64,000 bases of DNA from assembly GCA_038087875.1 (NCBI GenBank), contig CM075994.1, positions 186,001 through 250,000 of the forward strand, read 5' to 3'. Shown piece by piece: positions 1 to 64,000 of this stretch; position 1 is the first letter of the stretch; each line of letters begins with the position of its first letter. The stretch comes from Malacoraja senta (Eukaryota). Under the pieces are notes generated by a model that had not been told where the DNA came from, searched no databases, and was given only the letters and a program-made list of their open reading frames with translations. Position numbers and translations under genes: made by a program.

Positions 1-2693
1 TTAGATAGACACAAAAAGCTGCAGTGACTCAGCAGGACAGGCATAATCTCTGGATAGAATGAATGGGTGATGTTTCGGGTCGAGATCCTTCTTCAGACTG
101 GTTAGGGATAAGGAAAACAAGAGATATCGACGATGATGTAGAGAGATAAAGAACAATGAATAAAAGATATGCAGAAATGTAACAATATGCAGAAACAGGC
201 CATTGTTAGCTGTTTGTTGGGTGAAAACGAGAAGCTGGTGCAGGGCCGGCCTTAGGAGGTGCGGGGCCGAATTGGGAACAATTTTCATAGAAATATAAAT
301 ATATAATTTTAAATGAGTCATATTCAGGCATGAGTAATATGACAGTCAGAGTCGGCTTAAAAAAATCTTAAACCGCGCATGTGCAGATTGTTCTCCTCTC
401 CATAAAAATAAAAATACAAATAAATAAAGTAACAATTCAATTTGCCCAAGGCTTCCAAGTCTCGTTCATTCTGAATTACTGAATGGGTGGGGGATGGAGG
501 GTGATGGGAGATGGAATGGTGGTGGGAAAAACGGGAGCACACCGGTACAACATGAATCAGTTGTCATCTTATTCAATGACTATACTAGTTCAAGGGACCA
601 ATTGGGGGGAGAGTTCCTTTCACAGCGTGTGGGGAGTCTGGCCCGGGGTAAAGTTGCGGGGAGGGCAGGAGCAGTGAGAAGGAGTGGGTCGGGGTTCATG
701 CCAGTAACCCACTCACTCACCGCTACTGCGGCGCTCCGGGCACGGAGCCACCGCATTGTGGCCGGGGAGGGAAGCAGCTCGCGTGGCTATGAGCGGCCAG
801 CGGCCAGTGGCTATGAGCGGCCATCACCGGACAGTGGAACCAACTGCCATCTCAGCGCCTTCTGCCGGCCCGCTCACCTCTGGGAGTGCTCTCCATCTGA
901 ACGGTGAGGGGACCCGCTCAAGAGCAAAGATCATAAGCGGAGTGGGTCAGCGGGTGATGAATAACATCACAGCGGGCGGTGGAGCTTACTCCTGTGTCAG
1001 CGCAAACAAGAGATCGATTGAGGTTACTCACACTGATATATGGAGGAAGCTCCACCGCCAGCTGTCCTGTTATCCATCGCCCCCTGACCCGCTCTTGAGC
1101 TGGATGCTGGCATGATCCCCGACCCCCTCCTTCTCAATGCTCCTACCCTCCCCGCAACTTTACCCCTGGCCAGACTACCCACAGGCTGTGAAAGGAACTC
1201 CCCCCCCCAGCAGCGCTGACCTTTTACAGCCGCTTCACACTTTACAGCCGCTTCCCATCAGCTTCTAGCAATGAGGGATAGACTTGGCTATCCCTCGGTA
1301 TAGCAACATCGTGCTTGATGTTGCTGTCCTGAGGGATAATGATGTCTATCTTTCTTGGGTAACAACCTAATTTTCGGCCTCCAAGATGCGGGTACATTTA
1401 CTAGCAATGTTACAAAATTTTGAGATTTTATAAATCAAGTCTGGAATTTATCCCACCAGATAAAGCATAAAAAGAAGTCTAATTTGACACCTAATTCACT
1501 TTCATATCTTCAGTATTAAAAAAGTTATGGCCATTTTAATACTCGGAAATTAGCATCTTGTTCCCAATCGCTTTTTCATTGACTTAACACAAAACCTGTG
1601 ATCGAGGACAGTCAAAAGCCCATAACTTTCTTAAAACTTAAGAGAACTGAATTAAATTTTCAGTTATTATAGATTGAAGCATTCTCAAACAAATATAAAA
1701 CATCTTACTTGGATGACCTGAAATTAAAGCATATAATTAGTTAGTTACCAAATTGTAGTTAATTACAAAATTGACCGTTGTGACGGAAATAGTAATAAAC
1801 ACCCAGACAGCCTTGAAAACTATAAAATGTGATATTCTCAAGATCAGAACTTTAATATTATTGTATTATGTGCTGTAAGTCTGCAACAGATAGGTAAATA
1901 TATTACAATTTCTAGCAATAGACCAAGTCTTGATGGAGAAGACATAACAATGTAGCTGGTACATTGGCATATCATAATCAGTAGCATTCATCATACTCCT
2001 CAGATTGTAACCAATAAGCAACTCTGTACATCTTGTTTTTCCTCTACTTTTCAATTTTGGCATTGTAAACTACAAGTTTTTGCTCTTCAAACCACGCATG
2101 ACATGCCTTTCTGCCCACTACTTTCCCATTAAGAATGTCCTGTAGATTCCATTTCTTAAGAAAAGGATAATTTTTAAAAATAGCCTAAATATCCAAATAA
2201 GAAACTAATCCCATTAAAACAAGAATTCACAATATAACATGATTTTTAAATCTCACTGTCATGAATTTATATGCCAGATGGACAGAATTTAATGTTTAAT
2301 TCCCATAAAATAATCTAGAAACATCCACTCAATATAATCAAAATCTCTGTAGAACCTGCAATGTGGTATTACATGTATATTGCAATCAGTGATGGAAATG
2401 GGTTTTAGGAACTAGGGGTACGCTAAGGTCCGTGAGGCTGAGGTTGGGCAGGAAGGGGGTAAACACTATATGCCACCCATGAGAAATTTTACTTCGGAGT
2501 CACGTGAGTGATTCCGTGAAGAACCCCGCCAGTCCGCATGCGCGTCATTACATCTGACGCATGGCGCAGCGACCGGCTGGGAGGTGCATCGCTCCTCCAG
2601 CGGTAAGTTTAAAAACCCTCAGGTAAGTGTTAAACTTAGTCGGAGGTCGTTTTCTGCACTTGGTATTTCTCGTTTCAGGAGACAGGTTCGAGT

Positions 2694-3900
2694 ATGGAGA
2701 AAGCGTCGAAGGTGAAGGCAAGGCGAGCTGCCGGGAGAGTAGCTGTGGAAGACCGCGGGAGTGCGGGTAGCGGGCGGCCGCCTATCTCCCTACCGTGTCG
2801 CTGGCGGTACGGCCAGTGATTTCAGACGTGGTGTCCGAGAGCACCGTGGCCGCACCATTGGGGCGGAAAGCCACTAGAAAGTCTGCACGGCCCATAGACT
2901 CGGATGAGTCGGGCCGGGAGGGTTCCCCTCCGGTAATGGATAACGTCTTTGGACGTTTGTCCAGGATGGAGCTCCTAATGGAGAGGATGCTCCACCAAGA
3001 TACACTCCAACAGGAGGAGTTGTGTCAGCGCGGGTCTCCTCCGGGGCTTGCGTTAGCGGCACCTGTATCAGGGCTGCTTAATGTCTCCCTCTTGGAGGAG
3101 GAGAGCATGCGGAGGTCAGTTATATTCTGACGCCAAGTCTGTGGGTCTAGCAGTGGAGCATACCCCAAGGGATGAAGGGCACGAGCCAGAGGTACCAGTC
3201 CTGGCAGCAAGATTTGCCATCCCAACAGAAACAGGGGAGCTGCTGGGGAGAGTTGGTTGCAAGTATAAATTACTTGGCCTCACACCAGCTTCAAGAGCTT
3301 GGATGAAACGTCCCAGAAAATATGAGACCCCTGTTAATTGTGTCCTGCTCAAAGTGCCAGCGGTTAACCACACCATCTGGGGTCATATGGGCGTAGGCAT
3401 CAGAGGTCAGGAACTGAGGCTTCAGAGGGTTCTGAAGCTGCTTGCCTTGGGCATTACAGCATTCGCCAGGTTGGTGGATGGAGGGCACCTGTCTGATGTG
3501 CAGCAGGATGCCCTGGCCCTCATGTGCAATGCACACTTTGAGATTAATTGTCTGAGAAGGTGCCATCTGCCCTACTATTAACCCTAAGTTAAACCCCGCA
3601 AATATCCAGCCACCAATTCTGCTGTTCGGTGAAGACCTCCTCTAAAAGAGTCAAGGAGCTGGACGACGAGGCAAAACGGTCGGACTCATCAAAGCACCGA
3701 TGACCAGCAGAAACCTCGTTTCGGCGGCAGTACCCCGACAAACGGTTTGCTGAAACCCGTTCAGGACAAGGATCAAGCCGGCCATTCATAAATATGCGCA
3801 GCTGGCGCATTCCAACAGGGGCACGGGCGAACATGTCCTTACCCCCCAGAAACAGGGGGCAGAAAATTCCACCTGTACCCATGGAGGTAGGTGGGTCTGG
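2694..3900 (+). pseudogene. DIRS ORF1 (gag-like), frameshifted
   Basis: ATG at 2694. Fragments such as KYETPVNCVLLKVPAVNHTIW and QQDALALMCNAHFEINCLRR are split across frames upstream of the RT. Confidence 0.65.
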
Positions 3901-5808
3901 TTCTTGTCGGAACATATTAAGAGGGAATCACCTACAAGTTGGGGGAGATTACACTTCTTTTTGAGGGAATGGTATGGGATAACATCAGATCAGTTATACT
4001 GCAATATATACAAGGGTTTTGAATTGAATTCCTTCCCAATTTGCATCCACCCACACAGCATACACCAAACCGGACACTCGTTTTCTCACAAAAAGAGAAT
4101 TTGGAGGTACAAGCTGAAATTGAAAAGTTATCCAAAAAAAGGGGTAATTGAGAAAGTGGTTCACCAACCTCACCAATTCGTGTCTAATATTTTACCAAAG
4201 AAGGATGGGGCTGTCGAATCATCCTTGACTTGACGAGCCTTAACCCCTTTGTGCAGTATAAACATTTCAAAATGGAAACCTTTGTTACTGCCAAACAACT
4301 GATTTCCAGAGGATGTCATATGGCATGTATAGATCTTAAAGATGCATATTATTCAGTGCCTGTTCATAGGGATCATCTGAGATATTTGAAGTTTAGCTGG
4401 ATGAGGTAATTATGGCAATTTAAAGCACTGCCTAATGGGTTAACCTCGGCCCCTAGACTATTTACAAAACTGTTAAAACCATTGCTGGGGCTACTCCGGC
4501 TCAGAGTCATATTGTAATGGCTTCTTTGGATGATATTTTAATCATAGTGAAGACTCGGGAAGCAGCTGAATTATCTGTGTCAGCTGTTAAACTCATGTTA
4601 GAGAGATTGGGGTTTCTCAGCCATCCAGTTAAATCCAAATTGATACCAGTTAGAGTTATTGATTATTTGGGATTCACTATTAACTCAACTCATATGTCTG
4701 TGACTCTGCCCAGGTGCAAGAGATTAGACTTAATTGAAGGCTGGAACAAGCTCATGATGGAGCAGCAACCTTCAATTAGACATGTGACCAGCGTGATTGG
4801 TAAATTAGTGGCTGCCTTTCCAGCTGCACAATTTGGACCTTTGCACTACCAAAATTTACAATGTGCAAAGGAGCAGGCACTCAGGGTACATGCAGGTCAT
4901 TTTGACAGGCCTATGCAATTAACAGCTGAAGCCATTGTTGAAGTACAGTGGTGGATAGTGAACATTTGGAGTTGCTCCGGTAAAGTTCTGATTGAGAAAC
5001 CTTCAGTTGTCTTACAGACTGATGTTAGTGCCCTAGGATGGGGTGCTACTGATACCATCTCTAGCTGAGGAGGCAGATGGAATATGCATGAGGCATTTAT
5101 TCTTCAATCACATGGGATTAACTATTTAGAACTGTTGGGAGAATTCTATGGTCTTAAGGCTTATTGTACTAGTATGCGTCACTTGCATGTTCAGCTTCAG
5201 ATTGACAACACTACGGCAGTGGCGTATGTTAATCACATGGGTGGAATCAAGTCAGAATCTTGTGATAGATTGGCTAACCTTATATGGCACTGGTGTATTA
5301 CAAGAAATATTTGGGTTTCAGCTATCTACCTACCAGGTAGATTCAACATGGTGGCAGACACCAGATCACGCAAATTGAATGACAACACAGAATGGATGTT
5401 GAATCATGATGTAATTTAATGATATTGTTGTTCGGTATGGGATGCCAGATATCGATTTGTTTGCATCCAGACTCAATCACCAGTTACCGAAGTATGTTTC
5501 ATGGGAACCAGACTCAGGGGCAGTAGCGGTAGATGCATTCTCGCTACACTGGGGTGGAATGTTTTTTATACGCATTTCCCCTATTTTGCCTCATCAGTCG
5601 GTGCTTGCTCAAGATCAAGCAGGACTCCGCCTCAGGAGTTTTGGTGGTACCCAACTGGCCTACACAGCCATGGTTCCCACTCGTTTTGGGGATAATAACA
5701 CAGCCTATTATGATCGTCCCGAAACATAGTGACCTACTGGTGCACCCTGTAACTGGGGATCAACATCCATTACATGACCGTATTGATCTATTAATTTGCA
5801 GATTCTGA
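3881..5808 (+). pseudogene. DIRS pol: reverse transcriptase, RNase H and N6-adenine-methyltransferase-like domain, disrupted
   Basis: IDLKDAYYSVP (~4329), ALPNGLTSAPRLFTK, SLDD in place of YLDD, LQTDVSALGWG, INYLEL, QIDNTTAVAYVNHMGG, PDIDLFASRLN and LYAFPLF. Multiple stops and frameshifts. Confidence 0.92.
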
Positions 5809-5826
5809 GGAGGCCATGCCTGGGGC

Positions 5827-6762
5827 TTGGACTATCCGATCGAACCGTGGATGTGGAGGGATAGTACCAAAAAACAGTACATCTCTCATGTCAGGAAATG
5901 GGAGTTCTGCTTATGGGGGAACATAACATATCAAACGGCATGCATCTCAGATGTGCTAGAGTTTCTGTCAATGCTATATTTTGATGAAGGGTTGAGCTAT
6001 AGTGCCATCAATAGTGGCAGGAGTGCCTTGTCATCATTCTTATGGCTGGGGTCGGAACAACATTCTGTTGGATCTCACCCTTTAATATCCCGGTTTATGA
6101 AGGGTATTTTTAATTCCAATCCCCCCAGGTCCAGGTAATCTGAAATCTCTGATGTGAGCGTGGTACTCGCGCTGCTTCGCCAGTGGGCTCCAGCCACATC
6201 CCTGTCCTTGCCCAAAATCATCCTTAAGGTGGTCATGCTCATGGCGCTGGTTTCAGCGCAACGGGTCCTGATGTTGCAGAAGCTGCGACTGGACAGGATG
6301 GTGTCATCTAGAGATTACATAACGTTTTTCGTTTATGATTTAATTAAGCAGAGCAGACCAGGGGTGTCAGGATTCAAGCTTAATTTTTCGGCATACCCCA
6401 CGGATTTATGACTGTGTGTAGTTTCGCACTTACAACATTATATCACGGTCACCAAGAGCCTCAGAGGCTCAGAATCAGCATTATTTATTAGCCACAAAAA
6501 GCCGCATAAGAAAGTGTCAGTACAGACCATTTCAAGATGGCTGAAACAGGTTCTGGTTTGTGCAGGAGTAGACACTGTCAATTTTAAATCTCACTCCACC
6601 AGGGCGGCATCAACGTCAGCAGCGAGGGCAATGGACGTCCCTCTCAACCATATCCTCGTGGCCGCAGGATGGTCAAATCAACTGACTTTTCAAAGATTCT
6701 ATAACAAACCGCTTATCGAACCGGGGGTATTCGCCCATTCAATTTTAAGTTCTGTTTCATAG
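5827..6762 (+). pseudogene. DIRS tyrosine recombinase, disrupted
   Basis: LSYSAINSGRSALS, HPLISRFMKGIFN, LMALVSAQR, TISRWLK, HSTRAASTS, AGWS and TFQRFY catalytic-region motifs; in-frame stops at 6136 and 6409. Confidence 0.92.
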
Positions 6763-8553
6763 CTTCCCCCTGGGAGAGAGGGGTCACTAATGTTTTTTCT
6801 TTGTTAAATAAACCATTAACATATTCAAATCAATGTCATGGTTCAATGCATTGTTTATTATTCACTCATCCTGGGTCAATCGATGCAGTGAGACACCTGG
6901 ATTCGTATCTACGGCATGAAATCACAGAAGCTTTGAAATCTTCACGGAATCACTCACGTGACTCCGAAGAAAAATAGTAAGATTTAACGAGAACTTACCA
7001 GTTTGAAGTTTGATCTTTATTTTATGAGGAGTTACGATGAGCGATTACGTGCCCACCGCTCCCAACCCTCATATCACAAAGGTCGTCTGGTAGTTCTAGG
7101 TTTCTGATATTACTATGTTACTTCAATTACTGTTACCTGTGATTTCACACCGCTGCTTTGAAGATTGACGCGCATGCGTACTGGTGGGGTTCGTAATCGC
7201 TCATCGTAACTCCTCATGAAATAAAGATCAAACTTCAAACTGGTAAGTTCTTGTTTAATCTTACTATTTTATTTAACTCTGAAATTGAGGATAGACAAAA
7301 GCTGGAGTAACTCAGCAGGACAGGCAGTGCAGAGACTCTGGAGAGAAGACCCTTCTTCAGACTGAACTGAACTCTCGTCGGTGAGAGTACTTGTGATTGT
7401 CTAAAGAAGGGTCTCGACCAGAAACGCAACCCCCTCCCCAGAGCCCCTGCCCGTCCCGCTGAGCTACCACAGACAGGGAGTTGAAGGTAGACACAGGAGG
7501 GTCCACCTTCAACTTCAGAGCCAAAGAAAAAACACAGAGTGCTGGAGGAACTCAGCGGGCAAGGCAGCACCCGCGGAGGAAAACATATGACTTATCATGA
7601 GCCGCCATGGGCCAGGACTCTTTCCCCCTCCCCCCCCCAACAGAAAGGAACCGCAGATGCAGCCGTCACCGCAAAATGTCTAAGAAGGAACTGCAGATGC
7701 TGGAAAATCGGAGGTAGACAAAAATGCTGGAGAAACTCAGCGGGTGAGGCAGCATCTATGGAGCGAAGGAAATAGCCAACATTTCGGGCCGGGTCTGAAG
7801 ATGGGTTTCGACCCGAAATGTTGCCTATTCCTTCGCTCCATAGATGCTGCCTCACCCGCTGAGTTTCTCCAGCATTTATGTCTACTGCAAAACAATAATG
7901 GTTCCGGGAATGCCGAGGCAATAGGGTGAGTGAGAGGGAGTTAGAGAGCTAGAGAGAGACGAGATGGGAAGCGGGAGAGAGAGAGCGCGCGAGAGAGAGA
8001 AAGGGAGGGCGAGAGCGAAAGACAGAGAGACACAACGTGGGTCGGTAGGTAAATTGAATGACTAACCTGAAGAAGCTCGCCAAGAAACAATCAATCATGA
8101 TGGTGAGTTTTAAGAAATTCTCAATGTGTCATCAATGCATCTATCTACATTCCTCAGTAAATGTTATTGTGTCTTGATCAAGTATTAATGACGCCGCGTG
8201 AATTGTATTCAAAGGAACGTAGCGTCATTAATACTTGTTCAAAACACAATTACATTTATTGAGGAATGTGGATCGATGCATTGATGACACATTGTATAAC
8301 TACTTGTTAACTACTGGCTGTTAACAAGTGCTAACAGTAGTAGTTAACAAATCGTTTGTGTCTGATGGCCATGCAGCGGTTGTTATCCATGTTCATTTTG
8401 TAAAAAAATTTGTATGGGAATGTTTTTTTTAATCTTCATTTAACAAAGCAAATTTATATTTCCGTATGAAATACGAAAAATTAACGCAGGGCCCCCCTTA
8501 GGCGCGGGGCCCAATTGGGAGAAATCGGTCCAATCGGCTTAAGGCCGGCCCTG

Positions 8554-8895
8554 AGCTGGTGCAACTTTGGTGGGGGAGGGATAGCGAGAGGGAATGCCGG
8601 GGCTACCTGAAGTGATAGAAATCAATATTCATACCACTGAGCGAAGGTGTTCAGCAAAACGATCGCCCAGTCTACGTTTGTTCTCGCCGACATATAAGAG
8701 ACCACATCTTGAATAACGGATACAGTAGATGAGGTTGGAGGTGGTGCAAGTGAACCTCTACCTAAACTGAAAGGACTGTCGGGGTCCCTGGACCGTCAAG
8801 GGGGAGGTATAAGGTGCAGGGGAAGGTATCTAGGGAGGAGGTGGTTTGGGTGGGAAGGGATGTTAAAAAGGGGGTTGCGGAGGGAACGGTCTCTT
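8554..8895 (-). mobile_element. Penelope-like element fragment (GIY-YIG endonuclease); it continues at 1-240 on the other side of the hAT
   Basis: Minus strand ~8760-8640 translates FTCTTSNLIYCIRYSRCGLLYVGENKRRLGDRFAEHLR (GIY-YIG). Removing the hAT rejoins it to the 3' region and terminal repeat at 1-240. Confidence 0.85.
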
Positions 8896-9142
8896 TTGTA
8901 TATATTTTCTACACTGAATAAAGTTTATTATGGTTAAAAATAAAGTATTGGGTTGCAATGCAAGCTGCAATGGAGGTACCATGTCAAGTATTGCTTGCGT
9001 ATGGGATAGGCATGAGATGCAATGCAAGCACCCCAGATGCTGCCTGAACCATGGTGTTCCTCCATACATGTGTTTGGCTCAAGATTCCAGCATCTGCCGT
9101 CTCTTGTGTCTCCAGCTCTTCAGTATTGGTTCCAGATTTAGA

Positions 9143-9420
9143 GCGGCACAGTGGTGCAGCAGTAGATGTGTTGCCTCACAGCGTCAGAGACTCAGGTTTG
9201 ATCCTGACTATGGGTGCTGTCTGTACGGAGTTTGTCCCTTCTCCCTGTGACCATGTGGGTTTTCTCTGGGTGCTCCGGTTTCCTCCCACACTCCAAAACC
9301 ACGCAGGTGTGTAGATTAATTGGTAAGGTGTGTAAGGCAGCGTTGGTGTACAGGGTGATTACTGTTCGATGCGGGCTCAGAGGGCCGAAGTGCCTCTTTA
9401 TCTCTAAACTAAACTAAGCC
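9143..9420 (+). mobile_element. HE1-like tRNA-derived V-SINE
   Basis: tRNA-like head with A/B boxes, V-core gctgtctgtacggagtttg...ggtgctccggtttcctcccaca, and (ctaaa)n tail. Confidence 0.8.
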
Positions 9421-11789
9421 AAGCTAAGCTTGTGAAGAGAGGATAGACACAAAAAGCTGGAGTAACTCAGCGGTTCAGACAGCATCTGTGGAGAAAAACC
9501 CACGTGGTCACGGGGAGAACATACAAACTCCGTACACACAGGCCAAGGGGCCTGTTGCCGCGCTTTATCTCTAAAGTCTGAAACACTTTGTGTCTGCATC
9601 GAGCGATTTGTGTTACCCTAGCGTGAAAGAGGCATCTGCAGGCACATGGAAAATCAACAGGTGCAGAGCCTTAACTAAGGCACAAATAGCCGGATGTGGA
9701 TTCACACCATGTTCCAACGGCCCCAGCTAGCTCGATATTTTAATTGTTAGACAGCCCATATAGCTTCACACAACGACACTAGATTTTGACCTGTAAATTC
9801 CACAGAGTAAGTGTTGCATGTCTGGCTGGGTCAAGACTGGGTCAAAAGGATTAATGGGTTAATCGAGCTGTACAGCATGGAAACAGGCTCTTCAGCCCAC
9901 TTTGTCCATGCCGGCCAACTTGGCATCCTGGGCTAGTCCCGTTTACCTTCATTTGGTCCACAGCCCTCTTAAACCTTCCTACCCTAATATCTGGACAGTC
10001 ACTGTATTGAGTCTGTACGTTCTCCCTGTGACCGCATGGGTTTTCTCCGAGATCTTTGGTTCCCTCCCACACTCCAAAGACATAAAATCTAGTAGGAAGG
10101 GACTGCAGATGCGGGTTTACACTGTAGATAGACACAAAATGCCGGAATGGGTAACTCAGCGGGTCGGGCAGAGAAGGAATGGGTGACATTTCGGGTCGAG
10201 ACAAGGGTCGACCGTTCTGTATTTATGTTGTTGAAGAAACAACCTGTGAGTGGGTTTATTCAGGTTAACCTACAGTACAAAGCAAAGCAGACGGCAAAGT
10301 TAATCACCAATTGTCACACTTGTGAGATTTTGATGGTCACGTACAGCTTTACAGACAGAGATCGAGGTCTTGGTTTCTCCGCTTTGGAAGCTTTAATAGA
10401 CAGACAACTTATCACTTCATCTAAAGGCCATGGTGGGAAGCCAGAAACTGAATGTACTGCAGCCGTATAGAAAGCAGCGCATTTTCACACCTGCAGAGTT
10501 TTCACACCTAGTTATTGTTTTCACACCTGCAGTGTATTTGTCCACTACATCATTGAATCTGCACTCAATGTTTCCATCGATTAACCCTTTTCTTTCCAGA
10601 CCACCCAAAGAACCTGTCACTTAGAAAATCACCAAACATATGAAGGACTACGTGGAAACAAAAAGAACTGCAGATGCTGATATTTTTTTTTAAAACACTA
10701 ATTGCTGGAGTTACTCAGCAGGTCAGGCAGCATCTCTGGAGGACAGGGATAGGCGATGTTTCAGTGTGGTACCTTTCCTCAGATGTGTCTTGATTTGAAA
10801 CATCGCCTATCCATGTCCTCCAGTTAAACACCATGCCCCACTCCATTACCCCCTCCCCCTTCCTTGTTCTCCGACCAGTCTGACTGTCCCCCTGATTAAA
10901 TTTTATCTCTGTCTGCTTTGTTGTCACCTTCTCCGAGCTAATAGTGAACTATTCCACATTATCCTTGATCTCCATCCCCTTTAATGTCATGTTTTCACAC
11001 CTTGCACTTCCTTATCTCTGCGTCTCCCTCTCCCCTGACTCTCAATCTGTAGAAGGGTCTCAACCTGAAACATCACCCATTCCTTCTCTCCAGACATGCT
11101 GCCTGTCCCGCTGAGGTACTCCAGCATTTTGTGCCGATCTTTGGTGTAAACCAGCATCTGCAGTTCATTCCTACACATGCCCCACTGGATCTCTCTCCTT
11201 CTCACGACACATCTGTAATGATGATTCATTCTTGCACGCTGGGGGGGAAGATTGCAACCTTCACGTGGTCCGCCCTGTTTCGACTAATGCAATCAACTCG
11301 ACGTGCACAAACGGAAGATCAAATAGAACAATTTGTCCAACAACTTTAGGCTGTGCACGCCACACGAAAGAAGATTCTTGCATGCACATCTGTAATTCCT
11401 TGAGGCACATCTGTTTGCTCCCACAATCAAAAAGGAACCCATGTTACGTTTACAACTGCACTTCTTCAACAGCAACAGGGTGATCGCTGGTCGGCACGGA
11501 GGGCTTGTTTCCACATTGTATCTCTAAAGTCTAAAGTCTAAAGCAAGTCAATATTCTTGTATGCACACCTTATATATTTTTATTTTTATTAAATTTGGTC
11601 CTATCAATTTCGGGACGGCATGGTGGGGCAGCGGTAGAACTGCTGCCTTACCTCGTCAGAGTCCCGGGTTGAATCCTGCCCACGGGTGCTGTCTGTACGG
11701 AGTTTGCACGTTCTCCCTGTGACCACATGGGTTTTCTCCGGGTGCTCCAGGTTACTCCCACACTCAAAAGATGTGCAGGTTTGTAGGAT

Positions 11790-12170
11790 GGTAGATGAAG
11801 ATGGCACTGGCCACCACCGATTGGTAGAACATCTGCAGCATCTGAGTACAAACTCTGAAGGAGCGGAGCCTTCTCAAAAAGTACAGCCGGCTCTGTCCCT
11901 TCTTGTACAGGGCCACAGCGTTCCTGGACCAGTCCCGTTTACTGTACAGGTAAACTCCAAGATATTTGTACTCCCTGGTAAACTGCACATCCACACCATT
12001 GATGGAGACAGGGGACAGGGGTGTAACTCCTCATTCTTGCCGGTGTTGAGCTGCAGGTGATTCAGCCCACACCACTCGACAAAGTCGTCGACTACACCTC
12101 TGTATTCAGCTACCCTCGCCTCACTGATGCAGCCCACAATTGCAGTCATCCCAAAACTTCTGCAGGCGGC
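11790..12170 (-). mobile_element. Rex1/Babar-type LINE RT fragment
   Basis: EYRGVVDDFVEWCGLNHLQLNTGK, YKYLGVYL and KKGQSRLYFLRRLRSF. Confidence 0.8.
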
Positions 12171-13239
12171 AGAACCAGAGAGCAGTGCTGAACTACAATC
12201 TACTGCTTTGCTGATGCTCGGACTATCTTTGATCGGACTTTGCTGGCTTTATCTTGCACTAAATGTTATTCCCTTATCATGTTCTTATGCAATGTAAATG
12301 GATCGATTGTAATCATGTATTGTCTTTCTGCTGACTGGTTAGCACGCAACAAGAGCTTTTCACTGTACCTCAGTACACGTGACAATAAACTAAACTGAGT
12401 TCAAGTGCACACACTGAATTTTTTTCCCGTTTATTATATTGTTTACAGTGTGCAATGTTTACAGTCTGAAGAATGGTCTCGACCCAAAATGTTACCCATT
12501 CCTTCCCTCTACAGATGCTGCCTGTCCTGCTGAGTTATTCCAGCTTTTTGTGTCTATGTTCGGTTTAAACCAACATCCACCGTTCCTTCCAACACTCTGT
12601 TTACATATGTATTCTATTGTGCTGTTGCAAGTAAGAATTTCAGTGTTCTATCTGGGACATATGACAATAAAGCACTCTTGACTTATCTATTGATTCTTGC
12701 ACAAGTTTGTTCACTTGCAAATCCAGACAGTCGAGAGTTGTCTGCACAACGCTCTATTTCTTTGAAATATGACTTCCTGATTATTAAACCACCGAGCAAA
12801 GGATACTGCTGTTAGTCTAGCTCTGCAGATAAGGAAGCTGCAGACTGATAAGCAGAACAATGGGCTGTACATGAATCAAATGGTGTGTTTCAAGTGAAGT
12901 GGGTCGCAGGTTTACACGGTACCTCTTCTTGTAATAACCACTTCTCAGTTCAATCATTCGACCAATGTTAGCCAGTGTTTTGTCTTCCACATACAGAATG
13001 AAACATACATACAAAAACAAAAACCATGGAAGAATCTCCCTAAGATGTCCAAACAGCATTGGAACAGGCTCTTCAACCCATCAAGTCCATGCAGGCCATC
13101 AAACACCACAGTGGCACAGCGGTAGAGTTGCTGCCTTACAGCGCTGGAGACCGGGGTTCAATCTTGACAACCTGCAGGGTTATTCAAGAGCCTGAGGGTC
13201 AAAAGAGACAAAAGGTCAAAAGTCCCTCAGTACACTCCT

Positions 13240-13738
13240 GACGGAGTGCAGCGTTGGTTCACCAAGTTAATTCCTGGGATGGTGGGACTGACATATGATG
13301 AACGAATGGATCAACTGGGCTTACATTCACTGGAATTCAGAAGGATGAGAGAGGATCTCAGAGAAACATTTAAAATTATTAAGGGATTGGACAGGCTAGA
13401 TGCAGGAGAAATGTTCCTGGTGTTGGGGGAATTCAGAACCAGGGGTCACAGTCTAAGAATAAGGGGTAGGCCATTTAGGACTGAGATGAGGAAAAACCTT
13501 TTTACCCAGAGAGTCGTACATCTGTGGAATTCTCTGCCACAGAAGGCAGTGGAGGCCAATTCACTGGATGTATTCAAGAGAGAGTTAGATTTACCGTAAG
13601 GCTAACAGAATTAAGGGATATGGGGAGAAAGCAGGAACGAGGTACTGATTCTGGATGATCAGCCATGATCATATTGAATGGCGGTGCTGGCTCGAAGGGC
13701 CAAATGGCCTACTCCTGCACCTACTTTGTATGTTTCTG
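13240..13738 (+). mobile_element. CR1/HER1 LINE 3' fragment
   Basis: QRWFTKLIPGM...SLEFRRMR...RTRGHSL...WNSLPQ plus the CR1 3'UTR. Confidence 0.9.
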
Positions 13739-14362
13739 TCTGAAAGGGAAGAAGCTGTTTTTAAATGTGGAGGTCAGTTCTTAGGCTCCAATACCTTTTT
13801 CCTGAGGGTAGCAGCGAGATGAGTGTGTGGCCAGGGTGGTGTGGATCTTCGATGACAACAGATGCTTTCTTCAGGTCCAATGGTAAAGATGTTATATAAA
13901 TGCACACTGTTGTTTGACAGCTGAGCGAAACGGTGTTGCAGCGGTAGAGTTGCTGCCTCACAGACCAGAGGCCCAGGCCCAGGTTCGATCCCGACTACAG
14001 TATTGCAGGTTAATTGGCTTTGGTAAAATTGTAAATTTTGTAGGATGGTGCTAGTGTACGGAGTTTGTGCGTTCTCCCCATAACCTGCATGGGTTTTGAC
14101 GGAGTCCGTGCTGACCAGCACTATCCTACACAATTTACAATTTTACCGAAGTCAATTAACCTGTACATCGTTGGAGTGTGGTAGGAAACCAGAGGACACG
14201 GAGTAAACCAATGCGGTCACGGGGAGAATGTGCAGAGTCCGTACAGAGGTAGCACCCGTAGTCAGGATTGAACCCGGGCCTTCTCCAGGTGCTCCGGTTT
14301 CCTCCCACACTCCAAAGTTTGTAGGTTAATTAGCTTGGTATAATTGAAAATGCCCCCTAGTG

Positions 14363-14671
14363 CAGGGGTTCCCAAACATTTTGTCCCGTTTACCCCTGGC
14401 AACTTTTCGAAAGTAAATTTACCCCCACCCTGTTTTGTTCAGTGATTTGTTTACACTTCTACCATAATAAAGTAAACGACAAAGGGGAAATTTTAAAATA
14501 TTGTTTTTAACATTATTATTTTTATGTTCAAATAACAATAATAATAGCACATAACAATGTTATTTCACTTATTCATGAACAACTAATGAAGAACAGATAC
14601 CGGTATACCAGAACCAAACACAGTCAGTCAATGAGAACACATCAATACAAAATCAATAAATTTACCCCCTG
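14363..14671. mobile_element. Probable hAT-Charlie-like MITE fragment inside a SINE
   Basis: Begins CAGGGGTTCCCAAAC, has an AT-rich interior and interrupts a V-SINE; the right TIR is largely missing. Confidence 0.5.
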
Positions 14672-14775
14672 GTGGGATAGTGTTAGTGCGCTGGTCGGCG
14701 CAGACTCGGTGGGCCGAAGGGCCTGTTTCTATGCTGCATCTCTAAACTAAACCAAACGGGTTTAGATATATCAAG

Positions 14776-16178
14776 GTATATGTTTGCCTTTTGAAATTGG
14801 TCCGATCCTGTTAGCTCGCACAAAATTGAATTAAAAAATCTATAGTGAAAACCCTATAATATATTGTGGTATTCAAATTTGGAAACAACAAAAAAAGACA
14901 TTAAAATTGGATAATGTATCACTTTCTCTCCCCATTGCAAATAATCCTTCATTTAAACCCTCAGTGTTGGATAAAGGTTTTGTACAATGGATAAATCATG
15001 GAATTAAAAAGATGGGACATCTTTATAGAAATGGTATTTTTCTCCCGTTTCAGGAGCTACAACAGAATTATGGATTACATTCAAATATTTTTTTTAGATA
15101 TTTACAGCTTAAAGGTCATGTTAAATCACATACACAAGAATACAGAACTAGAGAACCAGAGATTCTAGATGGATGTTTGAATAAACTCCCTAACACAGTT
15201 AAATTAATATCTTACATTTATAATACTCTTTTAGACAGTGAGATTCCATCGACAGAATTATATAGACTAGCATGGGAAAAGGAATTAGCTCAACCCATAA
15301 CAAAAGATATTTGGGATGAAAGTCTACAACATATACATCAATGCTCATTAAATGCCAGACATTCATTAATAAAATTTAAAGTACTACATAGACTGCATTA
15401 TTCTAAAACAAAATTAAATAGAATCTTTCCTAATATCTCTCCTATCTGTGATAAATGCCAATACCCGGCAGCTAATTTAACCCATACTTTTGTAAATTGT
15501 ATAAAAATTAAAAATTACTGGATGGATATTCTTAAAATAATCTCTGTAGTTGTTAATACTCAACTTGATCCCGATCCTAAATTAATAATATTGGGCATAT
15601 CAGAACAATACCTAAAACTTACAACAAACCAAAGACATTTCCTTGATTACAGTATAATAATTGGGAAAAAATTAATATTAAAATTTTGGAAAAATCCAGC
15701 AACCCCACAATTAAGATGAGGATTATGGAGATGTCGGAGACCTTACATTTGGAAAAAATTAGATATGTCTTAATTGACAAACCAGAATTATTTACTAAAA
15801 TATGGTCTCAATTTATAGATTATTTGAAGGGGTAGACTGGGCCGGCACGGAGGCCTGACTGAAACCTGAACCCAGGACTAGATGAATAATTATGTTTTCT
15901 GACCTATGGACCTATCTCCTAAGTTGTATTATTGATAGTTTATCTTATTTTTCTAATTTCTTCTCTTTATTTCTTTATTTTTCTTATCTATAAACATAAA
16001 TAAATAATTAGAGGCAATGTTAATATGTAACCGATAAAGGGGGACTCCAGCTACTTTGGTAACTGGGCCTCCGGAACCCTGGATATTTCATATGTAATCA
16101 TTAAACAAAGTTTGTATTGGTTTGGACTATGATATGCAGATGCCTCTAATAAAAATTTAAATAAAAAAATAAATAAAA
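14776..16178 (+). mobile_element. L1/Tx1-clade LINE, 5'-truncated
   Basis: ORF2 C-terminus with FKVLHRLHYS and a CDKC...LTHTFVNC zinc knuckle, AT-rich 3'UTR and A-rich tail. The repeat agatatatcaa flanks both sides (probable TSD). Confidence 0.88.
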
Positions 16179-17715
16179 AGATATATCAAAGTAGACAACA
16201 ATGCTGGAGAAACTCAGCGGGTGAGGCAGCATCTATGGAGAGAAGGAATAGGCGACGTTTTGGGCCGAAACCCTGTCTGGTGACCCGAAACGTTGCCTAT
16301 TCCTTCTCTCCATAGATGCTGCCTCACCTGCTGAGTTTCTCCAGCATTTTTGTCTATCTTCGATTTTTCCAGCATCTGCAGTTCGTTCTTAGATATATCA
16401 AGGGCTTTGTTCCACAAGACTTGATTCTTGTATTTGAAGATAAGTTACCTGCAGCATAGAAGCAGGTCCTTTGGCCCAATTTGCGTGCATGACCCTATTT
16501 CCCAGCACCCAGCCCGAACTCTGCTACACCGCAGTGTTTCAAGTGCTCAACGACATATTGTACTTTTGAATGAAAGATACAGCATGGAAACAGGTCCGTT
16601 GAATACACGCCGACCATCGATTACCTGTTCGCACTATCCTACCTTCTCATCTACTCCTACACACTTAGAGGTAATTTAGAGAGGGCCAATTGACCTGCAA
16701 ACCCGCACGTCTTTGTGATGTGGGAGGGAACCGGAGCACCCGGAGTCACAGAGAGAACGTGCAAACCTCACACACATAAACAGCACCCGAGGTCAGGATC
16801 GAACCCGGGTCTCTGGCGCGGTTCTGCTTGAGCCCAATGTTAAAAATCTCATGTAAGTTCACACTGTTTGACAGCTGATTTAGAGGTACCAAGGGCTTTG
16901 TTCTACAACACAGTAGCAGGCTTTGTGTCTTGCGGTTTTAGGCATGGGTAACACGGTGGCGCAGTGGTAGAGTTGCTGCCTTACAGCGCTTGCAGCGCCA
17001 GAGACCCGGGTTCGATCCTGACTACGGGTGCTGTCTGTATGGAGTTTGCATATTCTCCCTGTGACCGCGTGGGTTTTTCCAGGTGCTATATAAAAGTATG
17101 TGGGTGAGCAGGCTGGGAACTTGGGTCAGAAGCACTGCGTGGGCCAATATAACATAGTCATAATGTAAATGGAATGGGAGAAATGGGTGAGTGCAGATGG
17201 GGTACAAGGTAAAGGGGGTGGGAGGGAGGGGGGAGGGAGAGAACAAAGGAGAAGGGAGTTGTTGGTTACCTGACATTGAAGAATTCCATGTATGGGAGGG
17301 AATTGCAGGTGCTGGTTTAGACCGAAGATAGACACAAAAAGCTGGAGTAACTCAGTGGGACAAGCAGCGTATCTGGAGCAAAGGAATAGGTGACGTTTCA
17401 GGTCAGGATGCTACCTGATGAGCATTCAGAGATGCTGCCTGACCCACTGAGTTACACCAGCCTTTTGTGTCTATCTTCAGTAAATAATTCATATTTTCAC
17501 ATGGCACGGTGGGGCAACGGTAGAATTGCTGCCTTCCAGCACCAGAGACCCGGGTTCGATCCTGACCACAGGTGCTCCCTACACTTCTGTATGCTGTTTG
17601 TACCTTCTCTCCATGATCGCGTGGGTTTTCTCCGGGTGCTCCGGTTTACTCCCACACTCCGAAGATGTGCAGGATTGAAGGATAATTGGCTTCAGTAAAA
17701 TTGTAAATGTTTCCG

Positions 17716-17925
17716 CAACTGCAGATGCTTGTTTAACCGGCTTAAACCGAAGCTAGACACAAAAAGCTGGAATAACTCAGCAGGACAGGCAGCATCTCTG
17801 TAGAGAAGGAATGGATGATGTTTCGGGTCTGAAGAAGGGTCTCGATCCAAAACAACACCCATTCTTTCTCTCCAGAGATGCTGCCTGTCCCGTTGAGTTA
17901 CTCCAGCCTTTTGTGTCTATCTTCA
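17716..17925. repeat. Palindromic Penelope-terminus-derived short repeat (representative of many copies)
   Basis: agacacaaaaagctggaataactcagc...gcagcatctct...tttcggg is followed by its reverse complement. Similar units at 7690-7885, 16190-16385, 29980-30250 and 48625-48835. Confidence 0.8.
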
Positions 17926-18424
17926 GTCATAAAACACAAAATACATGAAACATGAAATTGAAGTGATGAGTGGAAAGGGTTGGTGATATGCAAAGTTTGG
18001 GGAGGGGGGGAGGGGAGTCAGTCTACCCCACGACAGAATGGGGAGGAGGTGTACAGTTTGATAGCTACAGGGAAGAATCTCCTGTGGCGTTCTGTCCTTC
18101 ATATTGGTGGGACCGGTCCATTGCTGAAGGTACTCCTCATGTTGACCAGCGTGTCATGGAGGGGGTGAGCTGTATTGTCCAAGATTCTCCGCAGTTTGAG
18201 GAGCCAGCCTTCCCGAAGAGTTTGTTGAGTGAGCCTTGGGCTATTCGTACAGTGTGTGTGAGATTGGAGTGGGTGAGGTGAGTAGAAGTCAAGATGGTTG
18301 ATGTCAGTTGAAAATGAAAAGCTTGTAAAAGGATCCCAACCCAAAAGGTCACCTATTCACGATCTACAGTGATGCTGCCCGACCTGCTGAGATACTCTAG
18401 AACCTTGCGTCTTCTTTTTTTAAA

Positions 18425-18872
18425 CAAGCTAATTCCCAGGATGGTGGGACTGACATATGATGAAAGAATGGGTCGACTGGGCTTATATTCACTGGAATTT
18501 AAGAGGATGAGAGGATATCTTCTGGAAACATATAAAATTATTAAGGGATTGGACAGGCTAGAGGCAGGAAAATGTTCCAACTGTTGGGGGAGTTCAGAAC
18601 CAGGGGTTACAGTTTAAGAATAAAGGGGTTGGTCATTTGGGACTGAGATGAGGAAAAGCTATTTCACACGGAGAGTTGTGAATCTGTGGAATTCTCTGCC
18701 ACAGAAAGCAGTGGAGGCCAATTCACTGGATGTATTCAAAAGAGAGTTGGATGTGGCTCTTAGGACTAACAGAATCAGGGGATATGGGGAGAAAGCAGGA
18801 AACGGGAACTAATTCCGGATGATCAGCCATAATCATATTGAATGGAAGTGCTGGCTCGAAGGGCCGAATGGC
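18425..18872 (+). mobile_element. CR1 LINE 3' fragment
   Basis: LIPRMVGLTYDERMGRLGLYSLEFKRMRG plus 3'UTR. Confidence 0.88.
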
Positions 18873-19327
18873 ATCTGCAGTTCTTGTTTTTACAATCGAT
18901 CTAGATACATGGTCAAAACAACAAGCTGGTCAAAGCAGAACACATGGGAGCAGAATTAGGCCATTCAGCCCACCGCATCTATCCTGCAAATTCAATGATG
19001 GTGGATCTTGCTTTCCCTCTCAACCCCATTCTCTGATGGTTCATTCAATAATGGTTGATCTATCTGTCTTTCTCACTCAACTGCATTCTCCTGCCTTCTC
19101 CCAGTAACCCTTGACACCTTACTAATCAAGAACCTATCAATCACTGCCTTAAAAATACCCAATGACCAACTGAGTTACTCCATCACTCTGTCTTTTTTTC
19201 TAGAGTAACATCAAAGTCACATAAAAACCCTGTTCATTGGATCATTCCTGAATTTTTTTTGTGAAAATGTTCCTGAAAATAAATAGCAGCACAGTTCAAC
19301 ATTTCACTGACTACACTAAGTGTCACT

Positions 19328-20195
19328 AGGGGTGCCAGCCGCATTGACGGCAGCCTCTGCCTACAGCCCGTTTGTTTTTCAATCTTTTTTTAATTTTTAG
19401 TTAGTTTAAAGTCTGTTTTGGGGGAATCTTTAACTTTTGTATGTGGGGGAGGGGGGTAGGGGGGTAGGGTAAAGGGAAACTGTCTCCCAGTCGCTTCCTG
19501 GCAAGGACGCGACTATTTCTCCTCGCCCCCCCTCCTAGCGGCCTACCACCTGGATCGGAGCGTCCTTTCCTGCCGGGGACTGGGATCCGGACCAGAGCTA
19601 CAACAGCGGCGGCGCAGCGCTGAATTCACCGCGGAGCGGGCGATACCTTACCTGGGTCACCGTTTGGAGCTCCCGAGCGTTGGGCCGCTGCTCCAACATC
19701 GCGGGGCTGTGGTTCACGGAGCTCCCAGTGCGGGCGGTGCTGTACAACATCGCGGAGTCCTGGGGCCCTTTGCTGAGGGCCGCCAGCATTCCATCTGCAC
19801 CCAGCGCGGCCTGCGGACTTTGGGAGCCGCGGACTCCGGTAGGAGGTGCTCAACTTGGATGTCCAGGCCGCTGAGGAGGTCCTCCAGCCCCGTCCTCAGA
19901 CTTACATCGCCCCAGCGAGCGGGCCTGAACATCGGGCTGCCCGTAGCGGCGACTGCGGAGGACTCGGGGAGGCCCCGACCAGGGGTGCACATCAGGAACA
20001 TTAGAGGAAGATGACTGACTTTGGTGCCTTCCCTCACAGTGGGAAACTTTGATTCTGCTGTGTGGGGATGTTTTATGTTGAACTCTATCGTGTGTTGTGT
20101 TCTTTATTTTATTGTATGGCTGTATGGTGATCAAATTTCACTGTGCCAACTGGTACATGTGACAAATAAATGTATCTTGAATCTTGAATCTTGAA
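19328..20195 (+). mobile_element. GC-rich non-coding retroposon with a Rex1-like 3' end (related copy at 54125-54830)
   Basis: Shared layout: GC head, T-rich tract, G run, CpG-rich body and ccttcc.tcacagtggg. This copy ends atttcactgtg...tgtgacaaataaa plus (tcttgaa)n. Confidence 0.55.
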
Positions 20196-20201
20196 GGTCT
20201 T

Positions 20202-20795
20202 ATAGACAATAGACAATAGGTGCAGGAGTAGGCCATTTGGCCCTTCGAGCCAGCACCGCCATTCAATGTCATCATGGCTGATCATCCCCAATCAGTACCC
20301 CGTTCCTGCCTTCTCCCCATATCCCCTGACTCCGCTATTTTTAAGAGCCCTATCTAGCTCTCTCTTGAAAGCATCCAGAGAACCTGCCTCCACCGCTCTC
20401 TGAGGCAGAGAATTCCACAGACTCACCACTCTCTGTGAGAAAACGTGTTTCCTCGTCTCCGTTCTAAATGGCTTACTCCTTATTCTTAAACTGTGGCCCC
20501 TGGTTCTGGACTCCCCCAACATCGGGAACATGTTTCCTGCCTCTAGTGTGTCCAAGCCCTTAACAATCTTATATGTTTCAATGAGATAACCTCTCATCCT
20601 TCTAAACTCCAGAGTGTACAAGCCCAGCTGCTCCATTCTCTCAGCATATGACAGTCCCGCCATCCCGGGAATTAACCTAGGAAACCTACGCTGCACTCCC
20701 TCAATAGCAAGAATATCCTTCCTCAAATTAGGGGACCAAAACTGCACACAATACTCCAAGTGTGGTCTCACTCGGGCTCTGTACAACTGCAGAAG
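20202..20795 (-). mobile_element. CR1 LINE 3' fragment with (TATTGTC)n tail
   Basis: LYRARVRPHLEYCVQFWSP...GYGEKAGTGY; tail reads atagacaatagacaatag on the + strand. Confidence 0.92.
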
Positions 20796-21107
20796 GAAGA
20801 TATTCTTGTATTCAAAGCTATCCAAAAGGAAAACTCATCTCTGCTTGTTAACACACACCTCACATTTTACCAAGGTCCTAATTTGAAGGGAAACACTCTC
20901 CCCTGACTCTCAGTCTGAAGAAGGGTCTCGACCCCAAAAGTCACCTATTCCTTTTCTCCAGAGATGCTGCCTGACCCGCTGAGTTATTCCAGCATTCTGT
21001 GTCTATCTTCGGTGTAACCCAGCATCTGCAGTTCCTTTCTTCAATTTCTTGACTCTTAACTCTCTCTCTTATATACCTTTGTCGTACAAAAATTACAGCC
21101 ACCACAA

Positions 21108-21428
21108 ACAGCGGTAGAGTTGCTGCTGTACAGAGCTTACAGCGCCAGAGACCCGGGTTCGATCCCGACTACGAGTGCTGTCTGCATGGAGTTTGTACCT
21201 TCTCCCCGTGACCTGCGTGTGTTTTCTCCGAGAACATCGGTTTCCTCCCACACTCCAAAGACGTACAGCTTTGTAGGTTAATTGGCTTGGTATCAATGTG
21301 AAATTGTCCCTTTTGTGTGGAGGATAGTGTTTATGTGTGGAGATCGCTGGTCGGTGCGGACTCGGTGGGGCGAAGTGCCTGTTTCCACGGTGTATCCCTA
21401 AACTAAACTAAACTAAACTAAGCTAAAC
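21108..21428 (+). mobile_element. HE1-like V-SINE
   Basis: gcggtagagttgctgc...gacccgggttcgatccc B-box, V-core, CR1-like 3' end and (aaact)n tail. Confidence 0.85.
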
Positions 21429-22745
21429 ATCAATGAGGCAATAAACGGAACATCCGGTATTACTGTGTGTTGAGGAAGGAACATGATGAAAGAAACTATG
21501 GAGATGCAACTAAAAGACTAAACTGAACATAACTATCAGACATAGACACCGGGCATTCAATGAACAACTTTCACACAGAACACACAGCTGAGCCGGGCTT
21601 GCTTATCTATATAGGGCGATTAGAATGTACTAAGCACCACGAGCATCATGAAGGAATCATTGTTCACAGTTGTGCCTGGGTCGTTATCAGTTGCAACCTT
21701 TGAGCTCAGCAGCTGCTCTTTGTCACTGTGTTTGGTAAACCTGTTCTCAGGCACTTAACGGCCCATTGTCAGAGTGAGGCTGAATGCAAATTGTAGGAAC
21801 GGTATCTCATGTTTGAAGAAGGGTCTCGACCCGAAACGTCACCTATTCCTTCGCTCCATAGATGCTGCCTCACCCGCTGAGTTTCTCCAGCATTTATATC
21901 TACCTTCATATTTTGCTTGGGCGGTTTACGACCCAGTGGTATGATATTGATTTTTCTAACCAAGTAACCCTGGCATTCCCTCTCTCTCTCTATCCCTCCC
22001 CCACCCAAGTCACACTAGCTTCTCATTTTCACCCAACAAACAGCTGACAATGGCCTTTTTCATTAATCAGCGTTACTTTTTTGCATATCTTTCTGTTCTT
22101 TATCTCTCCACATCACCGTCTATATCTATCGTACCCCTTATCCCTAACTAGTGTGATGAAGGGTCTTGACCTGAAACGTCACCCTTTCTTTTTCTCCAGC
22201 AATGTTGCCTGTCCCACTGAGTTACTCCAGCGTTTTGGGTCTATATGTATTGTTGTATGTTCAATCTACAGCATCAGGGTGAAGTGTGGTGATGTCATAG
22301 AATCATAGAGTGATACAGTGTGGAAACAAGCCCTTCAGCCCAACTTGCCCACACTGGCCAACATGTCCCAGCTACACTAGTCCCACCTGCCCACGTTTGG
22401 TCCATATCCCTCCAAACTTGCCCTATCCATGTAACTGTCTAACTGATTCTTAAACATTGGGATGGTCCCTGCCTCAACTACCTCCTCTGGCAACTTGTTC
22501 CATACACTCACCATCCTTTGTGTGAGAAGGTTACCCCTCAGATTCCTATTAAATATTTTTCCCTTCACCATGAACCGATGTCCTCTGGTCGTCGATTCCC
22601 CTACTCTGGGCAGGAGATTCTGTGCATCCACCCATTCTATTCCTCTCATGATTTTATATCCCCTGTGGTGATCTCACTCAGACCTGGCCTTGTCTTCTAC
22701 TCAGAACCAGGTCAAGATTGATCCCAGAACCAGGTCAAGATCCCA

Positions 22746-23870
22746 GGTCAGTATTGATGTGGATAGAGAACTGGCTGGCAAACAGGAAGCAAAGAGTAGG
22801 AGTAAACGGGTCCTTTTCACAATGGCAGGCAGTGACTAGTGGGGTACCGCAAGGCTCAGTGCTGGGACCCCAGCTATTTACAATATATATTAATGACCTG
22901 GATGAGGGAATTGAAGGCAATATCTCCAAGTTTGCGGATGACACTAAGCTGGGGGGCAGTGTTAGCTGTGAGGAGGATGCTAGGAGACTGCAAGGTGACT
23001 TGGATAGGCTGGGTGAGTGGGCAAATGTTTGGCAGATGCAGTATAATGTGGATAAATGTGAGGTTATCCATTTTGGTGGCAAGAACAGGAAAGCAGACTA
23101 TTATCTAAATGGTGGCCGACTAGGAAAAGGGGAGATGCAGCGAGACCTGGGTGTCATGGTACACCAGTCATTGAAAGTAGGCATGCAGGTGCAGCAGGCA
23201 GTGAAGAAAGCAAATGGTATGTTAGCTTTCATAGCAAAAGGATTTGAGTATAGGAGCAGGGAGGTTCTACTGCAGTTGTACAGGGTCTTGGTGAGAACAC
23301 ACCTGGAGTATTGCATACAGTTTTGGTCTCCAAATCTGAGGAAGGACATTATTGCCATAGAGGGAGTGCAGAGAAGGTTCACCAGACTGATTCCTGGGAT
23401 GTCAGGACTGTCTTATGAAGAAAGACTGGATAGACTTGGTTTATACTCTCTAGAATTTAGGAGATTGAGAGGGGATCTTATAGAAACTTACAAAATTCTT
23501 AAGGGGTTGGACAGGCTAGATGCAGGAAGATTGCTCCCGATGTTGGGGAAGTCCAGGACAAGGGGTCACAGCTTAAGGATAAGGGGGAAATCCTTTAAAA
23601 CCGAGATGAGAAGAACTTTTTTCACACAGAGAGTGGTGAATCTCTGGAACTCTCTGCCACAGAGGGTAGTCCAGGCCAGTTCATTGGCTATATTTAAGAG
23701 GGAGTTAGATGTGGCCCTTGTGGCTAAAGGGATCAGAGGGTATGGAGAGAAGGCAGGTACGGGAAACTGAGTTGGATGATCGGCCATGATCATATTGAAT
23801 GGCGGTGCAGGCTCGAAGGGCCGAATGGCCTACTCCTGCACCTAATTTCTATGTTTCTATGTTTCTATGT
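22746..23870 (+). mobile_element. Young 5'-truncated CR1 LINE with an uninterrupted RT C-terminal ORF
   Basis: 350-aa ORF 22718-23770 with GVPQGSVLGP, FADD and RPHLEY-like motifs; (TTTCTATG)n tail. Confidence 0.95.
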
Positions 23871-24120
23871 AAGATAGATTATAGTTTCCAGCCTCAGTGG
23901 AAATAACTATTATCTCCCCCGTTCTTAAACAGTTGATGCGGGGGGGGGGGGGGGGGGTGATGATTTGATTCAGAGGCGGAACATTTAGTCAGTGTCTTTA
24001 TGATGACAGGAAGTTGCAAAGTCGTGCAGGAAACATGCAGCCAACCCAGAGCAAAGCTTGTTTCGCCAAATAGCATTGCTTGTTTCTCCAATGGCATTGT
24101 TTCTCCAATAGCATTGCTAC

Positions 24121-25003
24121 GAGAATGCAGGGTGACTTGGACAGGTTGGGTGAGTGCGCAGATGCATGGCAGATGCAGTTTAATGTGGATAAAAGTGAGG
24201 TTATCCACTTTGGTAGCAAAAACAGGAAGGCAGATTACTATCTAAATGGTGATGTTGGGAAAAGGGAAAAGTACAACGGGATCTGGGGGTCCTTGTTCAT
24301 CAGTCAATGAAAGTAAGTATGCAGGTACAGCAGGCAGTGAAGAAACAAAATGGCATGTTGGCCTTTATAACAAGAGGAGGTGAGTATAGGAGCAAAGATG
24401 TCCTTCTGCAGTTGTACAGACCCCTAGTGAGACCACACCTGGAGTCTTGTGTGCAGTTTTGGTCCCCTAATTTGAGGAAGGACATTCTTGCTATTGAGGG
24501 AGTGCAGCGTAGGTTTACAAGGTTAATTCCCAGGATGGAGGGGCTGTCTTATGCTGAGAGAATGGAGTGGTTGGGCTTGTATACTCTGGAGTTTAGAAGA
24601 ATGAGAGGGTATCTTATAGAAACATATAAGATTATTAAGGGTTTGGACACACTAGAGGCAGGAAACATGTTCCTGATGTTGGGGAGTCCAGAACCAGGGG
24701 CCACAGTTTAAGAATAAGGGGTAAGCCATTTAGAACGAAGACGAGGAAATACAGAGTGGTGAATCTGTGGAATTCTCTGCCTCAGAGGGCGGTGGATGCC
24801 GGTTCACTGGATACTTTCAAGAAGAGCTAGATAGGGCTCTTAAAGATAGCAGAGTCAGGGGATATGGGGAGAAGGCAGGAACAGACTACTGATTGGTGAT
24901 TATTCAACCAATGATCACATTGAATGGCGGTGCTGGCTCAAAGGGCCAAATGACCTACTCCTGCACTTATTGTCTACTGTGTGTTGTCTACTGTCTACTG
25001 TCC
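24121..25003 (+). mobile_element. CR1 LINE 3' fragment, frameshifted
   Basis: MQGDLDRLGECADAWQMQFNVDK...VRPHLESCVQFWSP; degenerate tgtcta tail. Confidence 0.9.
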
Positions 25004-25567
25004 AAACATCAATGCAATGGGCGACTGACTGAGATGCGTTGATAACATTATTGCGGGGGTAAGGGAGTGGAGCTGGCATTGCTGGGGTGTTGTGTTCGAA
25101 AAAATCACCAGATTCAGACACCAGAGTTTGATTCACTCAGTAATTTATTACACTACCAAATAAGGCTCATGTATCCCCGAATATCTCCGGACAAGCTGCC
25201 AGTGGAGGCTGAGACTATTCCAACATTTAAGAAACAGTTAGACAGGTCCTTGGATAGGACAGATTTGGAGGAATATGGACCAAGTGCAGGCAGGTGGGAC
25301 TAGTGTAAATGGGACGTGATGGCCGGAGTGGGTAAGTTGGGCCGAAGTGCCTGTTTCCACACTGTATCACTCTATGACTTTAATGTGCTGCTCCATGATG
25401 ACTGCGTTGTCATGTACGTGATGCAAGGGCAGTGAGGTGAGTGGGAGTTTCACACATCGAGTGTAGGTCGCGCAAAACAGAACAGAGAGATGCTGGTGGT
25501 TTGTGGCGCAGCACATAGAACAGCTTCAAAAGCAGTGTAGCAAGAAAATGCAGATGCTGATTTGCAT

Positions 25568-28500
25568 AGAAACATAGAAAATAGGTGCAGGAGTAGGCCA
25601 TTCGGCTCTTTGAGCCTGCACTGCCATTCAATATGATCATGGCTGATCATCCAACTCAGTATCCTGTACCTGCCTTCTCTCCAAACCCCCTGATCCCTTT
25701 AGCCACAATGGCCACATCTCACTCATTCTTAATTATAGCCAATGAACTGGCCCCAACTACTTACTGTGGCAGAGAATTCCACAGATTCACCACTAACTGT
25801 GTGAATTTTTTTTTCTCATCTCTGTCCTAAAAGACTTCCCCCTTATCCTTAAACTGTGACCCCTTGTTCTGGACTTCCCCAACTTCAGGAAAAATCTTCC
25901 TGCATCTAGCCTGTCCAACCCCTTAAGTTTTGTAATTTTCTATAAGATCCTCCCTCAACCTTCTAAATTCTAGCGAGTACAAGCCGAGTCTATCCAATCA
26001 TTCTTCATATGAAAGTCCTGCCATCCCAGGAATCAGTCTGGTGAACCTTCTCTGTACTCCCTCTATGGCAAGAATTTCTTTCCTCAGATTAGGAGACCAA
26101 AACTGTACGCAATACTCCAGGTGTGGTCTCACCAAGACCCTGTACAAATGCAGTAGAAACTCCCTGCTCCTATACTCAAATCCTTTTGATATGAATGCTA
26201 ACATACCATTCGCTTTCTTCACTACCTGCTGCACCTGCATGCCTACTTTCAATGACTGGTGTACCATGACACCCAGGTCTCGTTGCATCTCCCCTTTTCC
26301 TAATCGGCCACCATTCAGATAATAGTCTACTTTCCTGTTCTTGCCATCAAAGTGGATAACCTCACATTTATCCACATTATACTGCATCTGCCATGCATTT
26401 GCCCACTCACCCAACCTATCCAAGTCACCTTGCAGCCTCCGAGCATCCTCCTCACAGCTAACACTGCCCCCCAGCTTCGTGTCATCCGCAGACTTGGAGA
26501 TGTTGCATTCAATTCCCTCGTCCAAATCATTAATATATATCGTAAATAGCTGGGGTCCCAGCACTGAGCCTTGCGGTACCCCACTAGTCAATGCCTGCCA
26601 TTGTGAAAAGGACCCGTTTACTCCTACTCTTTGCTTCCTGTCTGCCAGCCAGTTCTCTATCCACATCAATACTAAACCCCCAATACCGTGTGCTTTAAGT
26701 TTGTATACTAATCTCTTATGTGGGACCTTGTCGAAAGCCTTCTGAAAGTCCAGATATAACACATCCACTGGTTCTCCCTTATCCACTCTACTAGTTACAT
26801 CCTCGAAAAATTCTATAAGATTCGTCAGACATGATTTACCTTTCATAAATCCATGCTGACTTTGTCCAATGATTTCACCACTTTCCAAATGTGCTGCTAT
26901 CCAATCTTTAATAACTGATTCTAGCAGTTTCCCCACTACCGACGTTAGACTAACTGGTCTGTAATTCCCCATTTTCTCTCTCCCTCCCTTTTTAAAAAGT
27001 GGGGTTATATTAGCTACCCTCCAATCCTCAGGAACTACTCCAGAGTCTAAAGAGTTTTGAAAAATTATCACTAATGCATCCACTCTTTCTGGGGCTACTT
27101 CCTTAAGTACTCTGGGATGCAGCCTATCTGGCCCTGGGGATTTATCAGCCTTTAATCCATTCAATTTACCTAACACCACTTCCCGGCTAACCTGGATTTC
27201 ACTCAGTTCCTCCATCTCATTTGACCCCCGGTCCCCTGCTATTTCCGGCAGATTATTTATGTCTTCCTCAGTGAAGACAGAACCAAAGTAGTTATTCAAT
27301 TGGTCTGCCATGTCCTTGATCCCCATGATCAATTCACCTGTTTCTGACTGCAAGGGACCTACATTTGTTTTAACTAATCTTTTTATTTTTGTTTTGATAC
27401 TATCCCTGATTTCCCTTGTTATCCACGGATGCACTACCTTCCCTGATTTATTCTTTTGCCAAACTGGAATGAACAATTGTTGTAGTTCATCCATGCGGTA
27501 TTTAAATGCCTTCCATTGCATATCCACCGTCAACCCCTTGAGAATCAATTGCCAGTCTATCTTGGCCAATTCACGTCTCATACCCTCAAAGTTACCTTTT
27601 TTAAAGTTCAGAACCCTTTTTTCTGAATTAACTTTGTCACTCTCTATCCTAATGAAGAACTCAACCATATTATGGTCACTCTTGCCCAAGGGGCCACGCA
27701 CAACAAGACTGCTAACTAACCCTTCCTCATTACTCAATACTCAATACTAGAATAGCCTGCTCTCTCGTTGGTTCCTCTACATGTTGATTTAGAAAACTAT
27801 CCCGCATACATTCCAAAAAATCCTCTTCCTCAGCACCCCTGCCAATTTGATTCACCGAATCTATAAGTAGATTGAAGCCACCCATTATAACTGTTTTACC
27901 TTTGTTGCACGCATTTCTAATTTCCTGTTTGATGCCATCCCCAACTCCACTACTACTGTTATGTGGCCTGTACACAACTCCCACTCGTGTTTTCTGCCCC
28001 TTAGTGTTTCACAGCTCTACCCATATCGATTCCACATCCTCCAAGCTAATGTCCTTCCTTTCTATTGCGTTAATCCCCTCTCTAACCAGCAACGCTACCC
28101 CACCTCCTTTTCCTTTCTGTCTATCCCTCCTGAATATTGAATATCCCTGGATGTTCAGCTCCCAGCCTTGGTCACCCTGGAGCCATGTCTCCGTGATCCC
28201 AACTATATCATATTCATTAATAACTATCTGCACATTCAACTCATCCACCTTATTATGAATGCTCCTTGCATTGAGACACAAAGCCTTCAGGCTTGTTTTT
28301 ACAACACTCTTCCCCTTATACAATTATGTTGAAAAGTGGCCCTTTTTGATTTTTGCCCTGGATTTGTCTGCCTGCCACTTTTACTTTTCACCCAGCTACC
28401 TATTGCTTCTATCCTCATTTTACACCCCTCTGTCTCTCTGCTCATGCTCCCATCCCCCTGCCACATTAGTTTAAATCCTCCCCGACAGCACTAGCAAATA

Positions 28501-29971
28501 ATCCCCCAAGGACATTGGTTCCATTCCAGCCCAGGTGCAGACCGTCCTGTTTGTACTGGTCCCACCTCCCCCAGAACTGGTTCCAATGCCCTAGAAATTT
28601 GAATCCCTCCCCCTTGCACCATTTTTCAAGCCACGTATTCATCTGAAATATCTTCCTACTTCTACTCTGACTAGCACGTGGCACTGGTAATAATCCAGAG
28701 ATTATTACCTTTGAGGTCCTACTTTTATGATTATCTCCTAGCTCCCTAAATTCACCTTGTAGGACCTCATCCCGTTTTTTACCTATATCATTAGTGCCAA
28801 TGTGCACCATGGCAACTGGCTGTTCACCCACCCCCTCCAGAATGTTCTGCAGCCACTCAGTGACATCCCTGAACCTTGCACCAGGGAGGCAACATAATCC
28901 TGGAGTCTCGTTTGCGGCCGCAGAAACGCCTATCTATTCCCCTTACTATTGAGTCCCCTATTACTATAGCCCTTCCACTCTTTTTCCTCATGTCCTGTGC
29001 CGCAGAGCCACCCACAGTGCCATGAACTTGGCTGCTGCTGTCTTCCCCTGATGAGCCATCTCCCCCAACAGTACCCAAAATGGTATTTCTGTTTAGGAGG
29101 GAGATGACCACAGGGGACGCCTGCACTACCTGCCTACTGCTACGCTGGCTAGTGGCCACACGTTCCCTTTTTGTCCGCTTAACTTTTACCTGCAGTGTGG
29201 CCAACTCACTGTAGGTGCTATTCACGACTTTCTCAGCATCGTGGATGCTCCAGTATGAATCCAACCGCAGCTCCAACCGTTCAACACGGTCTGCCAGGAG
29301 CTGCAGCTGGACACACTTCCTGCACACGTAGTCACCAGGGACACCGACAATATCCCTGATCTCCCACATGTTGCAGGATGAGCAATGCACGGGGCCGATC
29401 TCAACTGACATGGCTTACCCCCAAATTAAATCAACTCCATCCCACTATAAAAATCTTAATCCTTTAAACTGTACCTTTACTAAAAAGCACTGTACCCTTA
29501 ACTCACTGCACCCTTAACTCATTGAACCCTTAACTAACTGCACCCTTAACTCACTGTACCCTTAACTCACTGTACCCTTAACTCACTGCACCCTTAACTC
29601 ACTGTACCCTTAACTCACTGCCACCTTAACTCACTGTACCCTTAACTCACTGTACCCTTAACTCACTGTACACTTAACTCACTGTACCCTTAACTCACTG
29701 AACCCTTAACTCACTGTACCCTTAACTCACTGCACCCTTAACTCACTGTACCCTTAACTCACTGTACCCTTAACTCACTGCACCCTTAACTCACTGTACC
29801 CTTAACTAAAAAGTACGAACAGAAGCAGAAATACAAACCTGGGGCTACTCCCAATCAGCAGCTTCCTCTAGTCCACTTCCACCAATCAGCAGCTTCCTCC
29901 AGACCACTTCTTTTGAAGTGTGATGGAACATTACAGTGGGCAACGCTGCTGCAACCGCTCCTGGGCCTCTC
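25568..29971 (-). mobile_element. Near full-length CR1 LINE (ORF1 zinc finger plus SGNH esterase; ORF2 AP endonuclease plus RT), degenerate
   Basis: ORF1 (29411-28466): CSSC...CRKC, GDSIV, HIGTND, DGLHL. ORF2: CLNARSI, GITETW, GGGVAL, SDHN, NYRPVSLTS, LDFQKAFDKVPH, GVPQGSVLGP, SADD. (TTTCTATG)n tail. It splits a host short repeat, with tttgcat/tttacat at the two junctions. Confidence 0.93.
29488..29807. repeat. 16-bp minisatellite (ACTCACTGTACCCTTA)n, about 20 copies, in the CR1 5'UTR
   Basis: Direct tandem copies with occasional single substitutions and no spacers. Confidence 0.95.
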
Positions 29972-30749
29972 TTTACATCAAAGATAAACACAGAATGCTG
30001 GAGTAACTCAGCGGGACAGGCAGTATCTCTGAAGGAATGGGTGACGTGTCAGGTCGAGACCCTTACTCAGACTGAGAGTCAGGGGAGAAGGTTTCCCTTC
30101 TAATGAGGACCTTGGTAAAATGCAAGGTGTGTAATAATGTGCGCGACATTTTCGGTCTGAAGAAGGGACTCGACCCGAAATGTCACCTATTCCTTCTCTC
30201 CAGAGATGCTGCCTGTCCCACTGAGTAACTCCAGCATTGTGTGTCCAACTTCAAGAGCAGTCTGCATGTCAAAAATAACCTTTCAGTTGCTTGGTTGAGC
30301 TGCTCAGGTGTGTTTTATAGTTAGGATTAGTTTAGTTTAGAGATACATCACTGAAACAGGCCCTTCGGCCCAGCGTGTACATGCCGACCAGCAGTCTCCG
30401 CGTCAGCTAGCACTAAATAAAGCACGATTGATTGTTGACTATCCTACACACTGGGGACAATGTACAATTTTACCAAAGCCAATTAACATACATACCTGTG
30501 TAGGAAGGAACTGCGGATGCTGATTTAAACCAAAGATAGACATGAAATGCTGGGACCATTTGGTTCATGTGGAGCTCTTCCTGGAAATGTCGTGGAGCAT
30601 ATTCATTGAGGGTAATTATAGGCAGAGCATTCACCATGGGGCAAGGCAGATGGGCCTCACATCTCATGCACCTCCTCCTGTTGCACCATTGTTTCAAAAC
30701 TATCTCAAGCCAAAAAAGCCCTCTCTGGTTTTTGAAATGCCCTGGGATT

Positions 30750-31035
30750 TAGGAATAAGGGGTCGGCCGTTAAGGACTGAGATGAGGAAAAACTTTTTCA
30801 CCCAGAGAGTTGTGAATCTGTGGAATTCTCTGCCACAGAAGGCAGTGGAGGCCAATTCACTGGATGGTTTCAAGAAAGAGTTAGATTTAGCTCTTAGTGC
30901 TAATGGAATCAAGGGATATGGGGAGGAAGTAGGAACGGGGTACTGATTTAGGATGATCAGCCACGATCATATTGAATGGCGGTGTTGGCTCAAAGGACCA
31001 AATGGCCTACTCCTGCACCTATTTTCTGTTTCTAG
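30750..31035 (+). mobile_element. CR1 LINE 3' end (similar ends at ~33230-33562 +, 49180-49645 -, 52020-52500 +, 52680-52897 -)
   Basis: IRGRPLRTEMRKNFFTQRVVNLWNSLPQ plus the conserved 3'UTR. Confidence 0.85.
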
Positions 31036-32091
31036 GTTTCTAAAAGACCCTCTCTGTTTTTTCCAATGCCCTGGAATTCTCATGCACATCAATAAAGGAA
31101 AATGAAGTTTAAAGAATGATTGATTATTGAAAAATACAGCATGGAAACAGGCCGTTCGGCCAGCAAGTCCATGCAGACCATTGATCACCTATTCACGCCA
31201 GTTCAATGTTATCTCACGTTCTCATCCACTCCCTACACCCTTTGAGAAGCCAGTTAACCCACAAACCCGCAAACGTCGGGATGTGGGAGGAAGCTGGAGC
31301 ACCTGGAGGATACCCACACGGTCACAGGGAAAATGTGCAATGACAGGGGTACAAGGATGCGAACAATGGAAGTTAGATGGCTGATTAGGGTGGGAGATGG
31401 GGGGCAGAGGGGAGGGATGGGAATGGAGGAGTTACTGGAAATTAGAGACATCGACGTTCATACCGCTGGGTTACAAGCTGCCCCAGCAAAACCTGACGTG
31501 CTGTTCCCCCAATTTGCGTGTGGCTTCACTTTGCTACTGAAGGAGGCCCAGGACAGAAACATAGAAACATAGAAAAATAGCTGCACGAGTAGGCCATTCG
31601 GCCCTTCGAGCAAGTTAGCCCTCAGATTCCTATTAAATCTTTTCCCCTTCATGGGAAAGCTATATCCTCTGGTCCTCGCTTCACCTACTCTGGGCAAGAG
31701 ACTTTGCGCTTCTCCCCGATCTATTCCCCTCATGAATTTATCCAAGATGGAACCAAGGATGCCGGTTTACACGGAAGATCGACACAAAATGTTACAGTAC
31801 ACAGATTGCTGTGGAAAGGTACACAAAAATGCTGGAGAAACTCAGCGGGTGCAGCAGCATCTATGGAGCGAAGGAAATAGGTAAAGTTTCGGGCCGAAAC
31901 CCTTCTTCACATTGCTGTGGAAAGTGTTTGCACCCGCGAGTTGTTCAGATAGAGAGCCGTACGAAATTAAACACCTCCCCCTCCCAGAGCCGACAAGTAC
32001 TGTCGCCTCCTGCAATTTCAAGTTGAAGCCTGACAGAGGAGACGTTTCGCTTTACCTCTGCGATTGTTGGCCCCGATGCAGTTCTGTTTGA

Positions 32092-32332
32092 TTTAGTTTT
32101 TAGTTTAGTGGTACAGCGCGGAAACAGGCATTTCGTCCAGACCAGCGATGCCCAGCCCACTAGGGACTTTACATTTATACCAATTTTAAACCGAAGATCT
32201 CGGAGAAAACCCGCGCGGGTCACGGGGAGAACGTACAAACTCCGTACAGACAGCACCCGAGGTCGGGATCGAACCCGGGACTCTGGCGCTGCAAGCGCTG
32301 TAAGGCAGTAACTCTACCGCTGCGCCACTGTG
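32092..32332 (-). mobile_element. HE1-like V-SINE immediately upstream of the receptor start codon
   Basis: Reverse-complement SINE with its head at 32332 and (tttag)n tail at ~32092. Confidence 0.85.
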
Positions 32333-32389
32333 TTTTTGTGACTGGTACCCGCTTTCGCTGAAGCGCCGCAAGACACCTTCGAACGGGTG

Positions 32390-32483
32390 ATGTCCGAGCG
32401 CCGTACACCGCGACGAAGGACTCGCAGGGAAAATGATTTCTTCAGCATTTTCATCCTCGTCGCCACTTGGGCTTGTCTCTCGG
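32390..32483 (+). CDS. Exon 1 (start codon and signal peptide) of an uncharacterised single-V-domain Ig-superfamily receptor
   Basis: ATG at 32390 with an in-frame TGA upstream (32339). Translates MSERRTPRRRTRRENDFFSIFILVATWACLS (basic N-region plus hydrophobic core) and ends at a perfect donor G|GTAAGT in phase 1, matching the phase-1 acceptor of the Ig exon. CpG-rich unique sequence. Confidence 0.8.
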
Positions 32484-34889
32484 GTAAGTGGGTGAGATTG
32501 TTTTATTTTCCTTTGTTGTGATGCGAGTTCCCTCCACATCGGAATCCTCCACAGTGTATAAAATCACGAGAGGAACAGATCGGGGAATAGGGGAATCGAG
32601 GAACAGGGGACAGAGATTTAAGGTGACGGGGAAAAGATTTAATAGGAATCTGAGGGGTAACGTTTTCACACAAAGGGTGGTAGGTGAATGGAACAATCTG
32701 CCAGAGGAGGTAGCTGAGGCTGGGGCTATATCCAACGTTTAAGAAACAGTTAGACAGGAACATGGATAGGACAGGTTTGGAGGGACTAGTGCAGCTGGGG
32801 CAAGTTGGCCATGTGGGCAAGTTGGGCTGAAGTGCCTGTTTCCACACTGTTGTTAGATTGTTACTGCACAAAGGGATTACCAACAGGTCGGGTTTGTGTT
32901 ATGGGGAACGTCTGGTGGAGATTAATTCAAGATTAATTGTTTATTAATTCAAGTCTGCAGTAAATTCTAAAATTATCCCGGTTGGCGTGGACTCGGTTGG
33001 CCGAAGGGCCTGTTTCCAAGTTGTATCACTCTGTGACTCCATGCTTCTCTGGATTTTGCCTGACCCGCTGAGTCACTCCGGCACTTTGTGTTTCGAACAA
33101 GATTATATATAATAGTGGTCTTTCCTCGGCCCACCTGTGCAACCCTGCGAGGCGCTGCTTTTAGTCTGTTAGTGTAGCTGGGCAATGCTGGACGGTGTGG
33201 GCAAGTTGGGCTGAAGGGGCTGTTTTTTTTCCTGGTTTTGGGGGAATCCAAATCCAGGGGTCGCAGTTTAAGAATAAGGGGTAGACCATTTAGGACTGAG
33301 ATAAGGAAAAACATTTTCACCAAGAGAGTTGTGAATCTGTGGAATTCTCTTCCCCAGAAGGCAGCAGAAGCCAATTCACTGGATGTTTTCAAGTGAGAGT
33401 TTAGATAGAGCTCTTAGGGCTAACGGAGTCAGGGATATGGGGAGAAACCAGGAACGGGATATTGATTTTGGATGATCAGCCGTGATCATATTGAATGGCG
33501 GTGCTGGCTCGAAGGGTCGAATGGCCTGCTCCTGCACCTATTTTCTATGTTTCTATGTTTCTATCTTTCTACAGACAGGATGGTGGCCCTGCCAGGGGTG
33601 GTGGTGGACACAGATACGATAGTGGTGTCTTGGAGTCTTTTAGATAGACACATGGATATGCTGGGAATAGGGGGATATTTAACATGTGCAGACAGAGATT
33701 AGTTAAGATCGGCATTGCGTTGTTCATGAACATTGTGGGCCGAAGGGTTCAATAGTTCAACGGTCTTTATATCTCACTTAAGCTCACAAGTGATAGGAAC
33801 AGAATTAGACCTTTTGGCCCACCAAGTCTACTCCACCATTCAATCATGGCTGATCTATGTCTCCCTCTCAACCCCATTCCCCTGCTTTCTCTCCAGAACT
33901 CCAGACACTCGAGGTACAGTCAAATTCATTTTTGTGTACAGTACAGTACAAGTATCACTATACATAAGCACGTAGATACATCTTAAATCAGCATCTCAGC
34001 TACAGTACAAGTGTATCAGTAGTACAGTGAGACAGTGTACAGAGTCACCAGTTTGGCATCATTTTCAAGTCCCAGTTATTGTGAGTGCAGTGATCTTGAC
34101 CTGATCATGAAGGTCTGTTGTCCTGGCGGCATTGCAGGGTCGGCCTGGCCAAGCACAGGGTGGTGTGGTCCATCGCTGCTCCACCGCTGAGGCTGCGTCC
34201 GATCCACGTGCTCGGCCTCTTGGAGCGGCGCCCGGTCCAGCCGAGCCCCAGGTTGCTGCAGGGCCTCCAGCGGCCCACTCCCACGTCGAGTTCGTGCTCC
34301 CCCACCCGCAGCCGATCTGCTCACCGGCCCTCTGTCCCACTTCCTCCATTCTGGGCAGGAGCTTCTTCGCTGTCGTGTGCTGGGCAGCAGAGCGAAGGCC
34401 GCGGACCCCAACAGAATCAACAAAATCATCAAGAAGGCTGGCTCCATCCTGGGGACAGAATTGGGTTTATGGGAGGTGATCTAGAGGAGAACTGCGGAGC
34501 ATCTTGGACAATACAGCGCACCCCTCCATGACACACTGGTCAACCTGAGGAGCACCTTCAGCAACAGACTGGTCCCACTAAGATGCAGGACAGAATGCCA
34601 CAGGAGATCCTTTTCCCCTGTGGCTATCAAATTGTACAAATCCTATCTCTTCTGTTGTGGGGTAGGCTGACTCTCCTCCCCAATCTTTGCACATCTCCAA
34701 TCCTTACCACTTGTCACTTTCATTTCATGGTCCATGTATTTTGTGTTTTATAACTATTTGCAGATCAATTTACCTCCTGGGATAAATAAAGCTCTATCGT
34801 ATCGTTTCATTCCCGGTTCGCGGCGCGGATCCTCGGTCCATGGCGGGCGGGTCGATGGGACTGTTCCTGCGCTGCACTGTTTTTTGGGG

Positions 34890-36645
34890 TTTTTTAAAAA
34901 TATTTTTATTAGAAGTCATACACAATAGTATAAATCAAGAATAATATAATACATTTCATGTACAACTTCTTGTTTTTAAATTTAATAATAAAAAAGTAAT
35001 AGAAGCAAAAAGAGAGTAAAAGAAAGTTCGATAAGGTGGTGAAAGTAATAGATTTTGAAAGAGTGCAGTAAAAAGAGAAAGGCAAAAAAACAAAATTTAA
35101 AAATTAGAAAGAAGATAAAATGGATATAGCTGCTTCATATCTTTGCGCACCCCTCACCCGGTTCTGAAACAGTTAATTTCCAGGGTTATGTTGCACCATA
35201 AGCTTGTAATAAATCGATAAAGGGAGACCAAATCTTTAAGAATTGGTCTGATTTGCCTGTTAGGACAAATCTCATGTCTTCTAGATGTAACATTTCAGAC
35301 ATATTTGAGATCCACATTTTAAGCGTTGGTGTTGGTGCATTTTTCCAGAATTTTAATATGTTTTTTGCCGTTATTAAGCCATAATTAAGGAAACTCTTTT
35401 GGACCGAAGTCAGCTCAGGGCCGACCTCCGTTGTTCCAAAGATAATCAGTTCTGCGTTGACGTTCAGTTTTATTTTAAATACTCTTGTAAAAATTTCAAA
35501 GATTTCCTTCCAAAGTTTCTGAAGTTTTATGCAAAAGACAAAAGAATGTCTGCATCTTGAGATGAGCATTTGTCGCAGATGGGAGACACATTTGGAATTT
35601 TTTATTCAATTTAGTTTTCGAGTAATATAATCTGTGTAAAATTTTGAATTGAATTAAGGTGTGTCTTACATTAATCGAACATTTGTGTACATGTAGCAAA
35701 TATTTATCCCATCTGTCTTTCGAGATTTTTATAGATAATTCTTGTTCCCAATCTCTTCTAATTGCATCAGACGGTGGTATCTCTATGTTTAAAATGTTAA
35801 TATACAAATATGATATTAAATGAGTTGAGTCCGCCTTTCTGTTCATAGCTTCATCTAATATATCTGAAGTCGAAGTTTTATGTTCTTGTGTATGTTTTTT
35901 CAAGTAGTCACGGATTTGAAGGTATTTAAAGTATTGATTACTTTTCAGGTTGTATTTAAGTAGTTGTTGGAATGTTAAAAGGTTTCCCATTTCACACATA
36001 TCTCCAAACATGTTAATTCCTTTTCTTTCCCAGTGTGTAAACATTTTGTCGATAATAGATGGTTTAAACGATGGATTATTAACAATGGGAGAGAGAAGCG
36101 ATAGGTTTCTTAATTTGAAAGTTAATTTTATTTGTTTCCAAGTTTGTATTGTGCTATGAATAATTGGATTTTTCTTGTATATTATGTTATTCAATTTTAT
36201 CGGTGAAAGAAGGATCGCTCCTATATTAAAAGGAGAGCAAGCCTCTCTCTCCATTACTATCCAATCTAACTGTTGGGCAGAATTGTCCAACAAGTAAATT
36301 ACATATTTGATATCCGTTGCCCAGTGATAGTACAAAAAATTGGGTAGTGTCAGTCCTCCGAATTCTTTGGATTTACACAGGTGTCTTCTTTGAATTCTGT
36401 GGGATTTATAGTCCCATATGAAATTAGTGATATCAGAGCCGAGTTAAAAAAAAAAGATTTTCGGTAAATATTTTGGTATTGATTGAAATAAATATAAGAT
36501 TTGTGGCAAAAAAATCATTTTTATGGCATTTATTCTGCCTATTAAAGACATCGGTAGTGTTTTCCAAAATTTAATCAAAGCATTTAATTTAGTAAGTAAG
36601 GGCATATAGTTAGCATTGAATAAAGCTTTATATATTCTGGTAATT
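34890..36645 (-). mobile_element. L1/Tx1-clade LINE ORF2 3' portion
   Basis: SLIGRINAIKMIFLPQILYLFQSIP, YYHWA and QFKILHRLYYSK; frameshifted. Confidence 0.9.
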
Positions 36646-37476
36646 TCTGCGCTGCACTTATATGAGAAAAACGCCAAGTGCTGGTGAAACTCAGATGGTC
36701 AGTCGGCATCTGTGGAGAGAATGGACAGACGACGTTTCATGTCAAGACTGTTCTTCAGGCTGATACTGCCAGACCCACAGAATTCCTCCAGCACTTTGCT
36801 TGTTTGATTCAGTTTCCAGCACCTGCAATTGTCTCCTCTACTGTTCTGTTTTATGCTACAAAATACTAACTGCTGAAAGAAACGCCATTTCCCTCCACAG
36901 ATCTGCCCCAACCACTCAGTTCCTCCCGCACTTTATTTTTTTGCTCCAGATTCCAGCACCTGCTGTTTCTCGTGCCCCCTGTACCGTTCCATGTTTTACG
37001 TGTGGGAAGGAACTGCAGATAGACACAAAAGCTGGAGTAACTCAGCGGGACAGGCAGCAACTCAGGAGAGAAGGAATGCGTGACATTTTGGGTCGAGACC
37101 CTTCTTCAGACAGGAACTGCAGATGCTGGTTTACACTGATTGTGCTTGAATTCACTGGAATTTAGAAGGATGAGAGGATATTTAATGGAAACAAAAAATC
37201 CTTAAGGGATTGGACAGGCTAGATGCAGGAAATATGTTCCCGAAGTTGGGGATGTCAACATCACCATCTATATCTCTCATTTCCCTTATCCCTAACCAGT
37301 CTGAAGAAGGGTCTCGACACGAAATGTCACCCATTCCAGCATTTTGCACTGTACAACACCTAACAGTACTGATGAAAGAAGGCCTGTTCCCCTGTCATCC
37401 TGGCCCATGTTATCCTTCCCTCCCTGTTATCCGTCCCTCCCTGATACCCCCCCCCTCCCCGTTTAACCATCGAGGT

Positions 37477-37781
37477 GGCATGGTGGTACAACGGTAGAGT
37501 TGCTGCCTCACAGAGCTAGCGACCTGGGTTTGAACCTGACTACGGGTGCTGTCTGTACGGTGTTTATGCATTCTCCTTACAACCATGTGGGTTTTCTCTG
37601 GGTGCTCCGGTTTCCTCCCACATTCCAAAGACGTACAGGTTTGTAGGATAATTGGCTTCTGTAAATGGTAAATGGTCGCCAGTGTGTAGGATAGAGCTAA
37701 TGTACGGGGATCTCAGGTCGGCGATTACTCGATGGGCTGAAGGGCCTGTTTCTGCATTGAATCTCTAAACTAAACTAAACT
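37477..37781 (+). mobile_element. HE1-like V-SINE (further copies at ~11615, 16950, 43205, 46830, 50243, 50705, 55140, 56650, 63648)
   Basis: Full-length head, V-core and tail organisation ending ctctaaactaaactaaac. Confidence 0.85.
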
Positions 37782-38129
37782 CTTCATGTCACTGAAACAA
37801 ATGGTTGAATCACACCGGCTTTCTCCTTGTAGGAACCTCATCTGTGCAAAGTGGCTGCTTTACTCTTTACGTGTGTACAAGTCATGGTACGTGACAAGTG
37901 TATTGAGAAAGCAGTTAATAAGGTACATGCAATCATGAGTTTTATTCATAGAACGCTAGAGGTTAGAAGCAGAGAAGTCACACTGAACTATTTGTGAAAC
38001 ACTGGTTCAACCTCAAACTAGAGTGATATATTCAATTCTCGTCGACCATTTTAGAAAGGGTGTGAACGCGATAGAGAGGACCCAGAAACATTTACAGATA
38101 CAGGATGGATAAGAAAGGTTTAGATAATT

Positions 38130-38920
38130 TTACATAGATTATATTATTCAAAAGCTAAATTAAGTAAATTTTACCCAAATACCTCTGCTAACTGTGATAA
38201 ATGCCTAGTCCAAGAATCAACCATGGCACATTCTTTTGTTTTTTGTATAAAAATTCAAAAATTTTGGAATTACATTTTTGAGATTTTCACTAAATTATTT
38301 AAAATAAAACTGAAACCGAATGCAGAACTGATTATTTTTGGAACAATAGAAGCAAGTTTGGAGCTGACTGCGTTTCAAAGGAGTTTTCTTAGTTATGGCT
38401 TAATAATGGCAAAAAAATTGATACTGAAATTTTGGAAAAATGCTCCTACGCCAACAATAAAAATGTGGACTTCTAATATGTCGGAATTGTTACATCTAGA
38501 AGATATGAGATTCCTCCTAGCAGGTAAACAAGACCAATTCCAAAAGATTTGGTCTCCATATATCGACTTATTACAAACATAGGGTGCAACAAAATGATGA
38601 TAATAAATGGTTTTAGGACCTGGCGAGGGGTGAGTAAAGATAAGAAGTAGGTACATCCCTTTCATATTGTCCTACCTTATTTTCTTTTTTCTCTTTTTTT
38701 CTTTTCTTCTTTAACTACTTCTTGTGGTTTAGGTTCACATGTGTGTTCCTGGACCACTTTCTCACTCACTCACTGTGTCTTTGCTAGCTCTTTCTATCCT
38801 TTTTTTCTATTAAAGTTGAAAAACAGAAGTGGTACAAGAACTGTATAAATTTACGTTATTGCAGATTACTGTAATGTAAAATACTTCTAATAAAAAAATT
38901 AAAAAAAATTAAAAAAAAGA
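38130..38920 (+). mobile_element. L1/Tx1-clade LINE 3' end
   Basis: CDKC...MAHSFVFC...AKKLILKFWK, 3'UTR and poly-A tail. Confidence 0.88.
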
Positions 38921-40177
38921 AAGGTTTAGAGGGATATGGGACAGGTATGTAAGACTAGTGTAGATGGGGCATTTTGGTCGGCAAGGGTAGGTTTGGCTGA
39001 GGGGCCAGTTTCCATCCTGCATGACTCTATGACAGTACAGCATGGAAACAGGCCCTTCAGCCCACCAAGTCCACGCAGCCCATTGATCACCAATGCACAC
39101 TAGTTCCGTGTTATTCATAGAAACATAGTAGGTGCAGGAGCAGGCCATTTGGCCCTTCGAGCCAGTACCGCCATTCAATATGATCACTGCAGATCATGCA
39201 GAATCAGTATCCTGTTCCTGCCATATCCCATAACCCTTGATTCCGTCAGTCCTAAGAGCTATATCTCTTGAAAACATCCACTTGTCATCCACTCCCTACA
39301 AATTAGTAGCAATGTACAGAGACCAAATAACCTACAAGCCCACATGAGATAATATCTACCTCATTGGAGACCCTCGAACTATCTTTGATCAGACTTTACT
39401 GGACTTTATCTTGCACTAAATGTATTTCCTTTATCATGTATCTGTACGCTATGGCTGGCTTGATTGTAACCATGTATTGTCTTTCCACTGACTGGTCAGC
39501 ACGCAACAAAAGCTTTTCATTGTACCTCGGTATACTGCCAATAAACTATACTAACACTTGGAGAATATGAAAGAGAATGAGAGAAAGGTTATGAAGAGGG
39601 ATTAGAGGGGCTGGGCAGCTTTTATTGTGCAAGAGATGTTGATTTGATGATAAATATATAAAATAATGAAAGGTCTAGATGTAGGAGGCTGTTTTCTTCA
39701 AGGAGAGATCGAGGATTGGAAGTCATGGGTGTGAAATAACACGAGGTGAAACTTGCAGGAAAGGACTGCAGATACCGGTCTGCACCGAAGACAGACACAA
39801 AATACTGCAGTAACTCAACGGGACAGGCAGAATCTCTGGATATAATTTTTTTGTTTAATAAAGCACAAAGTTGAGATCTGGAACGCACTGTTGTCTGGGG
39901 TTGTGGGGATATGTTCCATTGTGGTTGCTAGGAGGGAAGTGGAGAAACACGGCAAGAAAAATAATTACAAAACTCTAGAGAATGCTGTGTGGAACCAGCG
40001 AGTTATTCTGTAAAGATCCAGCACGAAATGGAAGGCTGAATGGTCTTCTGTGCTACTCTCACTCTACATTCGATTATTGGGCAACTCATTTCAGTTCGTA
40101 TTGTTGTGAACTGTAGGTACACAAAAATGCTGCAGAAACTCAGCGGGTGCAGCAGCATCTATGGAGCGAAGGAGAGA

Positions 40178-40212
40178 GGCAACGTTTCGGGCCGAAACCC
40201 TTCTTCAGACTG
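40178..40212 (-). ncRNA. Minimal type I hammerhead ribozyme motif in a Penelope-derived repeat (representative copy)
   Basis: Minus strand cagt-CUGAAGA-a-GGGU-uucg-GCCC-GAAAC-GUU-gcc: conserved core, stem II with a UUCG loop, palindromic ACGU stem III and an NUH triplet. Activity untested. Confidence 0.65.
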
Positions 40213-40649
40213 ATAGGGGGTAGGGGGAGGCGGGGAGAAGAAAGGAAAAACGAGGAGGAGGAGCCCGAGGGCTGAGGGAGAGGTAGGAAGGGGAGAAGAC
40301 AGCAAGGGTTAACGGAATTGTGAGAATTCAATGTTCATGCCACCAGGATGCAGACTCCCCAAGCGGAATACGAGGTCCTGTTCCTCCACTTTGTTGTGAA
40401 CTGTACTATTTTCTTCCAATTTTCTTAAACTGCAAGATTTTTTTCAACTTAAAATTTATCAACCAGTTGGTGCATTGCCTCTTCAATGGTTCTATTGTGC
40501 TTTATTGTCACATGTGCAAATTGCACAGTGAAATTCATCTGTAATACAGTTCAATAAAGTATGGCCATACCACAGCACAATCCCCCGATTAGCAAAGTGT
40601 ACAGTAGTTCGCTGAGCCGGTGTTATCTTTGAAGTGTGGTCTCGTTTGG

Positions 40650-40693
<44 letters not shown>

Positions 40694-40865
40694 ACTCGCC
40701 CTCTCCCCCTCTCCCTCTTCGCTGCAACTCTCTCTCTCTCCCTCCCCCCCCCCTCGCCCTCTCAAGACCACCATTGGCTCTGAACTACATAGACTCTGTT
40801 ATTATTGCACTATTATAGTTTGTTTTTGTGTGTACGTATATTATATATATATATATAATATATAA
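40650..40865. repeat. (CT)n and (TA)n microsatellites
   Basis: Direct reading. Confidence 0.9.
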
Positions 40866-41407
40866 TGGCATGTTGCCTTTATCATCGTTACGTTTTTGCA
40901 TACCGTTCATTCATTGTCTTTTATCTATCCACACCACCGTCTATATAATGGAACAAGCCATTCTTAGTTGTTTGTAAGGTGAAAACGAGAAGCCTGTGCG
41001 ACTTGGGTGGGGGAGGGATGAAGAGAGAGGGAATGCCGGAGCTACCTGAAGTGAGAGAAATCAATATTCATACCATTGTAAACTGCCCAAGCGAAATATG
41101 AGATGCCGTTCAAAGATCTGATGCCGTTCCTCCAATTTGCGTTTCGCCTCACTCTGTAAAATCTAATCCCCACTGGCGCCTGCCTTAAACAAAGCCGAAG
41201 TCTATCCCCGTGGGCCGAAGAAGGCCAGTGTGTCCCAGCCCTTTTGTGTATCGGTTCTGCTGTTCAAAAGCACTGTGATCCGAAGAGCGCCTTCGCGACC
41301 ACGGGGAACATTTCACAGCCGGTAACGCGCCAGTAGGGAGCCGGTTATATTGAGTTAAAGCCTATTCCCAGAGTGTGTTTGTTGTTGTAGCGGGTATTCA
41401 CACTCTA

Positions 41408-41920
41408 GCCTTCCCCCCGCACTTTCCCCTCTCTCACCGCTCCCCGTACCCCACTCCCCTCCCCCCCCAACTGTACACTCTACCTCCCGCTAATCCTACT
41501 CTCACCCTCTCACTCCCTCCTCACCCTCTCATCTCCCCCACCCTCCCCACTCCCTCCTGTCCCACCCCGGCCCCTTTCTAACACCCTCCACTCCCCGTTC
41601 TCACACCCTCTCCCCCACATCCTGCCCACACCCTCTCCCCATCCACTCACTCCCTCCTACCCCCCTTTCTCCTCACCTCCCACTCCCTTCACCCTCCTTC
41701 CGCTCCTAGTTTATTTTCTCCCCACCCCATCCTTCACCCCCTTCCTCTTCCCCCACCAACCCGCCCACTCCCACTCCCCCCTTCCCTTCTCCCTTCACTC
41801 GCCCCTTCCCTTCTCCCCTTGCCCCTTTCCCCGCTTCCCCCCTACCCCTCTCTCCTACCCACTCATCCTCCCTGCCACTCCCTGCCACTCCCACTCCCAC
41901 TCCAATCCCCTCCCACACAT
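41408..41920. repeat. C-rich low-complexity tract upstream of the Ig exon
   Basis: Runs of ccc separated by t/a; G-quadruplex-prone on the minus strand. Confidence 0.85.
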
Positions 41921-42097
41921 TCACCGCAGCCTGGGTCAGTATCGCGTTGTTGAGTCGCCGGCAGCTCCCCCCCCCTCCCCCCCCCTGCTCCACCTCCTCA
42001 CATGCTGCCTGACCTCACGGTCATACGGGCCCGCGGAGACGGTCGTGTCCCGGGATTGTAACTGAGACCCGTTGATCCTTTACCTGTTGTGTTGCAG

Positions 42098-42529
42098 CCT
42101 CGGGAAGCAGCGTCGCCGTGGGCGTCCGTGAGAGAGAAGTGAACGGGACCGTCGGCCGCTCGGCCCTTCTCGCCAGCTGCTACTCCACACCCGACCCCTG
42201 CTCTCAGCTAACATTAGAGTGGCGTTTAGACAACAGCACAACTCCCATTGTGAGACTGAGACGATCAAACTGCTCTTCGCTTGTGAGAATGAGACGATCA
42301 GACTGCCCTCTACACCCTGACCGACCCGGTTGTAACTGTTCAGTTCGCTGGACGACCAGTCCTTCCCACACGGGCCGAGTCCAACTCTACCCCGAGAATG
42401 GGTCCCTGTTACTGTGGGATTTACGGCGCAGGGATAGCGGAGTGTACGAGATATCGGTTTACAGCGGCGGAAACAGCGCTGTTAAAGACAACGTGACATT
42501 AACGGTCCACAATTACCACACTGGGACAG
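42098..42529 (+). CDS. Exon 2, V-set Ig domain (HEPACAM/CD2-SLAM/CEACAM/VSTM5-like)
   Basis: Acceptor cctgttgtgttgcag|, donor ACAG|gtagat, phase 1-1, 432 nt open. Encodes (A)SGSSVAVGVREREVNGTVGRSALLASCYS...LEWRL...GRVQLYPENGSLLLWDLRRRDSGVYEISVYS...NVTLTVHNYHTGT, with V-set hallmarks (C-strand W, ENGSL.L.DL...DSG.Y, VTLTV). Six N-glycosylation sequons. Confidence 0.92.
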
Positions 42530-42533
42530 GTAG

Positions 42534-43087
42534 ATTCAGATTCAGATTCAGATTCAACTTTATTGTCATTGTGCAGTGTACAGTACAGAGACAACGAAAT
42601 GCAGTTAGCATCTCCCTAGAAGAGCGACATAAATATGAGCAATAAATAAATAAATCTAATAAATCTTAGTGGGAGGAGTGGGGGGGGGGGGGTGATTGGC
42701 AGTCACCGAGGTACAGTGTTGAGTAGTGTAACCGCCGCAGGGCAGAAGCTGTCCCAGGACCTGCTGGTCCGGCAACGGAGAGACCTGTAGCGCCTCCCGG
42801 ATGGGAGGAGGGTAAACAGTCTGTGGTTGGGGTGAGAGCAGTCTTTGGCGATGCTGAGCGCCCTTCGCAGACAACGCTTGCTTTGGACAGACTCAATGGT
42901 GGGGAGTGAGGAACCGGTGATGCGTTGGGCAATTTTCACCACCCTCTGCAGTGCTTTCCGGTCGGAGACAGAGCAGTTGCCATACCATACTGTGATGCAG
43001 TTGGTAAGGATGCTCTCGATGGTGCAGCGGCAGAAGTTCACCAGAATCTGAGGAGACAGATGGACCTTCTTTAGTCTCCTCAGGAAG
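42534..43087 (-). mobile_element. 5'-truncated Rex1/Babar LINE inserted at the Ig-exon donor site
   Basis: FLRRLKK...IESILTNCITVWYG...LLPSGRRYRS...; (GAATCT)n tail; AGGTAG at both junctions. Confidence 0.88.
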
Positions 43088-45044
43088 GTAGGAACCGGCA
43101 GAGCGTTCAAACATAGAGGGGGCAATTAAAGCATGAAAGTCCAAATAGCAATGGGGTAACAAAGCGGGGTAATTAAAGTGAGCGTAACCCCTTCCCTCCC
43201 ATCGGCGTAGCAATAGAGTTGCTTCCTTACACCGCCAGAGACCCGGGTTCGATCCTAACTACGGGCGGTGTCTGTACGGAGTTTGTATGTTCTCCCCGTG
43301 ACCTGCTTGGGTTTTCTACGGGAGCTCCGGTTTCCTCCAACACTCCAAAGACGTAGAAGGTTTGTAGGTTAATTGGCTTCGGTAAAAATGTGAATTGTCC
43401 CTGGTGTGTGTGGGATAGTGCGAGTGGCCGGCGCGGGCTGGGTGGGCCGAAGGGCCCGTTTCCGCGCTGTATCTCTAAACTAAACACCCCGTACCTCCCC
43501 CCCCCATGCTACCCCTGGCATGCCTTTCCCCATCCTCCTCTCTCCTTCCCTCCCCTCTCTCCCCCTCCCTCCCCTCTCTACCTCTCTCCCCCCTCTCCGT
43601 CCATCCCTCCATCCCCCCTCTCCCTCCACCCCCCCTCTCCTCACGGCGTCTCATCCCCTCTCCCCCCTGTCCTGTCTTCCTCCCTCCCTCTCCCCTCTTC
43701 CCCGGTGTAGGTTCTATGACCCGATATTGAAGCCTAAAGCGGGGCTTGTATCTTTGAAGAAGTTCATGTTTCACCGCGTTGGTGTTTCTAAGCCGAATTT
43801 CATTTCACACCGTTCACTGAAACCGCATCACACAACCGCGCAGGTGCCAGGGAGATTTGCTTAGTAATGTCCTCTAATGAGCGGAGCTCTATGATCTTTG
43901 GTAATGTCCCATCAGCCAAGAATCAAGTCACGAGTGTTGAATTGTCACCTTCCCATAACGGTCTCGACACGAAACGTCGCCCATTCCTTCTCTCCAGAGA
44001 TGCTGCCTGTCCGGCAGAGTTACTCAAACATTTATGTCTTAAATTTGGTTTAAATCAGCATCTGCTGGGTCCATGAAATACTGTCTTGCTACAGCCTAAC
44101 AGCACTGTAAAAATAATACAGCCCTTCAACAAATAAATACATAATCAACTGAATGATCTTTCATGGGATTGTGTAGGAAGGAACTTCAGATGCAGAGTAA
44201 CACTGAAAATAGACACAAAAGGTTTGCAAGAATTGTGTTCAGTTCTGGGCACCATGTTATAGGAAAGAATCTGTGGAACTCATTGCCACGGGGGTCTGTG
44301 GAGGCCAAGTCATTGGATATTTGTAAGGCAGAGATAGACAAATTCTTGATTAGAATGGGTGTCAAGGGTTATAGGGAGAAGGTAGGAAATGAGATTAGGA
44401 GGCAGAGATCAGCCATTATTAAATGCAGAGCAGACTCGATGGGCCGAATGGCCTAATTCTACACTACCGGATATGTCATCTATTCCTTTTCTCCAGAGAT
44501 GCTGCCTGATCCGCTGAGTTACCCCAGCATTTTGTGTCTATCTATAATTAAACCCTATCTTGCACTAAATGTGGTATCCTTTATCCTTTATCTGTACACT
44601 GTGGATGGATTGATTGTAATCAAGTTTAGTCTTTTCAATCAATCAATCAACTTTTATTGTCATCTTACAAAGCAAGAGTTGTACAGTGCAAAATGAGAAG
44701 ACGTTTCCCAGGGAATACCAGAGCATCGCATATAAAACTTAAACATTTCACACATAAATATAAACAATAAAAACAATCCAGTCCCTGATAAAAACAATAC
44801 GAATAGTTAAAAAGTGCAGGTAAACAACAGCAACTTTAAATACAAGTAAAAACAGTCATAAATTGTCCAGGGCAGCTGATTTAAGTGGCCAATGCCAGAG
44901 TTAGAAACATAGAAACATAGAAAATAGGTGCAGAAGTAGGCCATTCGCGCATGCACCGCCATTCAATATGATCATGGCTGATCATCCAACTCAGTATCCT
45001 GTACCTACTTTCTCTCCATACTCCCTGATCCCTTTAGCCTTTAG

Positions 45045-46440
45045 TTGTTATTAAATTGTCAGTGCAAAAAAGCAGCAGAATCAGGTGGAGAGTGTTTAGC
45101 AGCCTCACAGCCTGTGGAAGGAAGCTGTTTAGCAGTCTGGTTGTCGGGGCTTTGATGCTACGGTATCTCTTGCCTGATGGCAGGAGATCCAGGTGTGTGT
45201 GGAGGGGGTGCAGTCTGTCCTTTGCTATGCTCAGTGCTTTTTTCAGGCAGCGGCTCTGGAACAGTTCTTGTACCGAGGGTAGGGAGACGCCATGATCCTC
45301 TCTGCTCCCCTCACTACCCTCTGCAGAGCCTTCCTGTCTGAGCAGTTGCACTTGGAGTACCACATGTTAATGCAGTACGTGAGTACAGACTCCACCGTGC
45401 CCCTGTAAAAAGTCCTGAGGATGTTGGTGGGGAGTGAGGCCTGTTTGAGTTTCCTCAGGTAGTGCAGTCGCTGATGGGCCCGTTTGACAATCCCAGTGTT
45501 GTTCCTGGACCAGGTGAGACTGTCTGTGATTTGCACTCCGAGGAACTTTATGTTCTCCACTCTCTCCACCGTGGGGCCACTGATGTTGAGGGGTGTGTGT
45601 TTGGGCTGCGACCTCCTGAAGTCGACAATCATCTCCTTGGTTTTGTCGACGTTCAATTCTAAGTTGTTGTTGCCGCACCAGTCCACTAGTTGTTTCACTT
45701 CCTCCCTGTACATTGTTTCATCCTCTACACTGATGAGTCCCACCACTGTGGTATCATCTGCGAATTTAATAATCCTGTTGTCCCTGAATCTGGCAGCACA
45801 GTCATGTGTGAGCAGTGTGAACAACAGCGGGCTGAGCACACAGCCTTGAGGGGAGCCAGTGCTCAGCGTGATCGAGCCTGAGGTGTTCTTGCCAACAAGG
45901 ACTGACTGCGGTCTCTGTGTCAGAAAGTCCAGGATCCAGTGACACAGGGTGGTGTTGAGGCCCAGCAGGGTTAGTTTCTCCACAAGTCTCTGTGGGATGA
46001 TGGTATTAAAAGCTGAGCTGAAGTCAATGTACAGGATTCTGGCGTAGGTGTTTTTGTTTTCCAGATGCGTGAGTACTGTGTGCAGCGTAGTAGAGATGGC
46101 ATCTTCTGTAGAACAGTTGGGGCGATAGGCGAACTGGAGGGGGTCTAACGATGAGGGGAGGCTGGCAGTAATGTGAGGTTTAACCAGGCGTTCAAAGCAC
46201 TTCATTACTATGGGGGTCAGGGCGACAGGGCGGTAATCCTTTAGGCAGGCAACAACTGATTTCTTTGCTATTGGGATTATTGTGGAAGTTTTGAGGCATG
46301 TGGGGACAATGGCTTGACAACGGGAGATGTTGAAGATGTCTGTTAGCACATCTGCTACCTCATCAGCACATTCCTTGAGCACACGTCCTGGGATGTTGTC
46401 GGGTCCGACTGCTTTCCACGGGTTGACCTTTGACTGGATA
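45045..46440 (-). mobile_element. Rex1/Babar LINE with a largely intact RT domain
   Basis: 402-aa [62 protein letters not shown]. Confidence 0.93.
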
Positions 46441-47292
46441 GCAGGTAACAAACAAGTACCTCCGTACGCATAGCAGTAATAAACTAAATTAAACTAGCCA
46501 ACCATAATAGTGCAAAAGCCGAATACCATCTGATACGATATGATTGAACTTGATAGTAGGGAGATTGATCTGCCAACAGTCATAAAAACACAAAATACAT
46601 GAAACATGAGATTAAAGTGACGAGTGAAAAGGATTGGGGATGTGTAAAGATTGGGAAGGGGAGGGAAGGGAATCAGTCTCAGTCTACCCCATGACAGAGG
46701 GGGGGGGGGGGGGGGAGTTGTACAGTTGAATCCGTAATGGAAACAAAGACCTGGTCCATGGGAGATCACATATGCTGTGGGTAGTGTTGTGCAGTGCTCA
46801 AGAGCCTGGTGGCTGTTGGGAAGAATCTGTTTAGTTTAGTTTAGAGATACAGTGTGAAACAGGCCCTTCGGCCCATCGGTTCCACACCGACCAGCGATCC
46901 CCGCATATTAACACAATCCTACACATTTTTACATTTACTAAGCCAATTTACCTGCAAACCTGTACGTCTTTTGAGTGTGGGAGGAAACCGGAGATCTCGG
47001 AGGAAACCGAAGATCTCGGAGAAAACCCACATGGGTCACGGGGAGAACGTACAAACTCCGTACAGACAGCACCCGTAGTCGGGATCGAAGCCGGGTCTCC
47101 GCGCTGCAAGCGCTGTAAGGCAGCAACAGTGCCACCGTGCCGCTGTTCTTGAAGCTGGTGGTCACAGTTCTCAAGCTGCGGGATGGGAGCGTGGCCAGGG
47201 TGGCGTGGGTCTTTGGTGATATTGGCTGCCTCATTGAGGCAGTGGTCCCTTCCGGTCTAGTTCATTGCAATAACCCGACTGTTTTATTCCAG

Positions 47293-47433
47293 AAAGTGTG
47301 ACCTCCACTTCCGCGACTCCAACAGGATCTGGGCGGAACAGACTGATGGATATAGCTATACCCGCGTCCCTTTTCCTTATCCTTATCCTAATCATCATTG
47401 GCTTGTCCATTCTCCTGACCAAAGCCCTCCGGG
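47293..47433 (+). CDS. Exon 3, Ser/Thr stalk and transmembrane helix
   Basis: Acceptor gttttattccag|, donor G|gtaagt, phase 1-1. Encodes (E)SVTSTSATPTGSGRNRLMDIAIPASLFLILILIIIGLSILLTKALR, a ~23-aa uncharged hydrophobic stretch followed by basic residues. Confidence 0.9.
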
Positions 47434-47742
47434 GTAAGTGACCCTTCCTGACTCAGTGAATGGCAGTCAGCATCTAGTGGTAGGTCACAAGTTTATTGAG
47501 GTCATGGCCTCACATACTGAGAGAGAAGGGCAGGTTGCACCAGGACTGTGCAGGAAGGAACTGCAGATGCCAGTTTAGACTGAAGATAGACACAAAAAGT
47601 GGGAGTAACTCAGTGGGTCAGGCAGCATCTCTGGAGAAAAGGAATAGTAGTTGTTTCGGGTCGAGACCCTTCTTCAGACAGAGAGTCTGGTGCAAAGAAT
47701 TTCTTTTCAATGGTGTTTAAATTCAAAGTCGTGTAAAGCTTA

Positions 47743-48185
47743 CCAGATCTCCCGGTTGCTAAACACTTTAATTCCCCTTCAAATTCCCACGATGCCCTTT
47801 CTGTCTTAGACCTCCTCCGCTGTCAGATTGAGGCTAAATACAAATTAGAGGAACAGCATCTCATATTCCGCATGTGCAGCTCATACCCCAGTGGTATGAA
47901 TGTTGATTTATCTGTCTTCAAGTAACCCTGGCATTCCCTCTCTCTCCACCCAAGTCGCACCAGCTTTTCATTCTCACCTCGCTACACCTTACAATTACCT
48001 ATTTTCTTTATCTTGTTACATTATTTTTATGCATATTTTTCATTAATTTGTTCTATATCTCTAACATCATTGTCTGTATCTCTCCTGTGCCTTTCCTGTG
48101 ACTTTCAGTCTGAAGAAGGGTCTCGACCCAAAACATTACCTATTCCCTTTCTCCAGAGATGCTGAGTTACTCCAGCTTTTTGTAT
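47743..48185 (+). mobile_element. Penelope-like element 3' fragment with terminal repeat
   Basis: PDLPVAKHFNSPS...KLEEQHLIFR...PSGMNVD (GIY-YIG C-terminal part), then a 3'UTR, then the ctgaagaagggtctcgacccaaaac terminal motif. Confidence 0.8.
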
Positions 48186-48742
48186 ACATCCAAAGCATAA
48201 ACAAGTTTTGTTGAAAGGAAAGACGCAACAGACAGGGAAAACTCAGCATAAATTCCAAAGCAAAATATCCTGGCTGCTAAATGCTTCCACATCTCATCTC
48301 TCATCGCCCCCCTAACACCAGGTGGCCGCAATGCTTTTCATTTTAGTTTAGTTTTGCGATACAGCATGGAAACAGGCCCTTCGGCCAAGAGCGTCCATGT
48401 CGACCATTGCTCACCTCTTCATATTAGATTGACATAAAAAGCTGGAGTATCTCAGCGGACCAGGCAGCATCTCTGGAGAGAAGCAATAGATGACATTTCG
48501 CGTTGAGACCCTCGAAACGTTGCCTATTCCTTTTCTTCAGAGATGCTGCCTGACCCGCTAATCTATTCCAGCATTTTGTGATTATCTTCGGTGTAAACCA
48601 GCATCTGCAGATGTTCTTCGGGGATCTGTAGGAAGGAACTGCAGATGCTGGTTTACACCGAAGATAGACACAAAAGGCCGGAGTAACTCAACGGGTCAGA
48701 TAGCATCTCTGGAGAAAAAGAATAGGTGACGTTTCGAGTCGA

Positions 48743-48777
48743 CATCTGAAGAAGGGGCTCGACCCGAAACGTCACCT
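48743..48777 (+). ncRNA. Minimal hammerhead ribozyme motif (second representative copy)
   Basis: CTGAAGA-aggggctcgaccc-GAAAC-GTC-acc, embedded in a palindromic Penelope-terminus repeat. Confidence 0.55.
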
Positions 48778-51096
48778 TTTCCTTTTCTCCAGAGATGGTA
48801 TCTGACCCACTGAGTTACTCCAGCTTTTTTTGTGTCCATGTTCTCCAGGGATGTTACCTGACCCACTGAGTTACATCAGAACTTTGTGTTTCTCAAATAT
48901 TGTTTATAATAGTGGATACATGGGAGTGATTTATAGACGGGAATCAAACTTAGGGGTAAAAGCAAGGAAATGCAGATGCAGCCTAACCCGCAGAGTTACT
49001 CCACTTTTTTGTGTCTGTCTGTGGTTTAAACCAGCATCTGCAGTTCCTCCCGAAACCTGTTGACACTCACTCTATGTTATCCTATTTTCCATCCACTCTC
49101 CATACGCTAGGGACAATTGACAGAAGCCAATTAACATAAAACCTGCACGTGTTTGGGAAGGAAACCCATGCAGTCAAACGACAATAGACAATAGGTGCAG
49201 GAGTAGGCCATTCAGCCCTTCAGGCCAGCACCGCTATCCAACGTGATCATGGCTGATCATCTCCAATCAATACCCCGTTCCTGCCTTCTCCCCATATCCC
49301 CTGACCGCTATTTTAAAGAGCCCTAACTAGCACTCTCTTGAATGCATCCAGAGAACCGGCCTCCACCGCCCTCTGAGGCAGAGAATTCCACAGACTCACA
49401 ACTCTCTGCGTGAAAAAGTGTTTCCTCATCTCCGTTCTAAATGGCTTACCCCTTATTCTTAAACTGGTAGCCCCTGGTTCTGGACTCCCCCAACATCGGG
49501 AACATGTTTTCTGCCTCTAGCGTGTCCAAACCCTTAATAATCTTATATGTTTCAATAAGATATCCTCTCATCCTTCTAAACTCCAGAGTATACAAGCCCA
49601 GCCACTCCATTCTCTCAGCATATGATAGTCCCGCCATCCCGGGCATTAAGTCACAGGGAGAACATGCAAATTCCATGAATACAGCACCCGTAGTCAGGAT
49701 CGAACCTGGATCTGTGGAGCTGTGAGGCAGCAACTTTACCAGCTGTGCCACTGTGCCTCCGCCCCCTCCTTCCTTGAACAGAAGCCAAACAGCCCCCTCC
49801 CCTCCACCATCCTTCCCCTTCCTAAATGAACTTGTGCTCATTTAAACAACTTGTCCTTTAACTCCATTCACTGCCTCCACATGAACGGTGTCACTATGGG
49901 ACCAACGTGCTCACAGAGAGGATGTGTGGAACTTTGAAGCAAGGAACTGCAGATGCTGGTTAATACACAAAAGGACACAAAGTGCTGGAGCAACTCAGTA
50001 GCTCAGGCGGTGTCTCTGGAGAACATGGATAGGGCGTTTTGGGTCGAGACTGAAGTCTGACGAAGGGTCTTGACCCGACATGTCATCTGAACAGTCTGAA
50101 TAAGGATCGTAACCCAAAATGTCACCTGTCTATATTCGCCAGAGATGCTGCCTGACCTGCTGAGTTACTCCAGCACTTTGTGTGAAATGTTGCTTCTTTC
50201 AAACCCACAAATAAAAGCCCTGATATTTGATGACTATACTGCTTAGTTTAGCTTAGAGATAAGCTCTTCGGGCCACCGAGCCCGCTTCAACCAGCAATCA
50301 CCACACACTAACACTATCCTTCACACACAAGGAGCAATTTTATAATTTTACCAAACCAATTTGCCTATAAATCTACTCATCTTTGGAGTGTAGGAAGAAA
50401 CCGAAGATCTCGGAGAAAACCCATGCAGGTGACGGGGAGAAAGTACAAACTCCTTACAGACAGCATCTGTAGTCAAGATCGGACCTGCGTGTCTGGTGCT
50501 GTGAGGCAGCAACTCTACCGCTGCATCACCATGCCACATCTGGAGAATTTCACCACGTTTTGGCTGCCAATTGCCACATGGCTCACACTTTAAATTTATC
50601 CATCTCTGGCCCCTTCATTTCTCTATCCGCCCCTGGGACTAAATTAGTGACCAATATCCTCCATAAACCTAGAATAAACTCTATATGCGCAACATATTAA
50701 TCCAGTTTAATTAGAGATCCAGCACGGAAACAGGCCCTTCGGCCCACCGTGTCCACATTGATCAGCGATCCCCACGTTCCTACTATCCTACACACACTAG
50801 GGACAATTTACATTTATACCAAGCCTATTAACCTACAAGCCTGTCCATCTTTGGAGTGTGGGAGGAAACCAAAGATCAAGGAGAAACCCCATGCAGGTCA
50901 TGAGGCAAACGTACAAATTCCGTACAGACAATACCCGCAGTCAGGATCGAACCCAGGTCTCTGGCGCTGTAGGGCAGCAGCTCTACTGCTGCACCACCGT
51001 GCTGCCCTGCTTCCATCATTTAATGGCTACAAATTGGTAAGACTCTGGATAATGCATAATTAGAAATTCTGTTGCTATCTCATTATTTTATGTCAG

Positions 51097-51176
51097 ATTA
51101 TTATCGAAGGAGTAAGTCGGACGCCACGGAAGGATTTGTTGCGTTTAACAGAGTTTCACGGCAAGACTTGAACAAG
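51097..51176 (+). CDS. Exon 4, membrane-proximal cytoplasmic segment
   Basis: Acceptor cattattttatgtcag|, donor AAG|gtaagt, phase 1-0, 80 nt. Encodes (D)YYRRSKSDATEGFVAFNRVSRQDLNK in unique sequence. Confidence 0.82.
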
Positions 51177-53014
51177 GTAAGTGGGCAGTGGGTTAGAGGG
51201 AGAAATCATTCGCAAACTAAAATCTGCTGCATCAATTGTGTCAAATAACCCCTCTTCCTTGGCCCAAAATGTTAGCATCTGGAAGGCAAAGGTAGTGAGT
51301 GCGATTCTGGTTGTATACATTTGAGCTGCTGGAGGGTCTGAAGAAGGGTCTCGACCCGCAACATAGTCACCTCTTCCTTTTCTCCAGAGATGCTGCCTGA
51401 CCCGCTGAGTTACTCCAGCATTTGGTGCCGAAGCTGCAGGAACTCAGCGTGTCAGGCAGTATCAGGAGAAGGAAATGGACAGCCGACATTTCGGGTTGGG
51501 ACCTTTCCTCTGGACTAAAAGGGTGGGGAGGGGAAAACCAGGAGGGAGTGGGGGGGGGGGGGGGGGAGGAAAGAGGTGGCACCTGGTCAATGAATCCAGG
51601 TTGAGAAGGGCAAGGATTGCTGGATGTAGTTAAACTAAGTTAAAGAGGGATGGTGATAGCAACGGTGGCTGGGATGTGAATGATGGAGGTGACCAGGGGT
51701 TGCAGATGATGGGATCAGATGGGAAGGGATGGTGGTGTCTGGGACCAAAGAAGGGAAATGTGCCGGAAGGCACTGCAGATGCTGGTTTAAACCGAAGATA
51801 GACACAAAACGCTGGAGTAACTAAGAGGGACAGGCAGCATCTCTGGATAGAAGGAATGGGGGTCTGAAGAAGGGTCTCATCCCAAATCACCCATTCCTCT
51901 CACCAAAGGAGAGAAATTGAGTGGGCAGATGGCAATGAGGAGAGGGGCGGGGTAGAACCTGATGGGAGGAGAGTGTGGGTAATGGGAAGATGAGATGGTT
52001 GAGGAAGAAACTGCTTAATTCATTTAGTCAGGGTGGTGAATCTGTGGATCTCATTGCCACAGACGATGTGGAGGCCAAGTCATTGGGTATTTTTAAAGAA
52101 GCGATCGACAGATACGTGATTAGTAAGTGTGTCAAGGGTTATGGACGAGGGGGGACCTCATTGAAACTTACCAAAATAGTGAAAGGCCTGGATAGAGTGG
52201 ATGTGGAGAGGATGTTTCCACTCATGCGAGAGTCTAGGACCAGAGGTCACACCCTCAGAATAAAAGGACTTTCCTTGAGGAAGGAGATGAGGAGGAAGTT
52301 CTTTAGTCAGAGGGTGATGAATCTGTGGAATTCATTGCCACAGAAGGCTGTGGAGGTAAGTTAGGCAGAGATAGATAGAGTGGGTGTCATGGGTTATGGG
52401 GAGAAGGCAGGAGAATTGGGTTGAGAGGGTAAAATAGATCAACCATGATTGAACAGCGGAGTAGACGTGATGGGCTGAATGGCCTTATTCTGCTCCTATG
52501 ATATATTAACATGAGTGGGGGGGGTAAAGTTGTGGGAAAGAAGAGTATGTGTGGATGATAGGGTCGATAGAGGAACAGAGGTGCTTCACAGGATGGGGAG
52601 TGGTCTGTTCTGTTTTAGAGCAGAGGGATCTACGAGTGCAGGTACAAAGTTCCCTGAAAGTGGCCTCACAACTCAATAAGACAATAGACAATAGGTGCAG
52701 GAGCAGGCCATTTGGCCCTTCGAGCCAGCACCGCCATTCAATGTGATCATGGGTGATAATCCACAATCAGTACCCCATTCCTGCCTTCTCCCCATATCCC
52801 CTGACTCCGCTATTTTTAAGAGCCCCATCTAGCTCTCTCTTGAAAGCATCCAGAGAACCTGCCTCCACCGCCCTCGTGAGGCAGAGAATTCCACAGACGA
52901 TCAACAAGGATTTTGGCACATTGGCTTTCATCAGTCAGAGTACTGTGTATAAAAGTTGGAAGATAGACACAAAAAGCTGGAGTAACTCAGCGGGACAGGC
53001 AGCATCCTGTCGGT

Positions 53015-53578
53015 ATGTCAAGGAGGACTCTCTCGTACTTCTACAGGTGCATAGTAGAGAGCATGCTGACCGGTTGCATCGTGGCTCGGTTCGGCAACTT
53101 GAGCGCCCAGGAGCGTAAATGACTGCAAAAAGTTGTAAACACTGCCCAGTCCATCATCGGCTCTGACCTCCCTTCCATCGAGGGGATCTATTGCAGTTGT
53201 TGCCTCAAAAAGGCTTCCAGCATCATCAAAGACCCATATCATCCGGGCCACTCACTCATCTCCCCGCTACCTTCAGGTAGTAGGTACAGGAGCCTGAAAT
53301 CTGCAACATCCAGGTCCAGGAATAGCTACTTCCCCACAGCCATCAGGCTATTAAACTCAACTCTAACAAAACTCTGATTTTTAAATAGCCCATTGCACTT
53401 GATCTGTTTATTTATGTGTGTGTATATATATATTCATTGGTATATGGTCACAATGATCTGTTCTGTTCTGTATTTATTTATGCCTACTATATTCTGTTGT
53501 GTTGAAGCAAAGCAAGAATTTCATTGGCCTATATGGGACACATGACAATAAACTCTCTTGAATGTTGAATCTTGAATC
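53015..53578 (+). mobile_element. Rex1/Babar LINE 3' fragment (others at ~17930-18200 -, 34375-34805 +, 57070-57735 -)
   Basis: ESMLTGCIVARFGN..., SGSRYRSL, 3' gacaataaa and (ttgaatc)n tail. Confidence 0.8.
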
Positions 53579-55779
53579 TCTGGAGACTCTTCTTCAGACG
53601 GTTGACTTATAGCCAATACCCACTGATTCAGGCTGGTTCTGGTAAACCTCTTCTGCGCCCTCTCCAAAGCCTCCACATTCTTTCTGTAAGGGGGCGACCA
53701 GAACTGCACGCAATACTCCAAATGTAGATGAACCAATGTCCAATAAAACTGCATTATGCAAATCTGCACTACCCAACTCTTATATGTAATGGCTCGTGCA
53801 ACGCAGGCAAGCGTACCATACCCTCCTTTACTAATTTGTCTACCTGTGTTGCCATTTTCAGAGACCTGTCGAGCTGTGAGTTACTGAGATGCAGCATTTC
53901 ACAGGAATAAATTTCTACCACCCATTCCTTCTCTCCAGAGATGCTGCCTGTCCCGCTGAGTTACTCCAGCTTTTTGTGTCTATCTTTAGTTTAAACCAGC
54001 ATCTGCAGTTCCTTCCTACACATAGAAGTTGAAAGGTTATGTTACAGCATTACAAGACATTGCTGAGGACACATTTGGAGTGTTGTGTTCAGTTTTGGTC
54101 AACCTGTTATTGGGGTTGATCCCCACCAGGGGGCGCCGCACGATTGCTGCCTCACCAAAGGTCTGTCTCGTCTTTTTCCTTCTTTGTGGTTTTAGTTTGT
54201 TGTAAAATGTTTGTTTTAGTTTATCTTTAGTTTTGTATTATGTGGGGGGGGGGGGGGAGCTTTAAAAAACCTCTTTCCTTGACCGAGATGCGACATTCTC
54301 CGTGTCGTGTCTCCGTCCGCGCTGCGGCCAAACACTGTGGAGCTGTCGGCCTCTTGCTGGGACCTCGGAGCTCAAACCGCGAGAGCCTGCAGACTTAACA
54401 TCGTCAGCTGGCGATCCCCTTGCCAGGGATCGACCTTGGGAGCTCCAACCGCGGGGGCTTGCGGACTTTAACAACGTGCCTCTCGCGGTCCCTGGTTAGG
54501 GATCGACTTTGGGAGCTTCAAGCCACAGGTGCTTCAACCGCCCCGACGCAGGAGTTTTCATCGCTGGCTGCGGGAGCTTCGATCGTCCCCACTGCGGATG
54601 GTTCAACCCCCCCCCCCCCGACCCCGGGAGAAAAGGAGGAAGGAAGATAAGACTTTATTGCCTTCCATCACAGTGGGGAATGTGGTGGAGCCGCTGTGGT
54701 GGATGTTTATATCACATTTTTATGCCGTTGTGTGTCTTGTTGCTTTTTTTGGTATGACTGTATGGCAAACCAAATCCCTCGTATATTGTAAAACATACTT
54801 GGCTAATAAATTACAATTATGATTATGAATAAGCAGAAAAGGGTGCAGAGAAGATTTACGTTGCCAGGACTCATGGGCCTGAGTTATGGGGAGAGGTTGA
54901 GCAGGCTTGGATTGCAGCAGGATAAGAGGTGATGTTATAGAAGTGTATCAGATCATGAAGAGATTCATGAAGAGATAAATGTACAGTCTTTTACCCAGAG
55001 TTGCGATATCAAGAGCCAGAGGACACTTAAAGGTGAGGGGGAAAATTTTAATCTGAACCTGAGGGACAACTTTCACACATAGGGTGGTAGGTATACGGAA
55101 TGAGCTTCCAAAGGAGGTAGATTTAAAAAGCATTTGGATAGTTTAGTTTAGTGTTTTTTTTAGAGATACAGTGCAGAAACAGGCCCTTCAATCCAGTCCA
55201 TACCGAACAGCAATCCCTGCATATTAAAACTACCCTACACACACGACTTAAGGCTAAACCTGTATGCCTTTGCAGTGTGGGAGAAAAATCGAAGATCTTG
55301 GAGAAAACACACATACACACTCCGTATAGACAGCACCCATAGTCAGGATCGAACTCGGGTCTCTGCCGCTGTAAGGCAGCAACTCTACCGCTGCACAACC
55401 GTGCTGCCCCAATGTTACCTCGATAGGATAGGTTTAGAAGGATTGGGGCCAAATGAGGCAGATGGGAAAAGTGTAGATGGGGCATGCTGGTCGGCATGGG
55501 CTAGTTGGGCTGAAGGGACCGTTTTCACACTATGACTCTATGACTCCATGTGCAGGCTGTTGAAGCTAATTTAATTTGGCTTCATGTTCAGCGTAGACAC
55601 TGTGGGCTGAAGAGCCTGTTCCTGTGTTGTACTTTTCCATGTTCTACATTCCAACTTTCCTCTCAAAGTATCTGAAAACTTGGTCTTCCTCCTTTAACCA
55701 CTTGTTGCCCTGCTGCATACTTTCTTGCATCAACTCAAATATTGCATCCCATAAATTGTCCTCTCTCTGTTCTTCACAG

Positions 55780-55914
55780 GCCCCGGAATTAAATTCACGG
55801 GATGAGATTATATACTGCCTTCTCCAGCTTCCTAAGGCCAACAGCCCAGCAACAACAGATGAACAGGACGCAGGCATTGTCTACGCTGTTCCACAGAAAG
55901 TGCAATGCAGGTGA
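55780..55914 (+). CDS. Exon 5, cytoplasmic tail with tyrosine motifs (ITIM IIYCLL; IVYAVP) and stop codon
   Basis: Strong acceptor ctctctctgttcttcacag|, phase 0. Encodes APELNSRDEIIYCLLQLPKANSPATTDEQDAGIVYAVPQKVQCR*. A possible donor CAG|gtgaag just before the TGA means a further exon cannot be excluded. Confidence 0.82.
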   Translation, partial: APELNSRDEIIYCLLQLPKANSPATTDEQDAGIVYAVPQKVQCR

Positions 55915-58852
55915 AGGGCCGGAACAGCAGCATTTTGTTGGGAAATTGGATCAGCTAACAGCACCAACAGGGGAAGATGGGCACAAGGAGAAATATCACA
56001 ACCCAGGCCTTTCAGAAAAAGATTCAAAGTGCTGGAGTAACTCAGCGGGCCAGGCCGCATCTCTGGAGAACATGGATAAGTGACGTTTTGGGTCGGGACC
56101 CTTCTTCAGACTGTATGTGGTGGGGGAGGTGGGGGAAGAAAGCTGGAAGAGAATAGAGGTAGGACAAATATTAACGAGTGATAGGTGGATACAGGTCAGG
56201 GAGGCGGGAGGGGTTTGGTAGGCAGATGGTTGGACAAAGTCCAGAGATGAAAAGACAAAAGGTTTGACATGAGAATAGGAGAGTTTCAAATTGTGAAGCT
56301 GGAGGACAAAATGTAAATGGGAAGGGAGAAATGGGTGAGTGCAGATGGGGTACAAGGTAAAGGGGGAGGGAGGGAGAGAACAAAGTAGAGGGGAGTTGTT
56401 GGATACCTGACATTGAAGAATTCCATGTGTAGGAAGGAACTGCAGATGCTGGTTTAGACTGACGATAGACACAAAAAGCTGGAGTAACTCAGTGGGTCAG
56501 GCAGCATCTCTGGAGAAACGGAATAGGTGATGTTTCGGGTCAGGACGCTACCTGATGAGCATCCAGAGTTGCTGCCTGGCCCGCTGAGTTACGGCAACTC
56601 TTCTAACCTTTTGTGTCTATCTTCAGTAAAGAATTTAATACTTCACTTGGCATGGTGGTGCAACGGTAGAATTTCCGCCTCAAAGCACCAGAGACCCGGG
56701 TTCGATCCTGACCACAGGTGCTCCCTACAATTCTGTAAGCAGTTTGTATGTTCTCCCCGTGATTGTGTGGGTTTTCTCCGGGTGCTCCGGTTTCCTCCCA
56801 CACTCCAAAGACGTGCAGGTTTGTAAGTTAATTGGCTTCAGTAAAATTGTAAATTGTCCCTAGTGTGTGTAGGATAGTGTTCGTGTGAGGGGATTACTGG
56901 TCAGTGCGGTCTCGGTGGGCTGATAGGCCTGTTTTCCGCGCTGTATCTTTAAACTAGACTAAAGTAATTCAATACCTTGAGTAAAAGATGGTCTCGACCT
57001 GAAACGGCACCCATTCCTTCTCTCCAGAGATGCTGACTCTCCCGTTGAGTTACTCCAGAATTTTGTGTCTTTATTTATCCCAGAAAGGAAATTGATCTGC
57101 CAACAGACATAAAAATAGAGAAATATGAAACAAAGTGATGTGTGTAAAGGATTGGGGATATGCAAAGATTGGGGGGGCGGGGAAGAGGGGAGTCAGTCTA
57201 TCCCAGGACAGAAGGGGGAGGAGTTGTACAGTTTGATAGCCACAGGGAAGAAGGATCTCCTGTGAGGTTGTGTGCTGCATCTTGGTGGAACCAGTCTGGT
57301 GATGAAGGTGCTCCTCAGGTTGACCAGTGTGTCATGGAGGGGGTGAGCTGCATTCTTCAGGATGCTCCGCAGTTTGAGGAACATCCTCCTCTCCAAGACC
57401 AACCTCCCTTGAATACTTTTCAGTACGGAGTCAGCCTTTGCTGATGAGCTTGTTGATCCTATTGGCGTCCGTGGCCTTCGCCCTGCTGCCCCAGCACACG
57501 GCAGCGAAGAAGATGGCACTGGCCACAACTGAATGGTAGAACATCTGCAGCATCTTACTGCAGACACTGAAGGAGCGTAGTTTTCTCAAAAACTACAGCT
57601 GGCTCTGCCCCTTCTTGTACAGGGCCTCAGTGCTCCTGGACCAGTCCAGTTTACTGTCCAGGTGAACTCCAAGGTATTTGTACTCCCTCGGAAACTGCAC
57701 ATCCACACCATTGATGGAGGCAGGGGACAGGGGTGCTTGGCTCCTAAAGTCCAGCATTAACATTAACCATTATTACTGTCACTTTAAATATGCTAGAGTA
57801 AAACCCTTTGTTGTGTGGTATCCAGTCAGCAGAAAGACAATACATGATTACAATCGAGCCATTACAGAGTATGGATACAAGATAATGGAATAAGTTTTAG
57901 TGCATATAATATGTGATTATAGAACTGCTTCTGTGGCCAGCATGCCAAAGTCGCCTGGGTTGGGCGCCATCTTGGAATGTATCAAGCTACCCACAGTGCA
58001 AGGTAAAAGATAAGGGATGTAACTTTAGTACAAAGATGTTTGTACAAATCTGTACATAGTGGACCCGGCGTGGGGGGGACTGCCGTGAGGGGGAGGGGGG
58101 GGGGAGAACAAAGGTGAACCTGGCGCGGATGCTTTGTCAGCACTCTTTAAGTGGCGACTATTCGCATACCTTGGGTATGCAAGCAAAGAATTTCACTGTG
58201 ACTTGTCACATGTTACAATAAAGCATTCATTCAGACATAACATTGGAATCTGATATAATCTGATTAAAGAAAGTTCAAATAGACAGCTTATAGAAACAGT
58301 GGAATGTCTTAAAATATATAAACTTATTTTGAAGCGTTTCGGATGTGTATTAGTCTGAATATCGGTCCTGTACAGGGGCCATGTTTTAAAAGTTGTTTAA
58401 GTGGAATGCCTAATAAAATGATATAAGAACAAAGCACGATGGTTTGTAAAAAATAGTTAAATTATAAGAATGTGCTGGAATAATTATGCATTGCAAATGG
58501 CTGCACAACAACAGGCCTTTCCAGCCCAGTATGTTTATGCCACACATCATGTCAAGATAAACTAATCTCTGCTCACACATGATCTATATTGCTCCATTTG
58601 CTGCATCTTTATTTGCCTACCTAAAAGCTTCATAAAGTACTAGACTAAGGGGGACCCGTTGGGTCCCAGTCACACGGGAGGCGAGTCCCCAAATGCAAAG
58701 CATTCCCCAAGGCAATATTATACCACTAACCCGTTCCCCCAACGCTACCCGTTCCCCCAACGCAATATTCTACCACTCACCAATAGCCCCTAACTGTGCA
58801 GGCGCGGCTCATTTCCCTCATCCCACCAGCACTCCCTCCCCCTCTTCTTCAT

Positions 58853-59501
58853 GTGTGGGAGGGGAGGGAAGGGGGGTATGTGGCAATGGGTGTGTGGGGT
58901 GGGAGAGGAGGAGGGGAGGGGTGTGTGTGTGGGTGGGGGAGTGTAGGAGGGGGGAGAGGTGGTGTGGGGGAGGGCTTGTGGGGGGCAGGGGATTGTGGGT
59001 GGTGGCGGGGAAGGTGTGTGGGTGGGGGGGCAATGGGCGGTAGTGGAGGAGGGGGTGAGGGGGGGGGTGTATTAGATGGTGGGGGGGTTGTGGGTGGGGG
59101 GTTGTGTGGTCGGGGGGGAGGAGTGTGTGGGTGGGGGAGGGTTGTGGGGGGGAGGGTGAGTCTGGGGGAAAGGGGCAGAGGTGTGTGTGGGGGAGGGGTG
59201 TTGTGGGGGCAAGCGGGAGTTGTGGGGGGGAGGGGCGGAGTGTGTGGGCGGAGGGGGGAGGGGTGTGTGGGCAGGGGAGTTGTGGGAGGAGGGGTGTGTG
59301 TGGGCGGAGGGGGTTGTGGGCGGAGCGGGCAGGGGTGTGTGGGCTGGGGAGTTGTGGGAGGAGGGGTGTGTGGGCGGGGGGAGGGGGAGGGTGTGTAAGC
59401 AGGGGAGTGTGTGGGATGAGGGGTGTGTGGGCGGGGGGAGGGGGAGGGTATGTGGGCTGGGGAGTTGTGGGAGGAGGGGTGTGTGGGCGGGGGGAGGGGG
59501 G
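58853..59501. repeat. G-rich degenerate tandem repeat (G4-prone)
   Basis: Recurrent ggggagttgtgggaggaggggtgtgtgggcgg units. Confidence 0.9.
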
Positions 59502-59502
59502 T

Positions 59503-61685
59503 CAAGTTTATTTGTCACATACACATACAAGATGTGCAGTGAAATGAAAGTGGCGATGCCTGCGGGATTGTGCAAAACAACGGAACAACAGGACAGAACA
59601 AAACCAGTATTTACATTTTAGAAAAAATAAAAAGACACAACACAACAGTAAATTAGTCCCTGGGGAGTTCAGAGTTTACAGTCCTAATGGCCTGTGGGAA
59701 GAAACTCCGTCTCATCCTCTCTGTTTTCACAGCATGGCAACGGAGGAGTTTGCCTGACCGTAGCAGCTGGAACAGTCCGTTGCTGGGGTGGTAGGTGTCC
59801 CCCATAATGTTGCTGGCTCTGGATCTGCACTTTCTGATGTATAGGGAGGTTTCACGACAGTCGGGTCACGACCCCATGACCCGTACTGTTGCTACGCTAC
59901 GCCAACTGGAGTACACGCGATGAACTGCGGGTAAGCACTTACCATTGTTTCCAGTGTAGCGGGCCCGTTAAAACCCGCCGAAATGGTCAATTTTTGCGCT
60001 GTAAATAATTATGGAAATCGGGATAAGCGTGGGAGACATTTAGCCAACTTCAGAATTCAAAAAGTGAGGAGAAATGACGGTAGATAGAAGCGAGAGCTGA
60101 AGGAACAACAACAGCCAAAGTGCTTGTCGAACAGTGGCCGTTTGCTCACTGCATTTCATCAACTAAGGCATTATTTGTGTTTTTTCTTGATTCCTTTGGC
60201 ATCTAAAAAGTTTCAGAAGCAATAAATCTGGCTGTAAAATTTTAAAATCGCCCATGGTTCTCGTGGGTTTTTACATACAAAACTAAAACGCCTCTGAAGC
60301 AAAATTTACAACCAGATTTACCACTTCTGAGACTTTTTAGATACCAAAGAAATCAAGAAAAAAAACAAATAATGCCTTACTGTTGATGAAATGCAGTGAG
60401 CAAACGCGATAATTCCCAATATTTTCAATTCCGATAGCACCAAGTTCACCAAGCACTTTAGCTGTTGTTGCCCCTTCAGCTCTCGCTTCTCTATACCTTC
60501 ATTTCGCTTCACTTTTGGAATTCTGAAGTTGGGTACATGTCTCTCACACTTACCCCGACTTCCACAATTTTTTACAGCGAACAAATTCAACATTTTGGCG
60601 GTTTTTAACAGGTAGGAAAGTATGCGTTTCTTGAATTAATAACATGTACCGGAAGTGACGGATGTCTTCCAGATGGATTAAGCGGCTTTATGCGTCAAGC
60701 CCTATGACCCGGTGACCTTACGTGCAACCCCCCTATAGATCCTGCAGGGGGGCGAGTGAAGTTCCCATAGTACGTTCGGCCGAACACACTATTCTCTGTG
60801 GAGCTTTCCTGTCCTGGGCAGAGCTGTTCCCAAACCAGATTGTGATGTTTCCTGACAAGATGCTTTCTAGAGCCCAGAGTAGAAGCACTGAAGGATCCTC
60901 AGAGAGACTCAGAATTTCCTCAGCTGCCTGAGGTGGTAATGGCGCTGCCTTGCCTTACTCACCAGTGCGGCAGAGTGTGTGGTCCATGTCAGATCCTCTG
61001 TGATGTGGACTCCCAGGTATTTAAAGCTGCTCCTATCCACAGTATCCCCATTCATCTCCAGTGGCGTGTACGTCCTCAGATGTTGAGCCCTTCTAAAGTC
61101 CACAATCAGCTCCTTAGTTTTTGTGACACTCATGAAGAGGCTGTTATCCTGACACCAGAGTGCCAGATCAGCCACTTCCTCCAGGTAGGCTTACTCATCG
61201 TTGTCAGAGATCAGGCCCACCACCACAGTGTCATCAACAAACTTGATGATGAAGTTGGAGCTGAACCTGGCCACACAGTCATGTGTGTACAGGGAGTACA
61301 GTAGGGGGTTGAGGACACAACCCTGGGGGGATCCTGTGTTCAGGGTGAGGGGTTTGGAGGTGTGTCAACCCATCTTAACCACCTGGGGCCTGGCGGTCAG
61401 AAAGTCCAGGACCCAGGCACACAGGGGAGTGTTCAGTCCTAGTTCCAGCAGCTTCACAGCAAGTCTGGTGGGGACTATGGTGTTTAAAGCTGAACTGAAA
61501 TCAATGAACAGCAGCCTCACATAGCCCCCCTTCTTGGCTGTCAAGGTGAGAGAGAGCGGTGTGCAGAATCTGGGAGACTTCATCATCCGTGGATCTATTC
61601 GGACGGTATGCGAACTGCAGCAGGGCCATGTTGCGAGGGAGGAAGGCACAGATGTGGTTCTTGACCAGCCTCTCGAAGCATTTCA
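59503..61685 (-). mobile_element. Rex1/Babar LINE interrupted by a DNA transposon at 59844-60733
   Basis: [18 protein letters not shown] and FKYLGVHI. The reading LQDLY|IRKCRSRASNIMGDTYHP is restored when the insert is removed. Confidence 0.88.
59844..60733. mobile_element. Non-autonomous fold-back DNA transposon with TATA target-site duplication, superfamily unassigned
   Basis: TATA at 59840-59843 and 60734-60737. Imperfect 13-bp TIR GGGAGGTTTCACG / CGTGCAACCCCCC. Internal inverted arms of ~280-310 bp (~59962-60243 vs ~60301-60612). Confidence 0.85.
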
Positions 61686-62635
61686 GAATATTTTTCACTA
61701 AAGCATAGCAGGCTGAGGATTGACTTTAATGGGGTTTACAAACTCATGAGAGGCATAGATAAGTTGAATGATGGTGGGAGGTTGACTGAAAGTGGGCCAT
61801 CAGCTAAATGCTCACATATCTTCGAGAAATAACTAAATTCTTCAATTCCGTTGACAAAGTAGATCTCTTATCTGGACACAAAGTGCAGGTGTAACTCAGT
61901 AGGTCAGGCAGCATCTATGGAGAACGAGGATAAATTACGTTTCAGGTCGAGACTTTTCCTCCGACTTGAAATGTCACCTATCCAGGTTTAGTTTAGTTTT
62001 GTCATAGAGAGTCATAGTGTGATACAGTGTGGAGACAGCCCCTTCAGCCAAACTTGCCCACACCGGCCAAAATGTCCCAGCTACACTGGTCCCACCTGCC
62101 AACATTTAGTCCATATCCCTCCAAATCCCTCATATCCATGTACCTGTCTAACTGCTTCTTAAATATTGGGATAGTCGCTGCCTCAACCACCTCCTCTGGC
62201 AGCTCGTTCCATACATCCACCACCCTTTGTGTGAGAAAGTTACCCCTCAGATTCCTATTAATTCTTTTTCCCTTCACGGGTCCTTGACTCACCTACTCTG
62301 GGCAAGACTCTGTGCATGTGAACAAGTTTGAAACAAGTTTATTCATGGATAACCCCTTGAGATGGACAGTCATCTCGTTTTCGAGGGGGTCCAACATAGA
62401 CCATACAGCACAAGACATAACATACATAGAGGCTCTCATTGACCCACCTACCCACACACCAATCCCAAAACCCCTCCATCCCCACTTGTTATAGTTTATA
62501 ACAATTGTTAATTAACTTTACAAATCCAATAATAACAAAAGTTATGTGTTACAGCATAATGTTAGTGCATAATACCATATACCACCTATCATACATCGTA
62601 CGTTAATACATACTATCAACATTATTACATAAAAG

Positions 62636-63210
62636 TTTGAGCTGACTGCGTTTCAAAGGAGTTTTCTTAGTTATGGCTTAATAACGGAAAAAAAATTAAT
62701 ACTGAAATTTTGGAAAAATGCTCCTACGCCAACAATAAAAATGTGGACTTCTAATATGTCGGAATTGATACATCTAGAAGATATGAGATTCCTCCTAGCA
62801 GGTAAACAAGACCAATTCCAAAAGATTTGGTCTCCATATATCAACTTATTACAAACATAGGGTGCAACAAAATGATGATAATAAATGGTTTTAGGTCCTG
62901 GCGAGGGGTGAGTAAAGATATGAAGTAGGTGCATCCCTTTCATACAATCCTATCTTATTTTCTTTTTTCTCTTTTTTTTCTTTCTCTTTTCTTCTTTAAC
63001 TACTTCATGTGGTTTAGGTTCACATGTGTGTTCCTGGGCCACTTTTCATTCACTCACTGACAGTCTTTGCTAGCTCTTTCTATCCTTTTTTTCTATTAAA
63101 GTTGAAAAACAGAAGTGGTACAAGAACTGTATAAATTTATGTTATTGCAGATTACTGTAATGTAAAATACTTCTCATAAATAAAAAAATTTTAAAAAAAT
63201 TAAAAAAAAC
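62636..63210 (+). mobile_element. L1/Tx1-clade LINE 3' end, near-identical to 38355-38920
   Basis: Same ORF end, 3'UTR and A-rich tail with few substitutions. Confidence 0.88.
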
Positions 63211-64000
63211 ATTACATAATATATTATTTCATGATATTGTGACATAATACAATATAAGACCTTGTTACACTATGCAGTACAATAATACATAAGTGTAATG
63301 GCCATGCATATACAATAGTTATGCCAAATGATCACACTCAGAGCAAGCTAGATAAAGGAGCTCGAAGACTCTAATACTAGAAACAGGTACATGGTTTTAT
63401 AAGGAAAGGTAAAAGTGTATTTTTAAATAGACGAAATGAGCTAATAGTTCTTATGGTACTAGGCAGAGTGTTCCAGTCAGAAGGAGCTTTGTATTTAAAT
63501 GCATCTACTCTATCAATGCCTCTCATCATCTTATAAGCCTCTACAAGATCACCCCTCAACCTCCTGTGCTCCACAGAATAGAGTCACAGCCTACTCAATC
63601 TATGCCTATAGCTCAGACCCTCCAGCCCTGGCAACATCCTTGTAAAATTTAGTTTAGAGATACAGCGCGGTAACAGGCCCTTCGGCGCACCGTCCTCACC
63701 AACTAGTGATCCACATACATTAACACTATCCTACACTAGGGACAATTTTTACATTTATACCAAGCCAATTCACCTGCAAACCTGTACGTCTTTGGAGTGT
63801 GGGAGGAAACCAATGTTCACAGAGAAAACCCATGCAGGGAATGGGAAACGAGAGATATAGACAGTGATGTGGAGAGATAAAGAACAATGAATGAAAGATA
63901 TGCAAAAAAGTAATGATAAAGGAAACAGGCCATTGTTAGCTGTTTGTACGGTGAAAACGAGAAGCTGGTGCGACGGGTGCGGGAGGGATGGAGAGAGAGG

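Follow-up and report, generated by a model that had tools for sequence, protein, structure and literature searches.

The signalling logic that pairs an ITIM-bearing receptor with a partner carrying Arg in its transmembrane helix is well known, and the novelty of the skate genes considered here therefore lies in the family, whereas the mechanism is established. Most paired-receptor families turn over too quickly to be traced across vertebrate classes and little is known about innate receptors of cartilaginous fishes, whether inhibitory or activating. CEACAM1/CEACAM3 of mammals and Xenopus share with the skate family a disulfide-less N-terminal V domain, an ITIM tail, the opposite orientation of paired genes, V exons homogenised between inhibitory and activating genes, and variation concentrated on the C-C'-C'' side. 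The skate family differs from them by the lack of IgC domains, by a long cysteine-bearing C'-C'' insert and by its position on the MHC chromosome in sharks. HEPACAM, HEPACAM2 and VSTM5 have similar framework motifs in a disulfide-less V domain, from which the automatic '-like' names originate; the HEPACAMs, however, are conserved low-copy genes with C2 domains and without the ITIM/Arg pairing of the skate family. CD2/SLAM receptors resemble it in their disulfide-less V domain, in TxYxxV/I motifs of tetrapod members and in clustering with V+C2 genes, but the skate gene has neither C2 domain nor ITSM, and its family includes a basic-transmembrane class. LILR/PIR, CHIR and other FcR-gamma-coupled receptors also comprise an ITIM member and a short-tail member, the transmembrane helix of the latter carrying Arg close to its outer end. 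The domains of these receptors are of C2 type with disulfides, and none of the searches run revealed a sequence relationship to them. The V domains of PD-1/CD28, NCR3 and CD300/TREM/MDIR are defined by the canonical B-F disulfide, which the skate family lacks. In the portion of PMC11599192 consulted, PD-1, CD28HL3 and TIGIT share the layout of leader, V domain, stalk, transmembrane helix and two-tyrosine tail, whereas the skate V domain has no B-F disulfide and the skate family is multigene and paired. According to parts of the published MHC gene tables, NCR3 (NKp30) and UrIg are likewise non-rearranging Ig-superfamily genes of the same elasmobranch MHC chromosome, but they are of VJ type, UrIg2 with the canonical disulfide, and occupy separate loci with separate locus numbers.

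Gene model and predicted protein

The window is a stretch of 64,000 nucleotides of the Malacoraja senta genome, in which the first-pass annotation had proposed a hidden five-exon gene. Recomputation reproduced exactly all its exon coordinates, the GT-AG boundaries of 4/4 introns, the phases 1,1,1,0 and the CDS of 882 nt, which encodes 293 aa and has one stop, the terminal one. The features are as follows.

32390..32483, + strand: exon 1, 94 nt; ATG and predicted leader; phase-1 donor
42098..42529, + strand: exon 2, 432 nt; V-set Ig domain
42250..42315, + strand: 11 codons of the C'-C'' region duplicated in tandem, seen in alignments; brings an extra cysteine
42271..42339, + strand: conserved cysteine pair, C58 (or its duplicate C69) and C80 in exon-peptide numbering
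47293..47433, + strand: exon 3, 141 nt; Ser/Thr stalk and uncharged transmembrane helix
about 47352-47420, + strand: uncharged transmembrane helix, residues 196-218; 19-residue hydropathy 2.9
51097..51176, + strand: exon 4, 80 nt; first cytoplasmic exon with basic stop-transfer, phase 1 to 0; paralogs concur
55780..55914, + strand: exon 5, 135 nt; tail exon, which encodes both tyrosine motifs and carries the stop codon; conserved in relatives
55807..55824, + strand: ITIM IIYCLL (Y261), fitting (I/L/V/S)xYxx(L/V)
55876..55893, + strand: second tyrosine motif IVYAVP (Y284); conserved Tyr

The donors match 7-9 of nine consensus positions and the acceptors are 71-88% pyrimidine. A basic n-region and a hydrophobic core make up the predicted leader of exon 1, and the proposed order of leader, V domain, stalk, uncharged helix and tail holds at the level of the predicted protein. 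Rhinoraja model P0004 aligns in order to all five exons with an identity of 65-83% (38/44 residues in exon 5), 29/31 residues of exon 1 are identical in model P0002, and the gene is co-linear with automated models of other skates, rays and sharks. Moreover, two paralogous loci retain all five exons with identical splice sites. The predicted five-exon structure exceeds chance; the gene is real, and its family, although of a known kind, has apparently not been described before. It is hidden, as had been claimed, in Malacoraja senta, whereas its relatives already carry NCBI automated models. Similarly, the exons are among 57 islands of unique sequence within the window, but this uniqueness does not extend to the genome, where exons 1, 3, 4 and 5 have four matches each and the V exon has 15; three paralogous exons share 97% identity with exon 1. 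A C2 exon, which the first-pass annotation could not find, was searched for among the remaining + strand ORFs within the gene that reach 65 aa, and an Ig family was recognised in 0/58.

The V-set match of exon 2 in Pfam was weak, at 24.3 bits (E 3.6e-5) for a cut-off of 26 bits, and the AlphaFold model of the domain is a V-type sandwich with a mean pLDDT of 84.7. Exon 2 encodes six N-glycosylation sequons and six Cys, while Ser and Ile occupy both positions of the canonical B-F disulfide. Among the family V domains with a locatable motif, out of 258, the F-strand Cys is missing in 248/248 and the B-strand Cys in 203/203. The C'-C'' cysteine pair is invariant in 15/15 aligned sequences, and the C'-C'' segment holds at least two Cys in 189 of 240 family V domains. 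In the AlphaFold model the pair sits on long C' and C'' strands (49-60 and 78-86), which suggests that it may form a disulfide-linked extended hairpin. The 11-codon duplication was found in skate sequences only and is missing in 2/6 paralogous V exons; the model loop at this place (63-73) is of low confidence. Fold searches returned generic V-set neighbours alone (VCBP3, Z 15.7; MPZ, 14.0; PD-L1), with an identity of at most 26%; PD-L1 and TIGIT are such neighbours at 14-19%. V-set was also the sole domain common to the 12 family members checked.

Full activation of SHP phosphatases mostly involves two ITIMs. The skate tail carries a single canonical one, IIYCLL, which conforms, as had been noticed, to the consensus given in the consulted part of PMC2832619 and equals the ITIM of Amblyraja model P0017; an xxYxxL/I motif occupies the Y261 position in 15/15 elasmobranch long-tail relatives. 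The earlier estimate of about 23 residues between the two motifs agrees with the spacing of 23 between Y261 and Y284, and in 14/15 of these relatives a second Tyr lies 22-27 residues downstream, with a small residue or Pro at Y+3. IVYAVP is neither ITIM nor ITSM because of the Pro at Y+3, and the skate tail contains no second ITIM, no ITSM and no TxYxxV/I switch motif, whereas TxYxxI/V occurs in many tetrapod relatives, whose tails frequently have two ITIM or ITSM motifs. The SH2 binding residues of SHP-2 are conserved as far as sharks, according to the portion of PMC12151841 consulted, and we infer that the skate tail would recruit SHP-1/2.

An old family with probably paired members

The first-pass annotation had regarded the gene as possibly an uncharacterised chondrichthyan receptor matching no named gene. 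Uncharacterised it is, with no named one-to-one ortholog among the matches, but it is not specific to chondrichthyans: relatives named only 'uncharacterized' or '-like' are present in chimaera, gar, lungfish, amphibians, turtles, crocodilians, birds and platypus. From sharks onward, the skate receptor family can be traced by its sequence as far as birds and platypus. The profile searches scored 8000 word-sharing candidates, and no therian member was among their named matches. Of the groups compared, shark and tetrapod profiles match each other best, with medians of 128 and 109 bits, while other subfamilies reach 90-103 bits and unrelated Ig domains 26-29 bits. Neither the locus ids nor the titles returned by topic searches led to a description of the family in the literature. 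Full-length models exist in chicken (LOC771657) and duck; the chicken gene lies on a 90.9-Mb contig and the platypus gene on a 51.5-Mb contig, which we take to be chicken 4 and platypus 6, respectively. The chicken model therefore makes expression, signalling and ligand open to testing in a species that is standard in immunology and kept as livestock. The 140 family proteins with a transmembrane helix (53 without one were excluded) divide into 68 with an uncharged helix and ITIM/ITSM, 43 with a basic helix and no motif, 7 with both and 22 with neither, in a split that used a crude motif regex and includes non-independent isoforms and close orthologs, so that its P value carries little weight. 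The short-tail partners of birds have no transmembrane Arg and could act as decoys.

The gene is not solitary but part of a multigene family with Arg-type partners. The Malacoraja senta genome contains two further complete ITIM copies and, on contig C18, which also carries the window, an Arg-type partner with a leader at 591.9 kb, V exons at 598.7, 602.2 and 605.8 kb and a transmembrane exon at 609.1 kb. This partner has V exons nearly identical to those of the ITIM genes, Arg in the helix, a stop directly after it, no tail, and compatible exon phases; given that stop and a frameshift in the third V exon, it may be a pseudogene. It stands head-to-head with ITIM paralog B at a separation of 47 kb, and the catshark inhibitory/short pair is likewise divergent, 94 kb apart. 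In both skate and catshark, linked paralogs combine a similar ectodomain with opposite signalling anatomy, as paired receptors do. The cluster on C18 includes broken copies as well as V+C2 genes interleaved and co-duplicated with family genes. Composition-ranked ORF scans of ~1.4 Mb of this contig revealed transposons, GPCRs and Ig exons, and no single-copy neighbour.

A quick tree was built on V domains alone and left the shark-tetrapod branch without resolution; in it the inhibitory/short pairs of catshark, epaulette shark, skate and four birds cluster by species, without regard to signalling type, which is the pattern of paired receptors. The window V exon is 94.6% identical to the V1 exon of the Arg-type gene (pS 0.047) and more distant from that of ITIM paralog B (92.2%, pS 0.101), while no blastn match of at least 250 nt linked the leader or transmembrane exons of one type to those of the other. 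As judged from this tree and the exon identities, the putative ligand-binding exons are homogenised within species. Among V residues 30-88, 27/59 columns are variable with a pN/pS of 1.42, compared with 13/60 columns and 0.51 for the remaining residues outside F-G, each ratio pooling 15 non-independent pairs from 6 exons.

The skate gene encodes a predicted type I membrane protein, which is likely the inhibitory partner in an ancient paired family of Ig-type immune receptors that has apparently not been described. A ligand would bind the C-C'-C'' face of the V domain, a Src-family kinase would phosphorylate Y261 with Y284 assisting, and SHP-1, SHP-2 or SHP-2L would dock on the phosphorylated tail, damping leukocyte activation. 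The Arg-type paralogs would recognise this ligand too and transmit an 'on' signal via an adaptor of FcR-gamma/CD3-zeta type; the transmembrane Arg alone suggests such ITAM-adaptor pairing. Exchange of V exons would keep both specificities matched, and a pathogen-driven race would diversify the binding face.

MHC linkage

The synteny of relatives was read from four parts of the published MHC gene tables. In these parts, the orthologs of white shark, catshark and sawfish map to the MHC chromosome, at ~1-2 Mb from NOTCH4 in two of the three species; those of white shark and sawfish are among MHC marker genes and that of catshark is on the same chromosome arm. The chimaera and lungfish relatives do not appear in the MHC tables. 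The family stands unlabelled in these parts of the shark tables, and a candidate receptor pair is therefore added to reconstructions of the ancestral MHC. An X-conserved region had been considered for the shark locus and was abandoned once the tables placed it on the MHC chromosome. For the skate, indirect evidence bears on MHC linkage of C18: the contig carries six intronless HSP70 genes 10 Mb from the cluster, and 0/88 MHC-I, 0/9 SynGAP-family and 0/9 PBX matches, all of which are on other contigs. PGK and DUF4661 had 0 matches on any contig of the skate genome and are hence uninformative. The first-pass annotation was silent on shark MHC linkage, as on pairing, V-exon exchange and the C'-C'' cysteine pair.

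Alternative readings

The features examined argue against membership in CEACAM, HEPACAM, SLAM or PD-1, the distinction being drawn by features and not by a tree. A divergent CEACAM branch, that is, a CEACAM1-like inhibitory receptor with the N domain alone and a decoy partner, is unlikely. CEACAM N domains are the top PDB sequence matches, the CEACAM19 cluster is the second Atlas match, CEACAMs share the disulfide-less V, both skate tyrosines lie in the last exon, sawfish neighbours bear automatic CEACAM-like names in the table parts, and N-exon conversion and opposite pair orientation are CEACAM traits in the consulted portions of PMC5112662 and PMC2832619. However, the main PDB match spans only strands D-F (~40 residues) in the alignments shown, the skate gene has two cytoplasmic exons and no TEHKxS motif, compared with three exons in the CEACAM1-type tail as partly described, and its partners rely on transmembrane Arg and short tails without ITAM. 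Moreover, chicken and duck have full-length family models, whereas fowl are reported to be without intact CEACAMs (PMC13278318, PMC3628338), and the shark neighbours in the table parts are MHC genes rather than LIPE/CNFN/ATP1A3/PAFAH1B3. Some ESTs of the little skate are assigned to CEACAM in PMC3628338. It is decidedly improbable that the gene encodes an epithelial or glial adhesion molecule of HEPACAM/VSTM5 type, with tyrosines for trafficking or adhesion signalling instead of immune inhibition. Several relatives have automatic HEPACAM-like names, the A'-B and E-strand motifs are similar to those of HEPACAM, and the tail YxxL could act in endocytosis, for which YxxL can serve as a signal. 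The absence of a C2 exon speaks against this, as do fast copy turnover, V-exon exchange and a basic-transmembrane short-tail class, which suit immune receptors and not single-copy adhesion genes; the 95 and 70 profile matches, drawn from 8000 word-sharing candidates, contained no true HEPACAM or VSTM5. An offshoot of CD2/SLAM without C2, signalling through SAP/EAT-2 switch motifs and finding its ligands in the products of the interleaved V+C2 genes, is very unlikely. It agrees with the disulfide-less V, TxYxxI/V in numerous tetrapod tails, the co-duplicated V+C2 genes, the SLAM-like genes annotated on shark MHC chromosomes in the table parts, and salmon 2B4 as the sole named-family match in one profile search (E 4.6e-8, coverage 16%). 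The C2 domain and an ITSM are nevertheless absent from the window gene, and 2B4 and other Ig proteins score at most 49 bits on the family profiles, compared with 90-128 between subfamilies. We know of no basic-transmembrane activating class among SLAM receptors, and that class of the skate family also disagrees with a SLAM origin.

Two further readings accept the family. In one, which is unlikely, it is an ancient MHC-encoded 'missing-self' receptor pair, whose ITIM member would read a self ligand of the same region while the Arg-type member would catch pathogen mimics. Either class I or the products of the interleaved V+C2 genes would then provide the self ligand. The pair would have left the MHC, survived in chicken and platypus, and been lost in marsupials and placentals. 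In the other, which is quite improbable, the window copy arose by recent duplication and is silent, or owes part of its sequence to an assembly artefact. Such a copy would be in line with the broken copies of the cluster and with the 99.0% identity between C18:1-28 kb and 236-264 kb, the latter covering exons 4-5. On the other hand, the frame and every splice site are intact and the ITIM is that of Amblyraja P0017. The exons differ by 2.5-8% from those of paralog B, and the window gene is therefore a distinct locus.

Gene model and predicted protein

The five-exon gene proposed by the first-pass annotation (window 32390..55914, plus strand) was reproduced by splicing: once joined, the exons form an open frame of 882 nt (293 aa), all introns are GT-AG in phases 1,1,1,0, and the splice signals at the junctions are strong. 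The Rhinoraja model P0004 aligns in order with all five exons, and at the sequence level the gene model is secured by homology. The exons had also been described as islands of unique sequence; none is indeed repeated inside the window, but this says little because the window holds 57 unrepeated islands. The V-exon search returned 14 of 104 candidates: ten elasmobranch proteins (46-84% identity) and four proteins of two bird species (37-38%). Every one of them bears the name 'uncharacterized'. Spliced RNA in the lineage of P0064, a chicken-like full leader-V-TM-tail protein, is implied indirectly by the 1.6-kb Logan contig encoding it. The introns of the window gene were searched for a C2 exon, and none was found. 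The first AATAAA signals (58217-58412) are followed downstream by a G-rich low-complexity tract (window 58600-59620).

The predicted protein comprises a leader, a single V-set domain, a Ser/Thr stalk, an uncharged transmembrane (TM) segment (196-218) and a 75-aa tail. The Pfam V-set match is weak; the AlphaFold model of the domain is a confident V sandwich (pLDDT 84.7), and its fold neighbours are generic V domains of at most 26% identity. The canonical B-F cysteines are missing, as they are family-wide (248/248 and 203/203 scorable domains, 258 domains in all). The cysteine pair on the long C'-C'' hairpin, invariant in 15/15 aligned sequences and present in 189 of 240 wider family members, is predicted to form a disulfide; skates have added an 11-residue duplication to this hairpin. 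Of the two tail motifs singled out earlier, IIYCLL conforms to the ITIM definition in the available text of PMC2832619, but IVYAVP does not; 14 of 15 elasmobranch relatives retain the tyrosine of the latter. Rhinoraja and Mobula (P0004, P0005, P0100) carry a duplicate of the tail exon and hence two ITIMs and four tyrosines. P0017, P0016, P0024 and P0002 are faulty public models: the Amblyraja gene is fused to an N-terminus of reverse-transcriptase origin, Mobula isoforms include exons derived from LINEs, and one intron is read through.

Family spread and identity

Profile searches for the family returned 95 and 70 of 8000 scored candidates each. They also returned 1175 representatives, of which 150 were listed and 30 were examined by name. 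Members were found in sharks, rays, chimaera, gar, tarpon, coelacanth, lungfish, frogs, newts, caecilian, turtles, a skink, alligators, many birds and platypus (three loci), under the names 'uncharacterized' or 'hypothetical' or under automatic HEPACAM-, CEACAM-, A33- or CD276-like labels. The suggestion that the receptor is specific to chondrichthyans is thus not borne out, since relatives reach gar, amphibians, reptiles, birds and platypus. No marsupial or placental name was met among the named matches of these word-limited searches, most representatives being nameless, and a loss in therians is suggested. The elasmobranch and tetrapod clades are reciprocal best groups by profile scores, and the top Atlas cluster is common to skate and bird queries. 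In a quick V tree these clades have support of 99 and 84, respectively, and their junction is without resolution.

From 193 proteins with a full V domain, 53 without a TM segment were excluded. The remaining 140 comprise 68 with an uncharged TM and ITIM/ITSM, 43 with a basic TM and no motif, 7 with both and 22 with neither, the last class including bird proteins with short tails and Gln/His in the TM. Inhibitory and short-tail genes cluster by species in the V tree in catshark, epaulette shark, skate, duck, razorbill, stork and ibis. The bird short-tail paralogs P0026, P0060, P0067, P0069 and P0070 have V domains near-identical to the adjoining ITIM gene and a Cys-rich TM where conserved Gln and His take the place of Arg; they may be decoys or use a different adaptor.

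Known families were compared by their described features. Tail exons, partner type, synteny and occurrence in fowl argue against CEACAM membership, the fowl status of CEACAM being taken from the available parts of PMC13278318 and PMC3628338. HEPACAM and SLAM are disfavoured as no C2 domain is found here, and PD-1/CD28 and NCR3/UrIg by their disulfide, which is missing here (compared with the available text of PMC11599192 and PMC12227049, respectively). A literature search with sparse coverage of subscription papers found no description of the family, some members of which could stand under CEACAM names in the sequence supplements of CEACAM papers. Overall, the window gene is judged to be real; its family is apparently undescribed and represents a known kind of system.

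Paralogs and a putative paired partner

Related genes on C18 (contig CM075994.1, of which the window is 186001-250000) and another contig of the skate genome
C18:516-545 kb, minus strand: ITIM-type paralog B, all five exons intact
C3360: ITIM-type paralog, all five exons intact
C18:591.9-609.2 kb, facing away from paralog B, 47 kb apart: Arg-type gene

The C3360 copy could be an allele; in another copy, on contig C5129, the TM exon is frameshifted and its acceptor damaged. The Arg-type gene has two intact V exons and one frameshifted, 85-94% identical to the window V exon, together with a different leader and a different TM exon, in which an arginine is followed by a stop; its Leucoraja counterpart P0003 still has a short, ITIM-free tail. 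At 94.6% identity (pS 0.047), the window V exon is closer to Arg-type V1 than to that of paralog B (92.2%, pS 0.101). The ITIM-type and Arg-type genes resemble each other only in the V exon, short flanks and repeats. Substitutions cluster in residues 30-88 (27 of 59 columns), with pN/pS of 1.42 vs 0.51 on small, non-independent counts.

Going beyond this anatomy, we infer that the window gene product is probably an inhibitory receptor paired with Arg-TM receptors, V-exon exchange matching both. Phosphorylated Y261, the tyrosine of IIYCLL, would recruit SHP-family phosphatases and thereby inhibit; the Arg-TM partners would signal via an FcR-gamma/CD3-zeta-type adaptor, on the model of LILRA-type receptors; and V-exon exchange would keep inhibitory and Arg-TM members matched. 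The phosphatase binding residues are conserved to sharks (PMC12151841, available text), and the proposed pairing with V-exon exchange would work as in CEACAM pairs, as described in the available parts of PMC5112662 and PMC2832619.

Several further duplications were observed on C18. Intron 2 of paralog B (525-536 kb) holds three tandem 2.7-kb repeats, in each of which the V exon is represented by its 3' half alone. A 28-kb block (1-28109 vs 235786-263872, 99.0% identity), which includes exons 4-5 and is cut by the contig start, is a recent duplication or an assembly artefact, and 28-340 kb is tiled by further duplications (94-98% identity). A second subfamily of the same V type (C18:6878582-6901167; L127, L129, L151) comprises two V exons in convergent orientation. 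The gene on the minus strand includes a leader and a TM exon bearing an Arg; for the plus-strand gene no TM exon was found.

MHC linkage in sharks and sawfish, and neighbouring sequences

Of six locus ids looked up, four appear in the available supplementary tables of PMC10751288; the other two belong to Amblyraja and are missing since this species has no sheet. The sawfish ortholog (chr34, 9.94 Mb) lies there inside an Ig-gene cluster flanked by NOTCH4/PBX2 (8.8-9.0 Mb) and CUTA/SYNGAP/ZBTB22 (10.2-10.7 Mb), with B2M ~3 Mb off. The white shark ortholog (94.76 Mb) lies between NRM and NOTCH4. In catshark, the inhibitory and the Arg-TM gene lie next to each other in divergent orientation, 5.5 Mb from NRM; the observation cell is blank for all these loci. 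In the skate, six intronless HSP70 genes (C18 10.10-10.47 Mb, one apparently frameshifted) form a cluster matching that on sawfish chr34, and the MHC-I, SynGAP and PBX matches in this genome are all off C18. The chicken and platypus genes presumably lie off their MHC chromosomes. Since, moreover, the available PMC10751288 tables do not include the ids from chimaera and lungfish, MHC linkage of the family may be specific to elasmobranchs. MHC class I exons gave 88 matches in the skate genome, most of them alpha-2-like, spread over dozens of short contigs; they reflect either a sizeable expansion of class I-like genes or haplotypes that were not resolved.

Multiple copies of a V+C2 Ig gene (C18 ~24, 89, 163, 260, 363 and 441 kb, one starting immediately to the right of the window) lie interspersed among the receptor genes and were duplicated together with them. 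The V domain of this CD2/SLAM- or CEACAM-like gene lacks the disulfide and is accompanied by a C2/I-type exon and, in three of the copies, by an uncharged TM exon of 95 nt; the product is a candidate ligand. Further Ig genes have a V-like + I/C2 exon pair (6.806-6.808 Mb) and three V-like exons plus one C2 exon (6.983-6.993 Mb). Two orphan tail exons in an inverted duplication (683.2 and 899.0 kb), similar to sawfish LOC127585951, keep VLYAEI in one and have lost the tyrosine in the other; no V exon was found near them. At 730-946 kb, units of ~11 kb, all carrying class A GPCR exons (7tm_1), are arrayed in tandem and inverted orientation and resemble the 'GPR139-like' clusters on sawfish chr34.

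Self-repeats make up half of the window. Window 2500-6900 holds a broken element, DIRS-like by eye, with RT-, RNase H- and tyrosine-recombinase-like frames, and LINE fragments follow.

LINE fragments in the window (CR1/L2/L1-like by eye)
14835-15716
22652-23767
26001-29414
35189-36443
45246-46493
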